From Pyrinomonadaceae bacterium (GTDB lineage: Bacteria; Acidobacteriota; Blastocatellia; Pyrinomonadales; Pyrinomonadaceae): a stretch of DNA of 64,000 bases. The notes under the pieces are model-generated. The model did no database searches. It worked only from the letters and a program-made list of their open reading frames with translations, and was not told the origin of the DNA. The position numbers and the translations under genes were made by a program. The stretch spans positions 762-64,761 of the forward strand of contig DATFDT010000053.1 in NCBI GenBank assembly GCA_035251975.1, given 5' to 3'. Below are positions 1-64,000 of the stretch, one piece after another (positions within the stretch are counted from its first letter, which is position 1; every line of letters begins with the position of its first letter).

Positions 1-752
1 TTCGCGCTCCGTTCAGTGCCGAAAGTCTCGAGACGCGTGAAGAGTCTTTCGCCAAACGATTCGACTACGGATCGCACGTGCGGACTGTCCCAACCGGCAA
101 TCAATCTGCCGTTCTCAGGCACGAGATTCATGAATCGACGAAACGCGAGTTTGACTGCATCGAGATCGCGATAGATGTCAGCGTGATCGAATTCGATATT
201 GTTGACGATCGCGAGCTCGGGCAGGTAGTGCATGAACTTCGGACCCTTGTCGAAGTATGCAGTGTCGTATTCGTCTGCTTCGATGATGAAGTAATCGCTG
301 TCAGTGACGCGAAAGCTATGGCCGAAGTTCTGCGCGACGCCACCAATTAGAAATGTCGGATTCAGATCACCCTGGTCCATCACCCACGCGGCGATGCTCG
401 TTGTCGTTGTCTTGCCGTGCGTGCCCGCAACTGCGAGTGAGTGTCGACCACGAATGAACTCTTCTTTCACGACTTCGGCTTGCGAGCGATAAAGAAGTTT
501 CCGCGTGAGTGTTTCTTCGACTTCCGGATTGCCACGCGGAATCGCATTGCCGACGATCACACAATCGGGCTCGGGCGTGAGATGTTCGCGTTTGTAACCG
601 TGGAAGACGTTGATTCCGAGCTGTTCGAGCATCGTCGACATTGGCGGATAGACGTTCAGATCAGAGCCGGTCACGTGATGGCCGCGCGCCTGAAGCATGC
701 CCGCCAGAGAGGCCATCGCTGTTCCGCAAATGCCGATTAAGTGATAGTGCAT
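1..752 (-). CDS. mpl: UDP-N-acetylmuramate:L-alanyl-gamma-D-glutamyl-meso-diaminopimelate ligase (Mpl), N-terminal ~250 aa; the 3' end lies beyond the left window edge
   Basis: Absent from the ORF track because it runs off the edge. Reverse translation from the ATG at 752 gives MHYHLIGICGTAMASLAGMLQARGHHVTGSDLNVYPPMSTMLEQLGI...LAVAGTHGKTTTTS...IIEADEYDTAYFDKGPKFMHY...NNIEFDHADIY. This is the Mur-ligase P-loop plus the VYPPMS pattern typical of Mpl rather than MurC. Confidence 0.85.
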   Translation of the reverse strand, partial: MHYHLIGICGTAMASLAGMLQARGHHVTGSDLNVYPPMSTMLEQLGINVFHGYKREHLTPEPDCVIVGNAIPRGNPEVEETLTRKLLYRSQAEVVKEEFIRGRHSLAVAGTHGKTTTTSIAAWVMDQGDLNPTFLIGGVAQNFGHSFRVTDSDYFIIEADEYDTAYFDKGPKFMHYLPELAIVNNIEFDHADIYRDLDAVKLAFRRFMNLVPENGRLIAGWDSPHVRSVVESFGERLFTRLETFGTERSA

Positions 753-763
753 GTACTATTGAT

Positions 764-863
764 TTCTCTGTGCAACCTCTCTGTTCTCTATGTCTCTGTG
801 GTTAACTAATCCACAGCAAAACTCACCACAGAGACACCGAGAACACAGAGGTTGCACAGAGAA
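764..863. repeat. Family A heptamer-array hairpin element, copy 1 (loop inverted relative to copies 5-7)
   Basis: Left arm TTCTCTGTGCAACCTCTCTGTTCTCTATGTCTCTGTGG, right arm CCACAGAGACACCGAGAACACAGAGGTTGCACAGAGAA. Lies between the mpl start (752) and the stop of the next gene (870). Confidence 0.9.
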
Positions 864-869
864 GAGCAG

Positions 870-1739
870 TTATCTTAATTCATCTGCATAGACCTTCATC
901 GATTCCGCCAGCGACATCGGTGCGAAAGCAATCTGTTGTCGCGCGGCGGAGATGTCGGCGTAAAAATCGAAGTCGGATGTTAAGCGATCGACGGGAGTAA
1001 TGTCGCTCTTGCTGCCGAGTGCGTCAACGAGGGCGCGCGCGTATTCCATGGTTGTGGTTCGTTTGCCGCATCCCAGGTTGAGTATCGTGAAACTATCGGC
1101 GGGCGGTTGCGAGATACAGTTGTCGACAGCGCGCAGTACGTCGCTGATGTGAAGTGCATCCCTGACCAGCTCGCCGCGTGCGAGGAGTTCGATCGGCTCG
1201 TCACGTTGCGCAATGCGTGCGAGGTTGTCAACAAAACTCTCCTGCTGATCCGCTCCGTAGAGACTCGGTAGACGCAGCACAATGATTCTGGTGTAGCGTT
1301 GAAATGTTTCGAGCAACTGTTCGGCCCAGCGCTTCGTAGCGCCATACGGTAGCGTGCCGCCCGCTGGACCAGCTTCATCGACGGGAATCACGGAAGGCCG
1401 GCCGTACACGCTCAAAGTTGAGGTGTAAATGATCAGGCGCGGTGGTTGTTGCGTCAGTCCTTCGATCAGGTTTGAAGTCGCGTGAACATTCGCGTCGACG
1501 AAGTCTAGTAACTCACCGGGACCGGATTCTTTAGAGTAGGCGTGAACGACGACCTCGGGAGCAGCTAGCTTCTCGATCACACGCGGCGAATCCTGCGCCG
1601 TCAAATCAATCGTGACGGTCTGGCTGGCTGCCGCGCAGTCTTGCGGCGAGAGTGCGGTGACGTCATGTTGGTTGGCGACGAGGTGTTGGGCCAACCTCGT
1701 GCCAACAAACCCACTACAGCCGGTTATCCAGATGTTCAA
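870..1739 (-). CDS. NAD-dependent epimerase/dehydratase family protein (extended SDR)
   Basis: 289-aa ORF. N-terminal Rossmann motif ITGCSGFVG and catalytic YxxxK (PYGATKRWAE). Confidence 0.75.
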   Translation of the reverse strand: MNIWITGCSGFVGTRLAQHLVANQHDVTALSPQDCAAASQTVTIDLTAQDSPRVIEKLAAPEVVVHAYSKESGPGELLDFVDANVHATSNLIEGLTQQPPRLIIYTSTLSVYGRPSVIPVDEAGPAGGTLPYGATKRWAEQLLETFQRYTRIIVLRLPSLYGADQQESFVDNLARIAQRDEPIELLARGELVRDALHISDVLRAVDNCISQPPADSFTILNLGCGKRTTTMEYARALVDALGSKSDITPVDRLTSDFDFYADISAARQQIAFAPMSLAESMKVYADELR

Positions 1740-1749
1740 GCGAATCTTC

Positions 1750-2862
1750 CTAACGAACTAATTGGTGTTGTTCCAGTTCGGCGGTTGCCTTTGTCGTGTT
1801 TTCTGCTTGTTGCTGTCGCACCCAATCGAGGAGCTCGGGAATACCATCTGCCAGTTTCACCTTCGGTTCATACCCGAGCAACTTCCTGGCGCGCGATATG
1901 TCTGCAACGCAGTGACGGATGTCGCCCTCTCGATATTTGGCGGTGATTTGCGGCTTGATGTCCTTGTGCAAACCTTGCGCGAGCATCAACGAGATATCCG
2001 AAACTGAAATCGGAGAGCCCGTGCCGATGTTCACTGCCTCGTAATCAGCCTTATCAGTTTCGAGGGCGAGCATGTTCGCTTGCACAATGTCGCTGACGTG
2101 AACGAAGTCTCGCGTTTGTTCACCGTCTTCAAAAATCATCGGCGCCTCATCGTTCAACAAGCGTCCCGAGAAAATCGCGCACACGCCCGTATACGGGTTC
2201 GACAGAGCCTGCCGCGGACCATATACGTTGAAATAGCGAAGCGCAACGACGGGAATGTCGTAGGCGCGGCCCACGACGAGGCAAAACTGTTCCTGGTCCT
2301 GTTTTGAAATTGCGTAGACTGACGAGGGGAAGAGTGGCTTGTCTTCGTTTGTGGGAACCGGCTTCGCTTTCGCACCACATTGAGGGCAATTGATCTCCCA
2401 ATCACGATCGAGGAGTTGTGACAATGGTCTCAGCTTTGGTTGGACAGGACCGCAACTGTCGCACGCGTAAGCGCCTTCGCCGTATATCGACATTGACGAT
2501 GCTACGACGAGTTTTTTGATCTGTGGCCGGCGCTTCACGATCGCTTCCAGCAGCACCGCTGTGCCGAAATCATTGGCGCGAACATAGCGACCGATCTCAT
2601 ACATCGATTGGCCGACACCCACTTCAGCCGCCTTGTGGTAAACAACCTCGATTCCCTCGAGCGCGCGGTTGACCAGATCGGCGTCGCAAACATCGCCTTG
2701 CAGAAACTCAGCCTTCGGGTTGAGGTGTTGTGGACCAGCACCGCCATGGACCTGTTCCACTAGCGCGTCGAGAACCCTGACGCGATGACCGCGATCGATG
2801 AGCGCATCAACGATATGTGAACCGATAAAACCGGCGCCGCCCGTGACCAGAATGTTCTTCAA
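1750..2862 (-). CDS. NAD-dependent sugar epimerase/dehydratase (extended SDR) with a Cys4 zinc-ribbon-like insertion
   Basis: VTGGAGFIGSH Rossmann motif, catalytic SSMSIYG...YAISK. An insert CDSCGPV-(26 aa)-CPQCGAK sits between the catalytic Ser and Tyr. Confidence 0.8.
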   Translation of the reverse strand: MKNILVTGGAGFIGSHIVDALIDRGHRVRVLDALVEQVHGGAGPQHLNPKAEFLQGDVCDADLVNRALEGIEVVYHKAAEVGVGQSMYEIGRYVRANDFGTAVLLEAIVKRRPQIKKLVVASSMSIYGEGAYACDSCGPVQPKLRPLSQLLDRDWEINCPQCGAKAKPVPTNEDKPLFPSSVYAISKQDQEQFCLVVGRAYDIPVVALRYFNVYGPRQALSNPYTGVCAIFSGRLLNDEAPMIFEDGEQTRDFVHVSDIVQANMLALETDKADYEAVNIGTGSPISVSDISLMLAQGLHKDIKPQITAKYREGDIRHCVADISRARKLLGYEPKVKLADGIPELLDWVRQQQAENTTKATAELEQHQLVR

Positions 2863-3710
2863 TTTAGTACTCCCTTAGCACGTTGAAATAGCGTGGTCAG
2901 GCCCGAGACGCGTGCTGCGAACAACACCTCGTCATCATCGTCGCCGATCAGGTTTCGCCGCAATAAAAAAAGATCGGTGGCGTGGTCATTCGTGCCGGCG
3001 TCGGTTGTCAAAGCACAAGTGTACGGAAGCTTTCGCGTCATCGCGATAGTTGCTTCAGAGTACGAGCCGTAAGGGAAAGCGAGTGGCATCGTAGCTTGCG
3101 ACAATCGTGCAGCAATTGTTTGGTGTGACGCAAATAACTCCCGTTCTGCTTCGACGGGCACGATTTCAGACAACTTCCGATGTGAACAAGTATGCGAGCC
3201 GATTTCTACGCCATGCTGCTGAAGTGTTTTCACCTCTTCCCACGATAGGAATTCCTCGTCATCAGACTCGGACCACGCGTCAAGCTGCGATTGATTGTTT
3301 GACTGAATGCGATCGGTGATCAAGAAGATCGAAACATGCATATTGCGAGCTGCGAGCCGCGGTAGCGCGCAGGTCAGAAAGTTACGATAGCCGTCGTCGA
3401 ATGTCAGCACGACGGAATAATCGGGTAGCGGCGCTTTGTTCTGACACGCTTTAACAAACTCAGCGAGTGATATTACCTGATAGTGCCGGCGCAAGTAGTC
3501 TAATTGTTTTTCAAAACGATCGGCGCGAATGTGCAGTCCGTGAGCGTCTGATGGGTGACGCTTGCTGCGTTCAGTTACGCCGTGATAGCAAAGGATAACC
3601 ACACGCTGACGGTTCCACCACGCAGCGAGCCGGGTGATTTGAAGTTTCTGTAGTAAAGAAAAGAGGCTTCTCTTCATCGCTGCGATATCTTTACAAAAAA
3701 CATGATTCAA
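2859..3710 (-). CDS. Polysaccharide deacetylase (CE4 / NodB homology domain)
   Basis: VVLTFDDGYRNF (TFDDG motif), GSHTCSH (HxxxH metal motif), FPYG. 4-nt overlap with the downstream gene. Confidence 0.8.
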   Translation of the reverse strand: MNHVFCKDIAAMKRSLFSLLQKLQITRLAAWWNRQRVVILCYHGVTERSKRHPSDAHGLHIRADRFEKQLDYLRRHYQVISLAEFVKACQNKAPLPDYSVVLTFDDGYRNFLTCALPRLAARNMHVSIFLITDRIQSNNQSQLDAWSESDDEEFLSWEEVKTLQQHGVEIGSHTCSHRKLSEIVPVEAERELFASHQTIAARLSQATMPLAFPYGSYSEATIAMTRKLPYTCALTTDAGTNDHATDLFLLRRNLIGDDDDEVLFAARVSGLTTLFQRAKGVLN

Positions 3711-4499
3711 TCACTTCTTATAACGACCCACGAATCCATGCGCCCAGAATGAGACAAAAGCGCCTCTCTGCGCGTGCCATTTCTCAAACGGCATGTTCAC
3801 CTGCATGGTGAGGCCGGGTGCAACACGCGTCAACGGATACGCAACAGGCGTGAAATGGTATTGAGAGATACCGTCCGGAATCAGTCCCACGCGCCGCGCT
3901 GCCTGGTCCAACTCATCAGGCTGTAATCGCAAACGGGGTAGATGATCGGCAGTCGCGGCGCCCAGCAACTTCGCGAGTAGACGGACAGGCATCATGGCCG
4001 CAACTGTGACGCGGCTGACATGCCAACGTTTTGGCATCGTAATAATCGCGATGCCGCCGGGCTTCAACACGCGCTTCATTTCCGCGAGTGCCTGGTCCGG
4101 AGTCTTTAAATACTCAATGACTGCCATGCAGATTAGCTGGTCGTACGAGTTATCGGCGGCGTCGATTGCTTCTATGTTTCCCTCCGCAAAATGAACGCCC
4201 GGAAGATGACCAAACTTCTCTTTCGCTTCACGGACCATCTCCGGCGAAAGGTCGAGCCCATCGAAAGTACCGCCCCGCTCGAGCACGGCTTGGGTCATCA
4301 CGCCTGGTCCACAGCCAACGTCCAACACACGGCCCAGTTTTTGAGGCAATAGGTCAAGGACTCGATTGCGGCGCACGTGAAAGTGATAGTTGCGGCCGTC
4401 GGCGGACGCGTAAAGACGCGACCAATCACCCTTGGAAGCAAATTTGTCGAAGTGTTCGATGACGGCGCCAGCCTGGGCCGGTGAGTTTTCAGTTGCCAT
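3711..4499 (-). CDS. Class I SAM-dependent methyltransferase
   Basis: Motif I VLDVGCGPGVMT, and LKPGGIAIIT after motif II. Abuts neighbouring genes with no gap. Confidence 0.8.
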   Translation of the reverse strand: MATENSPAQAGAVIEHFDKFASKGDWSRLYASADGRNYHFHVRRNRVLDLLPQKLGRVLDVGCGPGVMTQAVLERGGTFDGLDLSPEMVREAKEKFGHLPGVHFAEGNIEAIDAADNSYDQLICMAVIEYLKTPDQALAEMKRVLKPGGIAIITMPKRWHVSRVTVAAMMPVRLLAKLLGAATADHLPRLRLQPDELDQAARRVGLIPDGISQYHFTPVAYPLTRVAPGLTMQVNMPFEKWHAQRGAFVSFWAHGFVGRYKK

Positions 4500-4502
4500 A
4501 AA

Positions 4503-5705
4503 CTATTTGCGCCCTCTGTTCTTTTTTATAGCAGTCACTGATTCATAGATCCTTGTTAGTGCGTCTGCTGATTGCTGCGGCTGAAACCTGCTAAATGCCG
4601 TCTTACTCGCTGCTGTTCCGAGTCGCAGCCGCTCGGATTCATCTTCCAACAGCCGGCAAACAGCCGCAGCAATTGCGTCAGAGTCCGCCGGCGGCACGAG
4701 GATCCCATCCGCTCCATCGCTGATGACTTCCGGAATTGGACCAGCCGAACTGGCAACGCACGCACAGCCCGCCGCCATTGCTTCAATCAGCGCGATTCCC
4801 AATCCTTCATAAAGGGAAGGGAAGATAAAGACATCACAAGCTCGTAAAAAATGAGTCACATCTCGCCGCGCGCCCATGACGTGAAAATGGTCTTTCACGC
4901 CGAGCTCGGTCGCTTCACGCTCGAGTTGCTCCGTCCAGCGCGGATCGGTAGTCGCTCCAACTGAAACAAGATGCGCCGAAGGAAATCGCTTAAGGATTGA
5001 AGGCAATGCTCGTAATGCGTAAACCAAACCCTTCTGTGGCGAAAGCCGCGCGACGTTCAACAGGATGATGCTATCAGCCGGCAAGCCGCACGAGCGTAAC
5101 ACCTCAGCCCGGCTCGTTGCGGGGGCGTCCGTCAAAGAATCAATATCGATTGGATTGTAAACGAGGTCAATTGACTCGAGAGGAACGCGCAGGTGACGGT
5201 TTGCGCTTTCTCGCACGTAGTTGCTGACTGCGATTAGCCGATCGTTACCGGCGTTTGCTGTCCAGCGATCGATCGAGCGCACTATTTTTCTTTTCATCAG
5301 ACTGACGTCGGCGCCGTCGGCCCATGCTTGCTCTTCGTGATCGGGATTGTGAATCGAGCTAATAACTGGTGTACCTGTAAGACGTCCGGCGATGCGACCG
5401 ATGATGTTAGCGGACCACAAGTGACTGTGAATCAGATCGGGTTTGTTCGCAACCAGCCACGTTCGCAGATTTTTAATCCCTTTGGGAATCTCGCGCGTGT
5501 TCTGGCAATTCAAGGGAACAACCGGCACTCCCAAAGCTTGAATGGGTTCCAGCCAGTGAGTGGCGTGCGGGTAGACCGTGATCACGGTGCTGCGAACTCG
5601 CTCCCGGTCAAAGTGTTTGAGATTCGTGTACAAAAGTCTCTCCGCGCCGCCGGGACCGAGCGCCTCGATGAGATGAACGACGTGCAGCACTCTGGGTAAT
5701 AACAC
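4503..5705 (-). CDS. Glycosyltransferase family 4 (GT-B fold)
   Basis: C-terminal E-x7-E region FPSLYEGLGIALIEAMAAGCACVAS, as in GT4 retaining transferases. Confidence 0.8.
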   Translation of the reverse strand: MLLPRVLHVVHLIEALGPGGAERLLYTNLKHFDRERVRSTVITVYPHATHWLEPIQALGVPVVPLNCQNTREIPKGIKNLRTWLVANKPDLIHSHLWSANIIGRIAGRLTGTPVISSIHNPDHEEQAWADGADVSLMKRKIVRSIDRWTANAGNDRLIAVSNYVRESANRHLRVPLESIDLVYNPIDIDSLTDAPATSRAEVLRSCGLPADSIILLNVARLSPQKGLVYALRALPSILKRFPSAHLVSVGATTDPRWTEQLEREATELGVKDHFHVMGARRDVTHFLRACDVFIFPSLYEGLGIALIEAMAAGCACVASSAGPIPEVISDGADGILVPPADSDAIAAAVCRLLEDESERLRLGTAASKTAFSRFQPQQSADALTRIYESVTAIKKNRGRK

Positions 5706-5732
5706 GTGATAACCCTCAACGCAAAGAGGTGG

Positions 5733-6875
5733 CTACATCTTTGCCCTGAAATTCATATAAAGCTCATTCATTTTAGCCATCTGTGACTCGTACGATCCGC
5801 TCAAACGAACCCGCCGCTCTGCTTCTGAGGCCAGCGACTGGGCCAACGATCGATCCTGCAACAGTCTCGTTAATGCTGTAGCCAGGGCCGCCGGATCTTT
5901 CGGGTCTACCATCAGTACAGTTTTATTTTCCTCAATGTAGTGTGAGTCGTAATTGGGAATTCGGCTGACCAGCACGGGTGTCCCACAAGCCATCGATTCC
6001 AACACCGACATCGGCGTTCCGTCACTACTCGGAATTGAGACTGTGACGTCAGCCAAACGGTAATAGTCGGCCATTTCATCATGCGGGATGGCGCCAACAA
6101 ACCGGACTCGATCATTAGCATCTCCGCGCGCGAAAATGTCGCGCACCTCTGCTTCGTAAGCTTCTTCTGTAGCTACCGGAACCACGGCAAATACGAAGTA
6201 CGCCTCCGGCACGGCCGCGCAAACTGACTGTGCCGCAATTGCGAGTTTATCGAGATTGTAGAGCGGCCTCATTAGCCTTGGACTCAGAATCACCCGAGCC
6301 GTAGCAGGAAGGTTCAATCGATCGAGCAGGTATTGCGGCCGCGGTCCCGGAGAAAATCGCTCGAGTTCAACTCCACCGTGAACGACCTCGATCGGCACTT
6401 CAGGCCCGCTGAATCGCCGCACAATTGGAACTAGTTTGTTTGACCAGCACGTGATGAGGTCGGCGTTGCGCAAGGCATAAGGAGTTAACCAGCGCTCGCG
6501 AATGTCGGGACCGGGTTCCCAGTCTTCACCGAGAATGTCTCCGCCCATTACCGTTATCACTGCCGGATGAAACTGCGAGAGGGCTCCATACCACGCGTTT
6601 ACACCAACAAAGTGAGAGTGCAGCACGTCGATCTTCTCTTCTCGCAGTAACTTTCGCAGGCGTGAAATCTGTGCCGCAGTGCGCCAAAAACGTTTTAGAT
6701 GAAATGGGCTGAGCTCACCGAAGTATCTGGCGCCTGCTTGTTCGAGACCATCGATGTCTTGTTGTGTTACCGGTGCGAACGACAGCAGCGACATCTCATG
6801 TCCGCGATCGCTGAAGTAGCGGAGCCACCTGCGAGCATGAATGTAGCGTCCATCGGCGAGGTAACAAATGCGCAT
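5733..6875 (-). CDS. Glycosyltransferase family 4 (GT-B fold)
   Basis: IPSSDGTPMSVLESMACGTPVLVS donor-binding region; 380 aa. Confidence 0.75.
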   Translation of the reverse strand: MRICYLADGRYIHARRWLRYFSDRGHEMSLLSFAPVTQQDIDGLEQAGARYFGELSPFHLKRFWRTAAQISRLRKLLREEKIDVLHSHFVGVNAWYGALSQFHPAVITVMGGDILGEDWEPGPDIRERWLTPYALRNADLITCWSNKLVPIVRRFSGPEVPIEVVHGGVELERFSPGPRPQYLLDRLNLPATARVILSPRLMRPLYNLDKLAIAAQSVCAAVPEAYFVFAVVPVATEEAYEAEVRDIFARGDANDRVRFVGAIPHDEMADYYRLADVTVSIPSSDGTPMSVLESMACGTPVLVSRIPNYDSHYIEENKTVLMVDPKDPAALATALTRLLQDRSLAQSLASEAERRVRLSGSYESQMAKMNELYMNFRAKM

Positions 6876-6876
6876 A

Positions 6877-7821
6877 TCAGCCGGCAGTAACCAGTCGCTG
6901 CAGGCGACGGCGACCGAGATCAGCTACGCGAAAGAGTTGGACAGGATCACTTACGAGGGCTTGCATCATGTTGTAGAAACCGGCAACGCGTTCGCCATCG
7001 CGTATGCGACTGACGGCTAGCTCCATCCTGGCGGATGCAAGGCGGCGATTGATCGTCGACGATTGAGCCCGGAGCTCCGGACTTCGCTGCAAGGCTGCAC
7101 GGAGTGTTCTTATTTGCTTGCGGCAAGTATCGATTGAATTCGCAACGCCGGAACACTGGCCTGTGTGTTCGCGCCGCAATGCCAGTGGTCGATCGCAGTA
7201 GTAAACACCATAACCTGCAGCCGCCACGCGCAGTGATAGGTCGTAATCGTCCATCGGAAAGATCGACTGATCGAAGTCGCCGATTTTCTCGAATACGGTT
7301 TTAGGCAAAGTAAAGCCGGGGAAGATGTGTGAAAACTGAAAGATGTCGATCAAACTCCGGAATCCACCATGTAGTGGTTGGTTTCTGAGCTCATTCTGAA
7401 TCTGGTGCCACGTGCGTCCTTCGAAAAGAATTTCGCCGTTGGAATCGATGATAGTCGAGTCGCAGCAAAACAAGCCGGTGTTCGGGTGATCGTGAAATAC
7501 ACGGACAGCAGTTTCGACGTGATCCGGCAAGAGCGCGTCGTCACTATCGATAAAGACGATGAGCTCGCCGTTGGCCATCTTGATCCCGGCGTTACGTGCA
7601 ACCGAGGCGCCGCCATTTTGGGGCTGGACGTGCAGCCGCGCGAACGAATAACGCGGATCTGAGCGCAAAAACTCGACGGTGCCGTCACTCGACCCGTCGT
7701 CGATCACTAGAGTCTCGATGTGTTCGTAGCTTTGAGCTTTCACCGAATCGAGACATATACCGATCCATTCGCGGCGGTTGTATGTCGGTATGATTACGGT
7801 AACGAGCGGAGCGTATGTCAT
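6877..7821 (-). CDS. Glycosyltransferase family 2 (GT-A fold)
   Basis: VTVIIPTYNRREWIGICLDSVKAQSY, LVIDDGSSDGT, and the DxD motif FIDSDD. Confidence 0.85.
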   Translation of the reverse strand: MTYAPLVTVIIPTYNRREWIGICLDSVKAQSYEHIETLVIDDGSSDGTVEFLRSDPRYSFARLHVQPQNGGASVARNAGIKMANGELIVFIDSDDALLPDHVETAVRVFHDHPNTGLFCCDSTIIDSNGEILFEGRTWHQIQNELRNQPLHGGFRSLIDIFQFSHIFPGFTLPKTVFEKIGDFDQSIFPMDDYDLSLRVAAAGYGVYYCDRPLALRREHTGQCSGVANSIDTCRKQIRTLRAALQRSPELRAQSSTINRRLASARMELAVSRIRDGERVAGFYNMMQALVSDPVQLFRVADLGRRRLQRLVTAG

Positions 7822-7849
7822 AAACGATTAGTAACCCCTTGATAAAAAC

Positions 7850-8045
7850 CGCCGAAGGCGTTGGCTAATTTCAGCCCAGGGTTCTCGTTCCTCGAACCCT
7901 GGGACACGATTTTCAAATCGCGACCAAACCCTGAAAGGGTTAGGCGGTTGGCGAACCCTTTCAGGGTTAATACCGGAAATTAATTGGCGATCCCAGGGTT
8001 CTCGTTCCTCGAACCCTGGGCTGAAATTAGCCAACGCCTTCGGCG
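7850..8045. repeat. Family E nested-palindrome element (MITE-like), copy 1, 196 bp
   Basis: 32-nt terminal inverted repeats CGCCGAAGGCGTTGGCTAATTTCAGCCCAGGG / CCCTGGGCTGAAATTAGCCAACGCCTTCGGCG. Internal hairpins include CCCAGGGTTC..GAACCCTGGG (x2) and AACCCTGAAAGGGTT / AACCCTTTCAGGGTT. A second copy lies at 19718-19917. Confidence 0.9.
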
Positions 8046-8053
8046 TAATTTTG

Positions 8054-9019
8054 TCAAAGCCAGAAGTCCTTGGCGGCGCTTGCGAGGCCGTTCGAGTAGA
8101 GGTGATAGCGGCGCGCGAACAGCTCGCGAAGGACCGGGGCGATGCGTTGCGAGCGGCGCTCCGGCATTGCGGCCCTTGTTTCCAGGTGCGTAAGTCTTGC
8201 TTCGAGATCTGGGAGAACGTTTGCGCGAACTCCTTCGACCGCTGACAGCCTTTCGAGTATTGCGCGGACATACCGGACATCAGCCGAAAACGTGTTTCGG
8301 CGACGAGCTGCAGCTCGAAATGAAGTCGCGTGTTCATCGCGTTCACTGATGACACCCATTTGCTGACTCGCGTGCTGGCGATATTTGAACAACGGCTCGG
8401 GCACGAAGAAAACGTCGCCCACTGCCGCGATGAGCAGTGCCGTCCACCAATCGTGAAGCACGGGTATTCCATCATGCGTCAGGTCGTTCGGAAATGGCAG
8501 GATCAGTTTTTTGAACTCTGCCTTTAGCGCCATCGCGGCGCCGGTAACGACGTTATGATCCAACAGCACTGGAAACGCGCGCCCCTCACGGAACAATTTC
8601 TGCTCGTCTTCGCCAAATCGTATCGTCTGCCAGACGCGTTGGCCCAACGGTCGCAGGCTTTCATCAACAACATCCCCGTCGGTAAAAACGAGCGCCGTGC
8701 TTTCGTTCGCCAAAACCTCCTCAAGCTTCCGAAGCTTCTCCGGTAACCATACGTCGTCCTGGTCTGCGACTGCTATGAAATCCCCCTCGCACAACTCGAT
8801 CGCATGTTCAAAGTTCTTCGTCGAACCAATGTTCTTTTCGTTCTCAAAGACACGAACCGGGAACGGCGCGTTGCACGCAAATTCACGGACACACTCGAGC
8901 GTCGCATCTGTCGAGCAATCGTCGCACACAACCAACTCCTCGGGCGGGCGCGTTTGCGCCGCGATAGAAGCGAGTTGCTCTCCAACGAAGCGCGCTCCGT
9001 TGTACGTGCACATCGCCAC
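8054..9019 (-). CDS. Glycosyltransferase family 2 (rhamnosyltransferase-like)
   Basis: MCTYNGARFVGEQLASIAAQT, LVVCDDCSTD, VADQDDVW. GTG start. Confidence 0.8.
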   Translation of the reverse strand: MAMCTYNGARFVGEQLASIAAQTRPPEELVVCDDCSTDATLECVREFACNAPFPVRVFENEKNIGSTKNFEHAIELCEGDFIAVADQDDVWLPEKLRKLEEVLANESTALVFTDGDVVDESLRPLGQRVWQTIRFGEDEQKLFREGRAFPVLLDHNVVTGAAMALKAEFKKLILPFPNDLTHDGIPVLHDWWTALLIAAVGDVFFVPEPLFKYRQHASQQMGVISERDEHATSFRAAARRRNTFSADVRYVRAILERLSAVEGVRANVLPDLEARLTHLETRAAMPERRSQRIAPVLRELFARRYHLYSNGLASAAKDFWL

Positions 9020-9026
9020 AGAAAAA

Positions 9027-9560
9027 TCATAGCTGGAAGTCCGGATAGCTGTTGTCCCTTTCGTTGATGATGAGCTCGCCTACGTCGGGCCAGCGGATTC
9101 CGAGCGCCGGGTCGTTCCAGCGTGCGCCGCGGCTGCTGGCTGGTGCGAAGTCGCTCGTCACCAGATAAAGCACTTCCGAATCGTCTTCGAGCGTCAGGTA
9201 GCCGTGCGCGAAGCCATCAGGCACGTAAAATAGCAAACGGTTTGCAGCCGAGAGCTCGACGCTGGTCCATTGCCCGTAAGTTTCCGACTCCGGGCGCAGG
9301 TCCACCGCAACGTCGAAGATTGAACCGCGCGTACACCGTACAAGCTTCGCTTGCTCGTGCGGGGCGGCTTGCCAGTGCAGTCCGCGTAACGTTCCGCGTT
9401 TGTGATTGTATGCAAAGTTGGCTTCAACAAAATTCCCCACGGCGCCAAGCGCCGTCAACTCCTTAGCCGACCACGCGCGCGCGAAAAATCCGCGCTCATC
9501 CTCGAACCGCTCCGGCTCGATGATATACGCGCCGTTAAGTTTCGTTTGCTTCGCGATCAT
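9027..9560 (-). CDS. rmlC: dTDP-4-dehydrorhamnose 3,5-epimerase
   Basis: 177-aa cupin with FEDERGFFARAW, RGLHWQ and VPDGFAHGY, the characteristic RmlC motifs. Confidence 0.9.
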   Translation of the reverse strand: MIAKQTKLNGAYIIEPERFEDERGFFARAWSAKELTALGAVGNFVEANFAYNHKRGTLRGLHWQAAPHEQAKLVRCTRGSIFDVAVDLRPESETYGQWTSVELSAANRLLFYVPDGFAHGYLTLEDDSEVLYLVTSDFAPASSRGARWNDPALGIRWPDVGELIINERDNSYPDFQL

Positions 9561-9592
9561 TTAATGCGTGATCACCACCTTATTTAAATTTC

Positions 9593-9678
9593 TTCTCTGT
9601 GCAATCTTTGTGTTCTATGTATCTCTGGTGGTGAGTTAAACCACAGAGACACAGAGAACACAGAGGTCGCACAGAGAA
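9593..9678. repeat. Family A hairpin element, copy 2 (short, degenerate left arm)
   Basis: TTCTCTGTGCAATCTTTGTGTTCTATGTATCTCTGGTGG ... CCACAGAGACACAGAGAACACAGAGGTCGCACAGAGAA. Ends 1 nt before the stop codon at 9680. Confidence 0.9.
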
Positions 9679-9679
9679 A

Positions 9680-10636
9680 TCAAAGCCACGAAGACGTGAC
9701 CAGCATTTTGAGCCGTTGCCTCGGGACGAACGGTGCGGCGGCGGCGCAGGCGAGCCACTTAATCGTGTGTTTTATTCTGTCACTCAACAGCGCTGCCCTG
9801 ATCATCTCTCGTAGACAAGCTCCGAGCGGGCCGTGCGAGATAGTTTCGAGTGCGAGTGTCTGCTGATCGTTCCGCATGTGCTCGCGATTCAGCGCCAAAA
9901 CCTCCGCGTCGGCCGTAAGTGCTTCGACCTTCTTCCGGATCAAAATCATCGACGAATACATCTTTCGCCGGTCAGCGCTGGAACTCGCAGAGTGCCATCT
10001 GACGAGTGCCATTGTCCCGGCTGAATCGATAAACTGAAAACGCATTCCCGCAGCCGCGCAGCGCAGCCAGTAGTCCCAGTCCTCCGCCGGAGGAAGCGCG
10101 TTATCAAACAGTCCGATCGCATCAACAACTCTCCGACGGATCAAGGGAGAATTGATCACCATGATGTTCTGGCGCACGAGTGCAGTCAAAACCTCTTTGC
10201 CGCTGCCGGACGTTTCGGGCATCCACGGCTTGTTTTCACCCCAAACCCAATAGAGTCTCTCATCGGGCGCTTCGGTCTTGAAGTAACGCATGCTGCCGTA
10301 GACGACGTCCAGGTGCGTGTGCGCTTCCAAATACGCAACCTGCTTCTCAAACTTCTGCGACTCGATCAGATCATCGGCGTCAAGAAACTGTATGTACTCG
10401 CCCGCACAGTTTCGCAGGCCGTTGTTCTTGGCCGCAGCTTGCAGCGCATTTTCTTGTCGCAGGAACTTGAGGCGCGTGTCTCGTTCTATAAAGCGCGAGA
10501 CACGCTCAGCAGTGTCGTCCGTTGACCCGTCATCAATGATGATGCACTCCCAGTTGTCATAGGTCTGTGCGCGGAGGCACTCCAGCGTCTCGCCGATGAA
10601 GCGACCATAGTTATAAGTCGGGACGATGACACTCAC
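9680..10636 (-). CDS. Glycosyltransferase family 2
   Basis: VIVPTYNYGRFIGETLECLRAQTY, IIIDDGSTDDT, FLDADD. Confidence 0.85.
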   Translation of the reverse strand: MSVIVPTYNYGRFIGETLECLRAQTYDNWECIIIDDGSTDDTAERVSRFIERDTRLKFLRQENALQAAAKNNGLRNCAGEYIQFLDADDLIESQKFEKQVAYLEAHTHLDVVYGSMRYFKTEAPDERLYWVWGENKPWMPETSGSGKEVLTALVRQNIMVINSPLIRRRVVDAIGLFDNALPPAEDWDYWLRCAAAGMRFQFIDSAGTMALVRWHSASSSADRRKMYSSMILIRKKVEALTADAEVLALNREHMRNDQQTLALETISHGPLGACLREMIRAALLSDRIKHTIKWLACAAAAPFVPRQRLKMLVTSSWL

Positions 10637-10652
10637 GAGTGGTTTAATCGTC

Positions 10653-11867
10653 CTACCCTCCCACTACATCCAGTAGCCGAAAAAATGCGGTGCGCGACGC
10701 CGCAATGTCGAAGTCTGTCCGCGCCCGCTCTTGCGCGTTTGCGATCAGCCGCTGACACAACTGAGCGTCGCCGAGTATAAGCTCGATGGCTTCGGCGAGT
10801 CGCGCTGGATCATCCTCATCTACAACCACGCCGCATTCGTGTTTGCGGAAATACCAGGAGATGAACGAATCGCGTGGCGCGTGAACAAGCACGGGGCGAC
10901 GCGACGCCAAATACTCGCCGAGTTTCGTCGTCGCCGATGTTCTTATCAGGTCCGGGTACGGCGAATCGAACGCGAGCGGTAGGAAAAGTATGTCGGCTTC
11001 CATCTGCACTCGCGGCATCTCCGTCATAGCCTGCTGCCGGTGCAGGACGATGGGGCCGCGCACGTTCTCGCGCTGCAGTGTCTCTTCTGGTTGATTCGTG
11101 TACAGGTGTAAGCTAACGCGCCAGTGGTCCAGCTTTCGAATGGCGGCCATCAAGTTCCTGAACGCACCAAAGTGAGCCTCGTAGACCGCGCCTGTGTAGA
11201 CAATGTTGACCTCGCCTGAACGGTTGCCAGTCGCGACTGGTGTGAGTGTTTCGTAGGGCGAGATGTCAAACGAGTTGTGAATAACAGCGGCTTCCACGCC
11301 GAAACGCTCCTGCAGGTCGTCACGCAGGATTTCGTTCGGGGCAATGACACCCGACGCGCCTTTCATTATGAAAGGCTCAAATCGGCGTGCCCAGAACACA
11401 TTAACGGGATCTTCCCACTCACGATAGGAGTAGTGGTCGAAGACATATGCGTAGAACGGGACGCCGGTAACCCGGCTTGCAAGATAGCCGGCAGGAAGAA
11501 GCGTAACGTCTCCTGTGCAAGCCACCACGGCATCGCATCCCTCGCGCCGGACGATGTCCGCTATGCGGGAGCGATGCCCCATGACGGCTAGCTGGATGTT
11601 GAGGCTTTCGCGCAGCGTTCGCACACCCCAGCGATACCCCCTATTGAACCTGAAGGGAGGCGGCAGGTAATAGTATCGGCACTGCAGCATCTGCGACGCG
11701 CCTTCACCAGGCTGGTTGGCATTGTGCTGCTCGGGTGATATGAGACAGTAGTGCTCGGGGTCAAGGTCTCGCAGCATCCTGTAGATGACCAGCGCCTGGC
11801 CCGTGCCCGATGGCGGCACGTTGTGTGAGATGAGGGCGAACTTCAACTCAGATTCGACCTCGCCCAA
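10653..11867 (-). CDS. Putative glycosyltransferase (GT-B fold, GT4/GT1-like)
   Basis: 404 aa. The C-terminal half (LFLPLAFDSPYPDLIRTSATTKLGEYLASRRPVLVHAP) resembles the nucleotide-sugar-binding half of GT-B enzymes. Start is uncertain because of a 25-nt overlap with the upstream gene. Confidence 0.55.
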   Translation of the reverse strand: MGEVESELKFALISHNVPPSGTGQALVIYRMLRDLDPEHYCLISPEQHNANQPGEGASQMLQCRYYYLPPPFRFNRGYRWGVRTLRESLNIQLAVMGHRSRIADIVRREGCDAVVACTGDVTLLPAGYLASRVTGVPFYAYVFDHYSYREWEDPVNVFWARRFEPFIMKGASGVIAPNEILRDDLQERFGVEAAVIHNSFDISPYETLTPVATGNRSGEVNIVYTGAVYEAHFGAFRNLMAAIRKLDHWRVSLHLYTNQPEETLQRENVRGPIVLHRQQAMTEMPRVQMEADILFLPLAFDSPYPDLIRTSATTKLGEYLASRRPVLVHAPRDSFISWYFRKHECGVVVDEDDPARLAEAIELILGDAQLCQRLIANAQERARTDFDIAASRTAFFRLLDVVGG

Positions 11868-12772
11868 GCCATGTATTCGGTGAGACCGTCGAGAAGATTG
11901 ACGGCCGGTTGGTAGCTGAATGCGGCCCCCGCGGCTGAGATATCGGCGCGGCTGTTTCGGACGTCGCCTTTGCGCGGCGGTTCATGCTTTATACTCGGCT
12001 CGATCCCGCTTGCTTCGTGCATCAATTGGACCAGACGGTTGACAGTGATCGCCTCTCCCGACGCGACATTGAACGCGCCCGAGAGGCCACGCATCTGTGC
12101 GGCCTGGAGGTTGGCGCGCGCGACGTCGCGGACATTGACGAAGTCGCGTGTCTGTTCCCCGTCGTCGTAGATCGTTAAGGTGTCGCCGCGCAACATGCGG
12201 TGGGCGAAGATCGGAATAACGTTGCCATAGGCGTCGTAACGTTGATTGATACCATAGACGTTGAAGTAGCGCAGGCACACGGCTTCCAACTCATACAGCT
12301 TCGCGTAAGCAAGACAATGTTTTTCCTCGGCGAGCTTGCTGACACCGTAAGGCGTATCAGGCTCACATGGATGGTCCTCGCGGATTGGCAGATGTTTGAG
12401 CTCGCCGAAGATCGCGGCTGATGAGGAGCAGACCACTTTTCGCACGCGCCCGCGACGCGCTGCTTCGAGCACTCGTAGCGTGCCGAGAACATTGACATCG
12501 GAATCGTCTACCGGATTCTCGATCGAGCGCGTATTGCCGACCGACGCCGCGAGGTGGAAGATGAGCTCGGCGCCGTCAGTCACCTGGTCCAATACGCTAG
12601 CATTGCGCACGTCCGCCTCGACCAGCCGCACGTTTTTTAAACCTTCAAGGTTTTCACGATAACCGGTAGCCAGATTGTCGAGCACGACCACGTCGTACCC
12701 CTCTTCGGCAAGGAGCCGAGCGACGTTGGAGCCGATAAAACCTGCCCCGCCCGTTACCAGAGCCTTGCTCAT
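11843..12772 (-). CDS. NDP-sugar 4-epimerase family protein (GalE-like extended SDR)
   Basis: VTGGAGFIGSN, SSSAAIFG, catalytic YGVSKLAEE, DGEQTRDFV. Confidence 0.8.
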   Translation of the reverse strand: MSKALVTGGAGFIGSNVARLLAEEGYDVVVLDNLATGYRENLEGLKNVRLVEADVRNASVLDQVTDGAELIFHLAASVGNTRSIENPVDDSDVNVLGTLRVLEAARRGRVRKVVCSSSAAIFGELKHLPIREDHPCEPDTPYGVSKLAEEKHCLAYAKLYELEAVCLRYFNVYGINQRYDAYGNVIPIFAHRMLRGDTLTIYDDGEQTRDFVNVRDVARANLQAAQMRGLSGAFNVASGEAITVNRLVQLMHEASGIEPSIKHEPPRKGDVRNSRADISAAGAAFSYQPAVNLLDGLTEYMAWARSNLS

Positions 12773-12788
12773 AAGATTTGCACCGAAA

Positions 12789-13745
12789 TCATCTTAGATT
12801 GTAGACGCCGCGCATCCAGTCGGCCGTTATACGCATACCATCTTCAAGACTGTACGTGTTCTTATGGCCCAGGTCGCGAATGGATTTCGAGATGTCGACG
12901 CGCTTGATCTTCGTTGTAAGAATTTCCGATTCGCGATGTTCGACGATAGACGGGTTGGCGCCGGTCACTTTGAGCACCACGTCCGAGAGCTCTTCAATCG
13001 AGTGATGATGCGCGCCGCCAATATTGTAGGTCTCGCCTGGTTTGAAGTTTTCTGTGATGTTCGCGGCGGTGCGGACCGTGTCAGCGAGAAATGTTGACGT
13101 GCGGTGATGACCGCGAAAAACGGTGTACGGCTGACCCGTGAGGGCGCAATAGAGAAAGCGGCAGTTGACCGAGCGATACGGACTGTAATACTCGCCTGGT
13201 CCATAGGTATTGAAAAGCCTCACGACCACAGATTGCGTTCCGTACTGGATCGCCGAGTTTCGCACCTGCATTTCGTTGACCCACTTCGTCATCGCATAGT
13301 CGTTCATCTGCTTGATCTCGTACTCATCCATGACCGATTCGGCCATCAACTCAGGCCAGTCGCCATACACTTCCGAGGACGAGAAGTGAATTAATTTGAA
13401 TCCCAGTCGTTCCTGCAGTCGAATAACATTCTTGGTTCCAACTGCATTCGTGCGCCACAGGGTCTCGTAAAAGTCTTCTCCATTCCAACGTCCGAATTCG
13501 GCGGCGCAATGATAAACATAATCGAATGGACCCATGCGTTCGAACACTCGCTCGATCTGACGAAATTCGCCAACATCACAACGCGCATAGAGCGGCTGTT
13601 CGACGTCTGTGCGCAAGGAAAAACCAACCTCGTCGGGCTGGTGGTAAAGATCGCCGGAGACGACATGATGGCCGCGCGAACGCAACTCCTTGATTAGTCC
13701 CGTGCCGACGATTCCTAAGCCGCCCGTTACAAGAATCCGCGTCAT
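12789..13745 (-). CDS. NAD-dependent epimerase/dehydratase family protein
   Basis: VTGGLGIVGTG Rossmann motif, SSSEVYG, catalytic YAMTKWVNE. Confidence 0.75.
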   Translation of the reverse strand: MTRILVTGGLGIVGTGLIKELRSRGHHVVSGDLYHQPDEVGFSLRTDVEQPLYARCDVGEFRQIERVFERMGPFDYVYHCAAEFGRWNGEDFYETLWRTNAVGTKNVIRLQERLGFKLIHFSSSEVYGDWPELMAESVMDEYEIKQMNDYAMTKWVNEMQVRNSAIQYGTQSVVVRLFNTYGPGEYYSPYRSVNCRFLYCALTGQPYTVFRGHHRTSTFLADTVRTAANITENFKPGETYNIGGAHHHSIEELSDVVLKVTGANPSIVEHRESEILTTKIKRVDISKSIRDLGHKNTYSLEDGMRITADWMRGVYNLR

Positions 13746-13834
13746 TTTTTGTGTGATTTCACCTTTATTGTTGAGTTTCTGCTGCCCCCGACCGACCGCG
13801 TAGAATACCGTAACGCGGGTTCAACCACCAACAC

Positions 13835-13885
13835 ATCCACCAGAATTACACAGATTGTTTTATAGAATCCGCGTAATCTGTGGAT
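13835..13885. repeat. Family C hairpin element, copy 1 (degenerate)
   Basis: ATCCACCAGAATTACACAGATTG ... GAATCCGCGTAATCTGTGGAT. Compare the perfect copies at 50192 and 58670. Confidence 0.75.
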
Positions 13886-13894
13886 ACCAAGTCT

Positions 13895-15613
13895 TCAGGC
13901 GACACGATCTAATACCCTCACTCCAAACCGCAACACGCGTTTTAGCTCAAACGCTGCTCGCGCGATCCAACGCGGTGCAGGCCGTGTCGATTTTTCGATC
14001 GCGGCTGTTCGCGCGTCGAGTTTCCATTCGATGAAGCGTAGGTAAGCGTCTTCACACTCGCGCAGCGAGAGCGGCGGATTCGCGCGCGTTTCTAAAACGT
14101 ATTCTTGTGACCGACGTCCCAGTTCGCTGCGATGCTGCTCGTCCGTGAGGAGACCACGGACGACGCGTTTCATCTGCTCGAAATCCCCGCGCGGCACAAC
14201 CAGCTCGGGTATATCAATGAACTCATCTGCCAGCGACCAGTCGGTCTGGTCAAACAATTTCATGTAATCATTTTCAAACGAGACGCACGGAATTCCGAGC
14301 GCAAGCGGGTCGAGCAGGGTCCCGCCGCCGCCGGATGGGAAGGTATCTATTAAAACGTCGGCCAAACACAGAGCCCGCAGGTAACTGTCACCACCGCGCC
14401 AACTCAGAAACCGTATACGTGCTTTCGACTCCGGAGTGAGCACATCCGGCAGAAATGGTATCTGCGACTCGTCGGGACCCATTACGAGGTAATACATGTG
14501 CGGAAACTCGTGCAGCAGGTCAACAACTGCCCGCCAAAATCTCGGTTCCTGAAACTTGACGTAGCGGCCGGCGCTTGCGACTACCACGGCATGATACGGG
14601 ATGCCCAATTCCTGCTTTTCGTAAGGTGTGATTTTGTCGCGCTCTGGCAGGTCGCCTCGCAGCGGCACCCGCAGGCAATCGACGGGAGAGTCAATCAGGG
14701 GGTGTTTGGACCATGCTATGCCCCCGTCCAGATCCGGCGGCACAAATTGCGGCGGGGGACCCTGAACGAGAGCAATAACGAAAGGCGCCGGTCGCAACGA
14801 GGTGAGGTAATAGTGCTGAAACTGCGTGAGCGCCCCGCTCGTGACCAACAAGTCGGAGCGCATCTCGTAAATCGTCCGAGCGACTGCCCGAAGCTGCTCG
14901 TGGATAGCCCCGTTATCCGGTGCAGTTATCACTTTGTATCCCTGGCTTTCGAATAGGCGGACGTGTTCGCGACCCGCTTCGGATGCGTTGACGACACGCT
15001 CCGACTCGGGAACGAAAAACATCGGCTCGAATCGCGAACGGTCGTGATAGCGCGCGAAGAGCAGGTTAACCTTGATGAGGACCGAGCCTATCTCGGTTAT
15101 GCCTTTGACGAGGTATGCCACGCGTATTTTTCCGGAGTTCAAAATATTGCGCCGCGGCTTAGGTGAGAACCTGTGGGGCCGCGCGAGGCTATTGACGCAG
15201 TCGAGGATGTCGAAATCGTACTCGAACTTGTCGAGACGCTTAAACTGCATGTAAGCGTACTGCCACAGGTCGAAATAGGTGATAGCCGCCGGCAGATCTC
15301 CGCGCTCGGCCGCTGTTATCCCTAGCCGCTTATAAGCCTCACGGATTTTGGGGAGATCGTCGAGCGCGGAATGGATTTGTGTGTAGAGAGGCAGGAGGTC
15401 TGCGCGAAAGCTGCTGAGTTGCCACGCGCGCTGCATGAACACGCGCGCTCGCTGGAGATCTTCATCGTTACCGGACTTAAAGTAAGCTTCAGCCAACCGG
15501 TAGTTTACATCCCCGCGCTCGTTGCGGTCCTCGAGGCAAATGAAGGGTAGGAGTTGTGTGGGTGGAACACTTTCTCCACTCGCAATCCGAGATAAAATTG
15601 CCTCAAGGCTCAT
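13895..15613 (-). CDS. TPR-repeat protein with C-terminal GT41 / SPINDLY-type (O-GlcNAc-transferase-like) glycosyltransferase domain
   Basis: The N-terminal ~130 aa are TPR-like. The C-terminal LADVLIDTFPSGGGGTLLDPLALGIPCVSF matches the DTFPY-G-TT..DALWMGVP signature of SPY/OGT-family enzymes. Confidence 0.65.
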   Translation of the reverse strand: MSLEAILSRIASGESVPPTQLLPFICLEDRNERGDVNYRLAEAYFKSGNDEDLQRARVFMQRAWQLSSFRADLLPLYTQIHSALDDLPKIREAYKRLGITAAERGDLPAAITYFDLWQYAYMQFKRLDKFEYDFDILDCVNSLARPHRFSPKPRRNILNSGKIRVAYLVKGITEIGSVLIKVNLLFARYHDRSRFEPMFFVPESERVVNASEAGREHVRLFESQGYKVITAPDNGAIHEQLRAVARTIYEMRSDLLVTSGALTQFQHYYLTSLRPAPFVIALVQGPPPQFVPPDLDGGIAWSKHPLIDSPVDCLRVPLRGDLPERDKITPYEKQELGIPYHAVVVASAGRYVKFQEPRFWRAVVDLLHEFPHMYYLVMGPDESQIPFLPDVLTPESKARIRFLSWRGGDSYLRALCLADVLIDTFPSGGGGTLLDPLALGIPCVSFENDYMKLFDQTDWSLADEFIDIPELVVPRGDFEQMKRVVRGLLTDEQHRSELGRRSQEYVLETRANPPLSLRECEDAYLRFIEWKLDARTAAIEKSTRPAPRWIARAAFELKRVLRFGVRVLDRVA

Positions 15614-15630
15614 TTCTCTTAACTAGTTTC

Positions 15631-15722
15631 TTCTCTGTGCAACCTCTGTGTTCTCTGTGGTTGTTTTTTCTAAGGTACAGCGAACCACAGAGACACAGAG
15701 AACACAGAGGTTGCACAGAGAA
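15631..15722. repeat. Family A hairpin element, copy 3
   Basis: TTCTCTGTGCAACCTCTGTGTTCTCTGTGG ... CCACAGAGACACAGAGAACACAGAGGTTGCACAGAGAA. The left arm lacks one heptamer. Confidence 0.9.
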
Positions 15723-15726
15723 GATC

Positions 15727-16953
15727 TCACTTCTTCGCAGCGAACCGTTCGTTAACTTCGGATCCATTTGCAATGATGAACCTGAGGAGCTCACAGATGG
15801 CGGAAATCTGTTCAGAATCAACGGCTGTACCTGTGGGTAATGCGACCACTCGCTCCGCTACCTGCTCAGTAACCGGTAACCTCGAGCCGGCGTTGGGATC
15901 GTCAGTTCGGTAAGGCTCCATTTGATGACAACCGGGATAGAAGTACCGCCGCGCGAGAACTTTTTCCGCGTGCAGCAACTCAACTACCTGATCACGCGTG
16001 ACGCGATTCTTCTCGTCATTAATTTCGATAATTACATATTGGTAGTTGCCTTTGTTTTCAGTGTCGTAGTTGATCAAACTCAGGCCGTCGACATTTGCCA
16101 GCTCCGCTGCATACTGTTGATAGTTGCGTTGATTGATATCGATGAAGTCCTGCATGCTTTCGAGATTCGTGAGACCGAACGCAGCCGAAACCTCATTTAG
16201 CTTCCCATTCGTTCCGATATAGTCTGTTTGATCGTAGTTAGAGAAACCAAAATTTTTCATCAACCGCATCTTAGCGGCGAGCTCGGAATCGTTCGTGACA
16301 ACTGCGCCGCCCTCCATTGAGTTGATGAACTTCGTCGCGTGGAAACTGAATACTTCAGCATCGCCGAAGCGACCAATCATGCCGTCTCCATGAGAACAGC
16401 CAAAGGCGTGAGCGGAATCGAAAAGGAGCTTCAGACCGCGTCGCGTAGCGATCTCCTCCAGCGCTTCAACCTCACAGGCGCGACCGAAAACATGAACCGG
16501 CAGGATGCCTGTCGTTCGCGGAGTGATCAACTGTTCGACGAGCGTAGGATCGATGTTGTATGTGTTTCTATCGATGTCACAGAAGACTGGCGTAATCCCC
16601 TGCCACTTGAGCGCATGGGCAGTAGCAATGAAAGTGAACGAGGGCACGATTACTTCGCCGCTGAGATTCAATGCTCGAATCGCAATCTCGAGAGCGACTG
16701 TGGCATTGCACATCGCGACGCAGTGTTCGACGCCAACAATCTCTGCTATCCGTTTTTCGAAATCACTGACGTAACGGCCGCCATTCGTAAGCCAATGTCG
16801 ATCGAGGATATCCCCAAGCCGTTTCTCAAACTCCTGTCGATTGCCGATATTGGGCCGGCCTACGTGTAACGGTTCAGCGAACGCAGCGTCGCCGCCGAAA
16901 TATGCCAGATCGGAAACGGTAGACTTAAGCTGGTCCTGTTTTACAGCGGACAT
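15727..16953 (-). CDS. DegT/DnrJ/EryC1/StrS-family PLP-dependent NDP-sugar aminotransferase
   Basis: 408 aa. FSFHATKFINSMEGGAVVT contains the Schiff-base Lys in its usual context. CNATVALEIAIRAL is the N-terminal family region. Confidence 0.85.
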   Translation of the reverse strand: MSAVKQDQLKSTVSDLAYFGGDAAFAEPLHVGRPNIGNRQEFEKRLGDILDRHWLTNGGRYVSDFEKRIAEIVGVEHCVAMCNATVALEIAIRALNLSGEVIVPSFTFIATAHALKWQGITPVFCDIDRNTYNIDPTLVEQLITPRTTGILPVHVFGRACEVEALEEIATRRGLKLLFDSAHAFGCSHGDGMIGRFGDAEVFSFHATKFINSMEGGAVVTNDSELAAKMRLMKNFGFSNYDQTDYIGTNGKLNEVSAAFGLTNLESMQDFIDINQRNYQQYAAELANVDGLSLINYDTENKGNYQYVIIEINDEKNRVTRDQVVELLHAEKVLARRYFYPGCHQMEPYRTDDPNAGSRLPVTEQVAERVVALPTGTAVDSEQISAICELLRFIIANGSEVNERFAAKK

Positions 16954-17009
16954 GTCAGGTACGTTTCTCCTGCGTGTTGTCGTTCATGGATGGGAGGACC
17001 GGAAGGATC

Positions 17010-17564
17010 CTAAACAAGTGCGGCAAACTCAACTTTCAGGAGTTCGTAAAGCTTGTGGTCGTACCAGACTCCAGCCTTCTGAAACTCTTCACGTTGCTCG
17101 CCAATGTATCTGAAGCCGAGCCGTTTGATCAGATTCTCAGAAGCTTTATTTACAGAAAAATGACTGACAAAAACCTTGTGAAGTCCGAGCTCTTGAAACG
17201 CAAACTCGAGCACGCGCTTGCCGGCCTCGGTCATAATACCCTGGCCCTGGTAACGACGGCCCAACCAGTAAGCCAGCTCAGCTTTGTTGTAAGTCAGAGC
17301 TCGATGACTACGCACAACACCAATGATACTGAATATACCGCAGAATGAATCATCCTTGAATATCGCCCACGTGATTCCTTTACCCGTCTCAATTCTGGCC
17401 TGTTCATTCTTCAAGAACTCCACGGTTTGAGCGCGATCGGTGTGCGCCTCCCAGGCCATGTATTTGGAAATCTCGGGATCGGAAATATCCGGCCAGATCA
17501 GATCGAGATCGGCAGGCTCCAACGGCCGCAGCAGAAGGTGCTCAGTCTCGAGTACGAGATTCAA
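17010..17564 (-). CDS. GNAT-family N-acetyltransferase (RimJ/RimL-like)
   Basis: LLLRPLEPADLDL..., and the acetyl-CoA-binding region LGRRYQGQGIMTEAGKRVLEFAF. The ORF track starts at 17636, inside the loop of repeat A4. I prefer the TTG at 17564 (AAAAGGAG 13 nt upstream), but the start is uncertain. Confidence 0.7.
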   Translation of the reverse strand: MNLVLETEHLLLRPLEPADLDLIWPDISDPEISKYMAWEAHTDRAQTVEFLKNEQARIETGKGITWAIFKDDSFCGIFSIIGVVRSHRALTYNKAELAYWLGRRYQGQGIMTEAGKRVLEFAFQELGLHKVFVSHFSVNKASENLIKRLGFRYIGEQREEFQKAGVWYDHKLYELLKVEFAALV

Positions 17565-17597
17565 TTTCTTTCGTCGACTCCTTTTAGCTTCATGCTC

Positions 17598-17681
17598 TTC
17601 TCTGTGTAACCTCTGTGTTCTCTGTGGTTGTATCATTCGTTAACCACAGAGACACAGAGGACACTGAGGTTGCACAGAGAA
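17598..17681. repeat. Family A hairpin element, copy 4
   Basis: TTCTCTGTGTAACCTCTGTGTTCTCTGTGG ... CCACAGAGACACAGAGGACACTGAGGTTGCACAGAGAA. Confidence 0.9.
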
Positions 17682-17691
17682 GACAGAAGTC

Positions 17692-18621
17692 CTAGCTCTC
17701 TAACAGCGTGGCGTATCCAAACCCCTCTACTCCAAACCCATTCCCGTTATAAAACATCAGCGTGCGGCCATTCGCGACCGCCACCGCGGGGTAAGCAATC
17801 ATTTTTGAATCCCAACCGTCTTCAGAAGGATCGATTCCAGCCTGACTATCATCTCTGGACCATCGCTTCATATCGTCGGAAGAGGCATACCCGATTCGAT
17901 AAGCAGTTTCACCATCGCGAAAGTTACGACTGCCGCGGTAGCAGAACCACATGTGATATCGCTCCGCGATCTTTAACACAGTCGGTCTGGTTATAGCCTC
18001 ATAATCCGTCCGCTGACAAATTGCCGGCTCCTGAGTTGGAGTCCAATTGATGCCGTCGTTCGAGTGAGCATATCTGATGTCATAAACATGCTCATGCTTT
18101 CCGTCGACGTCGAGCCAGCCGGTTCCCGAGCCGTACCACATGTGCCAATCATTACCCTCGCGCAACACTGTGGGCGAAGTAGCCGAATAAGGATCGTGCA
18201 AACTTCTCGACAGAATCGGCCCCTCGCTGATCTTAGTGAACGTCTCTCCACCATCATCGCTAATCGCGAGGCCGGTGGAATTGATGTAGGGAACTGACGC
18301 CGATCGCGACCAGCCGCTGTAGTAAAGGAAGACCTTGTTTCCGTCCCTGATTGCGGCGCTGGGCATGATACCGTGCTCATCAAACGTGCCTGGTTTTCCT
18401 GGTTCGAGTAAGGGATCGGAATGCAAACGAACGACTCTGCTCGGGTCGTCGATGTCGAGATCAATGAAGCTGGTCAAGCTTAGATTCGGTTGCGGGCGCG
18501 ACGAGAAATAGACTCGAATAACATCGTCACACACTAAAGGAGTCGGTACCTGCGCATGAGTCTTCATCCAACCGCCAGCGCCGTTGGGTGAAAAAACCAA
18601 TCCCTTCTTTTGCCATTTCAT
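17692..18621 (-). CDS. Hypothetical cytoplasmic protein, beta-propeller glycosidase/glycan-phosphorylase-like fold (tentative)
   Basis: 309 aa from the ATG at 18621 (MKWQKKGLVF). Earlier track start codons overlap the upstream gene. Blade-like segments recur (VFLYYSGW, WHMWYGSG, YHMWFCYRG, LMFYNGNG). No signal peptide. Confidence 0.5.
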   Translation of the reverse strand: MKWQKKGLVFSPNGAGGWMKTHAQVPTPLVCDDVIRVYFSSRPQPNLSLTSFIDLDIDDPSRVVRLHSDPLLEPGKPGTFDEHGIMPSAAIRDGNKVFLYYSGWSRSASVPYINSTGLAISDDGGETFTKISEGPILSRSLHDPYSATSPTVLREGNDWHMWYGSGTGWLDVDGKHEHVYDIRYAHSNDGINWTPTQEPAICQRTDYEAITRPTVLKIAERYHMWFCYRGSRNFRDGETAYRIGYASSDDMKRWSRDDSQAGIDPSEDGWDSKMIAYPAVAVANGRTLMFYNGNGFGVEGFGYATLLES

Positions 18622-18638
18622 GAGAATCAGGTGGAGGA

Positions 18639-19652
18639 CTATTCCTTGAGATCCCTTAAAGCTGCCTCGCGGACCACCTGGTCCAACCATGTATGCATGC
18701 TTAGACCTGTCTTTTCTCGCGCTTGCTCAGCGAGCGATTTTGTTTCGGGTGTCACACCTTCCATCTGTCCGAGATACCTGGTTCTGTACGTGCCTCCTCT
18801 TGGACCAGGGATCTCGAAATCGAAATCCGCGGTTGGTTCACCGTCACCAACAGTAAACGTAATCAAATAAAAGACACCGCCGATTACCCATCGCAAAGAA
18901 ACGTGGCGAGCTTCAACCGGCATTTGGTCCAGTGGCACTGGAGCGAGAAACTGCTTGTTTGTCGTAACTAGGATTTTGGCAAACTGCGTCTCACGCAGCC
19001 ACGGCGGCATGCTTTCGTCACCGACGACGATCTTTGCGCCGATCTTGCTGACGCGAACCATTTCTGCGAGCGCACGCTTGATGTCGGAAAACTCACCCAA
19101 TCCGCCGAAGCTGTAGACAGCGTCGAAATATTTATCCGGGTACGGAAGATAAGAAGCATTCGACACGCAATGTGACGCGGGCACATCAGTTCCGGATAAT
19201 CGCTGACGATTTCTGTCTAACATTTGCACCGCGATGTCCTGGAGACAAAGCTGTCCTTGTGTTCCGAGTCGCCGGGCGATGATTTCCGAATCGCGGCCGG
19301 TTCCGGCTGCTACTTCGAGCACGCGAGATGAAGGCTGTAACGCGAGCGAGTCGATGAACTCGTTGCGTAGTTTTTGCTCGTCTTCGTAGTGAGTCTTGAA
19401 AGTGAGATGGAGATTGTTGTCGTAAGCCTCAGCTCGTCCGTCGTAGAAGGCACGCGCATCCTGATCCTGCTTCGGCAATTCACGCGGGAAGGTGAGATCA
19501 GGCACTCCGTGCGTTATCGGATACTCGGCCCCATCCGGCGAAACCAGAACTCCGGAAACGATCTCGTCGTCCATTTCTTCCGCGATCGATTTAATGCTCA
19601 AAGGCTGCCGCGTCTCAGGGCACACATATAGATTGGCGTGTTCACGCTTCAT
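18639..19652 (-). CDS. SAM-dependent methyltransferase with N-terminal Trm112-like zinc-ribbon-type segment and C-terminal extension
   Basis: N-terminus LYVCPETRQPL...YPITHGVPDL (Trm112p-like). Motif I VLEVAAGTGRDS. FDAVYSFGGLGEF. About 110 aa of extra C-terminus. Confidence 0.75.
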   Translation of the reverse strand: MKREHANLYVCPETRQPLSIKSIAEEMDDEIVSGVLVSPDGAEYPITHGVPDLTFPRELPKQDQDARAFYDGRAEAYDNNLHLTFKTHYEDEQKLRNEFIDSLALQPSSRVLEVAAGTGRDSEIIARRLGTQGQLCLQDIAVQMLDRNRQRLSGTDVPASHCVSNASYLPYPDKYFDAVYSFGGLGEFSDIKRALAEMVRVSKIGAKIVVGDESMPPWLRETQFAKILVTTNKQFLAPVPLDQMPVEARHVSLRWVIGGVFYLITFTVGDGEPTADFDFEIPGPRGGTYRTRYLGQMEGVTPETKSLAEQAREKTGLSMHTWLDQVVREAALRDLKE

Positions 19653-19717
19653 TTACGAATCAACTCTCCGATGGAATTTGTCCTACCGATTTTTACACTC
19701 ATGTTTAGCTTTTTGAA

Positions 19718-19917
19718 ACGCCGAAGGCGTTCGCTAATTTCAGCCCAGGGCTGGAGCGTAGCGACAACCCTGGGATCGAAACACAAAACAATATTGAACC
19801 CTGAAAGGGTTCGCCACCCGCCTAACCCTTTCAGGGTTTGGCCGAAATTTTTGAATAGGTCCCAGGGTTCTCGCGATGCTCGAACCCTGGGCTGAAATTA
19901 GCGAACGCCTTCGGCGT
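19718..19917. repeat. Family E nested-palindrome element (MITE-like), copy 2, 200 bp, inverted relative to copy 1
   Basis: TIRs ACGCCGAAGGCGTTCGCTAATTTCAGCCCAGGG / CCCTGGGCTGAAATTAGCGAACGCCTTCGGCGT. The central AACCCTGAAAGGGTT..AACCCTTTCAGGGTT core is shared with copy 1. Confidence 0.9.
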
Positions 19918-19949
19918 AGTCATAAATATTACCGCGCCACTTCAAACCA

Positions 19950-20624
19950 CTACTGCATCTTTGTCAGACGCAAAAACGCGGAGGAGTCGAGCCGGAATTT
20001 CGGTGTATCCGGGGAGATATAGACGCTCTTCGGTTCTGCGTTTTTGGTAATTAGACAGCTAGCCCCCACAAAGCTTTCAGCGCCAATCGTGACTTCGTGA
20101 CCAATCGTCGCGCTTACGCCAATGAAGCAGTGACTTCCGACAACAGTATTGCCGGAAATCACAGCGTGCCCTGCGATATAGCAGTGATCACCGATCGTGG
20201 CGTGATGGCCGATGTGGTTACCACTCCAGATAAACACATCGTTCCCAACCCTCGCACACGGTTGAATCGTCGCAAACTCCAGCACAAAACAATTATCCCC
20301 TACCTCGACATTCCCGACGTTTGCGGCACGTGAGCTGATATAGCTTACAAGCTCGTAATTCTTAGCTTTGGCTTCCGCGTACTTCTGTGCTCTAAACCGG
20401 TTTAGATCCTGGTACCCAACCGCGACAAACATCTTATGATCGCCCGGAGGATACTTCTCTTCAATCTTTTCGAAAGGAATAACCGGCAACCCCTGCTTTT
20501 CCGGCGCCGTCACGTATGCATTATCGACTGTAAAAGCAACGATCTCGTGCGGGCTATCATTGGTAAAGTAAAAGAACGCCTCGTCAGCAATTTTGCCGGC
20601 ACCAAAAATAATTACCTTGCTCAT
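19950..20624 (-). CDS. Left-handed beta-helix sugar acyl/acetyltransferase, NeuD/PglD family
   Basis: N-terminal Rossmann-like VIIFGAGKIADE followed by hexapeptide repeats (IGDHCYIAGHAVISGNTVVGSHCFIGVSATIGHEVTIG). Start overlaps the upstream stop by 1 nt (TAATG). Confidence 0.8.
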   Translation of the reverse strand: MSKVIIFGAGKIADEAFFYFTNDSPHEIVAFTVDNAYVTAPEKQGLPVIPFEKIEEKYPPGDHKMFVAVGYQDLNRFRAQKYAEAKAKNYELVSYISSRAANVGNVEVGDNCFVLEFATIQPCARVGNDVFIWSGNHIGHHATIGDHCYIAGHAVISGNTVVGSHCFIGVSATIGHEVTIGAESFVGASCLITKNAEPKSVYISPDTPKFRLDSSAFLRLTKMQ

Positions 20625-22177
20625 TAATTAACACCTTCGGATTGAAGATACTTTTGCGTGAGATGCCGGCGATCGACCTTCCCGTTAGGATTCTTCGGCA
20701 ATACGTCTTCTCGATGATAAACGGCCGGGATCATGTAGTCGGGAATGATCGAACGAAGATCCTGTTTGATTTGCACATCGTCACGATCGGCTTTGGTTGA
20801 AACAACAGCGACGATCCGGCTCAACTGACCGTTTCGGCTGTGCAGGACCGCCGCTTCCGAGACGTAATCAAGACAATTGAGCGCGGCCTCAATCTCTTCC
20901 AACTCGATGCGGTATCCCATGTGTTTGATCTGATTATCTCTGCGCCCGCGTATGTAAAGCTTGCCGTCAGCCGGATCGACACTCGCCAGATCGCCCGTCT
21001 TATACATCAACTCAGGATAAGCTGAGTGAAGCGGGTTCTGTACAAAGCTCAAGTTCGTTCGTTCCGAATCGTTGTAATAACCTTTTCCCACGTTTGGACC
21101 AAGCAAACACAGCTCGCCGGTTTCTCCTTCAGGCAGTACCGCGCCGCTTTCGTCCACGATCAGAAAAGAAAAATTCTCAGCGATATGGCCCAATGGCGGT
21201 AATCCCTGCAAGTTGTCGAAATCGCTGTCCGATAGCTTGTAGCTGGAGCAGATGCACGTGCATTCGGTTGGTCCGTACACGTTGAACAGCTCACTCCCTC
21301 GTGAATAGGCATCATAAAGCGCCTTGAGCTTGGCTTTCGGATAACCCTCGCCGCCGAACACGAAGCGCTTGATCGATTTCATCCGTTTGCCATCCGCCGC
21401 CTTCATGATTTGCAGAAAGATCAGCAGCGAAGGCACTGAGAACCACAACGTACATTTAGCTGCGTCGATCTTATCGACCAACAACTTCGGATCCTTCGCC
21501 TCGTCTTTCGTGAAGGGTACCAGCTTCGCGCCGTTGAAGAGTGAGGAATAGAGATCGAAGACAGAATTGTCGAAGTAGAGAGGATTGACGTTCGTCAGCG
21601 TGTCGCTGAATTCAATATTGAAGGTGTGACGACCCCACTCAATAAGGTTCAGGACGTTCGCGTGTGTCATCAAGGCGCCTTTGGGAATGCCGGTGGAGCC
21701 TGATGTAAACATGATGTAGGCGCCGTTTGATCCCGTGACACTGCTCGTCACTTGCAAATTAGAATCGTCGAACTCGTTGATCGAATCGGAGAGCAGTGTT
21801 TCTATGCCGAGTGCCGAGATTACGTCAATAAACCTGTCAATGAACTCTCCGTCGGCGAATACTAACCGCGGTTTACACGTCGAAAGAATTTTACGGAGTC
21901 GCTCGATCGGCGTGGCCGGATCGATCATGCAATAAATCGCTCCGATTTTCAGGCACGCAATGATACAGGCGAACGTATCAATCGACTTCTCACCTGAAAC
22001 ACAGACTACATCACCGTTCGTAACGTTCTCTTGTTGCAACAAGCGCGCGACGCGATTTGCTCGCTCATTGAGATCTCCGAACGTGACGGACTCGCTTTCG
22101 CTAAACCAAAGCGCAGTATGCTGCGATCGCTCTTCGACTATCTTTTGGAATCTGATACCGAGATTGTATTCGTACAT
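20624..22177 (-). CDS. Stand-alone adenylation enzyme (ANL superfamily, DltA/NRPS A-domain-like)
   Basis: A3 MFTSGSTGIPKG, A4 LYFDNSVFD (Asp retained), A5 NVYGPTECT, A7 YKTGDL, A8 GRRDNQIKHMGYRIELEEIE, A10 PKNPNGKVDR. Confidence 0.85.
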   Translation of the reverse strand: MYEYNLGIRFQKIVEERSQHTALWFSESESVTFGDLNERANRVARLLQQENVTNGDVVCVSGEKSIDTFACIIACLKIGAIYCMIDPATPIERLRKILSTCKPRLVFADGEFIDRFIDVISALGIETLLSDSINEFDDSNLQVTSSVTGSNGAYIMFTSGSTGIPKGALMTHANVLNLIEWGRHTFNIEFSDTLTNVNPLYFDNSVFDLYSSLFNGAKLVPFTKDEAKDPKLLVDKIDAAKCTLWFSVPSLLIFLQIMKAADGKRMKSIKRFVFGGEGYPKAKLKALYDAYSRGSELFNVYGPTECTCICSSYKLSDSDFDNLQGLPPLGHIAENFSFLIVDESGAVLPEGETGELCLLGPNVGKGYYNDSERTNLSFVQNPLHSAYPELMYKTGDLASVDPADGKLYIRGRRDNQIKHMGYRIELEEIEAALNCLDYVSEAAVLHSRNGQLSRIVAVVSTKADRDDVQIKQDLRSIIPDYMIPAVYHREDVLPKNPNGKVDRRHLTQKYLQSEGVN

Positions 22178-22196
22178 TCGCCTTTTATGCGTGGCC

Positions 22197-22298
22197 TTTT
22201 CTGTGCAACCTCTGAGTTCTCTGTGTCTCTGTGGTGAGTTTTGCTTCTGAATTAGTTAACCACAGAGACACAGAGAACTCAGAAGGTTGCACAGAGAA
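22197..22298. repeat. Family A hairpin element, copy 5 (long-loop form)
   Basis: TTTTCTGTGCAACCTCTGAGTTCTCTGTGTCTCTGTGG-TGAGTTTTGCTTCTGAATTAGTTAA-CCACAGAGACACAGAGAACTCAGAAGGTTGCACAGAGAA. Confidence 0.9.
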
Positions 22299-22310
22299 GA
22301 GGATGCTAGT

Positions 22311-23054
22311 TCAAACAATCAACCCGCCGTCCAGCTCAAAAACCTTGCCGTTGAAAAAATCATTTTGAATCACGCTGACGACGCCTTCTGCGATCTCGGC
22401 GGGTTTGCCTAATCGTCTGAGCGGAACCTTTTTCACTGTTTCGCGTAACGCCGCCTCGTTGACGGCGTTCTTTGTCGAGTCGGTATCGGTGAAACCGGGC
22501 GCGACAGCAATAACGCGAATACCCATTGGCCCAAGCTCTTTGGCCCATACGGCTGTCAACGCGTTCACTCCGGCTTTTGCGGCTGAATACGCCGACTGTC
22601 CCGCATTGCCACTGGATGAAACGGAGCTTATGTTTACAATCACGCCGCGCGTGCGCGTTGTGATCATCTTTTCAACCACACAAACGGTCATGTAGAAGAC
22701 GGAGTTTAGATCCGCGGCCATGACCTTGTTCCACATTCCGGCGTCGTGTCTTGCAACTCCCTCGGACGTGAGCTTGATGAGCGGTTCGCTGTAGAGAATG
22801 CCGGCATTGTTGATCAGGATATCTGCGGCTCCGAACTGCTCGTGATACTTGCCCGTTGCTTTGAGCACGTGGTCATAGTCAGACACGTCGCACTCGATAC
22901 AGTTCACGTTTTCTTTTTTTAGTTCATCAAAGCCGGCCGCATTGAGATCAAACACGGTTACGTTCGTGCCGTTCTCGATCAGCTTTTCGACGGTGGCTCG
23001 CCCGAGTCCGCGCACGCCGCCGGTGATAATGGCCTTCTTACCGCGAAGCTCCAT
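22311..23054 (-). CDS. Short-chain dehydrogenase/reductase, FabG-like (3-oxoacyl reductase family)
   Basis: GKKAIITGGVRGLGRAT, NNAG, catalytic YSAAKAG. 247 aa. Confidence 0.85.
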   Translation of the reverse strand: MELRGKKAIITGGVRGLGRATVEKLIENGTNVTVFDLNAAGFDELKKENVNCIECDVSDYDHVLKATGKYHEQFGAADILINNAGILYSEPLIKLTSEGVARHDAGMWNKVMAADLNSVFYMTVCVVEKMITTRTRGVIVNISSVSSSGNAGQSAYSAAKAGVNALTAVWAKELGPMGIRVIAVAPGFTDTDSTKNAVNEAALRETVKKVPLRRLGKPAEIAEGVVSVIQNDFFNGKVFELDGGLIV

Positions 23055-23055
23055 G

Positions 23056-23289
23056 CTAGCTCGTCACGCCCCTCTCTCTCAACACACGTTTGATCGCGCT
23101 CACGCTTTGCATGGCCACGATCTCGTCAAAACTCAATTGAACTTCGAAACCCTGTTCAAGAGCGACAATGAGTTCCATGTGCTTCAATGAATCCCAGGCG
23201 TCAACGTCCTTCATCGTCAGGTCATCTTTGATGTCCGACGCGGGCATCTGAAGGACCTCGGAGAGTAGATTCTCCACCTTTGCATCCAC
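23056..23289 (-). CDS. Acyl/peptidyl carrier protein
   Basis: 77 aa. Phosphopantetheine-attachment context DVDAWDSLKHMELIVALE (DSL serine). Lies 1 nt from the downstream SDR gene. Confidence 0.8.
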   Translation of the reverse strand: MDAKVENLLSEVLQMPASDIKDDLTMKDVDAWDSLKHMELIVALEQGFEVQLSFDEIVAMQSVSAIKRVLRERGVTS

Positions 23290-23341
23290 TTGCTGTGTTC
23301 ATCCTCCTGCCTTCTCAGAGATCGCTGAGAAGCATTTGCAT

Positions 23342-24301
23342 TCATCCAAACTCCCCGGCGCGGTAAGCGGGGAAGTAGCTGGTTGGTGGCAGGCGTCGTG
23401 CTTCTAATATTTCCTGGTACCGCTGCCTGTTCAAAATTCGACCGCAAAAGTAAACGGACCGAACTCCTGTTGACCAACCCTGCTTGAACCGGCTCAAACC
23501 TTGTTCTGCTGCACTAACGCCTGAGCCACTCCCCAAGTTGAGCCATGCGAATCCATGCTCGGCAAAATATCTAATGGAATGGTCAAACAACGCAAACGAC
23601 GCTCGCAACTCGTATCCAATCGAGTTATACGCACCAAGATGATAATAGGCGCGATTGCATTGGCCGTACCACAGTAGCATTCCAACTGTGTCGTCTTGAT
23701 GTACAGCGCGAAATACTACGATTCCCGGCACGCGCAACTGAGCTTCGAAAGACTCCCGCGAAAACGCCGTCATTCCCGTCAGGTTATGTCTCTCGATCAG
23801 TGTTGCGTAAAGCCTGGTCCAATCATCCAAAAAGTCGATCGGAGATTCGCATTCCTCGATGCGTAGTTCTCGCAGCGCCTTTCGCGCGTTGCGCCGGTGA
23901 TGAGAATTAACAAACGTATCCGGCGAACGGCTTAAATCAATCACATAGTGTTCCTTAAAAGGAAACGCGACATCGGGAAAGCAGTCTTTCAGATCGGTTG
24001 GAGCGTACTCTCCAAAAGGATCCGTCACCAGGAATACGCAAATCAGCTCGTCGCCGATGTTCTCCAGGTCAACATTGAGTCGCGACCAGTTTCGACAGGC
24101 AAACAAAGGATAGCAACCCATCGCATCACGCTCTCCCGTGTCTGGTATGGAACGCTCGAGAACCCAGCCGCCACTCTCAGGCAGATAACGCGGGCTGCCA
24201 AATTCACTCAGTGACTGGCAATACAGACCATGCAAGTATCCGGTCACTTCTTCCTGAGGAACTGGCATAAGATCGCTTTGCGTAAAAGTCAGCGCTCGCA
24301 C
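23342..24301 (-). CDS. GNAT-fold acyltransferase, FemAB/CelD-like
   Basis: 319 aa. VGMLLWYGQCNRAYYHLGAYNSIGYELRASFALFDHSIRYFAEHGFAWLNLGSGSG resembles the FemAB-type/BioF2-like acetyltransferase domain. Confidence 0.6.
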   Translation of the reverse strand: MRALTFTQSDLMPVPQEEVTGYLHGLYCQSLSEFGSPRYLPESGGWVLERSIPDTGERDAMGCYPLFACRNWSRLNVDLENIGDELICVFLVTDPFGEYAPTDLKDCFPDVAFPFKEHYVIDLSRSPDTFVNSHHRRNARKALRELRIEECESPIDFLDDWTRLYATLIERHNLTGMTAFSRESFEAQLRVPGIVVFRAVHQDDTVGMLLWYGQCNRAYYHLGAYNSIGYELRASFALFDHSIRYFAEHGFAWLNLGSGSGVSAAEQGLSRFKQGWSTGVRSVYFCGRILNRQRYQEILEARRLPPTSYFPAYRAGEFG

Positions 24302-24328
24302 TTGGATCGGGTACTGACCCGGCCCAAG

Positions 24329-25609
24329 CTACAACGCTCCGACTTGCTCCGTTTTCCACTTCAGATTGGGTTTGACGACTCCCGGCTCTCGCGCGTACTG
24401 GCTGACGACCCTTTCGTCCAAATCAAATATCTCGAATGTGACGGCACTCTCGTATTGATAAAGCACGGAGCTGAGATCTTTGATAACGAACACATTGAAG
24501 CGATGACGACCGACGTTCAACAAGTCGCCCGGCACATAACAGGTCGAGCGAAACAAACCCGCAGGCGAAGACCGCATGGACCATTCCGGATCGCCGCTGC
24601 CACTGCCTGTCGTAAAAGCCATAGCTTGCTGTTCGGTATACAGATGTAAAGTGATGTTTATGTTTGCACCTGGTTGCAGGTTCCAGTATTCAACATCGAT
24701 ACAAAACGGAGTCCTCGTCGTCAGGTGCTGACCTGAATCTTCATCTAGTGACCTTACCTGTACTCGATGCAATCGAACGGAATGATTGCCGGGCGCCGTC
24801 TCAATGTCAGGCCAAATCTCTTCGTCCGAGCTCTGGTTGCCAAACGAGTGGCTCAAATAATTTCTGACAACCGTTCCAGCGCTGCCATCGTCAGCAATCG
24901 ATCCGCCGTCGAGCCATAACGCTCGCTTGCACAAACTCTGGATCGCAATCATGTTGTGACTGACAAACAACACCGTGCGACCTTCACTCGCCACGTCGCT
25001 CATCTTTCCCAAACACTTCTTTTGAAACTGTGCATCACCGACAGCCAGAACCTCATCGACGATCAAAATCTCAGGCTCAAGATGCGAAGCAACAGCGAAA
25101 GCGAGCCGCATATACATTCCACTCGAGTAGCGCTTAACAGGCGTGTCAAGAAACCGCTCCAGTTCAGAAAAATCAACGATGCGATCGAATTTGGAATCGA
25201 TCTCGGTTTTCTTCATTCCGAGGATCGCGCCGTTCAAGTAGATGTTCTCTCTGCCGGTCAATTCGGGATGGAAGCCAGTGCCAACTTCGAGCAGACTCGC
25301 GACGCGGCCATAAAGCTCAACACGACCGGTGGTCGGCTCAGTTATCCGCGACAACACTTTCAGGAGGGTTGATTTGCCGGCGCCGTTACTGCCGATGATG
25401 CCGACTACTTCGCCTGGCTGCACGTCGAAGTTCGCGTCCTTGAGTGCCCAGATAGTGTCGGTATTTCGCCTGCCGTTGCCACTCCTGAGCCGCCGTATCG
25501 GAGCGCGGACGGCTTGAGTAATCGACTCTCGCAGCGTGTCATAAGCAGCTTCACGAGTGCCGATGGTGTATTGCTTTCCGAGGGTTGTGGCGCGAACGAT
25601 CGGTTTCAT
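24329..25609 (-). CDS. wzt: Polysaccharide ABC exporter ATP-binding protein Wzt with C-terminal glycan-binding-type extension
   Basis: Walker A GIIGSNGAGKSTLLK, signature YSSGMYMRLAFA, Walker B ILIVDEVLAVGD. A ~170-aa beta-rich C-terminal domain follows the NBD. Confidence 0.85.
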   Translation of the reverse strand: MKPIVRATTLGKQYTIGTREAAYDTLRESITQAVRAPIRRLRSGNGRRNTDTIWALKDANFDVQPGEVVGIIGSNGAGKSTLLKVLSRITEPTTGRVELYGRVASLLEVGTGFHPELTGRENIYLNGAILGMKKTEIDSKFDRIVDFSELERFLDTPVKRYSSGMYMRLAFAVASHLEPEILIVDEVLAVGDAQFQKKCLGKMSDVASEGRTVLFVSHNMIAIQSLCKRALWLDGGSIADDGSAGTVVRNYLSHSFGNQSSDEEIWPDIETAPGNHSVRLHRVQVRSLDEDSGQHLTTRTPFCIDVEYWNLQPGANINITLHLYTEQQAMAFTTGSGSGDPEWSMRSSPAGLFRSTCYVPGDLLNVGRHRFNVFVIKDLSSVLYQYESAVTFEIFDLDERVVSQYAREPGVVKPNLKWKTEQVGAL

Positions 25610-25614
25610 TGAGC

Positions 25615-26538
25615 TTAGACGATATCAGCGAAACTCTTCTCCATGCGGCGAAACGAGTAAGAGGCGTAGATTAGTAGAACCAATGTAATTACCGTCGAAA
25701 AGGCCAAAGCGATCCAGTTGAACGGGCGCCCCAACAAGGCAGAGCGAAAACCTTCGATTATTCCCGTCATCGGATTCAATAAAAGCAGTGAACGTAACTT
25801 CACCGGCAGGAAACTGGCCGGGTAGATCACGGGTGAGAGATACATCCACAACTGGACCATGAAGGGCAGTGCGAAGCGAACGTCACGATATTTTACATTC
25901 AGCGCCGACAGCCACATTCCCGTTCCAAGTGCGAGTAGCGTCGTTAACAGCACCATCACGGGAAACATCAGAATGTTCAACGTGATTCCGACGCCGTAAT
26001 AAATCATCAGCAGCACGAGGATGACGAACGCGATTGCAAAATCGACCAACCCGGCAGCCACGGCAGCGCCGGGAATAATCATTCTCGGAAAATAGACTTT
26101 GGTGATCAGGTGGGCGCTGCCCACGAGGCTGTTACCACTGTTGGTTATGGCGTTTGAAAAAAAGGTCCACGCCAGAAGACCCGTGAAGGCAAAAATCGGA
26201 TACGGGACATTGTCTGAGGGAACGCCGGCCAGCCGCCCGAAGAACAAGGTGAAGATCAGCATTGTAAAGAGCGGTTGAATGATGGCCCATGCGACACCGA
26301 GCTCGGTCTGTTTGTACCGGACTTTAACGTCACGCCAGGTTAAGAAATAAAGTAATTCGCGAAAGGCCCACAGGTCGCGTAGATCGAGAGCGCTCCACCC
26401 TTTATTTGGTTCGATGACGACTAATGGCTCGTCAGGTAAACCTGCAACTGTATCGAGCGGATTTTCTAGCTTTCTGTTTTGGGTGGGGTTAGCTGTGGAT
26501 ATCGGCGCGGTCTCGTTATTGGTGCTGGAAATACCCAT
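25615..26538 (-). CDS. wzm: Polysaccharide ABC exporter permease (ABC-2 type) Wzm
   Basis: FRELLYFLTWRDVKVRYKQTELGVAWAIIQPL signature followed by about 6 hydrophobic segments. Lies 5 nt from wzt. Confidence 0.85.
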   Translation of the reverse strand: MGISSTNNETAPISTANPTQNRKLENPLDTVAGLPDEPLVVIEPNKGWSALDLRDLWAFRELLYFLTWRDVKVRYKQTELGVAWAIIQPLFTMLIFTLFFGRLAGVPSDNVPYPIFAFTGLLAWTFFSNAITNSGNSLVGSAHLITKVYFPRMIIPGAAVAAGLVDFAIAFVILVLLMIYYGVGITLNILMFPVMVLLTTLLALGTGMWLSALNVKYRDVRFALPFMVQLWMYLSPVIYPASFLPVKLRSLLLLNPMTGIIEGFRSALLGRPFNWIALAFSTVITLVLLIYASYSFRRMEKSFADIV

Positions 26539-26611
26539 CAGAGTCTTTAGAATTCGGTCGTCGAAGGTCGATCAGTCTATCCACTGCCCTCACCGAGCGT
26601 CAAGCAACTAA

Positions 26612-26711
26612 CTCTGCGTTATCTCTGCGTCCTCTGCGCCTCTGCGGTAAGACAAAACGAAAGCGCATATAAACCGCAGAGGCGCCGAAGACGCAGAGAC
26701 AACGCAGAGAA
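26612..26711. repeat. Family B heptamer-array hairpin element, copy 1
   Basis: CTCTGCGTTATCTCTGCGTCCTCTGCGCCTCTGCGG-TAAGACAAAACGAAAGCGCATATAAA-CCGCAGAGGCGCCGAAGACGCAGAGACAACGCAGAGAA. Confidence 0.9.
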
Positions 26712-26717
26712 CGCGCC

Positions 26718-27152
26718 TCAAGGAACTCGGGTGGCGTTGAAGGTCCCAACCTCCGACCGAAACTTATACGGGCTTTCCTCTTCGTCGACACTCGTGACAA
26801 AGATCAGTTTACCCGTCATCGCGTTCTTCGAAGTAAATTTACCTTTGAAGATGACCGTTCCCAACTCTCGACAGCAAGTGCCGATCGGCAACTCCACTTC
26901 ACCGGAAAAGCTGATACGGTCATTGGTTAACTGTGACCAGGCTGCCGGCTGTGGATCTGCGACCGGCTTGTTATCCGGCGCAGTGTCCTGAAGCAGAAAC
27001 GAAGCGACGCCTTTGGGTTGAGCCACCAATATTAAGTTCTTTTCCACGCCCGCCATAACAAACTTTACTTGCCAGCGACCGACGGGATCAGCAGCCGGTT
27101 GCTGACCGGCAAGCAACGAGATGAGCAGTAAGCAAAGGAGACCGAGTTTCAT
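26718..27152 (-). CDS. Hypothetical small secreted protein
   Basis: 144 aa with signal peptide MKLGLLCLLLISLLAG. Beta-rich, with no motif I recognise. Confidence 0.55.
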   Translation of the reverse strand: MKLGLLCLLLISLLAGQQPAADPVGRWQVKFVMAGVEKNLILVAQPKGVASFLLQDTAPDNKPVADPQPAAWSQLTNDRISFSGEVELPIGTCCRELGTVIFKGKFTSKNAMTGKLIFVTSVDEEESPYKFRSEVGTFNATRVP

Positions 27153-27155
27153 TTT

Positions 27156-27869
27156 TTATGGCTTAACTACGTACATCGTGGGCATCCAGCCAAACGGGAA
27201 AGTTCTCAGTTTCGCATCCGGCATGAACTCTTTGATAGCACGAGTTTCACCGGGCGCAACCTCGTGATTGAACTGATCAAAAATAAATACTCCGCCACTT
27301 GTCAAACGCGGCCAGAAATGTTCGAGCGTCGAACGAACAACTTCATAGATGCCGCAATCGGCAAAGATTAGTTTGAATTGGAGGTGCGAGTTTTCAGTGA
27401 AGAAATCCCCGAGTTGTTTCGTGACATCGAGATTGTGAATATGAACGATGTTGTCGAGTTGCTGCGCCTTGATCAGGTTTAGCACTCGATCGTAATCCTC
27501 GTAGCATTCGCCTTGCGCCACATACTTTTCTTCTTCAGTGATCTTCGCTCCCTGGAACCAATCAAAGCCATGCACGAGCGTCAACGACTCAGGCTCGAAA
27601 AGCTTCATTAGTTTGGCGAAAAACAAGCTGCCCGCGCCTTTATAAACTCCGATCTCGGCGACGTGGCCCGCCACACCAAGGGTCATCTTGTACGCTTCAT
27701 ACAGCGAAATGAAACGCGCAATCGTCAGATGACCGGCGAATGCCGGAAAGTAGTGAATGTAATCGCTGACGTCGAATCCCAGCGACATGATCTGCTGCAA
27801 GCCTTCATAATATTCCGGCTTCCGCGAAGCAAATTTCCTCAGCTCGTATTTTCCTGTGGCCTCTGTCAT
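27156..27869 (-). CDS. SAM-dependent O-methyltransferase, TylF/MycF (macrocin-O-methyltransferase) family
   Basis: EIGVYKGAGSLFFAKL and FADCGIYEVVRSTLEHFWPRLTSGGVFIFDQF match the TylF-type fold and metal-site region. Confidence 0.7.
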   Translation of the reverse strand: MTEATGKYELRKFASRKPEYYEGLQQIMSLGFDVSDYIHYFPAFAGHLTIARFISLYEAYKMTLGVAGHVAEIGVYKGAGSLFFAKLMKLFEPESLTLVHGFDWFQGAKITEEEKYVAQGECYEDYDRVLNLIKAQQLDNIVHIHNLDVTKQLGDFFTENSHLQFKLIFADCGIYEVVRSTLEHFWPRLTSGGVFIFDQFNHEVAPGETRAIKEFMPDAKLRTFPFGWMPTMYVVKP

Positions 27870-27880
27870 ACGTGTTCAGA

Positions 27881-27903
27881 TACCACAGATTACACGGATT
27901 TTA
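27881..27903. repeat. Family C half-element (single arm)
   Basis: ATACCACAGATTACACGGATTTT matches one arm of ATCCACAGATTACACAGATTC. No partner arm is present. Confidence 0.6.
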
Positions 27904-27904
27904 C

Positions 27905-27942
27905 AAAAAACATCCCGTCCGCCTGGAAGACGAACGGGATGT
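27905..27942 (-). terminator. Rho-independent terminator downstream of the beta-helix gene
   Basis: The minus strand reads CATCCCGTTCG-TCTTCCAGG-CGGACGGGATG followed by TTTTTTG. Confidence 0.75.
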
Positions 27943-27979
27943 GTTATGCGTGGACAGTTAAGTTCGGGGGGTTCGGAAC

Positions 27980-28900
27980 TTAGCTGACTCCCTTGGCACT
28001 GCAGCCCGGGCAGTTGTCAACACCGTTGGAGAAGATCCTGTTGTTACCCCAGGTATCGATTACCCCTCCGGCTCCGACTAATGCTCCGGTACCCGAATTC
28101 GTGAAGATGTCGTTACCGTTTAGGCGGACGACTGAACCACCAGTAAGCGCCTGCACACCATTGGTGTTGTTGTGAATCTGAGAATTGGTGATATTAACCA
28201 CAGCCACGCCGCCAATTCCTTCAGCGAGCACACCGTTGTTGGTATTGCCCGAGAACACACAATGATCGGCGGTAAGACGTGAGTTGCCCTTCGCGTGTAT
28301 GCCCTGGGCGTTACCGTTGAATGACGAGTTCTCGAACGTTCCCTTGATCTGTCCACTCGATGTTGTGGAATCGACCCCGGCGCCGGTATTGTCCCTGATT
28401 ACCGTATTTCTGATAGTTATCTGTAGATCGTTAGTCTCAGCAATACGGATACCCGGTCCCGCGAATCTGAACATTACACAGTCTTCAATGTTGACGGTCT
28501 TGGCCTGAAGAATATTCATCGCTCGAAGCCCGTTACAGAAGCCGTTAATGGAAATACCACGGATCGTGATCACGTCAGTTGATGCTGCGTTGATGGTAAT
28601 CCCGGTAGTTAGAGAAGCCAGAATGGAAGCAAACGTTCCAGTGCCATCGAGGGTGATCGACTTGGTGATCGTAACGGCGCCAAAACCACCTGGATCCAGC
28701 GCATCAATCTCACCGCAAGCGGCAGTTTTCGAAATCGCGCCGGCCCATGTTTTACAGGGGGCCGTGCGGCTACACGGGTTAGCGTCGTCACCCACACCTG
28801 ATACCCAGGTGCGCGACGCCTGCGCGTTCGCAATTGAGGCAAAAGCGAAAGTGAAGATCGCAATTGCGACAAACTTGAGCGTGAACCGAAACTTGTTCAT
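27980..28900 (-). CDS. Secreted right-handed parallel beta-helix repeat protein (pectate-lyase/epimerase-like fold)
   Basis: Start set at the ATG at 28900 (GGAGATTCAAAATG) giving signal peptide MNKFRFTLKFVAIAIFTFAFASIANA. Repeated IT..N..I..N / G...N.G coils run throughout. Confidence 0.7.
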   Translation of the reverse strand: MNKFRFTLKFVAIAIFTFAFASIANAQASRTWVSGVGDDANPCSRTAPCKTWAGAISKTAACGEIDALDPGGFGAVTITKSITLDGTGTFASILASLTTGITINAASTDVITIRGISINGFCNGLRAMNILQAKTVNIEDCVMFRFAGPGIRIAETNDLQITIRNTVIRDNTGAGVDSTTSSGQIKGTFENSSFNGNAQGIHAKGNSRLTADHCVFSGNTNNGVLAEGIGGVAVVNITNSQIHNNTNGVQALTGGSVVRLNGNDIFTNSGTGALVGAGGVIDTWGNNRIFSNGVDNCPGCSAKGVS

Positions 28901-29160
28901 TTTGAATCTCCTTTTAGTTTGAAGCTGTAGGGTCGCTATCAATGGGGTACGGACAGTTCCGGCCACTGTTGCTATCCCTCTCATTAAAAAAAGTAGCTGC
29001 TAACAAGTAGTAACCCTTGGATTTGCGAGTATTGCCAGCACCGTGCTCAATAGGATCGACGGGTCATTGATAAGCGCGCTCCGAGGATGGCGCTATTACT
29101 AACGCGTCAAGTGCATGGCAAATTGGTACACCGTAAGTTCAAAATAATTAAACCTCGATT

Positions 29161-29196
29161 CAAGCGAGGAATGCTCAGTTGAGCATTCCTCACTTG
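29161..29196 (-). terminator. Strong hairpin 10 nt downstream of the HYR-protein stop codon (possible terminator)
   Basis: CAAGCGAGGAATGCTCA-GT-TGAGCATTCCTCACTTG, a 17-bp stem with one G-U position. Only a distal U-rich run follows (TTTAATTATTTT). Confidence 0.5.
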
Positions 29197-29206
29197 TTGC
29201 TGCGCT

Positions 29207-31930
29207 TTACTTGAACTTAAAGTTCGCTCGATGTTCAGTGCCGTCGTTGAGCGTTACGATCAACTGGCGACACGTATTCTTCCACGAGTTCTGCGTCTTC
29301 CAGACGTAGATATACTGGTCGGTCGACGCGTCGTAACTGAGGCTGCTGCCACCGGCATTAAGTGTTTCTTCAATGTCGGCTTGAGGCGCGCTGCCGTCGC
29401 AACTAATCGAAACCGTGGTCGGCGAGTTGGCAGCAAAGATGTTGAGGCCCTTGTTTCCACTAAGGCTGAACTTCACCGGAACTGCCTTGCCTGCATTCAC
29501 CACGTTAAAGACAGGCAGGTTATCAACCGGCTGGAAGAAACCTGTGAAGTCGTAAAGCACCGTCACCGTGAAGCTGCACTCAACGGAATTACCGCTGGCA
29601 TCCGTCACCCTGTACGTGTTGGTAGTGGTTCCAACCGGGAATGCTGCTCCGCTTGGTAACCCTGCCGTTTGCGTAGTTGTGGCTCCGCCGCAATTGTCCG
29701 TACCGACGGGTGCTGTGTAGTTCACAACCACCGACGTGGCGGTCGAGTTCAGCGGTAAGGACACGGTGATGTTGGACGGACAAGTGATTGCCGGTGGAAT
29801 GGCGGGACTTTCCGTCACGGTAACAAGCTGTGTTCCGGTCGAGGTATTACCTGCCGCATCTTGCGCGGTGTAGGTGATCGTGGTGGTTCCGGTTGGGAAT
29901 ATATTTCCTGCTGGTACACCACTGCGAACGACAGTCACCGTGCTGTTGCACGCTCCTTCGTCAGTTGCCTCCGCGGTTCCCAACTCATCGTCAAGTAATG
30001 CTGTACACGATGCGGTGGTTACGCTCACGTTTGCAGGGATCACAAGAACTGGCGGCGTGTTATCAGCGCCACCGCCTGCTAACACCGTGACGCTTTGCAC
30101 GCACGATGCAACGTTGCCGTTGAGATCATCGGTCGCGGTCCACGTAATCGTTGTCAGACCAGCCGGGAATGGATCGGACAGTGGCCGATCGTCACTTCGG
30201 CGTGGAGTTAGAGTTACATTGTCGGGCAGGTTAACTGTCGGAGTACCGATAGTTGCTGCCGAAATCGTAGCCTCACACGATCCACTTGGAGCGGTGACAC
30301 TGACGTTTGCCGGGCACGTAATCGTCACCGGATCTCTATCGCCCGCCGACAGTACCGTAACGGTTTGCGTGCAGCTTGCCGTGCGACCACCCGCATCGGT
30401 AACGGTCCAGGTGATTCCCGTACTTCCGATTGGGTATGGATCAGTCACCGCGTGAACTACCGCCGGAGTGACAATATTTCCATCATCGTCAAAGGTCGCA
30501 GGCACATCGTCACTGCGGACGGCCGTTACTGTTCCACCGCCGGATGCGTCAATCATCGGAGTACCCGGACCCATCGGCAATGTAAACTCAGTATCGCCTA
30601 CCGGAGCCGTCACCGTGATGTTTGCCGGGCACGAGATTGTCGGCGGATTAGAATCCAGAACGGTAACAGTGAAGAAGCAACTTACTGCTCCTACTTCCGA
30701 AGAGGACGTAACCGTATGCGTGCCGACCGTAAAGAATGAGCCCGATGCCGGACTGTTCGTTACGGCTCCGCAACTGCCATCAACCGAAGCTGCTGCAAAG
30801 GTAACAAAAGCTCCAGGGTTACCTTCGGAAGTGGTATCAGCGGTTACGACCACGTTAGCCGGACAAGTCAGCGCGCAGGTTCCACCTACACCGGACACAA
30901 CCACCGCGCTTGACTCGACGAAGTTGTTTAGTGCGTTAAGGTCATTTGTGCCCGTTGGGTTGGTCGCACTTAAGCCGCCAATATCCGCCCGGTTGAGAAT
31001 AGTGGTGTCAGCCAGTGTTCCGGAGTTGATTTCGTAAACTCCTACGAATGTGGCTACCGCATTGGAAGACAAACCAGTGATTGTGCAGGTCGTCGTTCCC
31101 GTACCACCAGCCGTCGGAGTAGTACACGTAAATGTCGGCCCGGTGAGCTGTTGAAACGATACGAAAGTCGTGTTGGCCGGGACGGCGTTCGTCAGCTCGA
31201 TATTTGCGGAGCTGTCAGGTCCGTAGTTGGTTACTTGCAATCCGAATGTAGCTTGTCCGCCCGCTTGCACGGAGTCAGATACGACAGTCGAAGTCACTGA
31301 AAGATCCGCGGTAGCGTTAGCCGGATCGATGACGGTAAATTCAGCGGTCGCCTCGCGAAAGTAGAAGAAAGGATTTCTAACGGCTACGGTCCATAATCCC
31401 CGGCTATCAACTGTGCCCGCCTCGAAAGTGGCTGTTATCGGCAGGGAATCGGTCTGAGGATCTGTCGTGATGTCAGTTGCCTGAACGACTGTTGCGTTAG
31501 GGCTTACCCAATTAATGCGTCTGGGAAAGAACGAATCAATAGAGAATCCACTAACTGATATGCAAACAGTTTCTCCTACTTCGAAAACTGTCTTTGGCGT
31601 TGTGCAGTCGTCTGCATAAGTTGTGATACTGGGTAGCGCTGCCAGAGGGGTGAATATCGGTTCGACTTTTGTCAGCATGGCGCCGGCGTGATTGAGCTCG
31701 ACGGCGCTGACCGGCGCAGTGATCTCTTTGCCGGATGCGGCCCCATTTCGTTGTTCACGTTCAGTTCGGTTTGCGGATACGGAAGTACTCACGTAAAGAC
31801 TACCCGCGAGGAAGCCCATGAGAACTAAAATTGCCGTGAGACGAAGGAGTAGCCGGGTGCGGTAAGTCTTTTGCGTTGCACTAGCGACGGGGAGGCCATC
31901 GCCTTTGAAGGATAGACTTAATGCTTTCAT
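29207..31930 (-). CDS. Large secreted/anchored repeat protein: N-terminal anchor, DUF11/CARDB-like domain, five HYR (hyalin-repeat)-like modules, C-terminal PxKF-type domain
   Basis: The hydrophobic N-terminus is LLLRLTAILVLMGFLAGSLYV. HYR-like modules begin with CPANVVVT, CPANITVT, CPANVSVT, IPANVSVT and CPSNITVS. Each ends in ...C.(Q/F)(T/S)VTVL. The C-terminus reads NAGKAVPVKFSLSGNKG. Confidence 0.7.
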   Translation of the reverse strand: MKALSLSFKGDGLPVASATQKTYRTRLLLRLTAILVLMGFLAGSLYVSTSVSANRTEREQRNGAASGKEITAPVSAVELNHAGAMLTKVEPIFTPLAALPSITTYADDCTTPKTVFEVGETVCISVSGFSIDSFFPRRINWVSPNATVVQATDITTDPQTDSLPITATFEAGTVDSRGLWTVAVRNPFFYFREATAEFTVIDPANATADLSVTSTVVSDSVQAGGQATFGLQVTNYGPDSSANIELTNAVPANTTFVSFQQLTGPTFTCTTPTAGGTGTTTCTITGLSSNAVATFVGVYEINSGTLADTTILNRADIGGLSATNPTGTNDLNALNNFVESSAVVVSGVGGTCALTCPANVVVTADTTSEGNPGAFVTFAAASVDGSCGAVTNSPASGSFFTVGTHTVTSSSEVGAVSCFFTVTVLDSNPPTISCPANITVTAPVGDTEFTLPMGPGTPMIDASGGGTVTAVRSDDVPATFDDDGNIVTPAVVHAVTDPYPIGSTGITWTVTDAGGRTASCTQTVTVLSAGDRDPVTITCPANVSVTAPSGSCEATISAATIGTPTVNLPDNVTLTPRRSDDRPLSDPFPAGLTTITWTATDDLNGNVASCVQSVTVLAGGGADNTPPVLVIPANVSVTTASCTALLDDELGTAEATDEGACNSTVTVVRSGVPAGNIFPTGTTTITYTAQDAAGNTSTGTQLVTVTESPAIPPAITCPSNITVSLPLNSTATSVVVNYTAPVGTDNCGGATTTQTAGLPSGAAFPVGTTTNTYRVTDASGNSVECSFTVTVLYDFTGFFQPVDNLPVFNVVNAGKAVPVKFSLSGNKGLNIFAANSPTTVSISCDGSAPQADIEETLNAGGSSLSYDASTDQYIYVWKTQNSWKNTCRQLIVTLNDGTEHRANFKFK

Positions 31931-32496
31931 TATGATCTCCTCTTATGATCAAGCGGGCCGTTCAAATGCCTGGGTCCGACGATGGGAATACTTCGGAAAT
32001 TAAACCTTATGGCGGTCCAATTGCGCGCGCCTATAACTACGGAAGAGAAATGGACAACGAAGTCGGACAGAATGCGTTCATCGGGTGTCGGGGGATTTTC
32101 GTCGGACTTTTTTTACCTGGAGTGAAACTCGACTAGTTTTTCATTTGGATTCTAACCCGCTGGCCTATTCGATTTTTAAGCGTCATGCATTTCTGAAGTT
32201 TAGTTTGGCCGTCATGGCGCGAAGCTGGACGCGCGGTTGGATGCTTCGGTAGCTTCAGTTAGAGGAACACGCGACGACTCGAAAATTCAGTGAATCGTCA
32301 CAGGACCATCAGAAACGACGGGGGTGTATAAAACATTTCCTTTTCCAAGTCAATAAGAAAATATTAAAAATCAGACATTGCGACTGGACCATGTGAATAC
32401 ATACGGATTGCGGCACGCCCGCAATTTGCCACCGGAGCAATAGTTTGATAACAGATTGCGTTTTGATTTTCGTTCGTGAGGTTAATGTAAAAAAAG

Positions 32497-33522
32497 ATGC
32501 GTAGATTCCTCGTAACGGGTGGCGCTGGATTTATCGGTTCAGCCTTCGTCCGCCTGCTGCTCGACGTCGTTCCTGAAAGCGAAATTATCAATCTCGATTT
32601 ATTAACGTACGCGGGAAATCTCGATAACCTGGAGGGATTGGATCCGGCGCGACACCAGTTCATTCATGGCGATATTGCGGCCGCTGAAACGGTTCACGAA
32701 GCGTTACCGGCTGGCTGCGAGGCGATCATAAATTTCGCCGCGGAGTCACACGTAGATCGAAGTATTGCTGACAGTGCTGAATTCCTTCGTACGAACATCA
32801 TCGGCACACAGGTGTTGTTGGATGCCGCCCGTGCGAAAGGTGTGAAACGTTTCGTCCAGGTGTCGACCGATGAAGTAATGGGCAGCTTGTCTCTGGAAGA
32901 TTCAGGCTATTTCACTGAGGAATCGCCATTCGCGCCGAATAGTCCTTACGCGGCTTCGAAGGCAGCGGCTGAGCATTTGGTCCGTGCGGCCCATCACACG
33001 TTTGGTTTGGATGCGGTCGTGACCCGGTGTGGAAATAATTACGGACCACGACAGTTTCCTGAAAAATTTTTGCCGCTGATGATTTGCAACGCCCTCAACG
33101 ATCAGGCGATACCGATCTACGGCGATGGACTCTACGTGCGCGATTGGATCTTTGTGGACGATCATTGCCGCGCTATCCTGGCGGCGCTCGAAAAAGGCCG
33201 GCCGGGCGCGGTCTATAATATTGGGGCGCGCAATCAACGACAAAATATCGAAGTTGCCGAATCAGTACTCGCCGCGTTGGGAAAACCGAAGTCTTTGGTC
33301 CGTTTTGTTACTGATCGGCTCGGTCACGATCGTCGTTATGCAATAGACCCATCGCTGGTCGAATCTGAGCTGGGTTGGCGGCCACAGGAGACGTGGGAAA
33401 GCGGCATTCAAAAGACGATTCAGTGGTACCAGGAAAACAGCCGTTGGATCGAGCGGACGCGAAATAATGAGTACCGCGAATACTATCAAAAACAGTATGG
33501 CGATAAGGGGGCGGCAAGTTGA
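32497..33522 (+). CDS. rmlB: dTDP-glucose 4,6-dehydratase
   Basis: VTGGAGFIGSAFVR, HFAAESHVDRS-type region (NFAAESHVDRS), VSTDEV, catalytic YAASKAAAEHL. 341 aa. Confidence 0.9.
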   Translation: MRRFLVTGGAGFIGSAFVRLLLDVVPESEIINLDLLTYAGNLDNLEGLDPARHQFIHGDIAAAETVHEALPAGCEAIINFAAESHVDRSIADSAEFLRTNIIGTQVLLDAARAKGVKRFVQVSTDEVMGSLSLEDSGYFTEESPFAPNSPYAASKAAAEHLVRAAHHTFGLDAVVTRCGNNYGPRQFPEKFLPLMICNALNDQAIPIYGDGLYVRDWIFVDDHCRAILAALEKGRPGAVYNIGARNQRQNIEVAESVLAALGKPKSLVRFVTDRLGHDRRYAIDPSLVESELGWRPQETWESGIQKTIQWYQENSRWIERTRNNEYREYYQKQYGDKGAAS

Positions 33523-34373
33523 GAGTCGTCGTTACTGGCGCTCGTGGTCTGGTTGGCCGAGCCCTGACTGAGCATTGTGCTGCTGTTGGCGATGAAGTTC
33601 TTTCTTACGGGCACAAGGATTTGGATATCACTGACCGCGACGCTGTTCGGCAAGTGATCCATGGCAATCGGCCTGACGTGGTCATTAATTGTGCCGCATG
33701 GACCAACGTCGACGGATGCGAGTCCGACCAGGAGAGAGCTTTTTCAGCGAATGCCGCAGGACCGGAGAATCTTGCTGCTGCGTGTAAAGAAGCGGAGTGC
33801 ATTTTTATAACGATCTCGACTGATTACGTGTTTGACGGTGAAAAATCCGGTTTCTATACCCAACTGGATGAGCCGAATCCCGAGAGTGTTTACGCGGCCA
33901 GCAAGCTGGAAGGTGAACGTCTTTCCAGGCAGGCTTATGGTCGTTCGATCGTCGTTCGCACCGGATACATCTTTGGCTCCGGCGGAACTAATTTCCTGAG
34001 CACTGTCGTGGAGCGCATTAGGAAGGGCGAGCGACTCAAGACGATCAGTGACGCTTACGGAACCCCCACTTATGCAAAAGATCTCGCGGTGCGTTTGCGG
34101 GAATTGGCAGAGAAAAATGTCTCGGGTATTTATCACGTGGTGAACAGCGGACCGGGTGTGAGTTTTGAAGAATTCACTCGTAAGGCTGTCGCCCTGATTG
34201 GGAATCGCGAAGTAGTGGTGGAAACGGTCTCAGCAGACACTCTAAATCGTCCGGCGAAGCGCCCGCGCAATTCTCGTATGCGCTGCCTGCTCACCGAAAA
34301 GATAGGTCTTCCCCCTCTCCGCGACTGGGAAAGCGCCCTTGAAGAATTCTGTAAGCCTGCGAAGCAGGCGTAA
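33519..34373 (+). CDS. rmlD: dTDP-4-dehydrorhamnose reductase
   Basis: 284 aa. VTGARGLVGRAL, NCAAWTNVDGCE, STDYVFDG, YAASKLEGE. 4-nt overlap with rmlB. Confidence 0.85.
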   Translation: MRVVVTGARGLVGRALTEHCAAVGDEVLSYGHKDLDITDRDAVRQVIHGNRPDVVINCAAWTNVDGCESDQERAFSANAAGPENLAAACKEAECIFITISTDYVFDGEKSGFYTQLDEPNPESVYAASKLEGERLSRQAYGRSIVVRTGYIFGSGGTNFLSTVVERIRKGERLKTISDAYGTPTYAKDLAVRLRELAEKNVSGIYHVVNSGPGVSFEEFTRKAVALIGNREVVVETVSADTLNRPAKRPRNSRMRCLLTEKIGLPPLRDWESALEEFCKPAKQA

Positions 34374-34375
34374 GC

Positions 34376-34590
34376 ATAGCTCGCGAAGCGAGCGACAGCA
34401 TAAAGCCTGGGGCGCAAGCCCCAGGATCGAGTTAATTAAATAGCGCCGAGCCCGTGAAACGGGCGACAGCGTTCGAACATTATGCGCTGTCGCCCGCTCT
34501 GCGGGCTCCACCAATAATGGGATTCGTGATCCGGGGGCTCGCGCCCCAGGCTTTATGCTTATGCCCGCTTCGCGGGCTAAGCCTTGCGGG
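34376..34590. repeat. Family F composite palindrome: two inverted ~85-90-nt modules, each made of short GC-rich hairpins
   Basis: AGCATAAAGCCTGGGGCGCAAGCCCCAGGATC (34396-) pairs with GATCCGGGGGCTCGCGCCCCAGGCTTTATGCT (-34559). GAGCCCGTGAAACGGGCGACAGCG pairs with CGCTGTCGCCCGCTCTGCGGGCTC around the centre TTCGAACATTAT. Confidence 0.85.
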
Positions 34591-34648
34591 ATTCGAACAC
34601 TCTGTTATTATTCTTACCCACTCTGTTCTGAAGTAAGGGGCTGAATCT

Positions 34649-37015
34649 ATGGCTATTCAAGATAATCGATTGATTCCTGTTTCGGGTCTGGACCGTGCGG
34701 TGGACCGGCCGCTCACGGACCTGGCCCCCAAGCCCTACGGTGGCTACGGCGCTTCCGCCAACGACCCAAACGCCCTCAAGGATTATTTGTCGGTCATCCT
34801 CAAGCGAAAATGGTTGATTTTGAGTCTCGTACTGGTGGTCACTTCGTTGGTGGCAATACAGTCATTTAGAACACCCTCAATCTATGAGGGCGAATCGATC
34901 ATTAGAATTCAACAAAAACAGCCCAACATCCTTGCAACCGACAAGATCATTATCAACGGCCAGAACGATCCCAATTTCTGGGGCACGCAGCTAAAGTTGT
35001 TGCAAAACCCGGCACTCGCTCGCCAGGTGGTTCTCACCCTCGACCTGCCGCATAACCCAGCGTTTTTCGGTGGCCAGTCACAGAAGGGCATCTTCGATGC
35101 TCTGCGCCGTTTGTTTTCGGCGCCAAAGCCAGCCGCGACGCCAGGTGCAGCGCCCGGTGGATTGTCGGTCGTAACTGAGGTTCAGCCTTCTTTAGCGAAG
35201 TTAACGCCCGAAGAGATCGAGAAGTTAGAAGCTTACGAAGACGCGATTATCGGCGGGGAAACAATCGAGCCGATTCCAAATACTAATCTCGTAAAGATTA
35301 TCTACAGGCATTCCGATCCCGAATTGGCGCAGAAAATCGCCAACACCCTGGCCGAGGTCTTCAAAAACTACAATCTCGCAATAGCCACTGAAGGGTCGAC
35401 GAAGGCTGAAGACCAACTGGCTAAAGAGATCGCCAGACTGCAAACGCAGAACAAGCAGGATCAGGAAATACTTTGGAATTACGCTAAGAGTCACAATCTG
35501 TCACTGGTGATTGGAAATCAACCCAATCTCGAGGTCACACGGCTCGCGACCTTGAGCGGTCAGGTATTGGAAGCTGAAAACGCGACAAAGCAACTGAAAG
35601 CGCAGCTTGACGCCGCGAAAAAGGAACCAGATCCGTTTTCGGTTCCTGCCGTTAATGCGTCTCCTCGAGTCGAGAAATTACGCGAGCGCATCTCGACCCT
35701 CAAAGAACAACGCGAAGCTCTTTTGGTCACTTACAAGCCGGAATGGCCGGCGGTGAAGAAACTCGACGCTCAAATCAAAGGACTCGAGGCGGAACTGCAA
35801 AGGGCCCCTGAAGAAATCATTACCTCGATGCAACGAAATTACGAGGCCGCGGCCCAAAAGGAAACCCAATTGCGTCGCTCCTACGAAAGCCAGAAAGCGA
35901 CGACCACCCAGCAAACGCGAGATCAGATTGATTTGCTGGCCATGACGCAGAATCTCGAGACCAACAAGCAGCTTTTGGCTACTTTGCTGCAACGTCAACG
36001 TGAGTTCGATCTATCGAATGGAAACGGTTCGAATGAAGTAAGTATCGCTAACTACAGCAGGTTGCCAAAGGAGCCGGTTGGTCCACCGCGATTGCGAAAC
36101 ATAATCATCGGGCTGTTGCTCTCGTTGGGAGGCGGAATCGGCCTGGCTCTGCTGCTCGACTTCCTCGACGATACCGTGAAATCTGTCGAGGATGTCGATC
36201 GTTACATTCACCTGCCGGCGCTCGCTTTGATCCCGTCGGGACACGACCGTCGCTTGCCGGGTGTGCGTAGTGGAGCCCCCGCGCCGGTGTCGAACACAAC
36301 TGCCCTCGCCATGATCACGGATGTTCGTTCGCCAATTACTGAGGCGTATCGACACCTGCGAACGTCGTTGCTGTTATCGTCTGCCGGAAAACCTCCCAAG
36401 AAGATCCTGATCACTTCCAGTCAGCCCGCCGAAGGCAAGACTACAACCGGGATCAATACGGCTTTTATGCTCGCGCAAACCGGAGCCCAGGTGTTAATGA
36501 TCGATTGCGACCTGCGGCGGCCACGGCTGCATGCACAGTTTGACCTGCCTAACACGAAGGGACTAACAACCTGGCTTTCAGGTGAGAAGAACCTCGACGG
36601 TTTGATTCAAACATGTGAAAAGGCGCCGAATCTAAAAGTGTTGACCTGCGGCCCCGTACCTCCGAATCCGGCCGAGTTGCTGGGTTCCCAGGAGATGCGG
36701 AAGCTTTTGGATATTCTCAGCGAGCAATACGCGCACATCATCATCGATTCGCCGCCCGCTATCTCTTTCACTGATGCGTCGATCTTGTCGACGATGGTGG
36801 ATGGAGTAATTCTCGTGGTCCACGGCGGACGAAGCTCGAGGGCCGTCGTGCGACGTGCAAAACAACAACTGCAAGACGTCGGGGCACACATCTTTGGTGT
36901 GGTCTTGAACAACGTCAAGGTCGAGACGCACGATGAGTATTATTATTCCCGTTACTACTCCAACTACTACCAGACAGAAGCAGACGCTGATCAAGGTGCA
37001 GGAGAGACTGCATAG
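34649..37015 (+). CDS. Polysaccharide co-polymerase / tyrosine autokinase (PCP-2a, Wzc/GumC/EpsB-like)
   Basis: The N-terminal Wzz-type TM segment is RKWLILSLVLVVTSLVAI. A long coiled-coil periplasmic region and a second TM segment follow. The kinase has Walker A SSQPAEGKTTT, A' MIDCDLRRP and B IIIDSPP, and ends in a Tyr-rich tail DEYYYSRYYSNYYQ. Confidence 0.9.
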   Translation: MAIQDNRLIPVSGLDRAVDRPLTDLAPKPYGGYGASANDPNALKDYLSVILKRKWLILSLVLVVTSLVAIQSFRTPSIYEGESIIRIQQKQPNILATDKIIINGQNDPNFWGTQLKLLQNPALARQVVLTLDLPHNPAFFGGQSQKGIFDALRRLFSAPKPAATPGAAPGGLSVVTEVQPSLAKLTPEEIEKLEAYEDAIIGGETIEPIPNTNLVKIIYRHSDPELAQKIANTLAEVFKNYNLAIATEGSTKAEDQLAKEIARLQTQNKQDQEILWNYAKSHNLSLVIGNQPNLEVTRLATLSGQVLEAENATKQLKAQLDAAKKEPDPFSVPAVNASPRVEKLRERISTLKEQREALLVTYKPEWPAVKKLDAQIKGLEAELQRAPEEIITSMQRNYEAAAQKETQLRRSYESQKATTTQQTRDQIDLLAMTQNLETNKQLLATLLQRQREFDLSNGNGSNEVSIANYSRLPKEPVGPPRLRNIIIGLLLSLGGGIGLALLLDFLDDTVKSVEDVDRYIHLPALALIPSGHDRRLPGVRSGAPAPVSNTTALAMITDVRSPITEAYRHLRTSLLLSSAGKPPKKILITSSQPAEGKTTTGINTAFMLAQTGAQVLMIDCDLRRPRLHAQFDLPNTKGLTTWLSGEKNLDGLIQTCEKAPNLKVLTCGPVPPNPAELLGSQEMRKLLDILSEQYAHIIIDSPPAISFTDASILSTMVDGVILVVHGGRSSRAVVRRAKQQLQDVGAHIFGVVLNNVKVETHDEYYYSRYYSNYYQTEADADQGAGETA

Positions 37016-37024
37016 CTGATTTGG

Positions 37025-37093
37025 CCACAAAAAGGCACAAAAGGCACAAAATAGAAGACTAAGAATCTTTGTGCTTTTTGTGCATTTTTGTGG
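37025..37093. repeat. Family D heptamer-array hairpin element (single copy in the window)
   Basis: CCACAAAAAGGCACAAAAGGCACAAAA-loop-CTTTGTGCTTTTTGTGCATTTTTGTGG, imperfect. Confidence 0.85.
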
Positions 37094-37101
37094 CTTGAGA
37101 C

Positions 37102-38229
37102 TTGAGAGAAATGAAGGTTCCGTTAATAGATTTACAGGCACAGTATGTTTCGGTACGCGATGCGATTCGCCTGGCGGTTGATCGCGTTTTCGAGACTCAA
37201 CAGTTTGTGATGGGTCCGGAAGTCGCCGCGCTTGAAGCGGAAGTCGCAGCTTATTGCCAAACGAATGAGGCGATCGGATGCGCTTCCGGTTCTGACGCTT
37301 TGCTGCTGGCGCTGATGGCCCTGAACGTTGGTCCGGAAGACGAAGTCATTACGACGCCGTTTAGTTTTTTCGCTACGGCCAGCGCGATTGCACGGGTGGG
37401 CGCGCGACCTGTTTTCGTCGACATCGATCCACTTACGTACAACTTGAATGTCGATCGAATCTCGGCAGCGATCACTTCGCGCACCCGGGTGGTGATTCCA
37501 GTGCACTTGTACGGTCAATGTGCCGAGATGGACCAGATACTGGCTCTGTGTAAAGCGAAAGAGCTTGTTGTACTCGAGGATGCCGCACAGGCGATCGGCG
37601 CCGAAGATCGCGGGCGGCGTGCTGGTTCGATGGGTGTGGCCGGTTGTTTTAGCTTTTATCCCAGTAAGAATCTTGGTGCGGCAGGAGATGCGGGGATCAT
37701 CACGACCAGCGATCCGGCTTTTGCAACCAGAGTGCGAAGGCTGCGTGTACACGGTGGTCTAACCGAGTATCAACACGTTGAGGTGGGAATCAACAGTCGT
37801 ATTGATGCGCTTCAGGCTGTCGTGCTTCGCGCCAAGCTGCCTCACTTGGATGGCTGGTCCAACGCGCGAGCGGAGAAGGCGCAAATCTATTCGCACCTGT
37901 TGGAAGGCGCGAAGCTGAGTTTCAAGCTGGATCCGCCGTTCATTAAGCCTGACAGTCGTCACATCTTTCATCAATACGTTGTCCGAGTTCCCGATCATCG
38001 CGACGCGCTGATGGCGCACTTAAAAGCGCGCGAGATCGCGACCAAGATTTATTACCCGATTCCGCTGCATCTGCAGGAGTGCTTTGCATACCTGGGCTAC
38101 AAAGAAGGCGCTTTCCCCGAGGCCGAGAAAGCCGCTCGGGAAACTTTCGCTCTTCCTCTTTACCCTGAGCTTGCGTTGGAGCAACAGGAATACGTCGTGA
38201 ACGCGATTAGGGATTTCAACTCTGCGTAA
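37102..38229 (+). CDS. DegT/DnrJ/EryC1/StrS-family PLP-dependent NDP-sugar aminotransferase
   Basis: 375 aa. GCASGSDALLLALMAL, and FSFYPSKNLGAAGDAGIITT with the catalytic Lys. The last codons and stop lie inside repeat B2. Confidence 0.85.
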   Translation: MREMKVPLIDLQAQYVSVRDAIRLAVDRVFETQQFVMGPEVAALEAEVAAYCQTNEAIGCASGSDALLLALMALNVGPEDEVITTPFSFFATASAIARVGARPVFVDIDPLTYNLNVDRISAAITSRTRVVIPVHLYGQCAEMDQILALCKAKELVVLEDAAQAIGAEDRGRRAGSMGVAGCFSFYPSKNLGAAGDAGIITTSDPAFATRVRRLRVHGGLTEYQHVEVGINSRIDALQAVVLRAKLPHLDGWSNARAEKAQIYSHLLEGAKLSFKLDPPFIKPDSRHIFHQYVVRVPDHRDALMAHLKAREIATKIYYPIPLHLQECFAYLGYKEGAFPEAEKAARETFALPLYPELALEQQEYVVNAIRDFNSA

Positions 38230-38309
38230 TCTCTGCGTTCTCTGCGCCTCTGCGGTAAAAAAGCATGTAAACCACAGAGGCGCAGAGGACGCAGAGGCTA
38301 CGCAGAGAA
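38220..38309. repeat. Family B hairpin element, copy 2 (contains one family-A-type heptamer)
   Basis: CTCTGCGTAATCTCTGCGTTCTCTGCGCCTCTGCGG-TAAAAAAGCATGTAAA-CCACAGAGGCGCAGAGGACGCAGAGGCTACGCAGAGAA. Confidence 0.9.
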
Positions 38310-38326
38310 ATTCGTAGGAACGTCTG

Positions 38327-39307
38327 ATGCCAGAACAACCAAGAGTGTTGGTGACGGGAGCCGGTGGTTTCATCGGTCACCATTTGACCAATTATCTGTT
38401 GGACCGGGGCTACTGGGTCAGAGGCGTTGATATCAAGAGACCGGAGTTTGAACCGACGCGCGCTGACGAATTTCTTCTACTTGATCTCACCAACGCTGAG
38501 AACTGTCTGCGCGCGACGCACGAGATTGATGAAGTTTACGGGCTGGCCGCAAACATGGGCGGCATCGGATTTATCGAAAATAACAAAGCAGTAATAGTTC
38601 GCGACAACACACTCATTAACTTAAACACGATCGAAGCCGCGCGTCTGAATGGTGTTAAGCGTTACCTCTACACCTCGAGCGCCTGTATTTATCCGGCTTA
38701 CCTGCAGAACGAAACGAATGTCGCGCCTTTGAAAGAAAGCGACGCGTATCCAGCCGATGCCGAGGACGGTTACGGTTGGGAAAAACTCTACATGGAAAGA
38801 GTTTGTCGCCACTACACCGAAGACTTCGGACTCGAAACACGCGTCGTCAGATTTCATAACATCTTTGGTCCACTCGGCACCTACGACGGCGGCCGCGAGA
38901 AATCACCGGCAGCGATCTGCCGCAAGGTGGCGCTTGCAAATCATGGCGATGAAATTGAAGTTTGGGGAGACGGGGAACAAACGCGGTCTTACTGTTACAT
39001 CGACGATTGCGTTGAAGGAATCTACCGGTTGATGCGCAGCGATCATCGCGAGCCTATCAACCTTGGCCAGGATCGAATGATCTCTGTCAATGAGCTCGTC
39101 GACATGGTTGCAGAGATTGCCGGCAAGCAGATCGGTAAACGTTACGATTTGACCAAGCCGCAGGGCGTCAGAGGTCGCAACAGCGACAACACTCGTCTGC
39201 GCGAGGTTTTGGATTGGGAACCCGCGATTTCCCTCGAGGAAGGATTAGCTCGCACCTACCACTGGATCGCCGCAGAACTCACCAGAGCAGTGCAAGCAGC
39301 ACCATGA
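38327..39307 (+). CDS. GDP-mannose 3,5-epimerase-like extended SDR
   Basis: VTGAGGFIGHH, NMGGIGFIENN, SSACIYP, YGWEKL, RFHNIFGPLGTYDGGREKSPAAICRK, WGDGEQTRS, GVRGRNSDN. These strings closely follow those I recall from plant GME. Confidence 0.75.
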   Translation: MPEQPRVLVTGAGGFIGHHLTNYLLDRGYWVRGVDIKRPEFEPTRADEFLLLDLTNAENCLRATHEIDEVYGLAANMGGIGFIENNKAVIVRDNTLINLNTIEAARLNGVKRYLYTSSACIYPAYLQNETNVAPLKESDAYPADAEDGYGWEKLYMERVCRHYTEDFGLETRVVRFHNIFGPLGTYDGGREKSPAAICRKVALANHGDEIEVWGDGEQTRSYCYIDDCVEGIYRLMRSDHREPINLGQDRMISVNELVDMVAEIAGKQIGKRYDLTKPQGVRGRNSDNTRLREVLDWEPAISLEEGLARTYHWIAAELTRAVQAAP

Positions 39308-40551
39308 AGATGTCGCTCGACGGCCGGCGCGTTCTGTTCATCTCCTACAACGGCATGCTTGAACCGTTAGGTCAAACGCAGGTGCTTCCGTACCTGCGGA
39401 AGCTGGCCCAACGAGGTGTGAAGTTCACCCTGCTGAGCTTTGAAAAGCCTGGCGCCTTCACTGAGAAAGGCCAGCGTAGCTGTGCGGCACTGAAACAGGA
39501 GTTAATGGACCAGGGAATCGAATGGCACTGGCTGCGATATCACCAGCGACCATCACTACCCGCTACTCTTTTCGACGTGTTAGCAGGCATCCGTTTCGCC
39601 AGCCGTCTGGTCCAACGAAACAAAATCGAGTTAGTGCACGCACGCTCCTACATACCAGCCACGATCGCGCTCCGTTTGAAGCGAAAGTTTGGGATCAAAA
39701 TGATCTTCGACCTCCGCGGATTGATGGCTGAAGAGTATGTCGATGCGAAGCACTGGCCTGAAGGCGGCTTGCGCTATCGCGTTACAAAATCGACGGAGCG
39801 GCGGATTCTGGCGGGCACCGATGCGGTGGTAACGCTGACTGAGCGGATCTGGCCCATCATCAAAGAATGGAAAGGGCTGAAGGGCCGGGACGTGGCGCAT
39901 GCAGTGGTACCCTGTTGCGTCGATCTTTCCTTATTCACGTTCAAAGAGCAGGAGCGTGCAAGGTTACGCGCAGAGCTAGGGCTGGATGATCGGTTTACGT
40001 TTGTCTACAGTGGTTCTCTCGACGGCTGGTACCTGACCGAAGAGATGGCTGATTTTTTTGCGAGCGTGGTCCGGAAACGAAATGATGCACATCTGCTCTG
40101 GCTTACCACTGGAAGTCGCGAGCGAGTCAGACAACTGATGAGCGCGCGTGGCATTAGTGAAGATCATTTTTCCATTCGCAGCGTGGCGCCAAAGGAAATG
40201 CCTTCGTATTTGGCTGCCGGCGACGTTGGTCTCTCATTCATCAAACGTTGTTTCTCCAAGTTGGCTTCGTCGCCGACGAAGAATGGTGAATACCTTGCGT
40301 GCGGGCTGCCGATTCTCATTAACTCCGGAATCGGAGACTCGGATGGTTTGACACACGAATCCTCCGCGGCAATCCTGATTGACGACTTCACTGAGCGAGA
40401 CTTTGACGGCGCATGGAATGCAGTTCAGGCATTAGCGGATGATCCAAACATCAAAGCGAAAGCCCGTGCGACCGCGGAGAAAGTCTTTGATCTTAACAGC
40501 GTTGGCGCGGAGCGATACGCGTGCCTCTACGAAACCCTGCTGACCTCATGA
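39304..40551 (+). CDS. Glycosyltransferase family 4-like (GT-B)
   Basis: Start set at the ATG at 39304 (ATGA overlap with the upstream stop), giving MKMSLDGRRVLFISYNG. The C-terminal half reads SPTKNGEYLACGLPILIN. Confidence 0.7.
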   Translation: MKMSLDGRRVLFISYNGMLEPLGQTQVLPYLRKLAQRGVKFTLLSFEKPGAFTEKGQRSCAALKQELMDQGIEWHWLRYHQRPSLPATLFDVLAGIRFASRLVQRNKIELVHARSYIPATIALRLKRKFGIKMIFDLRGLMAEEYVDAKHWPEGGLRYRVTKSTERRILAGTDAVVTLTERIWPIIKEWKGLKGRDVAHAVVPCCVDLSLFTFKEQERARLRAELGLDDRFTFVYSGSLDGWYLTEEMADFFASVVRKRNDAHLLWLTTGSRERVRQLMSARGISEDHFSIRSVAPKEMPSYLAAGDVGLSFIKRCFSKLASSPTKNGEYLACGLPILINSGIGDSDGLTHESSAAILIDDFTERDFDGAWNAVQALADDPNIKAKARATAEKVFDLNSVGAERYACLYETLLTS

Positions 40552-41633
40552 GAGTGTTAGGATTGGCCACATATCCAGTCGAGGCGGCGGCAACCAGGTT
40601 CCGAATGATCCAATTCGTTGAACCTTTAGCCGAGCAGGGGATTGAGCTCTCCGTTTATCCGTTTATCGATTCCAGCCTTTACCGATCGCTCTACAACCGA
40701 TCGCAGTGGCCGCGGACAGCGTTGGGCTTGAGCCTTGCGGCGGTTCGGCGGGTACGCGAGCTAGTGCGTGCGCGGAAGGCGGATGTCGTGTTTGTGCAAC
40801 GCGAGGCGATGATGTTTGGACCACCCCTCGTGGAATGGTTGACCGTAAACCTGCACGGGTGTCCGATGGTGCTCGATCTGGATGATGCGACGTATGTCTC
40901 GTACAAGAGTCCGACTTACGGCCGCATCGGAAGCATGCTTAAATGGTTTAGCAAGACTAATGATTTGATTCGCTGGTCGCGGCTGGTTACCTGTGGCAAT
41001 CGTGAGATCGCAGCTTATGTGACGAGTAAGGGACGGGAGGCTGTCGTGATTCCCACCGTGGTTGACACGACGTGCTTTCGACCGTTAGCTGAGCGGCCGG
41101 AGAGCGATGTGCCCGTTATTGGCTGGATAGGTACGCACTCGACTTTTCCTTACGTGAAAACAATCTTTCCCGTGCTTGAGCGACTCGCGCGCGATCACCG
41201 GTTTCGCTTGCGACTGGTCGGAACCGGAGCGGATAACGTTGTAATACCCGGTGTGGAGATTGAGAACCTGGGATGGAAACTGGAGCGGGAGATTGCAGAT
41301 TTTCAGTCATTCGACATCGGAATTTATCCGATCGTGGAGGATGACTGGTCGGTTGGGAAGTCGTGTTTTAAGGCGGTTCAGTATATGGCTGTCGGAGTTC
41401 CTTTTGTCGTCAGCCCGGTGGGAGCTTGTCACGATATAGCGGAGGCGAACCGGACGCATTTTGTGGCGCGCAGTCAGGAAGAATGGTACGAGCATCTTTC
41501 CCGACTCTTGAGCGACGAGGGTTTAAGGCAGCGGATGGGTGACGCTGGGCGGGGTTATGCGGTCGAGCATTACAGTATCGAAGCGAACGTTCAGAAATTG
41601 GCCGACGCATTAAGAGCCGCAACCTCTGCATAA
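40548..41633 (+). CDS. Glycosyltransferase family 4-like (GT-B)
   Basis: Start set at the ATG at 40548 (ATGA overlap), giving MRVLGLATYPVE. C-terminal KSCFKAVQYMAVGVPFVVSPVG. Confidence 0.7.
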   Translation: MRVLGLATYPVEAAATRFRMIQFVEPLAEQGIELSVYPFIDSSLYRSLYNRSQWPRTALGLSLAAVRRVRELVRARKADVVFVQREAMMFGPPLVEWLTVNLHGCPMVLDLDDATYVSYKSPTYGRIGSMLKWFSKTNDLIRWSRLVTCGNREIAAYVTSKGREAVVIPTVVDTTCFRPLAERPESDVPVIGWIGTHSTFPYVKTIFPVLERLARDHRFRLRLVGTGADNVVIPGVEIENLGWKLEREIADFQSFDIGIYPIVEDDWSVGKSCFKAVQYMAVGVPFVVSPVGACHDIAEANRTHFVARSQEEWYEHLSRLLSDEGLRQRMGDAGRGYAVEHYSIEANVQKLADALRAATSA

Positions 41634-41637
41634 CCTT

Positions 41638-41731
41638 TGAATAGAACAAGTCAGGAAGAGGGGCTTGCCCCCGCTCGTCCAATCCAAGCAGCAGCGGGGG
41701 CGAAGCCCCTCTTCCTGACTTGTTCTATTCA
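41638..41731. repeat. Family G: isolated 94-bp hairpin with a ~38-bp stem
   Basis: TGAATAGAACAAGTCAGGAAGAGGGGCTTGCCCCCGCT-17 nt-AGCGGGGGCGAAGCCCCTCTTCCTGACTTGTTCTATTCA, with one bulge. Starts 5 nt after a stop codon. Confidence 0.9.
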
Positions 41732-41787
41732 GAGGTACGCAGAGCCACTGCAATCGTTAACAAGTTTGTGTATATTGACAGGTCGAC

Positions 41788-43491
41788 ATGTATATCGTTG
41801 GTTTAACTACACTTGGCGATTCGGCCGCTAGCCTGATAAAGGACGGCGAAATCGTTGCTGCGGCTGAGGAAGAGCGCTTCTCGCGTCGCAAACATCACAG
41901 CGGCTTTCCTTACAACGCGATGCAGTATTGTCTCGACCAGGCAGGCATCGGAATCGCCGACGTCGCGCATATTGGTCTGTACTGGAAACCCTGGGTGTTA
42001 CGTCATAAGGCACTCCAGGCGTTAAAGTCCGCCGCCATCTCGCGCGACATGTTCAAGGCCCGCGTCGATCGCGGCGTCACTCAGGTTGGTGAGAGCTATC
42101 TCGGAATGTTGCGGCACCCGCGCCGAATTCGAGAACACTTCGGCAACAGCAATTTCAAGTTTCACTTTCTCGAACATCACCAGTGTCACGCTGCGAGCGC
42201 ATTTTTCGTTTCCGGTTTCGAGCAATCAGCCATCATGACGTGGGACGGAACGGGTGAAGACACCACGACCCTGTTTTCACGCGGCGACGATCGAACGATT
42301 CAACCCTTGAAGAGGATCAAGCTTCCTCACTCGCTGGGCCAGTTCTATTCGGCTGTTACCAACTATCTCGGGTTTGACATGTTCGAAGGTGACGAGTGGA
42401 AGGTAATGGGACTCGCTGCTTACGGTAAGCCTGAATACTATGATTTCTTTGCGAAGAAGGTGCTTTCAGTAAACGGCGATCATGATTTTCGGGTAGACAT
42501 TCGGGTGTTGGACCATCATTTGGCGAAGTACTACCAGTTCAGCGAAGCGTTGACGAAGGTGCTCGGTCCGCCGCGCGCGAAGGGCGAGGAGCTCAGCCAA
42601 AAGCATTGGGACGTCGCCGCCAGTGCACAGAAAGTTCTGGAAGATACCGCGCTTCACTTGCTCGCAGGATTGTATGAGCAGACCGGCAGTGAGAATCTCT
42701 GTATGGCTGGTGGCGTGGCGTTCAATTCTGTCATGAATGGCCGCATCATGACGGAGACGCCTTTCAAGCGCTTCTTTATTCAGCCGGCCGCTGGTGACGC
42801 GGGCTGCTCGCTCGGCGCCGCGCTACTCGTTTGGCACAGTCGATTGAAACAACCGCGCAAGTTCCGGATGGAGCATGCGTACTATGGTCCGGGGTTTAGT
42901 TCGGAAGAGTGTGCCGCAGCGTTGCGTGCTGCGGGATTAAAGTTTGAAACGCTGCCGGACGAACAAATGCTTCCGCGAATCGCGAAGATGTTGGCGGATG
43001 GTGCAATCATTGGCTGGTTTCAGGGGCGTATGGAGTTTGGCCCACGCGCGCTTGGTAATCGTAGCTTCATTGCCGATCCGCGCCGCGAAGACATGCGTGA
43101 GCTACTGAATAAAAAGGTGAAGCTGCGCGAATGGTTTAGACCGTTGGCGCCGTCTATGAAAGAAGAAGCTGCGAACGAGCTTTTTGGGCATCCTCATTAC
43201 GATCCATTCATGATTACAGTGTTGAATGTGGTCGAGGACAAACGGGGCAGAATACCGTCTGTCGTTCACGTGGATGGCACTGCGCGTCCGCAAACGGTGA
43301 GCAGGCATATTAATCCACGATACTGGCAGCTAATTAACGAGTTTGAAAAGTTAACCGGGGTGCCACTTCTGCTTAACACGTCATTCAACGTGCAGGAGCC
43401 AATCGTTCTCTCTCCTGCCGACGCTATCAACACATTTAGCAAGGCGAGCTTCGATGCGTTGGTACTGGAGAATCACCTCGTCGTGCGTTAA
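41788..43491 (+). CDS. Carbamoyltransferase, NodU/CmcH/TobZ family
   Basis: 567 aa. MYIVGL..GDSAASLIKDGEIVAAAEEERFSRRKH, HHQCHAASAF, and the C-terminal YrdC-like half with LLNTSFN. Confidence 0.85.
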   Translation: MYIVGLTTLGDSAASLIKDGEIVAAAEEERFSRRKHHSGFPYNAMQYCLDQAGIGIADVAHIGLYWKPWVLRHKALQALKSAAISRDMFKARVDRGVTQVGESYLGMLRHPRRIREHFGNSNFKFHFLEHHQCHAASAFFVSGFEQSAIMTWDGTGEDTTTLFSRGDDRTIQPLKRIKLPHSLGQFYSAVTNYLGFDMFEGDEWKVMGLAAYGKPEYYDFFAKKVLSVNGDHDFRVDIRVLDHHLAKYYQFSEALTKVLGPPRAKGEELSQKHWDVAASAQKVLEDTALHLLAGLYEQTGSENLCMAGGVAFNSVMNGRIMTETPFKRFFIQPAAGDAGCSLGAALLVWHSRLKQPRKFRMEHAYYGPGFSSEECAAALRAAGLKFETLPDEQMLPRIAKMLADGAIIGWFQGRMEFGPRALGNRSFIADPRREDMRELLNKKVKLREWFRPLAPSMKEEAANELFGHPHYDPFMITVLNVVEDKRGRIPSVVHVDGTARPQTVSRHINPRYWQLINEFEKLTGVPLLLNTSFNVQEPIVLSPADAINTFSKASFDALVLENHLVVR

Positions 43492-43495
43492 TTGC

Positions 43496-43596
43496 TTCTC
43501 TGTGCAACCTCGGTGTTCTCTGTGTCTCCGTGGTGAGTTGTTGCTCAGAATCAGTTAACCACAGAGACACAGAGAACACAGAGGTTGCACAGAGAA
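43496..43596. repeat. Family A hairpin element, copy 6 (long-loop form)
   Basis: TTCTCTGTGCAACCTCGGTGTTCTCTGTGTCTCCGTGG-TGAGTTGTTGCTCAGAATCAGTTAA-CCACAGAGACACAGAGAACACAGAGGTTGCACAGAGAA. Confidence 0.9.
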
Positions 43597-43627
43597 ATCT
43601 GAACTGGATCACTGCTAGAAATTCCAA

Positions 43628-44968
43628 ATGAGGGCAGTTTTATTATTTGTTTTGTTGATCGTCTGCGCCGTGATCGTGTTCGCGGTGCCTGCGATAGTTG
43701 CGCCTTTCACCGAATACTCGACCTATGACGCAGGTCAGGCGGTGTTGTTCTGTCTGACCCTGGCCATAATTGTCGGCTGCTTCGTCTATCGAAATAAAGA
43801 ATACCGTTCATTCCTGCTGCAACTCTTTGGCTGGGCCCTGGTGGTGCGAATGCTCGTCGCCACCGGCATCTTCATATTCAACGTGCAGGAGTTTTTTGGC
43901 GGTGATGCTATTACGTACGACTATTTCGGTTACGCGCAGATGAAGGCGTGGCAAGGAGATTCTTACTATTTAGCTATCGCTAATCACTTCATGGAAGGAC
44001 AGGCGTCTGCATGGGGCATGATCAACATGGTCGCGCTCGTGTACTCAATAATCGGACGCAACACCCTGGCGATACAGTTTGTTAATTCGATCATCGGTGC
44101 AGCAACGGCAGTTCTGGTCTTTAGTTGTGCTCAGCACGTTTACCAGAATGTTCGCGTCGCCAAAATAGCCGCCATCTACGTCGCGTTTTTCCCGTCGCTG
44201 GTGCTGTGGTCGGCTCAAGGATTGAAAGATGCTCCGATAGTCTTCTTTCTGGTCCTCGCGATTCTGGCAAGTCTCCGTTTGAGTGAAAAACTCTCGGTGA
44301 AGCATGGTGTCATACTGATCGCCGCCCTGTTTTCGATTCTCAGTTTACGGTTTTATGTTTTTTACATGATTGTGGTGGCGATTGCCGGTGGATTTTTGAT
44401 TGGTTTGCAGAAGATCACACCGACGAATTTTGCGCGCCAGTTTGTTGTCATCCTGATGATGGGCGTGTCACTCACTTATCTTGGCGTGACTCGCTACGCA
44501 AATGCGCAATTCAGTCGTTATGCCACCTTGGAGGCAGTGAACCGAAGCCGCGCTGATCTGGCGCGCGCCGGATCCGGGTTTGGCCAGGAAGTGGACGTGT
44601 CAACAACCGAGGGCGCGATTTCCACAATTCCGATTGGTTTGATCTACCTGCTGTTTGCCCCATTTCCCTGGCAACTCGTTTCATTGCGGCAAAGCATCAC
44701 GCTTCCGGAGATGATTATCTGGTGGCTCTCATTTCCCTTAATGGTGCTTGGTGTTTGGTATTCAATTAAATACCGCTTACGCCAGATCTCGCCGATTCTG
44801 ATTTTCACAACGATGCTTTCAATCGCTTACTCGGTATTTCAGGGAAACGTCGGCACGGCTTATCGCCAGCGCGCGCAGTTGCTGGTGTTTTATTTTATCT
44901 TTGTAGCGGTCGGGTTTGTGTTGTTGAAAGAGAAGAAAGAGAACCTGGATCGGTTTAGAAAGCGTTAA
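43628..44968 (+). CDS. Polytopic inner-membrane protein, function unknown (GT-C- or Wzy-like candidate)
   Basis: 446 aa with at least 10 hydrophobic segments and a loop GGDAITYDYFGYAQMKAW. No diagnostic motif recognised. Confidence 0.5.
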   Translation: MRAVLLFVLLIVCAVIVFAVPAIVAPFTEYSTYDAGQAVLFCLTLAIIVGCFVYRNKEYRSFLLQLFGWALVVRMLVATGIFIFNVQEFFGGDAITYDYFGYAQMKAWQGDSYYLAIANHFMEGQASAWGMINMVALVYSIIGRNTLAIQFVNSIIGAATAVLVFSCAQHVYQNVRVAKIAAIYVAFFPSLVLWSAQGLKDAPIVFFLVLAILASLRLSEKLSVKHGVILIAALFSILSLRFYVFYMIVVAIAGGFLIGLQKITPTNFARQFVVILMMGVSLTYLGVTRYANAQFSRYATLEAVNRSRADLARAGSGFGQEVDVSTTEGAISTIPIGLIYLLFAPFPWQLVSLRQSITLPEMIIWWLSFPLMVLGVWYSIKYRLRQISPILIFTTMLSIAYSVFQGNVGTAYRQRAQLLVFYFIFVAVGFVLLKEKKENLDRFRKR

Positions 44969-44973
44969 AACTC

Positions 44974-45074
44974 TTCTCTGTGAAACCTCTGTGTTCTCTG
45001 TGTCTCCGTGGTGAGTTATTGCTGCGAACCAGTTAACCATAGAGACACAGAGAACACAGAGGCTGCGCAGAGAA
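44974..45074. repeat. Family A hairpin element, copy 7 (long-loop form, degenerate)
   Basis: TTCTCTGTGAAACCTCTGTGTTCTCTGTGTCTCCGTGG-TGAGTTATTGCTGCGAACCAGTTAA-CCATAGAGACACAGAGAACACAGAGGCTGCGCAGAGAA. Confidence 0.9.
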
Positions 45075-45094
45075 ATCAGTAGGGGCGACCAGAA

Positions 45095-46975
45095 ATGTGT
45101 GGAATTGTAGGTATCGTTCGTAACGACGGGAAGTCGATTGACGAAGATCTGTTAGCGCGGATGAATAACGCGATTCGTCATCGCGGTCCCGATGACGATG
45201 GCTTCTACGTCAATGGTTCGGTTGGTCTCGGTATGCGTCGCCTCGCGATCATCGATCTCAAAGGCGGAGCACAACCGATCCACAACCAGGACCGCAGCTC
45301 ATGGATCGTCTTCAACGGCGAGATCTACAACTATCTCGAGCTCCGCGAGAAGTTGGAAAAACTAGGTCACACCTTCTACACCAACAGCGACACCGAAGCT
45401 ATCGTTCATGCTTACGATCAATTCGGTGTTGATTGTCCCAAACACCTGCGCGGGATGTTTGCCTTCGCAATCTGGAATGAACGAAGCCAGGAACTGTTCC
45501 TCGCCCGTGACCGCGTCGGTAAAAAGCCTGTTTTATACGCCCACGTAAATGGACAACTCATCTTCGGATCGGAGTTCAGCGCGCTGCTGCTTCATCCGGA
45601 TGTGAGTCGAGACATTCAACCGGAAGCACTGGATTACTATCTTTCATTCATGTGCATCCCGGCGCCGCTGACTGCTTACCGCGCGATCCGGAAACTCGAG
45701 CCTGGTCACTGGCTGCGTTGGCGCCACGGGGAAATCGAGCTGCAGCGTTACTGGCAGCCGGATTTCACCAAGAAGATCGAGCTGAGTGAGGAAGAAGCAG
45801 GCGAACGAACGGTTGAGATTCTACGCGATGCTGTGCGCGTGCGTTTGATGTCGGAGGTGCCACTCGGTGCGTTTCTCTCAGGCGGCATCGATTCGAGCGC
45901 CGTTGTGGCGTTGATGAGCCAGGAGTCGAGCGAGCGAGTCAAAACATTCTCAATCGGTTTTGATGAACAGGACTTCAGCGAACTACATCATGCGCGACGG
46001 ATCGCCGAGCACGTCGGCGCCGATCATCACGAGTTTATCGTGCGGCCTGACGCTCTCGAAGTATTGCCCACCCTCGTCGAACATTATGGCGAGCCTTACG
46101 CGGATTCATCAGCAGTGCCCACCTATTACGTCGCGAAAGAAACTCGCAAACACGTCACAGTTGCTTTGAACGGCGATGGCGGCGACGAATCGTTTGCAGG
46201 TTACGAGCGATACATCGCGATGGGATTGACGGAAAAGTACCGCCGCGTGCCGTCGTTCCTGCGTGAGTCGTTGATCAAGGAAACGGTAAACCTGATTCCG
46301 AGCTCGCCGCTAAAGCGCAGCCGAGTGAAGTCTGCGAAGCGTTTGCTCGACGCAGTAGCGCTGCCGCGAGTCGATCGCTACGCGCGTTGGGTAAGTGTTT
46401 TCAACGAGCAGACCAAGCAGCCGCTCTATTCGGATCGTTTTCGAGAGCAAACACAGGCAGCCGATGCGACTGGAATACTGGCGGAATGGTTCAGGCGCGC
46501 CAACGGCATCGGCGTCGTGGATGCAATGCTGCTGACGGATCAGATGACTTACCTGCCTAACGACCTGCTGGTGAAAGTCGATATTGCGACGATGGCAGTT
46601 TCACTCGAGGCGCGTTCGCCCTTTCTCGATCATCATGTGATCGAGTTTGCTGCGAGTTTGCCGCAAAATCTTAAACTGCGAAGACTGACGAGCAAGTATC
46701 TTTTGAAGAAAGTCCTGCGCAAGCTGTTGCCGAGTGAGAATCTTAAGCGACGAAAAATGGGTTTCGGTGTTCCGGTCGGACACTGGTTTCGTGGCAAGAT
46801 GCAGCCGTTTCTGCGAGAAGTACTCCTTTCAGAGAAGGCGTTGCGCAGAGGCATGTTCCAGCCGGAGACGGTAAGGCAGTTGATCGAATTGCACGTACGT
46901 GGCGAACGCGATTATTCGCAACAGCTTTGGACACTTTTGATGCTCGAATTGTGGTTCAACCGATTCATTGACTGA
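45095..46975 (+). CDS. asnB: Asparagine synthase (glutamine-hydrolysing) family amidotransferase
   Basis: The N-terminal nucleophile context is MCGIVG. The Ntn-amidotransferase domain is followed by the PP-loop motif SGGIDSS. 626 aa. Confidence 0.85.
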   Translation: MCGIVGIVRNDGKSIDEDLLARMNNAIRHRGPDDDGFYVNGSVGLGMRRLAIIDLKGGAQPIHNQDRSSWIVFNGEIYNYLELREKLEKLGHTFYTNSDTEAIVHAYDQFGVDCPKHLRGMFAFAIWNERSQELFLARDRVGKKPVLYAHVNGQLIFGSEFSALLLHPDVSRDIQPEALDYYLSFMCIPAPLTAYRAIRKLEPGHWLRWRHGEIELQRYWQPDFTKKIELSEEEAGERTVEILRDAVRVRLMSEVPLGAFLSGGIDSSAVVALMSQESSERVKTFSIGFDEQDFSELHHARRIAEHVGADHHEFIVRPDALEVLPTLVEHYGEPYADSSAVPTYYVAKETRKHVTVALNGDGGDESFAGYERYIAMGLTEKYRRVPSFLRESLIKETVNLIPSSPLKRSRVKSAKRLLDAVALPRVDRYARWVSVFNEQTKQPLYSDRFREQTQAADATGILAEWFRRANGIGVVDAMLLTDQMTYLPNDLLVKVDIATMAVSLEARSPFLDHHVIEFAASLPQNLKLRRLTSKYLLKKVLRKLLPSENLKRRKMGFGVPVGHWFRGKMQPFLREVLLSEKALRRGMFQPETVRQLIELHVRGERDYSQQLWTLLMLELWFNRFID

Positions 46976-46997
46976 TCTCTGCAGAGATCGCAGAGAA
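46974..46997. repeat. Mini-palindrome with family-B-like tail
   Basis: GATCTCTGCAGAGATC is a perfect 16-bp palindrome. It overlaps the asnB stop and is followed by GCAGAGAA. Confidence 0.6.
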
Positions 46998-47014
46998 AAC
47001 AACGGGGGGAAAAG

Positions 47015-47743
47015 TTGAAAGGTGTAGTGCTAGCTGGTGGCCTGGGGACGAGGTTGAGGCCCCTGACTTCCGTAACAAACAAACATCTGCTGCCGGTGTA
47101 CGACCAGCCGATGATCTATTACCCGCTCCAGACACTCGTGAATGCTGGTATCACCGACATCATGGTTGTGACTGGTGGCAATTCCGCCGGTGAGTTCCTG
47201 CGCTTGTTGGGGAACGGCAAGGCATTCGGCCTCAAGCACCTCAACTATACGTACCAGGAAGGTGAAGGCGGCATCGCGCAGGCACTCTCGCTGGTGGAAC
47301 ACTTTTGCGCGGGTGAACCCGTTTGTGTTGTGCTGGGCGACAACATTATCGAGGGAAACATACGTGCGGCGGTCGCTGATTATCATCGCCAGGGTCGCGG
47401 CGCGAAGATCATGTTGAAGAAGGTTCCGGATCCGCAACGTTTCGGCGTGCCGAGGCTCGAAGGCAAGCGCGTGGTCCGTATCGACGAGAAGCCGGCGAAA
47501 CCACAGTCAGACTATGCAGTCATCGGCATTTACATGTACGACGAGACGGTCTACGACATCATTCGAGATCTGAAACCGTCCGGCCGCGGCGAGCTCGAGA
47601 TCACAGACGTCAACAACGCCTACATCGAGCGTGATGCAATGACATGGGACGAGCTCGAAGGCTGGTGGACCGACGCCGGGACTTTCGAAAGTCTCCTGCA
47701 CGCCTCGAACCTTGTAGCTGAAACAGGCGCCAACAAACATTAA
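47015..47743 (+). CDS. rmlA: Glucose-1-phosphate thymidylyltransferase, short (SpsI-like) form
   Basis: The TTG start gives MKGVVLAGGLGTRLRPLTSVTNKHLLPVYDQPMIYYPL. GDNI is present. 242 aa. Confidence 0.75.
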   Translation: MKGVVLAGGLGTRLRPLTSVTNKHLLPVYDQPMIYYPLQTLVNAGITDIMVVTGGNSAGEFLRLLGNGKAFGLKHLNYTYQEGEGGIAQALSLVEHFCAGEPVCVVLGDNIIEGNIRAAVADYHRQGRGAKIMLKKVPDPQRFGVPRLEGKRVVRIDEKPAKPQSDYAVIGIYMYDETVYDIIRDLKPSGRGELEITDVNNAYIERDAMTWDELEGWWTDAGTFESLLHASNLVAETGANKH

Positions 47744-47744
47744 A

Positions 47745-47845
47745 CTCTGCGTAATCTCTGCGTTCTCTGCGCCTCTGCGGTAAAAAGAAAACGAGAACGC
47801 ATGTAAACCGCAGAGGCGCAGAGACCGCAAAGACTACGCAGAGAA
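47745..47845. repeat. Family B hairpin element, copy 3
   Basis: CTCTGCGTAATCTCTGCGTTCTCTGCGCCTCTGCGG-TAAAAAGAAAACGAGAACGCATGTAAA-CCGCAGAGGCGCAGAGACCGCAAAGACTACGCAGAGAA. Confidence 0.9.
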
Positions 47846-47851
47846 ATTCAA

Positions 47852-49186
47852 ATGCAACGTAGCTCTTCACAATCTGAGGTTCGCAGTCCCAAGGTAATCA
47901 GGATTATTGCCCGGTTGAATGTAGGTGGACCAGCGAAGCACGTTGTCTGGTTGACTGCCGGATTGCACGATGCGGGTTTCAACACCGTGCTGGTGACTGG
48001 CACGGTTCCCAAAGGTGAAGGCGACATGAGCTATTTCGCGGAAGATGCAGGAGTGTTTCCACTCTTCATTCCCGAGATGAGCCGCGAGATATCGGCGAAG
48101 GATGCCATCACCGTCTGGAAACTGTTTCGTCTGTTCCTGCGTGAACAGCCCGACATCGTGCACACGCACACAGCCAAAGCCGGCACGGTTGGACGCGCTG
48201 CCGGATTTCTATATCGTTGGCTAACTCCCGGTGTTTTGATCGGCAAGCCACGCCAATGCAAGTTTGTTCACACTTATCATGGACACGTTTTTCACAGCTA
48301 TTATGGCCGTGCTCGAACGAGATTGTTTCTCTTCGTCGAAAGGTTGCTGGCGAAAGTCGCTACGAACCGGCTGATAGTTGTCAGCAAGCAACAGAGCATC
48401 GAGATTGGTGACAAGTTTGGCGTGGGCCAGCCGTCGCAAATCAAAGTGATTCCGCTGGGTTTGGATCTCGGCATTTTTTCCGAATATGCAAAGCGACGCT
48501 CGAGATTTCGTCATGAGTTGTGTATCCCTGACCACACCATTCTCGTCGGCATCGTGGGCCGCTTGACCGAGATCAAGAACCACCAGATGTTTCTGAATGT
48601 CGTCGCCCGCTTCAAGGAGATCGATCCCGCCTGCTGGAGACAGGGCGCCGTACGTTTCATCGTCATTGGCGACGGCTTGTTGCGCGAGAGTCTGGAATAT
48701 CAGAGCCAGTCGTTGGGATTAGATAAAGATGTGATCTTTGTCGGTGGCAGAAAGGATCCCGAGTATTTCTATCCTGCGCTTGATGTGGTTGCCCTGACCT
48801 CTCATAACGAGGGCACGCCGCTGACGCTGATAGAAGCGATGGCGAATGCACGTCCGGTTGTCGCCACGAATGTCGGTGGCGTCGTGGATCTTTTGGGTGA
48901 CGTAATCGAAGATGGGCCATATCAGGTTCGCAGTCGCGGCATCAGCGTTCCTGCTGGTGACGAGGAAGCATTTGTGACGGCGCTCAGCCGGATCATTCGC
49001 GACCGGTCTTTGCAGCAGGAGCTAGGTGAGCGTGGTCTGGAGTTTGTAGAAGTAAACTATGCGAAGGAACGGTTGTTGGAAGACATCAAGGCTTTATACA
49101 ACGAATTGATGAACGAAGGCAGAGTTGCGGATCGCGAGTTTGGCGTTTCAGATTTCAGGGCAAACTCGCATTCAAAATTTCACTAA
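47852..49186 (+). CDS. Glycosyltransferase family 4
   Basis: VIRIIARLNVGGPAKHV N-terminus. SHNEGTPLTLIEAMANARPVVATNVGG E-x7-E region. Confidence 0.8.
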   Translation: MQRSSSQSEVRSPKVIRIIARLNVGGPAKHVVWLTAGLHDAGFNTVLVTGTVPKGEGDMSYFAEDAGVFPLFIPEMSREISAKDAITVWKLFRLFLREQPDIVHTHTAKAGTVGRAAGFLYRWLTPGVLIGKPRQCKFVHTYHGHVFHSYYGRARTRLFLFVERLLAKVATNRLIVVSKQQSIEIGDKFGVGQPSQIKVIPLGLDLGIFSEYAKRRSRFRHELCIPDHTILVGIVGRLTEIKNHQMFLNVVARFKEIDPACWRQGAVRFIVIGDGLLRESLEYQSQSLGLDKDVIFVGGRKDPEYFYPALDVVALTSHNEGTPLTLIEAMANARPVVATNVGGVVDLLGDVIEDGPYQVRSRGISVPAGDEEAFVTALSRIIRDRSLQQELGERGLEFVEVNYAKERLLEDIKALYNELMNEGRVADREFGVSDFRANSHSKFH

Positions 49187-49198
49187 GGAGTATAACGG

Positions 49199-50179
49199 TT
49201 GCGAGTACTTATCACAGGCGGCGCCGGTTTCATCGGATCACATTTATCCGACGCTTATATCAAACGTGGTGACGAAGTTTATGTTATCGACGATCTATCC
49301 ACCGGATCGATCGAGAACATTCAGCACCTCAAAAGTCATCCGCGTTTTCATTACACGATTGATTCGGTCCACAACCATCCGGTAACTGCGGAATTGATCG
49401 ATCAATGCGACGTCATCTTCCACCTCGCAGCCGCGGTTGGAGTAAAGCTCATCGTCGAGAGCCCGGTGCGCACTATCGAGACGAACGTGCGCGGCACCGA
49501 GGTCGTGCTTTCAGTCGCTAACAAGAAAAAGAAGAAGGTGCTGATTGCCTCGACTTCCGAAGTTTACGGTCTGAGCTCTGACGTTCCGTTTCGCGAAGAC
49601 GGGAATCTTGTCATGGGCGCGACCACCAAAGGTCGTTGGAGTTACGCCTGCTCGAAGGCCATTGATGAGTTTTTAGCCCTGGCTTACTGGCGCGAAAAGA
49701 AACTTCCGACCATTGTCGTGCGACTCTTCAATACAGTTGGACCACGACAAACCGGACAGTATGGGATGGTCATTCCCACGTTTGTGAAACAGGCCCTCGC
49801 GGGCAGGCCGATCACGGTTTATGGCGATGGCACACAGAGCCGGTGTTTTGGTTATGTTGGCGACGTGGTCGGAGCGCTAATGAAGCTGATGGATAGCACG
49901 GAGGCAGTTGGGCAGGTCTTCAATATCGGTTCGAATGAGGAGATCTCGATACGCGCGCTCGCGGAACGCGTGAAGGAGGTCACAAAGTCAGACTCAGAAA
50001 TCGTGTATGTGCCGTATGACCAGGCCTACGAAGAGGGCTTTGAAGACATGCCGCGGCGCATTCCCGATATCTCGAAAGTCAGTGAATTGGTTGGTTTTCG
50101 TCCTGAAATGAGCCTCGATGGCATTTTGGAGTCAGTGATTGATTACCAGATCGGACGACGTCGCGCCGCTGGCGATTGA
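49199..50179 (+). CDS. NAD-dependent epimerase/dehydratase (UXS/ArnA-decarboxylase-like extended SDR)
   Basis: TTG start 8 nt after AAGGAG. ITGGAGFIGSH, STSEVYG, RWSYACSKAIDEF (ArnA/UXS-like YxxxK context). Confidence 0.7.
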   Translation: MRVLITGGAGFIGSHLSDAYIKRGDEVYVIDDLSTGSIENIQHLKSHPRFHYTIDSVHNHPVTAELIDQCDVIFHLAAAVGVKLIVESPVRTIETNVRGTEVVLSVANKKKKKVLIASTSEVYGLSSDVPFREDGNLVMGATTKGRWSYACSKAIDEFLALAYWREKKLPTIVVRLFNTVGPRQTGQYGMVIPTFVKQALAGRPITVYGDGTQSRCFGYVGDVVGALMKLMDSTEAVGQVFNIGSNEEISIRALAERVKEVTKSDSEIVYVPYDQAYEEGFEDMPRRIPDISKVSELVGFRPEMSLDGILESVIDYQIGRRRAAGD

Positions 50180-50191
50180 AAGTTATTGCCA

Positions 50192-50237
50192 ATCCACAGA
50201 TTTCACAGATTACCCAGATTCTGTGTAATCTGTGGAT
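50192..50237. repeat. Family C hairpin element, copy 3
   Basis: ATCCACAGATTTCACAGATTACCCAGATTCTGTGTAATCTGTGGAT. Confidence 0.9.
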
Positions 50238-50255
50238 ACAAAACGCGGAACCGAT

Positions 50256-52055
50256 ATGCCTCTTAATCCTCGTACGCTCCTGGCAGTTGCGGCATCTTTT
50301 TGTTTAGCGCTGATACTGACGCCGCTGGTGCGCGCGTTTGCGCGGCGCTTCGGTTTTGTTGCCGTACCCAAAACCGATCGCTGGCACAAGAAGCCCACCG
50401 CCATGCTCGGCGGCGCGGCAATATGGCTTTCGGTAGTCATCACCTGCCTCGCGTTCTCACTGCAAACCACGTACGGAAAATTTATTCTGTTAGCAAGCAC
50501 TCTGCTGTTTCTCGTCGGCCTCGTTGATGATGTGATCCACATCAAGCCTTATCAAAAACTGATCGGACAAATTCTCGGCTCCGCTTACGTTGTCTACTAC
50601 GGACTCAGTCTGCCGTGGACGGGTTCAGTGCTCTTGAACATGGCGCTGGCCATCTTCTGGTTGATTGGCATCACGAACGCCATCAACCTGCTCGACAACA
50701 TGGATGGTCTCGCTTCCGGCATCGCGATCATTGCGGCTGGATTCCTGGCACTCAGCTTCATGAACAGCGGGCAATTCACCGAGGCCGGTGTGCTTCTGGT
50801 GTTTGCCGGTGCTCTGCTTGGTTTTCTGGTTTACAACTCGAACCCGGCATCAGTATTCATGGGCGACTGTGGATCGATGTTCGTGGGTTTCTTTTTGGCG
50901 AGCTCGGCGCTGACTCACATCAGTGGTGGAAGATCGAGAAGCTTCCTTCCGGTGCTTGCAGTTCCGATCCTCGTTCTCTTCATTCCTATCTTCGATACAA
51001 CCTTCGTCACGGTATTGCGCAAGCTTTCCGGCCGTGCCGCATCGCAAGGCGGACGCGATCATACATCGCATCGACTCGTCGCCCTGGGAATGTCGGAACG
51101 TCACGCGGTGTGGATGCTTTATGGGTTCGCAGCACTCTCAGGTCTGCTGGCGATTCTCGTACAACGAGCGCGATTAGACGTCAGCCTAGCTGCGATCGCG
51201 GGCTTCACGATCGTGCTGACACTGATCGGTGTTTATCTCGCCGGAGTTAAGGTTTACGACAAGAGCGAGGAAGAGATGGCGATGCTTAAAGATAAGCCAC
51301 TCTACGCCTTCCTCGTCGACGTTTCTTACAAGCGGCGCATCTTCGAAGTGTTTCTTGACATGGTTTTGATAACCCTGTCGTACTGGGCAGCCTACGCTCT
51401 GAACTTCCCACAGGGGAATCCGGCATGGCAACTGTTTATTCGCACGTTGCCTGTGCTCGTGTTCATCAAGATGCTGGTTTTTCTGGTGATGGGCGTTTAC
51501 CGCGGGCTTTGGCGATACACGAGCATGAGCGATCTGATCGTGTTTGGAAAAGCGGTGGTGCTTAGCTCGGTGGCCTGTTTGCTGCTGATACTGTTTGCGT
51601 TCCGGTTCGAGGGTTTTTCCCGCAAGGTATTTATCATCGACCTGGTGCTAATGTTCATGTTTTTGGCCGGCAGTCGCATGGCGTTCCGATTGTTCCGGCA
51701 ACTGCTGCCGGCGGTGAGTAAAAAAAATGGGCGCCGCGTTCTAATCTATGGCGCAGGCGACGGTGGTGAACTTTTGTTAAGAGAGTTGCGGAACAACCGC
51801 GAGCTGCATTTGGCGCCGATCGGTTTTCTCGACGACGATCCGGCGAAGAGTGGAAAAGTGATTCATGGATTGCGCGTTTTTGGAGGAAATGGTGATCTGG
51901 GTGCGATCTGCATGCAACATGAAGTAGATGAAGTGGTGATTTCGAGTCTGAAGATGACCGAGGAGCGTATTCAGGAAGTATTGCGATGTTGCTCGGAAAA
52001 GCAGATCACCGTTAAGCGCATGCGCATCACCATGGAAGATCTGACGTCGCATTAA
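50256..52055 (+). CDS. Polyprenyl-phosphate N-acetylhexosamine-1-phosphate transferase (WecA/MraY family) fused to a WbpM/PglF/CapD-type N-terminal membrane + Rossmann-like module
   Basis: Start set at the ATG at 50256, since the track start lies in repeat C3. N-terminal half: LVDDVIHIKPYQK, ITNAINLLDNMDGLASG, FMGDCGSMF, GGRDHTSHRL. C-terminal half: GVYRGLWRYTSMSDL, then GRRVLIYGAGDGGELLLRELR..PIGFLDDDPAKSG. No dehydratase domain follows. Confidence 0.8.
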   Translation: MPLNPRTLLAVAASFCLALILTPLVRAFARRFGFVAVPKTDRWHKKPTAMLGGAAIWLSVVITCLAFSLQTTYGKFILLASTLLFLVGLVDDVIHIKPYQKLIGQILGSAYVVYYGLSLPWTGSVLLNMALAIFWLIGITNAINLLDNMDGLASGIAIIAAGFLALSFMNSGQFTEAGVLLVFAGALLGFLVYNSNPASVFMGDCGSMFVGFFLASSALTHISGGRSRSFLPVLAVPILVLFIPIFDTTFVTVLRKLSGRAASQGGRDHTSHRLVALGMSERHAVWMLYGFAALSGLLAILVQRARLDVSLAAIAGFTIVLTLIGVYLAGVKVYDKSEEEMAMLKDKPLYAFLVDVSYKRRIFEVFLDMVLITLSYWAAYALNFPQGNPAWQLFIRTLPVLVFIKMLVFLVMGVYRGLWRYTSMSDLIVFGKAVVLSSVACLLLILFAFRFEGFSRKVFIIDLVLMFMFLAGSRMAFRLFRQLLPAVSKKNGRRVLIYGAGDGGELLLRELRNNRELHLAPIGFLDDDPAKSGKVIHGLRVFGGNGDLGAICMQHEVDEVVISSLKMTEERIQEVLRCCSEKQITVKRMRITMEDLTSH

Positions 52056-52061
52056 AATAAC

Positions 52062-52153
52062 TTCTCTGTGCAACCTCTGTGTTCTCTGTGTCTCTGTGGT
52101 TCAAGCAATCGTCAACCACAGAGACACAGAGGACACAGAGGTTGCACAGAGAA
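52062..52153. repeat. Family A hairpin element, copy 8
   Basis: TTCTCTGTGCAACCTCTGTGTTCTCTGTGTCTCTGTGG-TTCAAGCAATCGTCAA-CCACAGAGACACAGAGGACACAGAGGTTGCACAGAGAA. Confidence 0.9.
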
Positions 52154-52169
52154 AACCAAAGTTCTAACA

Positions 52170-53474
52170 ATGCCACAAGAATTGATCCAGGTCAGAGTTC
52201 GGAATCCGCTGATCAAGATACTGCTACTGCTGCTTTTGATCGTTGCGGGTGTTTGGTCGTACTTCGCCGTGAGCTGGTATATCGGCAACACCTTTGCTGA
52301 ATACTCAGATCCGACTACGACTACTGTCGATATTGCACGCAGGGCAGTCGGAATGGCGCCCAACGATCCTTTGACGCACTGGCGTATGGCCCAGGTCGCC
52401 GAGAAAACTCTGACTTTGGACCAGCAAGGTGCGGCTATCGCCGAATACGAAAAGGCGGTGAGTCTATCTCCAAATGATTATCGCTTTTGGATGTCGTTGG
52501 GCCGGGCGTACGAGCAAGCGGGCGAAGCGAATAAGGCCGAGCAGGCATTGAAGCGCGCGGTTGCGCTCGCCCCTGCTTACGCTTACCCGCATTGGTATCT
52601 CGGCAACCTGCTATTGAGAAATGCTCGTTACGACGAGGCTTTTGCTGAGCTGCGACTGGCAAGCAAAGCCGAACCTGAACTACGGCCACAGCAATTCAAC
52701 CTCGTCTGGGCGATCTACAGCGACGATCCGGAAGGGCTCAAGAATGCAGTCGGATCCACCGCCGAAGTGCGGGCCGCGTTCGCGCTCTACATGATCTCGC
52801 AACAGCATCTGGCAGAGGGTCTGCGTTTGTGGGATACCCTGAGTGTTGACGAGAAAACTGCAAACAGAGACACCGCTCAACAAATGATTCAGAGTCTGAT
52901 TAAAGACTTCAAGTTTCACGCTGCCCTAAAGGTTTGGAACGATATTGCGACTGAGAAATTCCGGACAGAGGTGGGCCACGTTTTCGATGACAGTTTTGAA
53001 CTGGCAGGCGGGTATGGTCCAGAAACTGTATTCGGCTGGCAAGTGCAAGGCACGCGGCAAGTGCAGATCGGAGTCGATGCCGGCAGGCTGCACGGCGGGA
53101 CGAAGAGCCTGCGATTCGTGTTTGATGTGCGCGCGAATGTTGAAACTGTGGACGTCTACCAGCTTGTGCCCGTCCAGCCGGGAACGGCCTACAATTTTGA
53201 AGCCTACGTGAGCACTGACAAACTCACGACTGCCGGTGCGCCTCAGATCGATATTGTCGACCCGATGGACAATGCAGTGCTGATGTCTTCGGAGATGGCT
53301 CCCGTTGGCACCAATGGCTGGAAAAAGATCAGTCTGTCTTTCAAGGCGGGCGACAAGACGGAAGCGGTAATTATCAAGATCGTGCGTTTCCCATGCGTTA
53401 ATAAAGAGACGCCGGTGTGTCCAATTTTTGGTACGGTTTGGTATGACGACTTCAGTATCACACGAAGAAACTAG
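52170..53474 (+). CDS. Membrane-anchored TPR-repeat protein with C-terminal jelly-roll carbohydrate-binding-like domain
   Basis: Start set at the ATG at 52170 (MPQELIQV...), since the track start lies in repeat A8. TM segment ILLLLLLIVAGVWSYFAV. TPRs such as AIAEYEKAVSLSPNDYRFWMSLGRAYEQAG. C-terminus FGWQVQG...KSLRFVF...GTVWYDDFSI. Confidence 0.65.
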   Translation: MPQELIQVRVRNPLIKILLLLLLIVAGVWSYFAVSWYIGNTFAEYSDPTTTTVDIARRAVGMAPNDPLTHWRMAQVAEKTLTLDQQGAAIAEYEKAVSLSPNDYRFWMSLGRAYEQAGEANKAEQALKRAVALAPAYAYPHWYLGNLLLRNARYDEAFAELRLASKAEPELRPQQFNLVWAIYSDDPEGLKNAVGSTAEVRAAFALYMISQQHLAEGLRLWDTLSVDEKTANRDTAQQMIQSLIKDFKFHAALKVWNDIATEKFRTEVGHVFDDSFELAGGYGPETVFGWQVQGTRQVQIGVDAGRLHGGTKSLRFVFDVRANVETVDVYQLVPVQPGTAYNFEAYVSTDKLTTAGAPQIDIVDPMDNAVLMSSEMAPVGTNGWKKISLSFKAGDKTEAVIIKIVRFPCVNKETPVCPIFGTVWYDDFSITRRN

Positions 53475-54876
53475 TCTGCTCGTTACAGACTCCGTGCAGG
53501 CGCTCGGCAAAACGAGCTCTCCGGAACATCCGGTGTATCATGTCAGGCATACGCTGCCCAGCCGGTTTGCCTTTCTCGTGATCTGCGTCGCGATTGTGCT
53601 TTCGGCGCTCGCGTACGGAACAGTTCACTACTGGGCGCTCGCGTTATTCAATCTGGGTGCGTTGACTGTCCTCGTGCTGTGGATGCTGGACGCCTGGAAT
53701 TTGGGAACACTCCGCGTCAGCCGTAACTTGTTACAACTGCCTTTGCTTGGAGTTCTCTTACTCGGGCTGATTCAGCTTTTGCCACTTTCCGGCACCTTGT
53801 CACTCGATCCTTATTCGACGAGACTCGTGCTGGTCCAACTAGCAACACTCCTGATCTACTTTGCCGCCACGCTCGTGTTTATTGACACGCCGCATCGTCT
53901 GCACTTGATGGTGCGAACGATCATGATCTTTGGGTTTGTCCTCGCGATCTTTGGACTGACGCAATCGTTCACGAGTCCAACGAAGGTTTACTGGGTTCGC
54001 GAGCTCAGCCAGAGCACGGCCTTCGGTCCTTTCATCAATCGACACCATTTCGCCGGGTACATGGAGCTGACGATCGCGTTGCCATTGGGATTGCTCTTTG
54101 CCGGCGTGGTCGATAAAAAGAAATGGGTACTCTACCTGTTTGTAGCGGGACTGATGGGCGTCGCTTTGGTAATGACTACTTCTCGCGGTGGAATCATAAG
54201 TCTGGTCGCGGAAATTGCGTTTCTGACTATCGTAACGGCAATCTGGAGAACGCAGAGTGAGCGGCGTGGTAAGACGAAATCAAGCCCGTTGAAGAGTGTT
54301 GCCGTGAGGGCGGGTATGGCGGGGGCATTGCTGGTTGGTCTATTTTTGGGCGTGCTGCTGTTAGGCGGCGAGTTCTCGATATATCGTTTCATTGATAGCG
54401 TGAATACTGACGACCCGACGACAGGCCGTGCGCACTTTTGGGCAGTCACGCTCGACATAATCAAAGCACACCCGATTGTCGGTACGGGTTTGGGCGCTTT
54501 CGGTGTTATCTACACGCGCTACGATTCGCGCAATGGTCTGTTTCGACTCGAGCAGGCGCACAACGACTATCTGCAAGTGCTGTCTGACGCGGGTATCATC
54601 GGCGCGGTGTTGGCGTTCAGTTTCGTGGCGCTGCTGTTTTGGAAGGCGATTTCGCGGGCGCGTTCGAAAGATGATTTCCGGCGCGGCGTGGCGCTGGCGG
54701 CGTTGAGTGGGTGTTTCGCTGTGTTGGTGCACAGCTTTTTCGACTTCACGCTGCACACGCCTTCGAATGCGCTCCTGTTTCTCGTGATGGCTGCGCTCGC
54801 GACACTCAACGGGCGTGTCGAAGCACCGCGGCGAAAACACCGCCGAAGTAGCAGTGGGGGCAGCAATTCGGAGTAG
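53428..54876 (+). CDS. O-antigen ligase/polymerase family membrane protein (Wzy_C domain)
   Basis: About 10 TM segments. TTSRGGIISL and LEQAHNDYLQVLSDAGIIG are the hallmark Wzy_C motifs. Overlaps the upstream gene by about 30-47 nt depending on the start. Confidence 0.8.
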   Translation: MVRFGMTTSVSHEETSLLVTDSVQALGKTSSPEHPVYHVRHTLPSRFAFLVICVAIVLSALAYGTVHYWALALFNLGALTVLVLWMLDAWNLGTLRVSRNLLQLPLLGVLLLGLIQLLPLSGTLSLDPYSTRLVLVQLATLLIYFAATLVFIDTPHRLHLMVRTIMIFGFVLAIFGLTQSFTSPTKVYWVRELSQSTAFGPFINRHHFAGYMELTIALPLGLLFAGVVDKKKWVLYLFVAGLMGVALVMTTSRGGIISLVAEIAFLTIVTAIWRTQSERRGKTKSSPLKSVAVRAGMAGALLVGLFLGVLLLGGEFSIYRFIDSVNTDDPTTGRAHFWAVTLDIIKAHPIVGTGLGAFGVIYTRYDSRNGLFRLEQAHNDYLQVLSDAGIIGAVLAFSFVALLFWKAISRARSKDDFRRGVALAALSGCFAVLVHSFFDFTLHTPSNALLFLVMAALATLNGRVEAPRRKHRRSSSGGSNSE

Positions 54877-54882
54877 AATTTC

Positions 54883-54981
54883 TTCTCTGTGCAACCTCTG
54901 TGTTCTCTGTGTCTCTGTGGTTGCTGTTTGTCAGCGATTTGCACCACAGAGACACAGAGAACACAGAGGTTGCACAGAGAA
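54883..54981. repeat. Family A hairpin element, copy 9
   Basis: TTCTCTGTGCAACCTCTGTGTTCTCTGTGTCTCTGTGG-TTGCTGTTTGTCAGCGATTTGCA-CCACAGAGACACAGAGAACACAGAGGTTGCACAGAGAA. Confidence 0.9.
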
Positions 54982-55007
54982 ATCCAGGTCAAAGGAGAAT
55001 CCAGCGC

Positions 55008-56786
55008 TTGTCTTCCGTTCCGGGTTTAATCCTCGAAGCTGTCCTGCGTCACAACAAACAAGACGCACTCAACCATCGTTCTGAAGGCAAGTGGCACAAC
55101 ATCACGGCGACAACATTCGTCGAGCGCGTCAAGAATGTCGCCCTCGGCCTGGCAGGTCTCGGCGTACGGCCGGGCGATCGAATTGCGCTGCTCTCCGAGA
55201 ATCGTCCTGAGTGGTCGATCGCGGATCTCGCGATCCTGAGTCTCGGCGCGATCAACGTTCCCATTTACACGACGCAGGCACTCGAACAGATCGAGTACAT
55301 CCTTTCCGATTCGGGCGCACGCGCGATCTTCGTTTCCACGCGCCGGCTCTACAAACACATCCTGCCTGTGCTCGCAAAACGACCGCTCGAGCACGTGTTC
55401 TTTTTCGAATCGGACGTCGCGGAAGACGTCGAGCATGGCTTTTCGCTCGAGCAGTTGGAACAAAACGGCCGCGAGCTGGCGCAGCAACGGCCCGGCGCGT
55501 TCGAAGCTTACCTGCAAGCCGTCAGGCCGGAGGATCTCGCGACGATCATCTACACGTCAGGCACGACCGGTGAGCCGAAAGGCGTGATGCTCACGCACAA
55601 CAACTTCACGTCTAACGTAATTTCGATCGCGAAAGGTTTGCCCATCATCGCGACCGACGTCGCGCTATCGGTGCTTCCGCTGTCGCACATCTTCGAGCGC
55701 GATGGTTTTTATGTTTTCTGTTATTGCGGCGTGTCGGTTTACTACGTGGCGTCGTTCGATCAGGTGGGTGAAACCCTGCGCGAAGTTGCGCCAACCGTGA
55801 TGACTGCCGTGCCGCGACTGTTTGAGAAGGTCTATCACCGCATTATCAAGAAGGGCATGTCTGCGAAGGGCTACAAGAAGTCGATCTTCATGAGCTCGCT
55901 CGCAACCGGCCAAAAATACGGCGAGCTTAAGGATAAGGGGAAGTGGGTTTTCCCGCGTCTCGCAATCAAACAGAAGGTTGCGGACAAGCTCGTGTTTTCA
56001 AAATGGCGTGAAGGCGTCGGCGGGCGCTTGCGCTACTTCGTGTCGGGCGGTGCGCCACTCTCGCCGGCATTGTCTTACTCGTATCTCGCAGCGGGCATTC
56101 CGATCCTGCAAGGTTACGGCGCGACGGAGACGTGCATCGTGTCGGCGAACCGGCCTGGTAACAATCACGTTGGTTCAGTCGGAATACCTTTCGATGGTAT
56201 TGAGATCAAGATCGCGGAGGACGGTGAGATTCTCGTGCGTGGTCCAAACGTGATGCGTGGTTACTACGGGCAGCCGGAAGCGACCGCGGCTGTGATCAAG
56301 GATGGTTGGTTCTACACGGGCGACGTCGGCCACATCGAGAAAAACGGACATCTCTACATCACCGATCGAAAGAAAGATCTGTTCAAGCTGTCGAACGGCA
56401 AGTACGTCGCACCGCAATTGATCGAGAGTTTGTTGAAAGAGAGCGAGTTTGTGAGTCAGGTGGTGGTGGTTGGCGCGGGCCGAAAACAGCCCGTAGCCTT
56501 GATCGTTCCCGACTGGGAAAACCTGAACGAAGCGCTCGCCGAAGCGGGCGAACAAGCTCCGAAAGATCGCGTCGCCCTGAGCAAATTTCCCGCCGCCGTG
56601 AAGATCGTCCAAAAGGACATCTCAAAACTCACCTCATCACTGGTCGACTACGAGCGCATCCGCCGGGTGGCGCTTTTACCAAACGAATTCAGCATCGACG
56701 GCGGCGAACTCACCCCAACTCTAAAAGTGAAACGCAAAGTGATCGATGATCGCTACGGCGACTTAATCGAAGAGCTCTATTCCTAA
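55008..56786 (+). CDS. Long-chain fatty-acid--CoA ligase-like AMP-dependent synthetase
   Basis: IIYTSGTTGEPKGVMLTHNNF, GYGATET, YTGDVGHIEKNGHLYITDRKKDLFKLSNGKYVAPQ. Start set at the TTG at 55008 (GGAG 10 nt upstream), since the track start lies in repeat A9. Confidence 0.8.
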   Translation: MSSVPGLILEAVLRHNKQDALNHRSEGKWHNITATTFVERVKNVALGLAGLGVRPGDRIALLSENRPEWSIADLAILSLGAINVPIYTTQALEQIEYILSDSGARAIFVSTRRLYKHILPVLAKRPLEHVFFFESDVAEDVEHGFSLEQLEQNGRELAQQRPGAFEAYLQAVRPEDLATIIYTSGTTGEPKGVMLTHNNFTSNVISIAKGLPIIATDVALSVLPLSHIFERDGFYVFCYCGVSVYYVASFDQVGETLREVAPTVMTAVPRLFEKVYHRIIKKGMSAKGYKKSIFMSSLATGQKYGELKDKGKWVFPRLAIKQKVADKLVFSKWREGVGGRLRYFVSGGAPLSPALSYSYLAAGIPILQGYGATETCIVSANRPGNNHVGSVGIPFDGIEIKIAEDGEILVRGPNVMRGYYGQPEATAAVIKDGWFYTGDVGHIEKNGHLYITDRKKDLFKLSNGKYVAPQLIESLLKESEFVSQVVVVGAGRKQPVALIVPDWENLNEALAEAGEQAPKDRVALSKFPAAVKIVQKDISKLTSSLVDYERIRRVALLPNEFSIDGGELTPTLKVKRKVIDDRYGDLIEELYS

Positions 56787-56806
56787 ATCCGTGCTTTTGA
56801 TCAGTG

Positions 56807-57058
56807 TTATCCGCGGCTAAGTATTGATTCGGCCAAGATCCGCAGATTCATCGGGATTTCCGGCGTCGGATACCTCGTGATCGCCGGTTGATGATGCGCC
56901 AGTAACCTCAACTCCGCGCAGCAAAAATCACACGCCCCAAGGTGCTCGCTAACCGACGTTGCCGTCTCCGCCGGTAGGTTCTGGCAGCGAAACGAAACCA
57001 GTGTCGCTGAGGCCGGACACGCGACAGTCTTTAGGAAGGGTGTTCTTGAGGTCTTCAT
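56807..57058 (-). CDS. Small zf-HC2-type (anti-sigma-factor-like) protein
   Basis: 83 aa from the ATG at 57058. EHLGACDFCCAEL fits H-x3-C-x2-C. No TM segment. Confidence 0.5.
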   Translation of the reverse strand: MKTSRTPFLKTVACPASATLVSFRCQNLPAETATSVSEHLGACDFCCAELRLLAHHQPAITRYPTPEIPMNLRILAESILSRG

Positions 57059-57409
57059 TGAGCCATCCCTGAGATTCACCCCTATTAAAACTACAATCAC
57101 CCCCACTTTCCAGAGCTTTTTCTAAGAATTTCTTAACTTTTAACACATGTAAAAACTTGTTGCCCGATATTTAAAATACTGGTACCATGCCTTCGTCAGT
57201 CAGCACACTGACGCACTTCCAGGAGCACCAACCGCGATCCAGCGGTAAAAAATCGGGCTAAAAAGCGAACTTTCAAACAGCTTGCTGTCGGCTGGCACCC
57301 TGTACTTTCTATGCCGAAATAAACGGACGCACCCAACCCATCCGAAGCTCACACACCCCACCCGATTCCGAAACCAGAACTCCCAGACGAGTAGGGCAAA
57401 CGACAACCC

Positions 57410-58600
57410 GTGAAATCCATAAGCGAAGATCCTGAAAAGAAAGCGGACCTCGAGCCGGGTGATGGTCGCCGGCTGCCGAGAGAACGCCGCTACGACCAGC
57501 AAAGAAAGCATGCGAAATGGGTGGATAGCCTGCGGGCTTCCGACGTCAATCGTCTCTGGACTGACCTGCACCGCATAGTCTCGCATCATCCCCTCGTTCG
57601 TGCGTCTCGCAGTGCCGGCCTGCTTGTTGAAGAAGGCTCGGGCGCTGCCTACACCGATTTGACCCAGGAGCTCTTCGTCCAACTGCTCAGCAAAAACCGT
57701 TTCGAACACTACCTCGAAACGGAAATGACTGACTACGAGATCGAATGTGAGATCAGCCAGATCGAGCTGACAAATCTGCTTACCGCAGAGCTGCGCAAGC
57801 GACACCCGGAAAGTTATCGCATGGCGCGTCGCATCTCGACATTGATCCAGTCAAGCCCGAACTTCCGTCGCTTCGATTCGAGTGGCATGGACGACGAACC
57901 ACACCGCCGTCTCGCTGACCGTGTTTACGGTTTGAGTGAGTGGAAAGACGACAAATCCCGCCGCGGCGCGCACGATGTCGAGCAGCGCGTGCAGATTATT
58001 GCGGTACGACAGCGAGACACGCGGATGGTCGGCTGCACTGGTGATTCGCAGATCGTGATCAGCAATGCCGATCTTGAAGATTTGATCGTGTCAGTGCTGG
58101 ATGCGGTGGATTCGCCGGTTGACGTTCGCACGCTGCGCAGTCTCGTGATGTCGCGCCTGCCGGTGATGGATATTTATCTCGTTCCACTGGATGGTGACGA
58201 TAGCGACAACGAAAACAGCAATGCTTACGAGCCGGTTGACAAGCGCGAGAATCCTGAAGAAGGGCTGCTGCGACGCGAGTCGGAGCGCGAAGCTGCGAAT
58301 TTCGTCGAGCAGTTTATGGCGAGCTTGAACGAGGCGGTGCGCGGGAAAGTGAAGCAATACAACCGGATTATCGGCGTGCTTTGGTATTGCTACCTCAGCC
58401 CGGATCATGCAACGCAACTGGAAGTTGCGGCAGTATTAGGTGTTTCTGATTCACTGGTTTCGGACTATCGCCGGCGTATCGAGCAGGAGCTGCGCGCGCT
58501 TTCGTTTACCGAAGTCGAAGAGGCGAAGCAGTTTGAGCTGGCGCTCCGCAAACACGTCAAAGCGCTGATGTTTGATTTGGAAGAGAAAGTAGCGGTGTAA
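57410..58600 (+). CDS. Hypothetical protein with sigma-70-like region 2 and region 4 segments separated by a long insert
   Basis: YTDLTQELFVQLLSKNRFEHYL is region-2-like. VLWYCYLSPDHATQLEVAAVLGVSDSLVSDYRRRIEQELR is a region-4.2-like HTH. GTG start. Confidence 0.45.
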   Translation: MKSISEDPEKKADLEPGDGRRLPRERRYDQQRKHAKWVDSLRASDVNRLWTDLHRIVSHHPLVRASRSAGLLVEEGSGAAYTDLTQELFVQLLSKNRFEHYLETEMTDYEIECEISQIELTNLLTAELRKRHPESYRMARRISTLIQSSPNFRRFDSSGMDDEPHRRLADRVYGLSEWKDDKSRRGAHDVEQRVQIIAVRQRDTRMVGCTGDSQIVISNADLEDLIVSVLDAVDSPVDVRTLRSLVMSRLPVMDIYLVPLDGDDSDNENSNAYEPVDKRENPEEGLLRRESEREAANFVEQFMASLNEAVRGKVKQYNRIIGVLWYCYLSPDHATQLEVAAVLGVSDSLVSDYRRRIEQELRALSFTEVEEAKQFELALRKHVKALMFDLEEKVAV

Positions 58601-58629
58601 GAAACGATCGCATTGCCGGGACCGTCTGG

Positions 58630-58663
58630 AGCTGCCCGCGCCACCGGCGCTAGCAGCTTTTTT
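58630..58663 (+). terminator. Rho-independent terminator after the sigma-like gene
   Basis: AGCTGC-CC-GCGCC-ACC-GGCGC-TA-GCAGCT followed by TTTTT. Confidence 0.75.
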
Positions 58664-58669
58664 GCTTGT

Positions 58670-58718
58670 ATCCACAGATTACACAGATTCTATTTATCAT
58701 TCTGTGCCATCTGTGGAT
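58670..58718. repeat. Family C hairpin element, copy 4
   Basis: ATCCACAGATTACACAGATTC-TATTTATCA-TTCTGTGCCATCTGTGGAT. Confidence 0.9.
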
Positions 58719-58758
58719 AAAAGAAACGCCCCGGGCGGGTTATGATACCTCCCAACTT

Positions 58759-60204
58759 ATGTCTGTGAAGCCACCATTCCTGGATTACGAGCCCCTGAAG
58801 CGAAGCACCGCTGAATCCGTTGCTGAGGACGGAGTCGACGCTGTTTTTAAGAGACGCGGAAAGTTTGGTGCTGCTAAAAAATGGGCGTCAAAGCCAGAGA
58901 AATCCGCGCCCGCGCGCGAAGACGAACCCGTCGGGAAATCAGACCTCGAGCCCGCCAGAGAAACATGGATTCACAAGCACGGTCACTCGCTTAGCTTTGC
59001 GGGGATCTTCCTGTTTACGGCGTTCGTCTTCTTTCGTCCCTACGAATTCTCCCCTTCATTGATGTGGCTCTCGTCGGCCGCTTTCTGGATCGCGATTGCG
59101 ACCCTAATCGTCTTTTTACTGACGCAACTGGGTCTCGAAAATACGTTCACAGCGCGCCCGAGGGAAGTAAATCTCGTTCTTCTCCTGTTGGCGACAGGTC
59201 TTCTTTCGGTTCCCCTCGCGCTCGAACCCGGTAAAGCGTTTGATGCCTTCGTCGAGTTTTTCAAAGTTGTTTTGATCTTTGTCGTTATGGTTAACGTGGT
59301 GCGTACGGAGAAGCGACTGAAGACGCTCTGGATCCTCGTACTCATCGCGTCCTGCATCCTTTGTATCAATGCCATAAACGACTTTCGTGCCGGAATACTC
59401 GAGCTGCGGGGCGCTCGCATCAAGGGATCAATTGGCGGATTGTTTGACAATCCGAATGACCTCGCGCTTCACCTTGTCACGATGTTTCCAATCGCGCTGG
59501 CGCTGTCTTTTGGGACACGCAATATATTGCTGAAGCTGGTTTACCTGGGCATTGCGCTGCTGATCGTCGGAGGTATCGTAGTTACGTTTTCACGCGGGGG
59601 ATTTATCGCGCTTTCGATTGCGACCAGCGTGCTCCTCTGGAAGCTCGTTCGCAGCAGCAGATGGCTTTTGCCACCTGTGGCGGCGGCGCTGGTTGTCGCG
59701 TTCATGCTGTTTGCGCCCGGAAGCTACAAAACACGTCTGTCGACGCGAGACGATGACTCAGCAATGGCGCGATTCGACGATTTCAAGAGATCCGTCTACG
59801 TCGCCGTGAGGCATCCGGTACTCGGTGTTGGAATGGACAATTACGTTCTCTTTTCAAACTCCAACAAGGTAAGTCACAACGCGTATACTCAGGTGGCGGC
59901 AGACATGGGTGCTGCGGCGCTGTTGTTTTACATTCTCTTTCTAGTGACGCCCTTCAAGGGCCTGCGGAGAATTGAGCGGCAGAGTTTTGAAAACAAGTCC
60001 GAGCGCCGGTATTACTACGCCGCGGCGGCGTTACAGGCCAGCCTGGTTGGCTACATGGTGGCGAGCTTTTTCGCGTCGGTGGCCTACCTGTGGTACATCT
60101 ATTACCTCGTGGCTTACGCCGTTTGCCTGCGGCGAATTTATGATCTTGCCGTGGAGAAAAACATGACAACGCCCTCGACTAATACACTCGCTCCTCGAAG
60201 TTGA
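58759..60204 (+). CDS. O-antigen ligase/polymerase family membrane protein (Wzy_C domain), second paralogue
   Basis: Start set at the ATG at 58759 (MSVKPPFLDYE), since the track start lies in repeat C4. TFSRGGFIAL and SHNAYTQVAADMGAAAL motifs. Cytoplasmic N-terminal ~85 aa. Confidence 0.8.
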   Translation: MSVKPPFLDYEPLKRSTAESVAEDGVDAVFKRRGKFGAAKKWASKPEKSAPAREDEPVGKSDLEPARETWIHKHGHSLSFAGIFLFTAFVFFRPYEFSPSLMWLSSAAFWIAIATLIVFLLTQLGLENTFTARPREVNLVLLLLATGLLSVPLALEPGKAFDAFVEFFKVVLIFVVMVNVVRTEKRLKTLWILVLIASCILCINAINDFRAGILELRGARIKGSIGGLFDNPNDLALHLVTMFPIALALSFGTRNILLKLVYLGIALLIVGGIVVTFSRGGFIALSIATSVLLWKLVRSSRWLLPPVAAALVVAFMLFAPGSYKTRLSTRDDDSAMARFDDFKRSVYVAVRHPVLGVGMDNYVLFSNSNKVSHNAYTQVAADMGAAALLFYILFLVTPFKGLRRIERQSFENKSERRYYYAAAALQASLVGYMVASFFASVAYLWYIYYLVAYAVCLRRIYDLAVEKNMTTPSTNTLAPRS

Positions 60205-61193
60205 AGTATCCCGCAATGTCAACGTCAGCAATAAATCCAACTCCCACGACTGAGATTACTCCCAGGGTAAGTGTCATCATCCCGGCTTACAAAGTCGCAC
60301 CGTTCATACGCGAGACTTTAGAATCGGTATTCGCGCAAACGTTCACTGACTTTGAAGCAATCGTCATCAACGACGATTCACCTGATACGCCACAGCTCGA
60401 ACAAACGCTGGAAAGCTATAGCGGCAAAATCGTCTATCTGAAGCAACCAAATCGCGGCGCCGGAGCGGCCCGCAATTCCGGACTGCGTGTGGCCCGAGGC
60501 GAGTATGTGGCCTTTCTCGATGGTGATGATGTGTGGCTGCCGGAATTCCTGACCGAACAGTTGAAGTTGATCCAGAGTAAGGGTGGCTATGACTTAGCCT
60601 ACGCGGACGCCATCAACTTCGGTGAGCAGGGTTATGACAACGCCACCAACATGTCATACAACCCATCTTATGGCGAGGTGACTTTTTTGAAATTGCTCTG
60701 CGGAGAGTGCAGTATCGTAACCTCGACTGTACTGGCCCGCCGCGAGCCAATCATGAGAGTGGGATGCTTTGACGAGCGTTTCGTCAATTCACAGGACTTC
60801 GATCTCTGGCTACGCCTCGCGAGAGATGCCAACGCAAGAATAACTTACCAACAGAAAGTACTCGCGCGCAGACGGATCTATCGCGGCAGTCTGGCCTCGG
60901 ATCCGTTGCGTTCTTTCGCCGGTGAATTGTCCGTGTTGAATAATATGCGCGGAAGAGACGACCTTACGGCGGCAGAAAGAGAAGCGTTAGAAAACACTTT
61001 ACGAAAGCGACAAGCGACGGTGGAAGTCCTGAAGGGCAAGCAGGAGCTAACGGTTGGCGACTTCAAAAAGGCGGCTGAATCATTTGCGGAAGCGAATAAA
61101 TACTGGCCCAGCAGAAAACTGGAGATGGTTCTGATTTGCATGCGGTTCGCTCCGAGAGTTTTGCAACGGGTTTACCAGATGCGACGTACCTAG
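60201..61193 (+). CDS. Glycosyltransferase family 2
   Basis: VSVIIPAYKVAPFIRETLESVFAQT, IVINDDSPD, FLDGDDVW. TTG at 60201 (TTGA overlap), or alternatively the ATG at 60216. Confidence 0.85.
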   Translation: MKYPAMSTSAINPTPTTEITPRVSVIIPAYKVAPFIRETLESVFAQTFTDFEAIVINDDSPDTPQLEQTLESYSGKIVYLKQPNRGAGAARNSGLRVARGEYVAFLDGDDVWLPEFLTEQLKLIQSKGGYDLAYADAINFGEQGYDNATNMSYNPSYGEVTFLKLLCGECSIVTSTVLARREPIMRVGCFDERFVNSQDFDLWLRLARDANARITYQQKVLARRRIYRGSLASDPLRSFAGELSVLNNMRGRDDLTAAEREALENTLRKRQATVEVLKGKQELTVGDFKKAAESFAEANKYWPSRKLEMVLICMRFAPRVLQRVYQMRRT

Positions 61194-61206
61194 CAGATCT
61201 CGTTCT

Positions 61207-62745
61207 TTGGGTGAAATGGAAAGCACAACAGCTTTAACATCCCTGCCAGTGTCGAACGATCGATCTGAACATCTCAAAACCGATGGTCTGATGTCCGATC
61301 TCACTGGGCGTGCCGCTCGCGGCGGCACCATCATGGTTACCTCACAAGGCTTCAAGTTTTTTTTCAACATGGCCTCAGCAGTCGTGCTGGCACGACTACT
61401 CACTCCCCAAGACTATGGGCTGATAGCGATGGTGGCCGTAGTGACAAATTTTTCTTATCCATTTAGAAATCTTGGGTTGTCGGCGGCAACAATACAGAAA
61501 CCGGTAATCGATAATCGACAAGTCAGCAATCTATTCTGGGTCAACGTGGGGCTAAGCGTCGCCATCATGTTATTGACAATGGCCTTCGCGCCGGTCGTAG
61601 CCTGGTTCTATGGTGAGCCTCGCTTGATCTGGATCACTGTGGCAATTGCCGCGGGTTTTATCTTTAGTGGGCTCGCTATTCAGCATGAGGCGCTGCTCAA
61701 AAGGCAGATGCGTTTCTTTGGTTTGGCTGCGAGTGAACTGGGATCGATGCTTGCCGGAACCATAGCCGCAATTGCTTTGGCATGGTGGGGAGTGGGAGTC
61801 TGGGCGTTGGTGGGCGCCAACCTGGTAACTGCTTTCACTTTCATGACCGGTGTTTGGATAGCGTACCGTTGGCGTCCGGCCTTGCCGGCTCGTAACTCCG
61901 GCGTCCGTTCCATGTTGAAGTTTGGTAGAAACCTTACTGGTAATAACGTTCTCAATTACCTATCTCGTAACATCGACAATTTGCTCATCGGTCGCGTTTG
62001 GGGGCCGAGACAACTCGGCCTTTACGCAAGAGCTTATCAGTTGTTGCTACTGCCTTTAGATCAGCTATGTGCGCCAATCGACGGAGTCGCGATTACCGCT
62101 TTGAGCCGGCTAACAGATGATCCGGAACGTTACCGGGCAGCATATTTGCGCATGTTAGAGAAACTGGCGATGGTGACAATGCCCGCGATGGCCCTGATGA
62201 TTGGCACCTCGGATTGGATTGTGCGGGTGATGTTGGGTCCGCAATGGATTGAGACAGGTAAGATTTTTGCAATACTGGGAATTCTTGGCTTGATTGAACC
62301 TATTTCTAACACGATGGGATGGCTTCTCATCTCGCAGGGGCGCACACATCATGTTCTTCAATGGGGAGTGATTGACGCGGTTTTGTCAATCGCCTCGATT
62401 TTAGTTGGCTTGCCGTGGGGCGCAATCGGAGTGGCGACTTCATATGCTCTCACGGGAGTTTGCCTTCGTAAGCCACTACAGTTCTGGTTCGTCACACGTA
62501 CTGGTCCAGTTCTGACGAGGGACTTTCTTAAAACAATCATGGCTTCGGTTTTCGCTGCGATATGTGTGCTGGCGGCCCTTAGAATCTTCCGCTCAAACGT
62601 AGATTTTGAAAAGCCTTTTTGGGGTCTGGTAATCGGCGCCGCAATCGCGGGCGTCGTCTCGCTCTTGTCATTTTCAATTTTGCCGAGCGGAAGACGAGCG
62701 CTCGTAGATGTCCGAAACCTGGCCACGATTTTGGTCAAACGGTAA
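61207..62745 (+). CDS. wzx: MOP-superfamily polysaccharide flippase (Wzx-like)
   Basis: 512 aa with about 12-14 TM segments. The N-terminal region GGTIMVTSQGFKFFFNMASAVVLARLLTPQDYGLIAMV is typical of the polysaccharide biosynthesis protein/Wzx family. Confidence 0.8.
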   Translation: MGEMESTTALTSLPVSNDRSEHLKTDGLMSDLTGRAARGGTIMVTSQGFKFFFNMASAVVLARLLTPQDYGLIAMVAVVTNFSYPFRNLGLSAATIQKPVIDNRQVSNLFWVNVGLSVAIMLLTMAFAPVVAWFYGEPRLIWITVAIAAGFIFSGLAIQHEALLKRQMRFFGLAASELGSMLAGTIAAIALAWWGVGVWALVGANLVTAFTFMTGVWIAYRWRPALPARNSGVRSMLKFGRNLTGNNVLNYLSRNIDNLLIGRVWGPRQLGLYARAYQLLLLPLDQLCAPIDGVAITALSRLTDDPERYRAAYLRMLEKLAMVTMPAMALMIGTSDWIVRVMLGPQWIETGKIFAILGILGLIEPISNTMGWLLISQGRTHHVLQWGVIDAVLSIASILVGLPWGAIGVATSYALTGVCLRKPLQFWFVTRTGPVLTRDFLKTIMASVFAAICVLAALRIFRSNVDFEKPFWGLVIGAAIAGVVSLLSFSILPSGRRALVDVRNLATILVKR

Positions 62746-62760
62746 CCGATTGAAAACGAC

Positions 62761-64000
62761 ATGGCTGCACCATTCTTCGCGGTAAGAAAAGTAAATGGCG
62801 AATATCAAACTCAAGGCGTAGCTCATTGCTCCCTGGGTCACCGCATTCCAGCGCACAATAGCGATAAGACGGATGGAATCTTTGCTGAATGGAATTGGGA
62901 TGGAAGTAAATTAACAGTTACCAATGATCGTTACGGTTTTTTCATTCTCTACTACTTCGCCAGCGACAACGAATTCATAATCTCTCCTTCTTTAATCCAG
63001 GTTGTTGCGCACGGCGCGCCAACAGCCTTTGATGATGCGGCGCTCGCAGTTTTTTTGCGGCTCAGTTTTTTTCTCAGTGACGACACTCCTTTCAAAGCGA
63101 TCCGGCTAGTTCCGCCTGATACTTCATTTTATTGGAGCGACGGCAAGCTCAGCGTCACCGGGCGTTTTACTTCCAGTAAGTTCCAGAACCTGAAGCGTGA
63201 TGAAGTGATTGATACTTACATCGCGCTCTTCAGAAGCTCCATCGAGCGCCGGTTACAGAATTCGGGAAAGACTGCTGTGCCCTTGAGTGGCGGCCGTGAT
63301 TCCCGTCATATCCTGTTGGAGCTTTGCCGCGCCGGACATCCACCAGACATCACGGCGACTCTGCGTCATTTGCCACCACGAAGTAACGGTGACGCGGAGT
63401 CAGCGGCGCAGCTTACTGCCGCTTTGAAGATTCAACACACGATCCTCGATCAGCCCAAATCAAGGTTATCGCCCGAGCTGAGAAAGAACGTTGATACAAA
63501 TTTTTCAACGTTCGAACATGGTTGGATAATGCCAATGGCTGACTTTCTGAACGGGCGTGTGGAGTCTGCTTATGATGGGGTCGCTGGTGATGTACTCTCG
63601 GCGGGGCATTTTCTGGACGAGGAGCTTGTAAATCTATATGAAGCGGGGAATCTCCCCGGGCTGGCTGATTATCTCTTGACGTTTGATAACCCTGAGCGTG
63701 CTTTGCAATTGTTATTAACCGCAAAAAGGTACAAGGAACTCAGCTATGAATTGGCGAAGAGTCACCTGATTAAAGAGCTGGAAAAGCATGCCGAGCAGGT
63801 AAATCCAACGACTTCCTTTTTCTTCTGGAATCGCACTCGTCGAGTGGCGAACCTCAATAACGGACTGTTTTCTTCGGTCTCAAACGTGTACAGTCCATTC
63901 ATCGATCATGAGGTCTTTGATTTCATGACTTCGCAGCCGGCCAGCATGTACCTGGATTATCAGTTGCACACTGATGCGATCGCGCGGGCGCATCCGCAAT
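62761..64000 (+). CDS. Asparagine-synthase-related PP-loop protein lacking the N-terminal Cys nucleophile (partial; continues beyond the right edge)
   Basis: Absent from the ORF track because it runs off the edge. The ATG at 62761 gives MAAPFFAVRKVNG... (no MCG). PLSGGRDSRHIL is the SGGxDS PP-loop motif. The frame stays open to 64000. Confidence 0.7.
   Translation, partial: MAAPFFAVRKVNGEYQTQGVAHCSLGHRIPAHNSDKTDGIFAEWNWDGSKLTVTNDRYGFFILYYFASDNEFIISPSLIQVVAHGAPTAFDDAALAVFLRLSFFLSDDTPFKAIRLVPPDTSFYWSDGKLSVTGRFTSSKFQNLKRDEVIDTYIALFRSSIERRLQNSGKTAVPLSGGRDSRHILLELCRAGHPPDITATLRHLPPRSNGDAESAAQLTAALKIQHTILDQPKSRLSPELRKNVDTNFSTFEHGWIMPMADFLNGRVESAYDGVAGDVLSAGHFLDEELVNLYEAGNLPGLADYLLTFDNPERALQLLLTAKRYKELSYELAKSHLIKELEKHAEQVNPTTSFFFWNRTRRVANLNNGLFSSVSNVYSPFIDHEVFDFMTSQPASMYLDYQLHTDAIARAHPQ

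Follow-up and report, generated by a model that had tools for sequence, protein, structure and literature searches.

Hairpin elements within a polysaccharide gene cluster

The window, i.e. the whole 64-kb stretch of Pyrinomonadaceae DNA analysed here, represents a polysaccharide gene cluster. Approximately 46 of its ORFs were scanned or annotated; they are genes of polysaccharide biosynthesis or export or have no Pfam match, and no transposase gene occurs among them, as already stated in the original prediction. The nine hairpins located between these genes are genuine and represent copies of a DNA repeat of soil Acidobacteria that is undescribed and varies among strains. They are found exactly where they had been predicted and with the predicted arm consensus, the 38-nt arms being composed of four CTCTGTG heptamers:

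764–863: copy 1, 100 nt, −69.6 kcal/mol; loop inverted relative to copies 5–7; 6 nt past the stop of an epimerase gene (870–1739, minus strand)
9593–9678: copy 2, 86 nt, −51.9 kcal/mol; degenerate left arm and short loop; 1 nt past the stop of a family 2 glycosyltransferase (GT2) gene (9680–10636), rmlC start 32 nt away
15631–15722: copy 3, 92 nt, −63 kcal/mol; left arm lacking the fourth heptamer by deletion; 4 nt past the stop of a DegT gene (15727–16953)
17598–17681: copy 4, 84 nt, −52.2 kcal/mol; deletion derivative; 10 nt past the stop of gene 17692–18690
22197–22298: copy 5, 102 nt, −71 kcal/mol; right arm with a 1-nt insertion; 12 nt past the stop of a short-chain dehydrogenase gene (22311–23054)
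43496–43596: copy 6, 101 nt, −73.5 kcal/mol; site polymorphic among strains; 4 nt past a carbamoyltransferase stop and 31 nt ahead of the start of PMT_2 (PF13231 mannosyltransferase family)
44974–45074: copy 7, 101 nt, −67.5 kcal/mol; site filled, collapsed or empty in close relatives; 5 nt past the PMT_2 stop and 20 nt ahead of the asparagine synthase start
52062–52153: copy 8, 92 nt, −78.4 kcal/mol; short loop; 6 nt past the stop of gene 50232–52055
54883–54981: copy 9, 99 nt, −84.9 kcal/mol; perfect 39-bp arms; 6 nt past the stop of a Wzy-like gene (53428–54876)

Copy 1 is found in identical form in an independent assembly (L214). There are 59 occurrences of the heptamer CTCTGTG in the window as compared to 7.4 expected (sd 2.8; maximum of 16 among 100 shuffles), and 54 of these 59 fall within the nine elements. 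Each copy folds as one long hairpin with −52 to −85 kcal/mol (z = −5.7 to −16.5), a stability that none of 200 shuffles reached for any copy. The short copies (84–92 nt) derive by deletion from the modal form of 100 nt, in which arms of 38 nt enclose a loop of 23–25 nt.

Three additional copies have the same architecture but a T-to-C change in all heptamers of both arms and form a sister subfamily:

26612–26709: sister copy, −80.6 kcal/mol; 11/9/8 heptamer spacing kept, all heptamers CTCTGCG/CGCAGAG
38220–38307: sister copy, −70.4 kcal/mol; CTCTGCG heptamers; between a DegT gene (37102–38229) and an epimerase gene (38327–39307)
47745–47843: sister copy, −63.1 kcal/mol; CTCTGCG heptamers; begins 1 nt past the stop of gene 47015–47743 and stops 8 nt short of the ATG at 47852

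With these included, the density that had been called very high amounts to 12 heptamer hairpins per 64 kb. The distance of 1–12 nt from the upstream stop codon was recovered by measurement (6, 1, 4, 10, 12, 4, 5, 6 and 6 nt for copies 1–9). The proposed distance of 11–33 nt to the next start applies where this start is unambiguous (17–32 nt), but the start is uncertain for copies 1, 4, 8 and 9; for copy 1 the gap is 11 or 47 nt depending on the choice of in-frame ATG. As claimed, the polarity of the loop does not depend on the gene strand; loops 5–7 read as the reverse complement of that in copy 1. Transcription of the elements within operons was likewise proposed, and because the window copies are placed inside co-oriented gene strings they must be transcribed.

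Architecture and genomic distribution of the family

The element consists of two inverted 38-nt units arranged head to head and joined via a loop of approximately 24 nt. The unit reads AACCACAGAG-A-CACAGAG-AA-CACAGAG-GTTG-CACAGAG-AA. A 20-mer of the arm matches at least 109 stretches, nearly all of them from metagenome-assembled genomes of Pyrinomonadaceae/Blastocatellia; the matches listed include 14 loci across the 7.49-Mb chromosome OY970193.1 and, in two other such genomes, approximately 20 loci each. They comprise 103 paired copies, whose modal length is 100 nt. In other genomes about one third of the copies have a long form of 142 nt with an outer stem from GGTAGTG... to ...CACTACC, and dimers of the unit occur both head to head and tail to tail. 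All window copies are devoid of this GTAG-tagged outer stem. Among the matches listed the exact 20-mer is found also in Vineibacter, Piscinibacter, Phycisphaerae and Gemmatimonadaceae, and a near-identical 38-nt unit is present in at least five phyla. Related heptamer variants are CACAGAG, CGCAGAG, CACAAAG and CACAGAT.

With genes of the matched loci called heuristically from ORFs, copies from genome assemblies are located in 48 tandem, 13 divergent and 12 convergent spacers. In tandem contexts the gap on the stop side is smaller than that on the start side in 29 of 40 copies (p = 0.006; medians of 32 versus approximately 100 nt). The suggested position of the copies, behind a stop codon and ahead of the start of the following same-strand gene, therefore describes a bias but not a rule. 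No orientation bias relative to genes was detected (15 versus 17), direct repeats of at least 4 nt flank at most one of 102 copies, and no recurrent gene family was found near the copies among the matches listed. A matching Rfam family was not found. These elements form a family dispersed genome-wide through intergenic DNA, and their original interpretation as a dispersed, non-autonomous hairpin repeat of REP/MITE type is supported.

Polymorphism among related strains

Two sites of the cluster can be followed in relatives. Between the carbamoyltransferase and PMT_2 genes the heptamer hairpin is present in the window and in two further strains (L118, L125), whereas five relatives contain an unrelated 'GCCTTCGGCG' array element, three contain a hairpin of a third family, and relatives at 75–81% identity have nothing. 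Between PMT_2 and asnB an element is present in the window, L122, L123 and L146; L119 retains TTCTCTGTGgctgCGCAGAGAA as a collapsed form, and the site is empty in L118, L120, L121 and L124. Of these four empty alleles, three (L118, L120 and L121) resemble secondary deletions and only that of L124 appears ancestral; comparison of the filled site in L122 with the empty one in L124 reveals no duplication. Hence, orthologous sites of strains that are 91–97% related may contain the family, lack it, retain a collapsed form or be occupied by hairpins of other families, and therefore it behaves as mobile or unstable DNA. Mobility in the strict sense is what these presence/absence patterns suggest.

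Possible relationship with GxxExxY gene cassettes

The 38-nt unit also forms inverted repeats that tightly bracket small GxxExxY genes (Pfam PDDEXK_3) inserted into unrelated operons. Such arrays flank a GxxExxY gene at four independent acidobacterial sites (L102/L198, L201/L202, L203/L221 and L207/L220), and the L207 array is identical with the window arm in 37 of 38 positions. In two 20-kb cassette neighbourhoods the only arrays are the two that bracket the gene, and no gene-less hairpins were found within 20 kb of these two cassettes. In Bacteroides finegoldii arrays bracket a GxxExxY gene with gene-less array–spacer–array copies close by; this is the only genome found to contain both forms. 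A GxxExxY gene of Bernardetia is likewise bracketed by arrays, and in Gemmatirosa such a gene has a CGCAGAG-type hairpin immediately behind its stop and an L-type array approximately 120 nt upstream. Five further homologues have mis-called N-termini that are translated array. GxxExxY genes are the only genes found bracketed by arrays; none was found in the 64-kb window.

In GxxExxY proteins D70, E80 and K82 are invariant and correspond to the D...E-x-K residues of nucleases. Based on Pfam membership and these residues they are nuclease-like, putatively of the PD-(D/E)XK type; the AlphaFold model (pLDDT 75) has no significant neighbour in the PDB. The cassettes are organized "inside-out" (array–gene–array′): their GCACAGAGAA end faces the gene, whereas it is outermost in the window hairpins. 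This difference in topology means that the hairpins are not simple internal-deletion derivatives of the cassettes. Linking forms are restricted to L201/L202 (array–gene–hairpin) and L204 (gene–hairpin). Since the hairpin arms have the same sequence as the brackets of GxxExxY genes, a possible partner enzyme is indicated, and we regard the GxxExxY protein as the candidate.

Alternative explanations

Mobilization as REPINs by a Y1 (HUH) transposase of RAYT/TIRYT type encoded elsewhere in the genome, as originally suspected, has some structural features in its favour. The ends of the outer stem in the 142-nt form carry the GTAG/CTAC tags typical of REPs, REP families comprise both head-to-head and tail-to-tail dimers like this one, and RAYT-like "TIRYT" genes, enclosed by long inverted repeats that constitute repeat families, are described from Acidobacteria (PMC3733652). 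Nevertheless, the untagged window copies are polymorphic among strains, and the 38-nt unit itself is not a palindrome. A tblastn search with approximate query sequences of E. coli RayT and IS608 TnpA, a weak test, gave no hit in the 1.2 Mb of DNA flanking over 100 copies, so that the link to RAYT/IS200 enzymes gained no support from this flanking DNA. A recurrent neighbouring gene family was not observed among the matches listed, and GxxExxY genes are the only ones that arrays were found to bracket. We consider this origin unlikely.

A host-selected RNA hairpin could set cistron expression in operons by RNase III cleavage, 3′-end protection or ribosome stalling at the stop codon. This would fit all 12 window copies, which lie in co-oriented strings 1–12 nt past a stop and leave the next ribosome-binding site free of the stem, as well as the stop-side bias seen genome-wide; moreover, a palindrome yields an identical RNA stem from either strand. 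Stems of 38 bp exceed the requirement of RNase III, and Correia elements are processed by this enzyme. The pattern of arm evolution argues otherwise. Thirty-one compensatory cells were counted in 12 arm pairs as compared to 5.0 and 3.6 in shuffles, but stem mismatches on the sense strand are strand-symmetric (28 G:U versus 30 A:C) and folding energy does not differ between sense and antisense (p = 0.56). Because the arms covary while G:U equals A:C, the palindrome is maintained as DNA and not as a selected RNA structure. The loop flips freely within a fixed TTC...ATC frame, its two orientations relative to the flanks being close to 50:50 (13/10, 10/15 and 5/3), and at L084 the flanks were symmetrised to a perfect 30-nt palindrome. 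Additionally, about one third of the copies reside in divergent or convergent spacers, copies decay via deletion, and orthologous sites in strains of 91–97% relatedness are empty or occupied by collapsed remnants or unrelated hairpins. With copies gained, lost and collapsed between close strains, the supposed selected RNA function found no support and appears quite improbable; an RNA effect of the hairpin is likely a consequence of insertion and not the reason for the family's existence.

Even less probable is a classical MITE, i.e. an internal-deletion derivative of an IS moved by a DDE transposase that binds 38-bp terminal inverted repeats. Long terminal inverted repeats, a size of approximately 100 nt, high copy number and intergenic location would all be expected, and repeated short motifs serve as multiple transposase-binding sites in the ends of Tn7, Mu and IS21. 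However, target-site duplications are lacking (L122 versus L124 included), the at least 109 loci include no full-length element that combines these ends with a transposase gene, the ends are unlike the TG...CA type, and the loop flips inside its fixed frame. An enzyme-free origin, with arrays growing by slippage and fold-back template switching and spreading by homologous recombination between copies, is hardly credible, since the symmetrised flanks, loop flips, inter-heptamer deletions (L119 and the short window copies) and related heptamer variants fit template switching, but both the near-identical unit in at least five phyla and the specific bracketing of one gene family are left unexplained.

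Comparison with known repeat systems

The closest organizational parallels are found in REP/REPIN elements and their RAYTs (REPtrons), which share short extragenic units, dispersed inverted hairpin dimers in head-to-head and tail-to-tail arrangement, the lack of target duplication, one small gene between inverted unit copies and location at gene 3′ ends within operons. In contrast, REPs are palindromes of 20–40 nt with a GTAG tag while the heptamer unit has 38 nt and four spaced heptamers, and the flanked gene encodes a PD-(D/E)XK-type GxxExxY protein here, in place of a Y1 HUH transposase, and no RAYT gene was detected. The TIRYT/TIRtron repeats of Acidobacteria flank RAYT-like tyrosine transposases in species of Terriglobia (Di Nocera et al. 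2013, PMC3733652). They belong to the same phylum and also represent long inverted repeats in moderately abundant families around a small mobility-type gene, but the present family is from Blastocatellia; in the available text of that article neither the word "heptamer" nor CACAGAG-type arrays occur.

The integron attC sites resemble the elements as imperfect hairpins (57–141 nt in attC) just past each stop in a co-oriented gene string. Unlike attC, the elements lack GTTRRRY/RYYYAAC core sites, and an integrase is absent from the window. Nor do the flanking genes represent cassettes, because in relatives without hairpins they are found as syntenic operon genes. Cyanobacterial STRR sequences also use a 7-nt motif as an intergenically repeated building block, but they are strictly tandem whereas the heptamers here are 1–4 nt apart in a fixed 11/9/8 pattern with an inverted partner copy. 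Nostocales plasmids contain only degenerate CACAGAG arrays.

The intervening sequences of 23S rRNA comprise a small selfish ORF inside long inverted repeats, encode a four-helix bundle protein and target rRNA helices. The array–GxxExxY–array cassettes match this layout, including insertion into a transcribed unit and a stem that would permit RNase III excision from the transcript, but protein family and target differ and the window copies have no ORF. Correia (NEMIS, Neisseria) and ERIC elements are MITE-like hairpin repeats of approximately 100–150 nt that are co-transcribed with flanking genes. The long RNA stems of Correia elements are RNase III substrates that alter mRNA stability; terminal inverted repeats of 26 bp, duplication of TA and an IHF site distinguish Correia elements from the present family. 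They provide the best analogy for the probable effect of the window copies on operon RNA, in working principle only and without sequence relation.

Proposed origin and role

We consider it probable that the 12 elements are gene-less, non-autonomous palindromic DNA repeats abundant in Pyrinomonadaceae and related to GxxExxY cassettes as REPINs are to RAYTs. The heptamer arrays would be the target of a GxxExxY protein whose gene lies elsewhere in the genome; this protein would recognise them, probably in extruded form as a hairpin or cruciform, and may drive their copying, flipping or loss. Selection would then spare copies at the least harmful spots just past stop codons. An element in an operon would then be a passenger transcribed as a 38-bp RNA duplex. 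Since this duplex has no U-tract, and neither a T-run nor a terminator-like call was found in the copies, it should not terminate transcription; a role of the transcribed element as RNase III site or 3′-end stabiliser is plausible.

Architecture and genomic setting of the heptamer hairpins

The nine hairpin elements of the original prediction were all found with exactly the coordinates and arms claimed for them. The heptamer CTCTGTG occurs 59 times in the window (expectation 7.4). In the modal element a left arm of 38 nt (TTCTCTGTGCAACCTCTGTGTTCTCTGTGTCTCTGTGG), with its heptamers spaced by 11, 9 and 8 nt, is followed by a 23–25-nt loop and the reverse-complement arm, and the termini are TTCTCTGTGC...GCACAGAGAA; copies of 84–92 nt lack one heptamer or a portion of the loop. 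Folding yields one hairpin per copy, at -52 to -85 kcal/mol, and shuffled sequences come nowhere near this stability. Three additional elements represent a sister subfamily.

Sister-subfamily copies in the window
26612-26709, CTCTGCG/CGCAGAG in all heptamers of both arms
38220-38307, CTCTGCG/CGCAGAG in all heptamers of both arms
47745-47843, CTCTGCG/CGCAGAG in all heptamers of both arms

The window, JGI metagenome contig Ga0679424_0000020, is a large surface-polysaccharide locus with genes for glycosyltransferases, sugar epimerases and aminotransferases, for Wzy-, Wzx- and Wzz-like proteins and for an ABC-2 exporter, besides rml genes. The density of heptamer hairpins in this locus reaches one copy per 5 kb. 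Every window copy lies, as predicted, 1–12 nt 3' of a stop codon, and the claim that a transposase gene is missing also held for the window ORFs scanned or annotated. Gene orientation is minus as far as about 32 kb and plus beyond. Cumulative GC skew (region ~26000-32500) has its minimum at about 26–28 kb, a few kb on the minus-gene side of this switch, and a gene for a 907-aa HYR/DUF11 surface protein (29207-31930) adjoins the switch. Skew minimum and orientation switch may be due to divergent operons or to a switch connected with replication.

Distribution outside the window

A 20-mer of the arm, used as census probe against the GTDB species representatives, matched at least 109 stretches. 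Among the matches listed nearly all belong to MAGs of Pyrinomonadaceae or other Blastocatellia; at least 14 scattered loci are located on the 7.49-Mb chromosome OY970193.1 and about 20 in each of two other MAGs. At least 103 copies in the listed loci are paired. Relatives that were picked by protein and not by repeat (356 kb) contained about a dozen elements, almost all of them in the closest relatives.

The listed copies occupy 48 tandem, 13 divergent and 12 convergent spacers, and the few seemingly intragenic ones are due to over-extended ORF calls. Of 40 copies in tandem spacers, 29 are closer to the upstream stop codon than to the downstream start (p = 0.006), with median gaps of 32 nt on the stop side and about 100 nt on the start side. 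The short stop-codon gap of the window copies is the extreme of this general bias, which is as expected if insertions that disturb promoters or ribosome-binding sites get removed. There is no preferred orientation relative to transcription (15 vs 17), and the only recurrent neighbour gene families are common large ones (kinases, TonB-type proteins, ABC ATPases).

The element has a small fixed asymmetry (...TTC|core|ATC(C/A)A...). Longer composites account for about a third of the copies found in other genomes, being either a 142-nt form with the outer stem GGTAGTGYCYTA...TARGRCACYACC or a second type with the outer stem GCTTTGCMCRAAAAGTC; all window copies are of the short form. Palindromic flanks as general target were rejected, being found in only about 30–40% of copies, namely in these long forms with defined outer stems. 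Outer stems without core were absent from 860 kb and nesting into pre-existing REPs was therefore rejected as well. A target preference for TTAA, prompted by this motif 4–10 nt from six window copies, was not adopted since its distance is variable and the motif belongs to the long-form outer stem and to the termini of the gene-carrying cassettes described below.

Viral contigs gave no match, and a plasmid blastn search only two short and degenerate array matches on Nostocales plasmids. Short-loop pairs in inside-out order, i.e. with the purine-rich array first, occur with the exact 20-mer in Vineibacter, Piscinibacter and a Gemmatimonadaceae MAG, and a Phycisphaerae MAG has a solo right-arm array with the same exact 20-mer. 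In Vineibacter terrae (locus L023, 7615-7815) the inside-out hairpin separates the genes for the permease and the ATPase of an ABC transporter and is spanned by a putative ORF of 65 codons with a good ribosome-binding site.

Comparison with known classes of hairpin elements

With REP and REPIN sequences the heptamer units share that they are extragenic, present in many copies and arranged as inverted dimers folding into a hairpin. A REP unit is an imperfect palindrome of 20–40 nt with a terminal GTAG tetranucleotide, whereas in the 38-nt arm the heptamers are directly repeated, and the arm is not self-complementary. A GGTAGTG-type tag is found nowhere in the window and is restricted to the outer stem of the 142-nt form in other genomes. 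Searches by tblastn with approximate RAYT and IS200-type queries gave no match at E 0.1 or better in 1.2 Mb of loci; the gene found bracketed by heptamer arrays is GxxExxY. These units are thus not REPs as defined, lacking a GTAG-tagged palindrome and a detected RAYT.

With MITEs the elements share terminal inverted repeats, the arms being 86–100% complementary over 38 nt. Target-site duplications of 2–8 nt are absent: direct duplications of 2, 3, 4 and 5 nt surround 7, 5, 0 and 1 of 102 copies, and comparison of filled with empty sites revealed none either. In none of the 109 loci listed do the same ends, in the same orientation, enclose a transposase gene, as they would in a parent element; gene-carrying relatives enclose GxxExxY and have their arrays in the opposite relative orientation to the window hairpins. 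Lacking a duplication and, among the loci listed, a parent IS, the element is not a classical MITE.

The original prediction had also proposed a comparison with Rfam. The whole window gave no match at gathering thresholds, and under relaxed thresholds the sole matches were generic long-hairpin ones to precursors of microRNAs, scoring about half the thresholds of those families. No tRNA or tmRNA is located near the elements. An intrinsic (Rho-independent) terminator consists of a G+C-rich stem directly preceding a run of U and was rejected, as every copy ends with ...GCACAGAGAA followed by A/G-rich sequence without a T-run, and no terminator-like call was obtained at copies 6–9. Integron attC sites have R''/L''...L'/R' core sites (RYYYAAC...GTTRRRY) and a nearby integron integrase; they were rejected because of the termini TTCTCTGTGC...GCACAGAGAA and since no integrase was found among the scanned ORFs.

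Literature searches on the element sequence, on Pyrinomonadaceae repeats and on GxxExxY/PDDEXK_3 retrieved no description of the element. Closest is a paper on REP superfamilies (Di Nocera et al. 2013, PMC3733652), which reports acidobacterial RAYT-like "TIRYT" genes within long inverted repeats. The sole sequence match in the literature is a PCR primer for Bacteroides fragilis: primers BF2782 ON-Rev and OFF-Rev contain AACTCTGTGTTCTCTGTGGTG (PMC3090145), so that a CTCTGTG array with GGTG terminus has to be present about 1.8 kb upstream of BF2782. It sits at the distal end of the invertible-promoter region that these primers amplify and is not commented on in that paper. The heptamer hairpins represent a real and abundant repeat family of the REPIN/MITE kind that is apparently undescribed.

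The arm is the inverted repeat of GxxExxY cassettes

In one of the 109 loci listed (L102) two arrays are found in opposite order, the purine-rich one first. They enclose 390 nt encoding a 126-aa GxxExxY protein (TIGR04256, E = 6e-40; Pfam PDDEXK_3), and the gaps between arrays and gene are 3 nt at the start codon and 6 nt at the stop codon. The closest homologues were inspected in their own contigs. The same order of array, gene and inverted array is seen in L198 (the orthologue of the L102 site), in L201 and L202 (inside an ABC-transporter operon), in L203/L221 (flanked by an HD-domain gene and a DJ-1 gene) and in L207/L220 (with CarboxypepD_reg and LVIVD genes on either side). At the position orthologous to L207, L204-L206 and L208 have only a downstream array or whole hairpin left. 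The window arm is identical to the L207 array in 37 of 38 positions and shares heptamer order and spacing with the L203 array, only the GGGG spacer being different. Within the 20-kb neighbourhoods of L207 and L203 no arrays occur besides the two that bracket the GxxExxY gene. In five more homologues the mis-called N-termini are translations of arrays, and those of the proteins P0004, P0071 and P0100 agree with the window arm. The window arm is the inverted repeat that brackets GxxExxY genes, the defining trait of a GxxExxY-cassette repeat family that we propose here. The 64-kb window itself contains no GxxExxY gene.

In Bacteroides finegoldii a GxxExxY gene lies between radA and the gene of an FAD protein, and the 24.8-kb record has three gene-less copies (array, spacer, inverted array) beside it. 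In Bernardetia two of the three heptamer clusters in 50 kb flank a GxxExxY gene, and in Gemmatirosa a CGCAGAG hairpin directly follows a GxxExxY stop codon. Among distant members the gene is flanked by CACGGAT-type inverted repeats in Treponema and by direct repeats in Prevotella and a Fusobacterium.

The GxxExxY family comprises 7,931 proteins at E <= 1e-20. D70, E80 and K82 (D...ExK motif) are invariant across the family, likewise E30 and Y33 of the name motif. A survey of the superfamily lists the function of PDDEXK_3 as unknown and reports multiple horizontal transfers (PMC3424549). A sequence search of the PDB with the GxxExxY protein gave no significant match, nor did Foldseek detect a significant PDB neighbour of its AlphaFold model (pLDDT 75); weak, non-significant structure and sequence hits included Cas4 and EcoRV.

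Relation of hairpins to cassettes

Each window hairpin is a pair of the units that make up the inverted repeats of GxxExxY cassettes. Cassettes and hairpins alike are inserted between unrelated operon genes, and the hairpins are polymorphic between strains. By analogy, hairpins are inferred to relate to cassettes as REPINs do to RAYT genes, and a GxxExxY nuclease would then act in trans on the arrays. Topology is the main difficulty for this relation. The GCACAGAGAA ends face the gene in cassettes and outward in window hairpins, so that the hairpin is a circular permutation of the cassette ends and not a deletion derivative. Both arrangements are found in a single locus in L201 and L202 (array, gene, inverted array, loop, array), and deletion-type derivatives of the expected form are present in Bacteroides. 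Head-to-head and tail-to-tail dimers likewise both occur in REP families.

Arrays accompany GxxExxY genes in members of the Acidobacteriota, Bacteroidota and Gemmatimonadota; Proteobacteria and Planctomycetota have related arrays. We tentatively suggest, as a reading that is plausible but somewhat short of probable, that CACAGAG-type arrays and GxxExxY (PDDEXK_3) form a cross-phylum REP/RAYT-like system, in which a minimal PD-(D/E)XK nuclease would recognise the arrays flanking its gene and would spread, flip and erode gene-less hairpins throughout the genome, also into operons.

Strain polymorphism at copies 6 and 7

Copies 6 (43496-43596) and 7 (44974-45074) flank a PMT_2 gene, of which 80 metagenomic orthologues were retrieved. 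The site between the carbamoyltransferase and PMT_2 genes contains the heptamer hairpin in the window and in orthologous contigs L118 (97% identity) and L125 (91%). At the same site L119, L122, L124, L146 and L147 have a 280–750-nt composite of "GCCTTCGGCG" units, and L120, L121 and L123 have a member of a third palindromic family. It is empty in relatives at 75–81% identity, and in relatives without insert the upstream protein is five residues longer (C-terminus ...LVVRKEQAN). Three unrelated hairpin families are thus found at 43492-43627 among strains that are 91–97% identical, all beginning at or beside the TTAA that provides the upstream stop codon, and the site looks like a hot spot of mutual replacement among hairpin elements.

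At the PMT_2/asnB site the window, L122, L123 and L146 have the element; L118, L120, L121 and L124 lack it. In L122, L123 and L146 most of the loop is lost. In L119 (3139-3170, orthologous to 44974-45074) the element has collapsed to a 22-nt mini-hairpin (TTCTCTGTGgctgCGCAGAGAA) by deletion between the outermost heptamers. Comparison of L122 with L124 locates the insert at TCT+core+ATCCAT, without duplication.

Maintenance of the symmetry

The arms covary: 12 of the 38 pairs contain a total of 31 compensatory cells, where column shuffles give 5.0 and 3.6, although counts of this sort are inflated by shared ancestry. The CTCTGCG subfamily is a concerted change across both arms. Selection at the RNA level was not detected by G:U/A:C asymmetry or by folding energy: G:U mismatches of the transcribed strand do not outnumber its A:C mismatches (28 vs 30), and folds of the sense and the antisense strand do not differ in stability. 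Within the fixed TTC/ATC frame both loop orientations are about equally frequent. In L084 (6716-6814) the element is flanked on each side by a perfect 30-nt inverted repeat where related type II copies are asymmetric, the palindrome having apparently been extended by copying of one flank onto the other. Covariation, equal G:U and A:C counts, equal folds, free loop flipping and the flank conversion in L084 together point to symmetry being kept on the DNA via arm-to-arm templating and flip-flop and not by selection on the transcript.

Other hairpin families

The window contains further palindromic elements. Families of the first two listed here replace the heptamer hairpin of the carbamoyltransferase/PMT_2 site in other strains.

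Large palindromic elements in the window (arms 40–70 nt)
7850-8045, GCCAACGCCTTCGGCG.../CCCAGGGTTCTCG...
34374-34582, GCATAAAGCCTGGGGCGCAAGCCCCAGG...
19718-19917
41633-41736

Smaller hairpins at 37024-37094, 50192-50237 and 58662-58726 have arms of repeated short motifs, GGCACAAAA and ATCCACAGATTACACAGA. CACGGAT/CACAGAT-type repeats, known from the Treponema GxxExxY gene, also adjoin long-form elements in OY970193.1. These cases suggest that "motif-array" hairpins form a broader class whose members have different cognate heptamers. In related soil bacteria, long GGGGAGACAC/GGGGACGC arrays followed by their inverse complement lie 3' of the PMT_2 orthologue in L138 and L140 and are a further array-type hairpin family. 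The left arm of a heptamer hairpin in locus L027 (6298-6712) is interrupted by a palindromic element of about 290 nt (GGCTTTGCCGCCCGATGTGCGGCGACGGCTCTGCCTCG...), so hairpin families nest into one another.

Consequences for operons, assemblies and annotation

REP, REPIN and MITE hairpin repeats shape operon expression, genome rearrangement and assembly quality. Within its operon each window hairpin would be transcribed as a 38-bp duplex starting 1–12 nt past the stop codon, whose base a terminating ribosome must open, and the next ribosome-binding site would be located just beyond the stem; for the copy at 47745 just 8 nt separate the stem from the next ATG. Since a U-tract is lacking, read-through is expected and not termination. 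Likely effects would be RNase III cleavage and protection of the upstream 3' end, in line with descriptions of Correia elements. These data show no sign of selection for such effects on operon RNA.

Five independent short-read assemblies of the window strain (Logan contigs L111-L115, 1.43–1.44 kb) contain the PMT_2 gene alone and end inside the flanking hairpins, which means that the repeat fragments short-read assemblies. Gene callers read through the elements and produce false N-terminal extensions such as ...HRDTEDTEVAQR....

Significance

The heptamer hairpins are an abundant repeat family in a major and poorly studied group of soil bacteria, and in the surface-polysaccharide locus they mark sites where hairpin families replace one another from strain to strain. 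To our knowledge, only the REP–RAYT pair among such dispersed repeats has a known cognate enzyme. Here, an anonymous repeat and an anonymous protein family become a directly testable pair of one protein and one 38-nt DNA. If the proposed partnership is true, it would provide a function for a large "unknown" protein family and would represent a second kind of domesticated or selfish nuclease–repeat partnership in bacteria.

What the first reader, a model, noticed from the sequence alone, without database searches (positions are those of the whole stretch)
19950..24301. Five-gene carrier-protein-dependent acylation cassette inside the glycan operon (FemAB-like GNAT, ACP, FabG-like SDR, stand-alone adenylation enzyme, NeuD/PglD-like acyltransferase)
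The five genes are consecutive on the minus strand. Most are tightly packed (1-nt gap between SDR and ACP, 1-nt overlap between the adenylation and NeuD-like genes). The exception is repeat A5, which sits between the adenylation enzyme and the SDR. The adenylation enzyme has the full A3-A10 motif set and keeps the Asp of the A4 FDxS motif (LYFDNSVFD). In NRPS and DltA-type enzymes this Asp contacts the alpha-amino group, which suggests an amino-acid substrate. The 77-aa carrier has a DSL serine.

Two different acyltransferase folds (GNAT/FemAB-like and left-handed beta-helix) plus a ketoreductase-type SDR accompany them. The cassette lies between wzm/wzt and a DegT aminotransferase sub-operon. 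Known analogies include DltA/DltC D-alanylation. Another is the ACP- and ligase-like rfb genes proposed for the tetronate N-acyl group of perosamine in Vibrio cholerae O1.

My inference is that an amino sugar of this glycan carries an unusual N-acyl group. It could be an aminoacyl, a 3-hydroxyacyl, or a two-part N-(hydroxyacyl)-aminoacyl substituent installed by the two transferases. I do not recognise this exact five-gene combination as a described pathway.
Basis: partly seen in the sequence, partly recalled or inferred. Interest (0 to 1): 0.75.

Follow-up and report, generated by a model that had tools for sequence, protein, structure and literature searches.

The report
Carrier-protein module that acylates an amino sugar
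Inside a cell-surface sugar-polymer operon of a soil acidobacterium sits a widespread but unstudied gene module that appears to load an amino acid on a small carrier protein, modify it and attach it to an amino sugar; the neighbouring FemX-like enzyme is a separate, probably tRNA-dependent, step.

Summary
Comparison with about 165 related loci shows they are not one unit.

- **The recurrent module is four genes:** ACP, NAD-type SDR, stand-alone adenylation enzyme, and a distinct subtype of NeuD/PglD/VioB-family left-handed beta-helix (LbH) transferase. It is found in Acidobacteriota, Bacteroidota (cultured Niastella caeni), Verrucomicrobia, Fibrobacterota, Gammaproteobacteria and Acidimicrobiia.
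- **Pocket code:** all 68 orthologs keep DNFF[x]GVCIK, including the amino-binding Asp.
- **Gene after the LbH:** it usually encodes an amine-capping enzyme (GNAT, formyltransferase or methyltransferase).
- **Loader swap:** in one locus an FkbH-type glyceryl loader replaces the adenylation enzyme.
- **The "FemAB-like GNAT" is independent.** It also occurs, with the DesI-like aminotransferase, in many loci without any ACP. Non-homologous WbqC replaces it in others. It models as FemX (TM 0.72) and keeps FemX's Phe-Lys motif.

Best reading: dTDP-4-amino-4,6-dideoxyhexose receives an amino-acid-derived acyl group from the ACP through the LbH enzyme. The FemX-like enzyme adds a separate aminoacyl residue, and a GNAT caps the free amine. 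The amino acid is not identified; threonine-like is a guess.

I class it as a new variant of a known kind. The closest described systems are the Pseudomonas syringae viosamine island and the Vibrio cholerae O1 tetronate genes.

The parts
23342..24301 (-). FemX-like tandem-GNAT transferase (PF13480 Acetyltransf_6). The likely true start is Met12 at 24268, giving 308 aa. It is a separate step from the ACP module and is probably aminoacyl-tRNA dependent.
   Evidence: Pfam PF13480. The AF2 model has pLDDT 91. The best Foldseek matches are FemX (TMq 0.72), Sbb17/Sba18 and MprF. A profile of the family finds only FemX in the PDB by sequence, and the invariant F261-K262 aligns with FemX F304-K305. 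The gene is present without ACP in most related loci.
23056..23289 (-). Dedicated 77-aa acyl/aminoacyl carrier protein with a DSL phosphopantetheine site.
   Evidence: PP-binding 36.4 bits. ACP models score better than DltC. DS[LMF] is invariant in 59 orthologs.
22311..23054 (-). Classical SDR, NAD(H)-type, of the 3-hydroxyacyl/3-oxoacyl-thioester oxidoreductase kind. It is always adjacent to the ACP.
   Evidence: adh_short 158 bits. It scores below the FabG equivalog cut-offs. The best PDB matches are 4nbu and 4nbw, which I recall as NADH-dependent FabG homologues, and 3-hydroxyacyl-CoA dehydrogenase type II, which is NAD-dependent. Asp/Glu at the end of beta2 is present in 59 of 60 aligned orthologs, and Tyr and Lys are invariant.
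22195..22299 (.). REP-like hairpin repeat inserted between the SDR and the A-enzyme. It is not part of the enzymology.
   Evidence: It is a member of a repeat family with copies at 15622-15724, 17596-17690 and 26612-26713. No T-run follows it. Terminator-like sites are not enriched in the region. The element is absent at this position in related loci.
20624..22177 (-). Stand-alone NRPS-type adenylation enzyme (aminoacyl-carrier-protein ligase) with specificity code DNFFVGVCIK.
   Evidence: TIGR01733 is above its cut-off and the DltA equivalogs are below theirs. PDB relatives are NRPS A domains, DltA and prolyl-carrier ligases. The code is conserved in 68 of 68 orthologs.
19950..20624 (-). NeuD/PglD/VioB-family left-handed beta-helix N-acyltransferase of the module-specific subtype. 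It is the presumed acyl-ACP:amino-sugar transferase.
   Evidence: TIGR03570 163.5 bits against 160.8. PDB relatives are PerB and PglD, and the catalytic His aligns. It is 60-76% identical to LbH genes in ACP-containing loci and 37-49% identical to those in loci without ACP. Class-specific GYQDLN and C-terminal motifs are present.
18639..19652 (-). UbiE-type methyltransferase with a Trm112-like zinc-ribbon N-terminus. It frequently travels with the module.
   Evidence: Pfam and NCBIfam hits. It co-occurs in the window, L004, L044, L050, L051, L071, L082, L086 and many metagenome loci.
17692..18690 (-). GH130-like beta-propeller, conserved with the FemX-like gene and DegT in about 44 loci. It may be a phosphorylase-type glycosyl transfer enzyme.
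   Evidence: Weak GH130/GH32 Pfam hits. Beta-1,2-mannobiose phosphorylase is the best PDB match. Census.
17010..17636 (-). Acetyl-CoA-type GNAT (Acetyltransf_3). It is the proposed N-acetyl cap for the free amine of the ACP-delivered group.
   Evidence: PF13302 105.9 bits. An extra GNAT (this type, PF12746 or c65) is present in 17 of 19 ACP-module loci with enough flank and in none of about 30 loci without ACP.
15727..16953 (-). DesI/VioA-like PLP aminotransferase that makes the dTDP-4-amino-4,6-dideoxyhexose acceptor.
   Evidence: PF01041 372 bits. TIGR04427 DesI scores 535 bits (cut-off 650) and the next family scores 225 bits. RmlB and RmlD are above their cut-offs at 32497-34373, and RmlC is at 9027-9560.
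24329..26538 (-). wzt (24329-25609) and wzm (25615-26538), the ABC exporter of the glycan.
   Evidence: Pfam and NCBIfam hits. They are syntenic in related loci.

Best explanation
The window encodes a dTDP-sugar pathway. RmlB (with RmlC and RmlD for rhamnose) and a DesI/VioA-like aminotransferase produce dTDP-4-amino-4,6-dideoxyhexose, most likely viosamine. This sugar is then decorated by two separate acylation systems.

**(1) A four-gene carrier-protein module.**
- The stand-alone adenylation enzyme activates an amino acid with ATP and loads it as a thioester on the dedicated 77-aa ACP.
- The adjacent NAD-type SDR acts on the beta-carbon of the tethered group. It may oxidise a beta-hydroxyl, or it may carry out a redox-mediated stereo-inversion.
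- The module-specific NeuD/PglD/VioB-type LbH enzyme transfers the group from the ACP to an amine of the nucleotide sugar.
- The new free alpha-amine is then capped. Here the cap is added by the GNAT at 17010-17636; elsewhere a PF12746 GNAT, a formyltransferase or a methyltransferase does it.
- Methyl groups are added by the UbiE-type methyltransferase.

**(2) The FemX-like tandem GNAT directly after wzt.** It works independently of the ACP. It probably adds an aminoacyl residue from aminoacyl-tRNA to the same sugar, so the final substituent would be a short capped peptide-like N-acyl chain.

**Status of each step.**
- Shown: gene identities, motif conservation and the co-variation patterns.
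- Inferred: ACP as the donor for the LbH enzyme, the amino-acid nature of the substrate, the NAD preference and beta-carbon chemistry of the SDR, tRNA dependence of the GNAT, and the order of the two transfers.
- Guessed: a threonine-like substrate.
For: **Module recurrence.** ACP-SDR-A-LbH is found in about 22 of 85 genome-derived loci anchored on the GNAT and in about 30 metagenome loci anchored on the LbH, down to 40-48% identity. It also occurs in cultured Niastella caeni and in an Acidimicrobiia contig.

**The LbH belongs to the module.** LbH genes next to ACP-SDR-A (or, in L041, ACP-SDR) are 60-76% identical to the window's; the Porticoccaceae locus L085, whose whole module is divergent, is the exception at 41%. 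LbH genes in loci without ACP are 37-49% identical. The module-linked genes carry class-specific motifs.

**The substrate is an amino acid.**
- TIGR01733 scores above its cut-off.
- The Asp235 equivalent is invariant, and the code DNFF[IVTSAG]GVCIK is found in 68 of 68 orthologs.
- As an internal control, other A domains in the same alignment give what I recall as the canonical Gly and Ser codes.
- The pocket region is closest to prolyl-carrier ligases and DltA.
- An extra GNAT is present in 17 of 19 module loci and in none of about 30 loci without the module.
- A formyltransferase, or a methyltransferase in its place, follows the LbH in other module loci.

**The SDR acts on a beta-hydroxy/oxo thioester.** Its best PDB relatives are 4nbu and 4nbw (NADH-dependent FabG homologues, from memory) and 3-hydroxyacyl-CoA dehydrogenase II. 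An acidic residue at the end of beta2 is present in 59 of 60 orthologs. In L041 an FkbH-type glyceryl loader (the c38 cluster; its L066 member matches TIGR01686 at 303 bits) replaces the A-enzyme next to ACP-SDR-LbH, and that locus has no extra GNAT.

**The GNAT is independent.** It occurs without the module in most loci. It is polyphyletic with respect to the module. WbqC substitutes for it. It has the FemX fold and FemX's F-K motif.

**Acceptor sugar.** The aminotransferase is DesI-like, and RmlB, RmlC and RmlD are present.

**Precedents.**
- The P. syringae viosamine island (vioA, vioB, vioR, vioS, acp, vioM) makes N-(3-hydroxybutanoyl)-2-O-methyl-viosamine, which caps a rhamnan (PMC3927599).
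- Amide-linked Gly, N-acetyl-Gly, N-acetyl-L-Ser and (N-acetyl-)D-allo-Thr occur in E. coli O antigens (PMC7685785).
Against: - No biochemical data exist for any member of these families.
- All characterised NeuD/PglD/PerB/VioB/AntD-type enzymes that I know of use acyl-CoA, not acyl-ACP.
- The specificity code matches no code I can assign, and its pocket is very hydrophobic. A substrate without a beta-hydroxyl (Val, Ile or Pro-like) would leave the SDR unexplained.
- The FkbH loader swap rests on a single locus.
- The extra-GNAT correlation is weaker in the distant metagenome set, at about 18 of 30 by tblastn. Several of the exceptions carry a formyl- or methyltransferase instead.
- With one aminotransferase there is only one sugar amine, so the order and sites of the two transfers are conjecture. 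The FemX-like enzyme could instead esterify a hydroxyl, as MprF does.
- The SDR might act after transfer, on the sugar-bound group.
Confidence: 0.55

Rival explanations
1. All five genes form one carrier-protein-dependent unit, and both transferases (the FemAB-like GNAT and the LbH) take their acyl or aminoacyl groups from the same ACP to build a two-part N-(hydroxyacyl)-aminoacyl group.
For: The five genes are contiguous and tightly packed here and in about 20 acidobacterial loci. FemAB-like proteins are also found next to ACP and ligase genes in exosortase-type EPS loci (my recollection of the TIGR03019/TIGR03098 context, not tested here).
Against: The GNAT occurs with DegT in about 60 loci that have no ACP, SDR or A-enzyme. 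Unrelated WbqC takes its place in 16 module loci. It does not form a module-specific clade. Its closest structures are all aminoacyl-tRNA-dependent enzymes, and the FemX F304-K305 motif is kept. It does not match any NCBIfam family, TIGR03019 included.
Confidence: 0.15
2. The module makes a plain hydroxyacyl group, such as 3-hydroxybutanoyl, as in P. syringae modified viosamine. The A-enzyme would load acetoacetate or a hydroxy/keto acid in place of the KASIII VioS. The SDR would reduce it, and the LbH would transfer it to the sugar amine.
For: The parts list is the same as the viosamine island apart from the loader (PMC3927599). The SDR is most similar to 3-oxoacyl/3-hydroxyacyl thioester oxidoreductases. 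An FkbH loader for glycerate, a non-amino acid, can feed the same ACP-SDR-LbH set.
Against: The A-enzyme passes the amino-acid adenylation model and keeps the amino-binding Asp in 68 of 68 orthologs. The SDR has the NAD-type acidic residue rather than the NADPH-type basic residues of biosynthetic reductases. An amine-capping enzyme (GNAT, formyltransferase or methyltransferase) co-occurs with the A-enzyme version and is missing from the FkbH version.
Confidence: 0.15
3. A Dlt-like system. The A-enzyme and carrier would D-alanylate (by ester linkage) a cell-envelope polymer, as DltA/DltC or AlmE/AlmF do, and would be unrelated to the nucleotide-sugar step.
For: Automatic annotations call the orthologs DltA. 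The DltA models give high partial scores, and DltA is among the best PDB matches.
Against: The protein scores below both DltA cut-offs: 323 against 560, and 341 against 476. Mapped by hand, its code differs from the DltA code at every variable position (alignment plus my recollection of the DltA sequence). No DltB/DltD or AlmG-type membrane acyltransferase is in the locus. The invariant partners are instead a cytoplasmic sugar N-acyltransferase and an SDR.
Confidence: 0.05

Closest known systems
Pseudomonas syringae pv. tabaci viosamine island (vioA, vioB, vioR, vioS, acp, vioM, vioT), with its homologues in the P. aeruginosa PAK flagellin glycosylation island
   Same: Both have a dTDP-viosamine aminotransferase, a VioB-type hexapeptide acyltransferase, a dedicated ACP, a FabG-like SDR and a methyltransferase. 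In both, rhamnose genes lie nearby. In P. syringae the modified amino sugar caps a rhamnan (PMC3927599).
   Different: In P. syringae the loader is a KASIII condensing enzyme and the product is 3-hydroxybutanoyl. Here the loader is an NRPS-type amino-acid adenylation enzyme. The SDR here looks NAD-type. An extra amine-capping GNAT and a FemX-like (or WbqC) enzyme accompany the module. Export is through Wzm/Wzt rather than flagellin O-glycosylation.
Vibrio cholerae O1 tetronate genes (VC0248-VC0252, wbeK-O/rfbK-O) for N-acylation of perosamine
   Same: ACP and ligase-like genes lie immediately after wzm/wzt in an ABC-transporter-dependent O-antigen locus. They serve N-acylation of a 4-amino-4,6-dideoxyhexose (PMC3441752). 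That pathway is also proposed from homology only.
   Different: The product there is a dihydroxy acid (3-deoxy-L-glycero-tetronate). From memory, the set includes LuxC/LuxE-like and iron alcohol dehydrogenase-like enzymes that are absent here. No FemX-like or amine-capping enzyme is described. I could not test homology between WbeL and this A-enzyme.
FemX (Weissella viridescens) and Orf11/Sba18/Sbb17 of streptothricin-type pathways
   Same: The window GNAT has the same tandem-GNAT fold (TMq 0.72) and keeps the Phe-Lys motif. Orf11 transfers Gly from Gly-tRNA to an amino-sugar amine (PMC12945691).
   Different: Sequence identity is only about 15%. The genomic context here is a nucleotide-sugar/glycan operon, not peptidoglycan or antibiotic synthesis. 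Neither the donor nor the acceptor has been tested.
Carrier-protein routes that tailor an amino or hydroxy acid before transfer: zwittermicin ZmaJ/ZmaH/ZmaG (seryl-ACP oxidation), FkbH/FkbK (glyceryl-ACP oxidation), NovH/NovJ/NovK (beta-hydroxy-tyrosyl-S-carrier oxidation by SDRs) and butirosin BtrI/BtrJ/BtrH (aminoacyl-ACP transferred to an aminoglycoside amine). All are cited from memory.
   Same: The logic is the same: load on a dedicated carrier, oxidise at the beta-carbon, then hand over to an acceptor. An FkbH homologue actually substitutes for the A-enzyme in a related locus.
   Different: Those systems feed polyketide, aminocoumarin or aminoglycoside antibiotics and use other transferase folds. 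Here the transferase is a PglD-like LbH acting on a cell-surface glycan precursor.
DltA/DltC and AlmE/AlmF/AlmG
   Same: Each pairs a stand-alone aminoacyl-carrier ligase with a small carrier to decorate an envelope polymer.
   Different: The window A-enzyme scores below the DltA family cut-offs. There is no membrane acyltransferase partner. The partners here are an SDR and a cytoplasmic LbH.

Membership tests
NRPS-type amino-acid adenylation domain (TIGR01733) | Whole-protein score above the curated cut-off, with core motifs A3-A10 | tested here: met
   346.5 bits against 317.4. The motifs SGSTGIPKG, NVYGPTE, YKTGDL, GRRDNQIKHMGYRIELEEIE and NGKVDR are visible in the translation.
NRPS-type amino-acid adenylation domain (TIGR01733) | Asp235 (GrsA numbering), which binds the substrate amino group, and Lys517 | tested here: met
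   D and K are present in 68 of 68 orthologs. The mapping was checked against what I recall as the canonical Gly and Ser codes, which other A domains in the same alignment reproduce.
DltA, D-alanine-D-alanyl carrier protein ligase (TIGR01734 / NF003417) | Equivalog score above the cut-off | tested here: not met
   323 bits against 559.85, and 340.8 against 476.
NeuD/PglB/VioB sugar N-acyltransferase (TIGR03570) | Family score above the cut-off, a PglD-type N-terminal domain and the catalytic His | tested here: met
   163.5 bits against 160.8, which is marginal. The PglD_N hit is weak: 19.2 bits against 23.4. His140 aligns with the His of the PglD EHE motif and is invariant in 11 LbH sequences.
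NeuD/PglB/VioB sugar N-acyltransferase (TIGR03570) | Acyl-CoA as donor, as in all characterised members | not testable with these tools
   Gene context suggests an ACP-bound donor instead. This needs an enzyme assay.
FabG 3-oxoacyl-ACP reductase (TIGR01830 and equivalogs) | Equivalog score above the cut-off and NADPH-type cofactor residues | tested here: not met
   179 bits against 297.75. An acidic residue at the end of beta2 is present in 59 of 60 orthologs, which predicts NAD(H). The Ser-Tyr-Lys catalytic residues of classical SDRs are present.
Acyl carrier protein (PF00550) | PP-binding domain with a conserved Ser in DSL | tested here: met
   36.4 bits against 20.8. DS[LMF] is present in 59 of 59 orthologs. 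The score is below the cut-offs for housekeeping AcpP equivalogs.
FemABX aminoacyl-tRNA-dependent transferases | Tandem GNAT fold and the C-terminal Phe-Lys motif | tested here: met
   Foldseek to FemX gives E 1.6e-13 and TMq 0.72. The family profile finds only FemX in the PDB, and F261-K262 aligns with F304-K305. The role of K305 is cited from memory.
FemABX aminoacyl-tRNA-dependent transferases | Use of aminoacyl-tRNA as donor | not testable with these tools
   The only support is from fold, motif and independence from the ACP genes.
P. syringae-type viosamine island | KASIII (VioS) as the source of the acyl-ACP | tested here: not met
   No ketoacyl synthase is among the ORFs from 870 to 31930 that were scanned with Pfam. 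An adenylation enzyme occupies the loader role.
P. syringae-type viosamine island | VioA-type aminotransferase plus VioB-type LbH plus ACP plus SDR plus methyltransferase | tested here: met
   The comparison is with PMC3927599.

The most novel reading that the evidence does not exclude
A very widespread soil and aquatic pathway builds a short, capped, peptide-like side chain on dTDP-viosamine. It combines two non-ribosomal peptide-bond chemistries on a nucleotide sugar. One is a FemX-like (or WbqC) aminoacyl-tRNA-dependent transfer. The other is an NRPS-like A/ACP system whose aminoacyl group is redox-tailored by an NAD-dependent SDR, for example L-Thr converted to 3-oxo or D-allo-Thr. A PglD-family LbH enzyme using an aminoacyl-ACP donor then delivers that group. 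This donor class has never been shown for the PglD family.
Probability: 0.3. Interest if true: 0.8.

Novelty: new variant of a known kind. Interest (0 to 1): 0.6.

Why it matters
- **A new donor class for a well-studied enzyme family.** If the model holds, PglD/VioB-type sugar N-acyltransferases can take carrier-protein-bound, amino-acid-derived donors.
- **tRNA-dependent enzymes in surface glycans.** FemX-type enzymes would be acting on nucleotide sugars of ordinary surface glycans, not only on peptidoglycan and antibiotics.
[quoted passage not shown] As far as I know, and as far as the papers searched here show, their transferases are largely unassigned. These families, and the interchangeable WbqC, are concrete candidates.
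- **The module is abundant.**
  - The search with the window A-enzyme returned 7871 proteins with E at or below 1e-20 among the 8000 candidates scored, and the best 120 were all at least 63% identical to it. That total is not specific to this module, because it includes other adenylation enzymes.
  - The FemX-like gene is in 368 species genomes.
  - The orthologs carry only automatic names such as "DltA".
  - Correct annotation would therefore affect many genomes.
- **It can be tested.** A cultured carrier, Niastella caeni, makes experiments possible.

Tried and rejected
- **Literature.** Seven full-text searches looked for a described ACP + adenylation + NeuD-like + FemAB-like cassette in glycan loci. 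They returned only the P. syringae and V. cholerae analogues and reviews. PMC2168959 (dTDP-Qui4N pathways in S. dysenteriae 7 and E. coli O7) is not held.
- **Substrate from the code.** DNFF[x]GVCIK matches no code I can recall. It partly resembles the Ile/Val codes, and the Thr code with Asn and Phe swapped between positions 236 and 278. This is left as a guess. My first mapping of position 278 was off by three residues and was corrected by counting in GrsA (between).
- **Link to E. coli O antigens that carry amino acids.** A blastn "distant" search of the gammaproteobacterial module (L085) against 5,426 E. coli genomes found nothing.
- **Is WbqC a diverged FemX-like protein?** hhalign gave probability 0.3%, and WbqC has no PDB relative by sequence. 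Rejected.
- **Does the FemX-like GNAT co-evolve with the ACP module?** NJ tree and identity statistics say no. Rejected.
- **Does the 22195-22299 hairpin split the cassette into two transcription units?** No T-run follows it, and terminator- and promoter-like sites are not enriched. This is not supported, but it was not tested by expression data.
- **More FkbH-ACP-SDR-LbH loci.** The metagenome scan found none beyond L041.
- **NCBIfam family for the GNAT.** Only a spurious hit was returned, so it is not TIGR03019.

Full report
**1. Observation**

The five minus-strand ORFs are present at the reported coordinates. Their family assignments hold:
- 19950-20624 is a NeuD/PglB/VioB-family hexapeptide transferase (TIGR03570, 163.5 bits against a cut-off of 160.8).
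- 20624-22177 is an NRPS-type adenylation enzyme (TIGR01733, 346.5 bits against 317.4). It falls below both DltA cut-offs.
- 22311-23054 is a classical SDR. It falls below the FabG equivalog cut-offs.
- 23056-23289 is a 77-aa PP-binding carrier with DSL.
- 23342-24301 is a PF13480 (Acetyltransf_6) GNAT.

The spacing is as described: a 1-nt gap, a 1-nt overlap, and a hairpin repeat at 22195-22299. wzt and wzm lie directly upstream.

Downstream lie a UbiE-type methyltransferase (18639-19652), a GH130-like propeller (17692-18690), a second GNAT (17010-17636) and a DegT aminotransferase (15727-16953). The DegT is by far closest to DesI, the dTDP-4-dehydro-6-deoxyglucose 4-aminotransferase (535 bits; the next family scores 225). 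RmlB, RmlD and RmlC are also in the window. The acceptor is therefore most likely dTDP-4-amino-4,6-dideoxyglucose (viosamine) or an epimer.

**2. What related loci show**

The GNAT family is large. There are 3095 clusters with E < 1e-5, and the best 120 are all at least 60% identical. Relatives occur in 368 species genomes of Acidobacteriota, Cyanobacteria, Chloroflexota, Planctomycetota, Verrucomicrobiota, Fibrobacterota and others.

I fetched 85 loci and scored them with the window proteins. I then clustered all their ORFs. Four architectures appear:
- **Class I:** GNAT - ACP - SDR - (GH130-like) - A-enzyme - LbH.
- **Class II:** GNAT - (small methyltransferase) - LbH, with no ACP, SDR or A-enzyme.
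- **Class III (cyanobacteria, Chloroflexota):** GNAT - small Acetyltransf_3 GNAT - DegT, with no LbH.
- **A rare class:** an FkbH-domain protein, two carriers, an acyl-CoA dehydrogenase and a different A-enzyme.

The LbH splits cleanly with the classes. It is 60-76% identical to the window's in class I (41% in the divergent Porticoccaceae locus L085) and 37-49% identical in class II. Class I LbH genes also carry class-specific GYQDLN and C-terminal RLDSxxFLR motifs.

The GNAT does not split with the classes. Mean identity is 59% within class I and 56% between classes. On an NJ tree the class I GNATs fall into at least four clades plus five singletons.

A second scan, anchored on the class I LbH in metagenomes, recovered the ACP-SDR-A-LbH module down to 40-48% identity. 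In 16 such loci, including cultured Niastella caeni, the gene in the GNAT's place is WbqC (PF08889). WbqC shows no detectable homology to the GNAT. Every module locus with enough upstream flank has either the GNAT or WbqC, and never both.

Conclusion: the functional module is four genes, ACP-SDR-A-LbH. The FemAB-like GNAT is part of a broader GNAT + DegT core.

**3. The adenylation enzyme**

PDB relatives are NRPS A domains, DltA and stand-alone prolyl-carrier ligases.

I mapped the ten specificity positions onto GrsA numbering by hand, from motif alignment. I recall the GrsA sequence from memory. The result is D235 N236 F239 F278 V299 G301 V322 C330 I331 K517.

In an alignment of 75 A-enzymes from the fetched loci, all 68 orthologs have DNFF[I/V/T/S/A/G]GVCIK. 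Unrelated A domains in the same alignment give DILQLGMVWK and DVWHISLVDK. I recognise these as the canonical glycine and serine codes, which supports the column mapping.

Three things point to an amino-acid substrate that is the same across phyla:
- The amino-binding Asp is retained.
- The protein passes the amino-acid adenylation model.
- The pocket is strictly conserved.

I cannot name the amino acid. The pocket is hydrophobic with one Asn. It partly resembles the Ile/Val codes, and the Thr code (DFWNIGMVHK) with Asn and Phe exchanged between positions 236 and 278. These known codes are recalled from memory.

**4. Independent evidence that the carried group has a free amine**

In the GNAT-anchored set, 17 of 19 class I loci with enough flank encode an additional acetyl-CoA-type GNAT. 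It is a PF12746 GNAT, a relative I call c65, or the Acetyltransf_3 type found in this window at 17010-17636. None of about 30 class II loci has one.

In distant module loci that lack such a GNAT, the gene after the LbH is a formyltransferase (L140; PF00551 and PF02911) or a 390-aa zinc-ribbon methyltransferase. All of these are amine-modifying enzymes.

In class II the LbH itself, and in class III the small GNAT, would be the acetyl cap.

**5. The SDR**

Its best solved relatives are 4nbu and 4nbw, which I recall as NADH-dependent FabG homologues, and the NAD-dependent 3-hydroxyacyl-CoA dehydrogenase type II. An acidic residue at the end of strand beta2 is present in 59 of 60 aligned orthologs. 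By the standard SDR cofactor rule (established knowledge) this predicts NAD(H). Tyr and Lys are invariant.

In one Thermoguttaceae locus (L041) an 816-aa ORF occupies the loader position next to ACP-SDR(48%)-LbH(60%). It belongs to the FkbH-like cluster whose L066 member matches the FkbH domain model (TIGR01686, 303 bits against 146.65). There is no A-enzyme hit in that locus, and there is no extra GNAT.

FkbH enzymes load glycerate on carriers, and the 3-hydroxyl is then oxidised. Seryl-ACP is treated the same way in zwittermicin synthesis. NovJ/NovK SDRs oxidise a beta-hydroxy-aminoacyl carrier thioester. All three precedents are from memory. By analogy the SDR here most likely acts on a beta-hydroxyl of the tethered amino acid. 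It might oxidise it, or it might use a transient 3-oxo intermediate to invert stereochemistry.

N-acetyl-D-allo-threonine, D-allo-threonine, N-acetyl-L-serine, glycine and N-acetyl-glycine are known amide substituents in E. coli O antigens (PMC7685785). A threonine-like substrate is therefore an attractive guess, but it is unproven. The loader swap is a single observation.

**6. The FemX-like GNAT**

An AlphaFold2 model (pLDDT 91) matches W. viridescens FemX best (E 1.6e-13, TMq 0.72). The next matches are the aminoacyl-tRNA-dependent peptide synthases Sbb17 and Sba18 bound to streptothrisamine, and then the aminoacyl-phosphatidylglycerol synthase domains of MprF. Acetyl-CoA tandem GNATs score far lower (TMq about 0.4).

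A sequence profile of the family finds only FemX in the whole PDB (E 8e-4). It aligns the family's invariant Phe261-Lys262 (SRFKQGW) with FemX Phe304-Lys305. I recall these residues as important for catalysis and for binding the tRNA terminus.

A FemX-like enzyme, Orf11, transfers glycine from Gly-tRNA to an amino-sugar amine in a streptothricin-type pathway (PMC12945691). This precedent, the structural match, and the GNAT's independence from the ACP genes all point to an aminoacyl-tRNA donor.

WbqC, its positional substitute, was named from the E. coli O121 cluster, from memory. That O antigen carries N-acetyl-glycine (PMC7685785). WbqC genes also sit next to an unusual ProRS and tRNA in other bacteria (PMC10404621). 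Both points are only hints.

**7. Proposed mechanism and its limits**

The proposed route is:
1. dTDP-glucose is converted by RmlB to the 4-keto-6-deoxy sugar.
2. The DesI-like aminotransferase converts this to dTDP-Qui4N.
3. The FemX-like enzyme adds an aminoacyl residue.
4. The A-enzyme, ACP and SDR prepare a tailored aminoacyl thioester, and the LbH transfers it.
5. The GNAT at 17010-17636 acetylates the remaining amine.
6. Methyltransferases finish the group.

The order of steps 3 and 4 is inferred from one consistency argument. Class II and class III loci have one aminotransferase, the FemX-like enzyme and one acetyltransferase. The simplest consistent reading is aminoacylation first and capping second. 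The alternative is that the LbH acylates the sugar amine and the FemX-like enzyme acts on the new amine or on a hydroxyl. This is not excluded.

All characterised PglD/PerB/VioB/AntD-type enzymes that I know use acyl-CoA. ACP as donor is therefore an inference from the strict linkage of genes.

**8. Comparison with known systems**

The closest described system is the P. syringae viosamine island. Its genes are vioA, vioB (LbH), vioR (3-oxoacyl-ACP reductase), vioS (KASIII), acp, vioM and vioT. It makes dTDP-N-(3-hydroxybutanoyl)-2-O-methyl-viosamine, which caps a rhamnan on flagellin (PMC3927599). The present module shares every part except the loader: an adenylation enzyme instead of KASIII. 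It adds the amine cap and the FemX-like or WbqC partner.

The V. cholerae O1 tetronate genes lie in the same position after wzm/wzt and are likewise assigned by homology only (PMC3441752).

The window system is not a Dlt system. It falls below the DltA cut-offs and has no membrane partner. It is also not a member of the KASIII-type viosamine island.

I class it as a new variant of a known kind: carrier-protein-dependent N-acylation of a 4-amino-4,6-dideoxyhexose.

**9. Verdict**

The chemistry class is right and the unit boundaries are wrong.
- No description of the cassette was found in the held literature, but that library is incomplete.
- Interest is moderate to high, for four reasons. The module is abundant. 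It is mis-annotated as DltA. It may extend the donor range of a well-studied transferase family. It offers candidates for the unassigned enzymes that attach amino acids to surface glycans.

Noticed in passing
window 15622-15724, 17596-17690, 22195-22299, 26612-26713; also 19718-19787/19848-19917: A family of REP-like hairpin repeats with CACAGAGA/TCTCTGTG-rich arms sits in intergenic gaps of the minus-strand glycan operon. A separate long inverted repeat (70-nt arms, 86% complementary) lies between the LbH gene and the methyltransferase gene. No T-run follows the 22195-22299 hairpin, and related loci lack the element at that position.
   Followed up: partly
window 26718-31930 (ORFs 29207-31930, 27980-28984, 26718-27152); L001-L004 and about 24-35 other loci: A large HYR/DUF11 surface protein, a right-handed beta-helix protein and a small 144-160-aa ORF are conserved immediately upstream of wzm/wzt in many related loci. 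The glycan may therefore decorate, or act together with, this surface protein, as in an S-layer-like glycoprotein.
   Followed up: partly
window 24329-25609 (Wzt residues ~255-426): Wzt carries a C-terminal extension of about 170 aa with no Pfam match. In other ABC-dependent systems such extensions bind the chain-terminating cap. The modified amino sugar could be that cap, as modified viosamine is in P. syringae.
   Followed up: no
L086 8299-9036 (Niastella caeni) and L120, L130, L137, L139, L140, L144, L145, L149, L150, L151, L153, L157, L162, L166, L167: WbqC (PF08889) occupies the position of the FemX-like GNAT next to the ACP module. The two are mutually exclusive and show no detectable homology. 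WbqC has no relative of known structure by sequence.
   Followed up: partly
L041 10265-14590; L066 and L070; L085 17674-19407: FkbH-domain glyceryl loaders occur in the same slot as the adenylation enzyme. They appear with ACP-SDR-LbH in L041, and with two carriers, an acyl-CoA dehydrogenase and a cupin in L066 and L070. This suggests a family of interchangeable acyl-donor modules feeding the same sugar.
   Followed up: partly
window 17692-18690 and about 44 related loci: A GH130-like five-bladed propeller is conserved with the FemX-like gene and DegT. Its best solved relative is beta-1,2-mannobiose phosphorylase. In some loci it is inserted between the SDR and the A-enzyme. Its role is unknown.
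   Followed up: no
L029 and L043 (Sedimentisphaerales, Pirellulales), A-domain proteins near 13943 and 14854: Multi-domain A-proteins of 1126 and 879 aa, with canonical glycine-like and serine-like specificity codes, lie a few kb from the FemX-like gene in Planctomycetota loci.
   Followed up: no
window 13895-15613: A 572-aa ORF inside the glycan operon has no Pfam or NCBIfam match. It has a relative in only two of the fetched loci.
   Followed up: no
window 18639-19652: The UbiE-type methyltransferase has a Trm112-like zinc-ribbon N-terminus (NF038101, E 9e-7). Analogous zinc-ribbon methyltransferases (342 and 390 aa) recur in class II loci and in distant module loci.
   Followed up: no

Follow-up and report, generated by a model that had tools for sequence, protein, structure and literature searches.

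Hairpins built from heptamer rows in a Pyrinomonadaceae locus: possible gene-less members of a GxxExxY-associated repeat superfamily

The ends of Tn7 and Mu carry several repeated transposase-binding sites of about 20 bp, and both are multi-gene elements with known transposases. Smaller repeats include the REP and REPIN sequences, defined as imperfect palindromes of 20-40 nt with a conserved tetranucleotide, GTAG (or CGTC), at one end (PMC3733652), as well as the TAACTGA repeats of the Beggiatoaceae (PMC4679880) and the small repeats dispersed in Nostoc (Elhai 2008, as cited in PMC3733652). The two hairpin families described here, A and B, are part of a large set of short palindromic repeats that seems to have gone undescribed and that extends over many bacterial phyla as well as phage contigs. 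We regard the chances as about even that both families are gene-less, MITE- or REPIN-like members of a repeat superfamily associated with GxxExxY (PDDEXK_3) genes.

The window, the whole 64-kb stretch of DNA analysed, is a Pyrinomonadaceae polysaccharide-synthesis locus. It contains 12 very stable hairpins with predicted RNA folding energies of -45 to -82 kcal/mol, nine belonging to family A (CTCTGTG units) and three to family B (CTCTGCG units), and in both families an arm comprises four units separated by spacers of 4, 2 and 1 nt. The heptamer, singled out by the first-pass annotation, is a real building block. The four-unit pattern of family A has 15 matches in the window (one of them, at three mismatches, being the right arm of the B copy at 38220) and that of family B has six, against 0.00 expected for either in 100 dinucleotide-preserving shuffles. 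Every one of the 12 hairpins starts 0-13 nt past a stop codon and lies between co-directional genes, mostly 7-72 nt ahead of the next start, a distance that is uncertain in three cases because the first possible start of the listed ORF falls inside the element. Intrinsic (Rho-independent) terminators, GC-rich stem-loops with a T run directly after them, were considered and rejected, as the elements within 37000-56000 are not among 31 terminator-like sites and their stems are followed by AAAT or AAGA.

The three family B copies, like all elements listed here, are given without strand. The first (26610..26711; left arm 26612-26648, loop, right arm 26673-26709) is flanked by two minus-strand genes and lies 6 nt from the stop codon of the ORF at 26718-27152. 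In the second, B2 (38218..38309; arms 38220-38256 and 38271-38307), the TAAT spacer contains the TAA stop (38227-38229) of a DegT-family gene, and the third (47743..47845; arms 47745-47781 and 47807-47843) has an orthologous B copy at the same gene junction in the related genome L205. All three left arms begin where they had been annotated, at 26612, 38220 and 47745, and have the 4/2/1 geometry. The annotated arrangement, in which CTCTGCG units are separated by TAAT, TT and C and followed by G, is exact at 38220 and 47745; at 26612 the spacers are TTAT, TC and C. The right arms mirror the T-to-C change, as had been noted, with one or two degenerate units (CGCCGAAG at 26685 and CGCAAAG at 47827). 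The innermost right unit of B2 is indeed of A type, CACAGAG within ACCACAGAGG at 38271-38280, and stands opposite a CTCTGCG unit. It had been taken as a sign of exchange between the families; since its partner unit carries no matching change, a single G-to-A point change explains it equally well.

Family A is represented at 764..863 (with the loop in reverse orientation), 9593..9678 (left arm degenerate), 15629..15724 and 17596..17683 (each with three units in the left arm and four in the right), 22197..22298, 43496..43596 (between carbamoyltransferase and GT39 (PMT_2) genes), 44974..45074 (whose right arm, as in B2, has one lone unit of the other type, here CG), 52062..52153 (near-perfect 40-nt arms) and 54883..54981 (perfect 39-nt arms). 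In addition, a CG-type mini element, TCTCTGCAGAGATCGCAGAGAA at 46976..46997, is either a remnant or a proto-element and is missing at the same junction of the related genomes L203, L204 and L205. The loops had been called family-specific, which is correct for B, where the motif GGTAA..GCAT(G/A)TAAACC is present in all three copies and in the orthologous L205 copy. In the three window copies the loop has the same orientation on the plus strand irrespective of gene direction. Family A loops are heterogeneous, five of nine sharing GGTGAGTT..AGTTAACC.

Arms of this kind are widespread. In the superfamily as a whole, three or four C-R-C-N-R-A-G units follow a TTCACC-like (TTNACC) head, forming a polar module in which the inter-unit spacers, counted from the head, are 1, 2 and then 4 nt; this is the commonest layout of four-unit arms, including those in loci picked solely by protein similarity. 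The arms of A and B conform to it, with a TT(A/C)ACC or TAAACC head followed by units at 1/2/4 spacing. A three-unit scan yielded more than 119 genomic stretches, spread over many phyla, and, from viral contigs, at least 120, and family A arms with the CAAC spacer occur in other Acidobacteriota genomes (L009, L012, L013 and L073). A recent derivation of B from A is not supported, because the 4/2/1 geometry that they share is the modal four-unit layout across phyla. The gaps between paired arms are bimodal, at 0-200 nt and 375-530 nt, and nearly all of the longer ones contain a GxxExxY gene; the superfamily has a short form, two arms around a variable loop, and a long form, inverted arms around a GxxExxY gene. 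In 18 of 39 cases, compared with an expectation of 6.5, the remaining arms of a locus have the same unit type as its cassette. In the window hairpins the arm heads point toward the loop, whereas in most cassettes, and in most hairpins elsewhere, they point outward.

The first-pass annotation had suggested a search for an associated gene for a nucleic-acid enzyme, and this proved fruitful, in that the same arms bracket GxxExxY/PDDEXK_3 genes. Among 80 GxxExxY loci retrieved by protein similarity alone, 41 have arms on both sides of the gene, 36 with a purine-rich arm upstream and a pyrimidine-rich arm downstream and five in the reverse layout, and 22 were scored as having an arm on at least one side; of 700 control windows from the same loci, none has arms on both sides and 26 have a partial arrangement. 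In one Pyrinomonadaceae genome, 41-nt family A arms lying 446 nt apart enclose a PDDEXK_3 gene (Pfam match, E = 2.9e-40; TIGR04256 match, E = 2.1e-41), and within the lineage of the window, family A arms bracket GxxExxY genes in L073/L208, L334 and L123-L130. For family B, the cassettes found are CG-type ones from unassigned metagenome contigs, L128 among them having the 4/2/1 geometry. Alignments of GxxExxY proteins show conservation of the predicted active-site residues D69, E79 and K81, and the structure model is poor (pLDDT 63.7). The 64-kb window holds no GxxExxY gene, and none was found in 1.0 Mb of arm-rich viral loci, in which the arms bracket unrelated small phage genes.

Comparison with relatives reveals turnover at fixed junctions. 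At syntenic loci with 81-94% protein identity, the same junctions are empty, occupied by A, B or other periodic hairpin families, or marked by remnants, and the flanking gene order is conserved with or without a hairpin. For example, the 43496..43596 site is empty or occupied by other repeats in relatives, the 44974..45074 site is empty in L204 and L205 and retains a remnant in L203, and the 52062..52153 site holds an A copy in L204 and a mixed CG-type copy in L205. Between the window and its syntenic relatives, neither a target-site duplication nor a clean pair of empty and filled sites was found. Genomes in which the protein next to an A-armed GxxExxY cassette is 82% identical have that cassette at the same site, which indicates that it is not highly mobile.

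The TG or CG state of the units is, as had been noted, strongly concerted within an element. Of 132 arms in genome loci, 96 are pure, where independent unit variation would give about 36; the corresponding figures are 129 of 184 for viral loci and 42 of 48 for a Pyrinomonadaceae/Blastocatellia sample. Mixed arms make up 12-30%, the state within an element still being nearly all-or-none. Between arms, the unit pairs are Watson-Crick at the variable position in 156 of 164 cases, and three mixed elements (in L045, L110 and L205) are mirrored from arm to arm. Mixed arms such as A-G-G also form multi-copy families in one viral contig, so a unit of either state is no bar to the copying of an arm.

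It had been proposed that two paralogous proteins, differing in specificity at one base of the heptamer, read A and B respectively, and the near-uniform state of each element (45 of 63 cassettes pure, most others almost so) is what such a pair would produce. Moreover, the nine most similar pairs of GxxExxY proteins (at least 80% identity) have the same state, as do 44 of 63 nearest neighbours, but this agreement is expected from shared descent alone. The protein tree itself does not divide by state: proteins of the two types intermingle, pairs of like state average 59.9% identity and pairs of unlike state 59.0%, the state changes between proteins 72-78% identical, and no alignment column is tied to it after correction (best Fisher p = 0.0013 over 173 tests). 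Together with the spread of mixed arms as families and the mirrored chimeras, these data make two paralogous readers highly improbable. Also very improbable is that each hairpin grew at its own site, a seed heptamer being reiterated by slippage or templating, so that the A and B copies would be independent local expansions. Unit number ranges from 2 to 5 and may be unequal in the paired arms of an element (as at 15629 and 17596 and in both L205 copies), and the sequences at 46976-46997 and in L203 could be short remnants or seeds. Yet unrelated sites have identical heads and spacers (CAAC/TT/T or TAAT/TT/C) and, in the case of B, the same loop motifs, and the CAAC-spacer A arm is found again in other Acidobacteriota; details of this kind would not arise from independent growth. 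The templated expansion put forward in the first-pass annotation therefore cannot explain the present copies, whose spacers and heads agree exactly; given the variation in unit number, it may be the remote origin of the arms.

That the hairpins act in RNA seems unlikely, although their position past stop codons between co-directional genes and their folding energies would suit such a role. A 35-40 bp duplex inside an operon would serve as an RNase III site or a barrier to 3' exonucleases, tuning cistron stability, and around GxxExxY genes the arms would pair as a panhandle that frees the mRNA of the gene; similar arms lie between genes in phage contigs, and one compensatory double change separates orthologous copies in L204 and the window. 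However, mismatches compatible with G·U pairing are not enriched on the transcribed strand, numbering 75 sense and 82 antisense in 44 cassettes and 19 and 15 in the window, which points to DNA rather than RNA. Structure alone also leaves unexplained the conservation of heptamer, head and spacing across phyla and the partnerless single arms. The fixed plus-strand orientation of the B loop also speaks against a role in RNA. No Rfam family matched at gathering score in the window, and only tRNAs did so in 20 related loci. The periodic units and conserved head could instead mark arrays of sites for a DNA-binding protein of the host, for instance a nucleoid-associated or replication factor; such arrays would be unrelated to GxxExxY, with hairpin potential as a by-product. 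Single arms and same-direction runs of arms do occur (as in L004), and a sister family in the window has the head TGTGGATAA, which is identical to the DnaA-box 9-mer consensus. Nevertheless, host-protein arrays would not account for how very strongly and specifically the arms bracket GxxExxY genes or for complementarity that extends into the spacers, and presence that is highly polymorphic at the same junctions among close relatives fits poorly with a conserved host function; we consider this explanation quite improbable.

If A and B are instead gene-less members of the GxxExxY-associated superfamily, they would be two sequence lineages of hairpin-forming interspersed repeats behaving like MITEs or REPINs. 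We infer that the GxxExxY protein acts on the arms and that the elements are mobilised in trans. The putative nuclease, or another factor supplied in trans, would recognise the heptamer array on DNA, accept A or G as the second base of the unit (the difference between TG and CG) and then promote the copying or recombination of whole arms. Arms would be inherited and copied whole, and would stay complementary either because selection favours it or because one arm is copied from the other; the T-to-C difference would then look concerted with no need for two readers. The elements would persist directly past stop codons, where they do not disturb genes, and any effect on mRNA would be secondary. 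Weighing against this reading are the lack of a GxxExxY gene in the window and in the arm-rich viral loci, the loop-facing heads of the window hairpins, the failure to find target-site duplications or a clean pair of empty and filled sites, and the limited mobility of the A-armed cassette. A broader and more tentative proposal, which we think possible but on the whole doubtful, is that GxxExxY genes and heptamer-array arms constitute a new class of minimal selfish element, in which a predicted PD-(D/E)XK nuclease of about 125 aa recognises rows of 7-nt units, or the cruciform that these form, and drives the spread, or homing-like repair-mediated copying, of its own cassette and of gene-less hairpins across bacterial phyla and into phage genomes.

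Several known systems share parts of this organisation. REP/REPIN sequences and their RAYT genes are similar in being short palindromes in intergenic gaps after genes, with several families per genome, common hairpin doublets, no target-site duplication and an associated single-copy gene flanked by inverted repeat copies. They differ in that the arms described here are 35-40 nt rows of heptamers rather than one 20-40 nt imperfect palindrome, and in that RAYT is a Y1 (HUH) transposase whereas the gene here, a PDDEXK_3 gene flanked by A-type arms, encodes a PD-(D/E)XK-family protein of about 125 aa. A and B were rejected as REP/REPIN sequences proper, as their ends read TTCTCTG..CAGAGAA (A) and AACTCTG..CAGAGAA (B) and the GTAG or CGTC tag is absent. 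No Y1 transposase gene flanked by the same repeats is present in the annotated parts of the window, and GC-rich palindromes of an unrelated kind surround the one Y1_Tnp gene seen in a relative, L333. Integron attC sites are likewise imperfect hairpins, conserved at the ends and variable in the middle, located after genes in a one-directional array. This assignment was also rejected: the GTTRRRY core is absent at the 3' end, the annotated parts of the window contain no integron integrase gene, and the flanking genes are not cassettes, since relatives have them in the same order whether the hairpin is present or absent.

MITEs and their parent IS elements similarly comprise short elements that lack a gene and longer ones that carry one, with common terminal inverted repeats and polymorphic presence, but a recognised transposase is absent here, and the arm heads in the window are turned toward the loop, opposite to the arrangement in cassettes. 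A MITE of a known IS family was rejected, as the long form carries only the PDDEXK_3 gene and the element borders show no direct duplication. The ends of Tn7 and Mu are comparable as polar arrays of three or four short repeated sites per end, with the ends inverted, although the units here are 7 nt and the cargo is one small gene or nothing. The short tandem heptamer repeats (STRR) of cyanobacteria, the Beggiatoaceae TAACTGA repeats and the Nostoc repeats resemble the present arms as intergenic reiterations of a seven-base unit, some of them common to distant lineages. They are head-to-tail direct arrays or single hairpins of 21-27 nt, whereas the units described here lie 8-11 nt apart in two inverted arms, each led by a conserved head, that flank genes of one particular family.

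Twelve hairpin elements are present in the window, nine belonging to family A, whose arms are built from CTCTGTG (TG) units, and three to family B, built from CTCTGCG (CG) units, with arms of 31-41 nt, loops of 12-34 nt and predicted folding energies of -45 to -82 kcal/mol. Reading of the window sequence confirmed the three family B copies described in the first-pass annotation. Those at 38220 and 47745 possess exactly four CTCTGCG units separated by TAAT, TT and C and closed by a G, and the copy at 26612 keeps the 4/2/1 layout with the spacers TTAT, TC and C. In family B, each right arm is the mirror image of the left apart from one or two decayed units. The four-unit B pattern has six matches in the window and the four-unit A pattern fifteen, one of these being the right arm of B2 (the family B copy at 38218..38309) at three mismatches; neither pattern is expected at all, as judged from 100 dinucleotide-preserving shuffles. 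The lone A-type unit of B2, which had been read as exchange between the families, is real, but its partner unit remains CG-type, so that one point change suffices as an explanation. The family A copy at 44974-45074 is the converse of B2, bearing a single lone CG unit.

The window as a whole is a polysaccharide-synthesis locus (Pyrinomonadaceae, Acidobacteriota), and no nuclease or transposase genes were found in its annotated parts. The GT39 protein encoded here is identical to an NCBI entry from a Pyrinomonadaceae MAG. All twelve elements are flanked by co-directional genes, starting 0-13 nt past the upstream stop codon and ending 7-72 nt ahead of the next start codon where that start can be placed; the latter distance is uncertain for three elements (17596, 52062 and 54883) because the first possible start of the listed ORF falls within them. 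The stop codon of a DegT-family aminotransferase gene (38227-38229) lies inside B2, in its TAAT spacer, so that the final codons of the protein come from the repeat. Hairpins of this kind supply genes with stop codons and are a probable source of spurious low-complexity ORFs. The T-run of an intrinsic terminator is absent from every element in the scanned stretch 37000-56000, and no window element matched an Rfam family. Independent metagenome assemblies of the same organism end in or beside hairpins or larger palindromes, at ~38282, 54895 and 7812 (contig ends L002, L331 and L330), indicating that these repeats fragment metagenome assemblies.

In families A and B the window holds local representatives of a cross-phylum superfamily of inverted repeats that is built from heptamers and tied to a nuclease-family gene. 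A scan for three-unit arms, with the variable base left free, yielded more than 119 stretches at one genome per species, Acidobacteriota, Planctomycetota, Chloroflexota, Cyanobacteria, Verrucomicrobiota, Proteobacteria, Firmicutes and others being represented among the matches listed, and at least 120 stretches in IMG/VR viral contigs. The architecture common to all is a head, most often TTCACC, followed by three or four C-R-C-N-R-A-G units, with spacers, counted from the head, of 1 and 2 nt and most often 4 nt before the fourth unit. Because this architecture is uniform everywhere, the 4/2/1 geometry that A and B have in common belongs to the superfamily and is not a mark of recent derivation of B from A. 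The proposal that the heptamer is the meaningful unit is upheld. Family A, including its CAAC spacer, also occurs in other Acidobacteriota genomes (L009, L012 and L013), and the gene-less hairpin form of the same architecture is strewn between the genes of soil bacteria and phages. Locus L004 carries, at 1161-1290, three purine-rich arms in tandem and in the same direction (units CGCAGAG, GCCAAGG and CGCCAAAGA), with no partner arm within 90 nt. Additionally, in five loci from Thermodesulfobacteriota and others (L043, L084, L087, L113 and L115) a second conserved small hairpin, whose stem encloses GGGAGA (e.g., TTTGTCGGGAGATACCGACAAA), adjoins the arms.

The associated gene was recognized in a Pyrinomonadaceae genome (L073, the same locus as L208) in which 41-nt family A arms, 446 nt apart, enclose a 134-aa gene matching PDDEXK_3 (E = 2.9e-40) and TIGR04256 'GxxExxY' (E = 2.1e-41). 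Eighty metagenome loci were then fetched by GxxExxY protein similarity alone, repeats playing no part in the selection, and arms were called by a stringent rule of at least three units within 170 nt. Arms were present on both sides of 41 genes (36 with the purine-rich arm upstream and five in the reverse layout), on at least one side of 22 and on neither side of 17, and several of these last loci still carry inverted repeats of a related kind; the corresponding counts for 700 control windows of 380 nt from the same loci were 0, 26 and 674. The gap between paired arms is either 0-200 nt, as in hairpins, or 375-530 nt, and nearly every pair of the second class contains a GxxExxY gene, an arrangement that we term a cassette. 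Four-helix-bundle (23S rRNA intervening-sequence) genes, which we had presumed to be a possible second cargo, were dropped because arm pairs 370-530 nt apart nearly all enclose GxxExxY genes. The unit type of other arms in a locus equals that of the cassette in 18 of 39 cases (6.5 expected).

In GxxExxY alignments the D..ExK residues that an active PD-(D/E)XK nuclease should have are conserved, and the family comprises at least 8000 relatives at E <= 1e-10. Foldseek against the PDB, using an AlphaFold2 model with a pLDDT of 63.7 and a poor C-terminal third, gave no match at E <= 0.001, and a profile search of PDB sequences gave nothing. A role as a defense system was rejected, PADLOC returning no match. 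The conserved periodic DNA around these genes is the first concrete candidate substrate for a family without an assigned function. Our literature search, whose scope excluded most subscription journals, turned up no account of such arms or of their connection with GxxExxY genes; an earlier description is possible.

No GxxExxY gene is present in 1.0 Mb of arm-rich viral loci, where arms bracket various small phage genes, so that either any mobilizing factor must act in trans or the gene is carried along as cargo and is not the driver. Small phage ORFs bracketed by arms occur in L210, L260 and L288, and the viral contigs L228 and L236 (IMGVR_UViG_3300048839_001685) and L217 carry as many as 15 matches to the pattern in 37 kb, with mixed-state arms at several sites.

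The first-pass annotation held that the TG or CG state is concerted across each element and that this might reflect two reader proteins with shifted specificity. The first of these claims largely stands. Arms are pure in 96 of 132 cases in genome loci (61 all-TG and 35 all-CG), where ~36 would be expected if units were independent, in 129 of 184 in viral loci and in 42 of 48 in Pyrinomonadaceae/Blastocatellia loci, and 45 of 63 GxxExxY cassettes are fully pure, most of the others being nearly so. The state is thus close to a binary character, with mixed arms amounting to 12-30%. In most mixed hairpins a single unit is left unmatched, apparently by a recent point change, and three mixed elements are mirrored arm to arm (L045, L110 and L205). 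One viral contig carries mixed arms, such as A-G-G, at several sites, indicating that these are copied as faithfully as pure arms. The variable position is Watson-Crick paired in 156 of 164 unit pairs.

Two readers are not supported by the proteins. GxxExxY identity is 59.9% within a state versus 59.0% between states, proteins of different state are up to 78% identical, and no alignment column significantly follows TG or CG, in tests on 56-63 sequences that have modest power. The variable base thus looks tolerated rather than discriminated, and the best explanation of the concerted pattern is inheritance of whole arms together with upkeep of arm complementarity. Host G+C would offer a compositional cause, but locus G+C shows no real difference (0.547 versus 0.530) and both types coexist in the window. 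Deamination of CpG 5-methylcytosine could convert B to A; it was set aside since an identical strand-specific change would have to hit all units of both arms, and a CpG methylase shared across phyla would be required. If pairing in transcripts were under selection, mismatches should favor sense-strand G·U, which they do not. G·U-compatible mismatches number 75 sense versus 82 antisense in 44 cassettes and 19 versus 15 in the window, and B loops keep one plus-strand orientation regardless of gene direction. These observations favor elements that act as a DNA-level entity, with side effects in mRNA possible.

Junctions were compared across four syntenic loci of relatives (GT39 protein 81-94% identical). 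The junction of the A copy at 44974 is reduced to 5 nt in L205 and 22 nt in L204, and L203 retains the remnant ACAGAGAAATCA. That of B3 (47743..47845) has an orthologous B copy in L205 and other repeat families in L204 and L203. At the junction of the A copy at 52062, L204 also has A, L205 has a mixed element of CG type whose spacers differ, L203 has an A stump and L206 has nothing. Periodic hairpins with CACAGAT, CACAAAA or CACGAAA units also occupy these junctions, and this varied content shows that these short gaps are repeatedly colonized and cleared. No target-site duplications or clean empty sites were found at the junctions, whose short length and frequent re-occupation by other repeat families prevent alignment. 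The A-armed cassette sits at a single conserved position in both L208 and L334 and is lost from L332, leaving the stump CTGTGGTGGAC; only deletion remnants or other families, and no empty hairpin, were found at its orthologous site. Heads lie beside the loop in window hairpins and outward in cassettes and most other hairpins. At one orthologous site, related contigs differ in layout: L130 has the gene followed by a downstream hairpin, L125 an arm, the gene and a hairpin, and L123 and L126 an arm on each side of the gene. Simple deletions could connect these forms.

Other repeats share this neighborhood. A periodic hairpin of CACAAAA units with heads outward (37024-37094; GCCACAAAAAGGCACAAAAGGCACAAA .. 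TTTGTGCTTTTTGTGCATTTTTGTGGC) is kept at the GNVR-to-DegT junction in three genomes (the window, L203 and L206). A third periodic family, with CACAGAT and CGCAGAT units mixed inside single arms (50192-50237 and 58662-58726; ATCCACAGATTACGCAGATT .. AATCTGTGTAATCTGTGGAT), recurs at several junctions of L203, L204 and L206, and its head is often TGTGGATAA, a sequence equal to the DnaA-box 9-mer TTATCCACA. Larger GC-rich composite inverted repeats, with arms of 55-70 nt, are intergenic at 7850-8045, 19718-19917, 34374-34582 and 41633-41736; related copies occupy orthologous junctions in L203-L205, some as tandem arrays (e.g., GCCTGGGGCGCAAGCCCCAGG, CCCAGGGTT..AACCCTGGG). Hairpins of CACGAAA units (GATCCACGAAAGGACACGAACCAACACGAAA .. 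TTTCGTGTGATTTCGTGGATC) in L335 (12140-12215) and L333 (12145-12215) stand where other relatives have a GxxExxY cassette, and L333 also has a PIN-domain gene there, with a small ORF ahead. Elsewhere on L333, a related Pyrinomonadaceae contig, a 125-aa Y1_Tnp (IS200/RAYT-like) gene at 1540-1917 is flanked by GC-rich palindromes (CCGGTGGTCGGAGCGCAGCGTAGACCACCGG), not heptamer arms.

Tests of A and B elements for membership as MITE/IS, integron attC, intrinsic terminator or Rfam family all failed. We give about even odds to their being MITE/REPIN-like repeats for which GxxExxY is the associated enzyme, and consider less likely the stronger claim that this nuclease drives a novel class of selfish elements. 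REP/REPIN with RAYT offers the nearest parallel. A and B elements depart from the defining features of that system in having neither a GTAG or CGTC tag nor a Y1 transposase, but resemble it in that palindromes are dispersed after genes, a genome holds several families, and the associated gene lies between inverted repeat copies. If the nuclease mobilizes the arms, this would represent a REP/RAYT-like partnership built on another enzyme fold.
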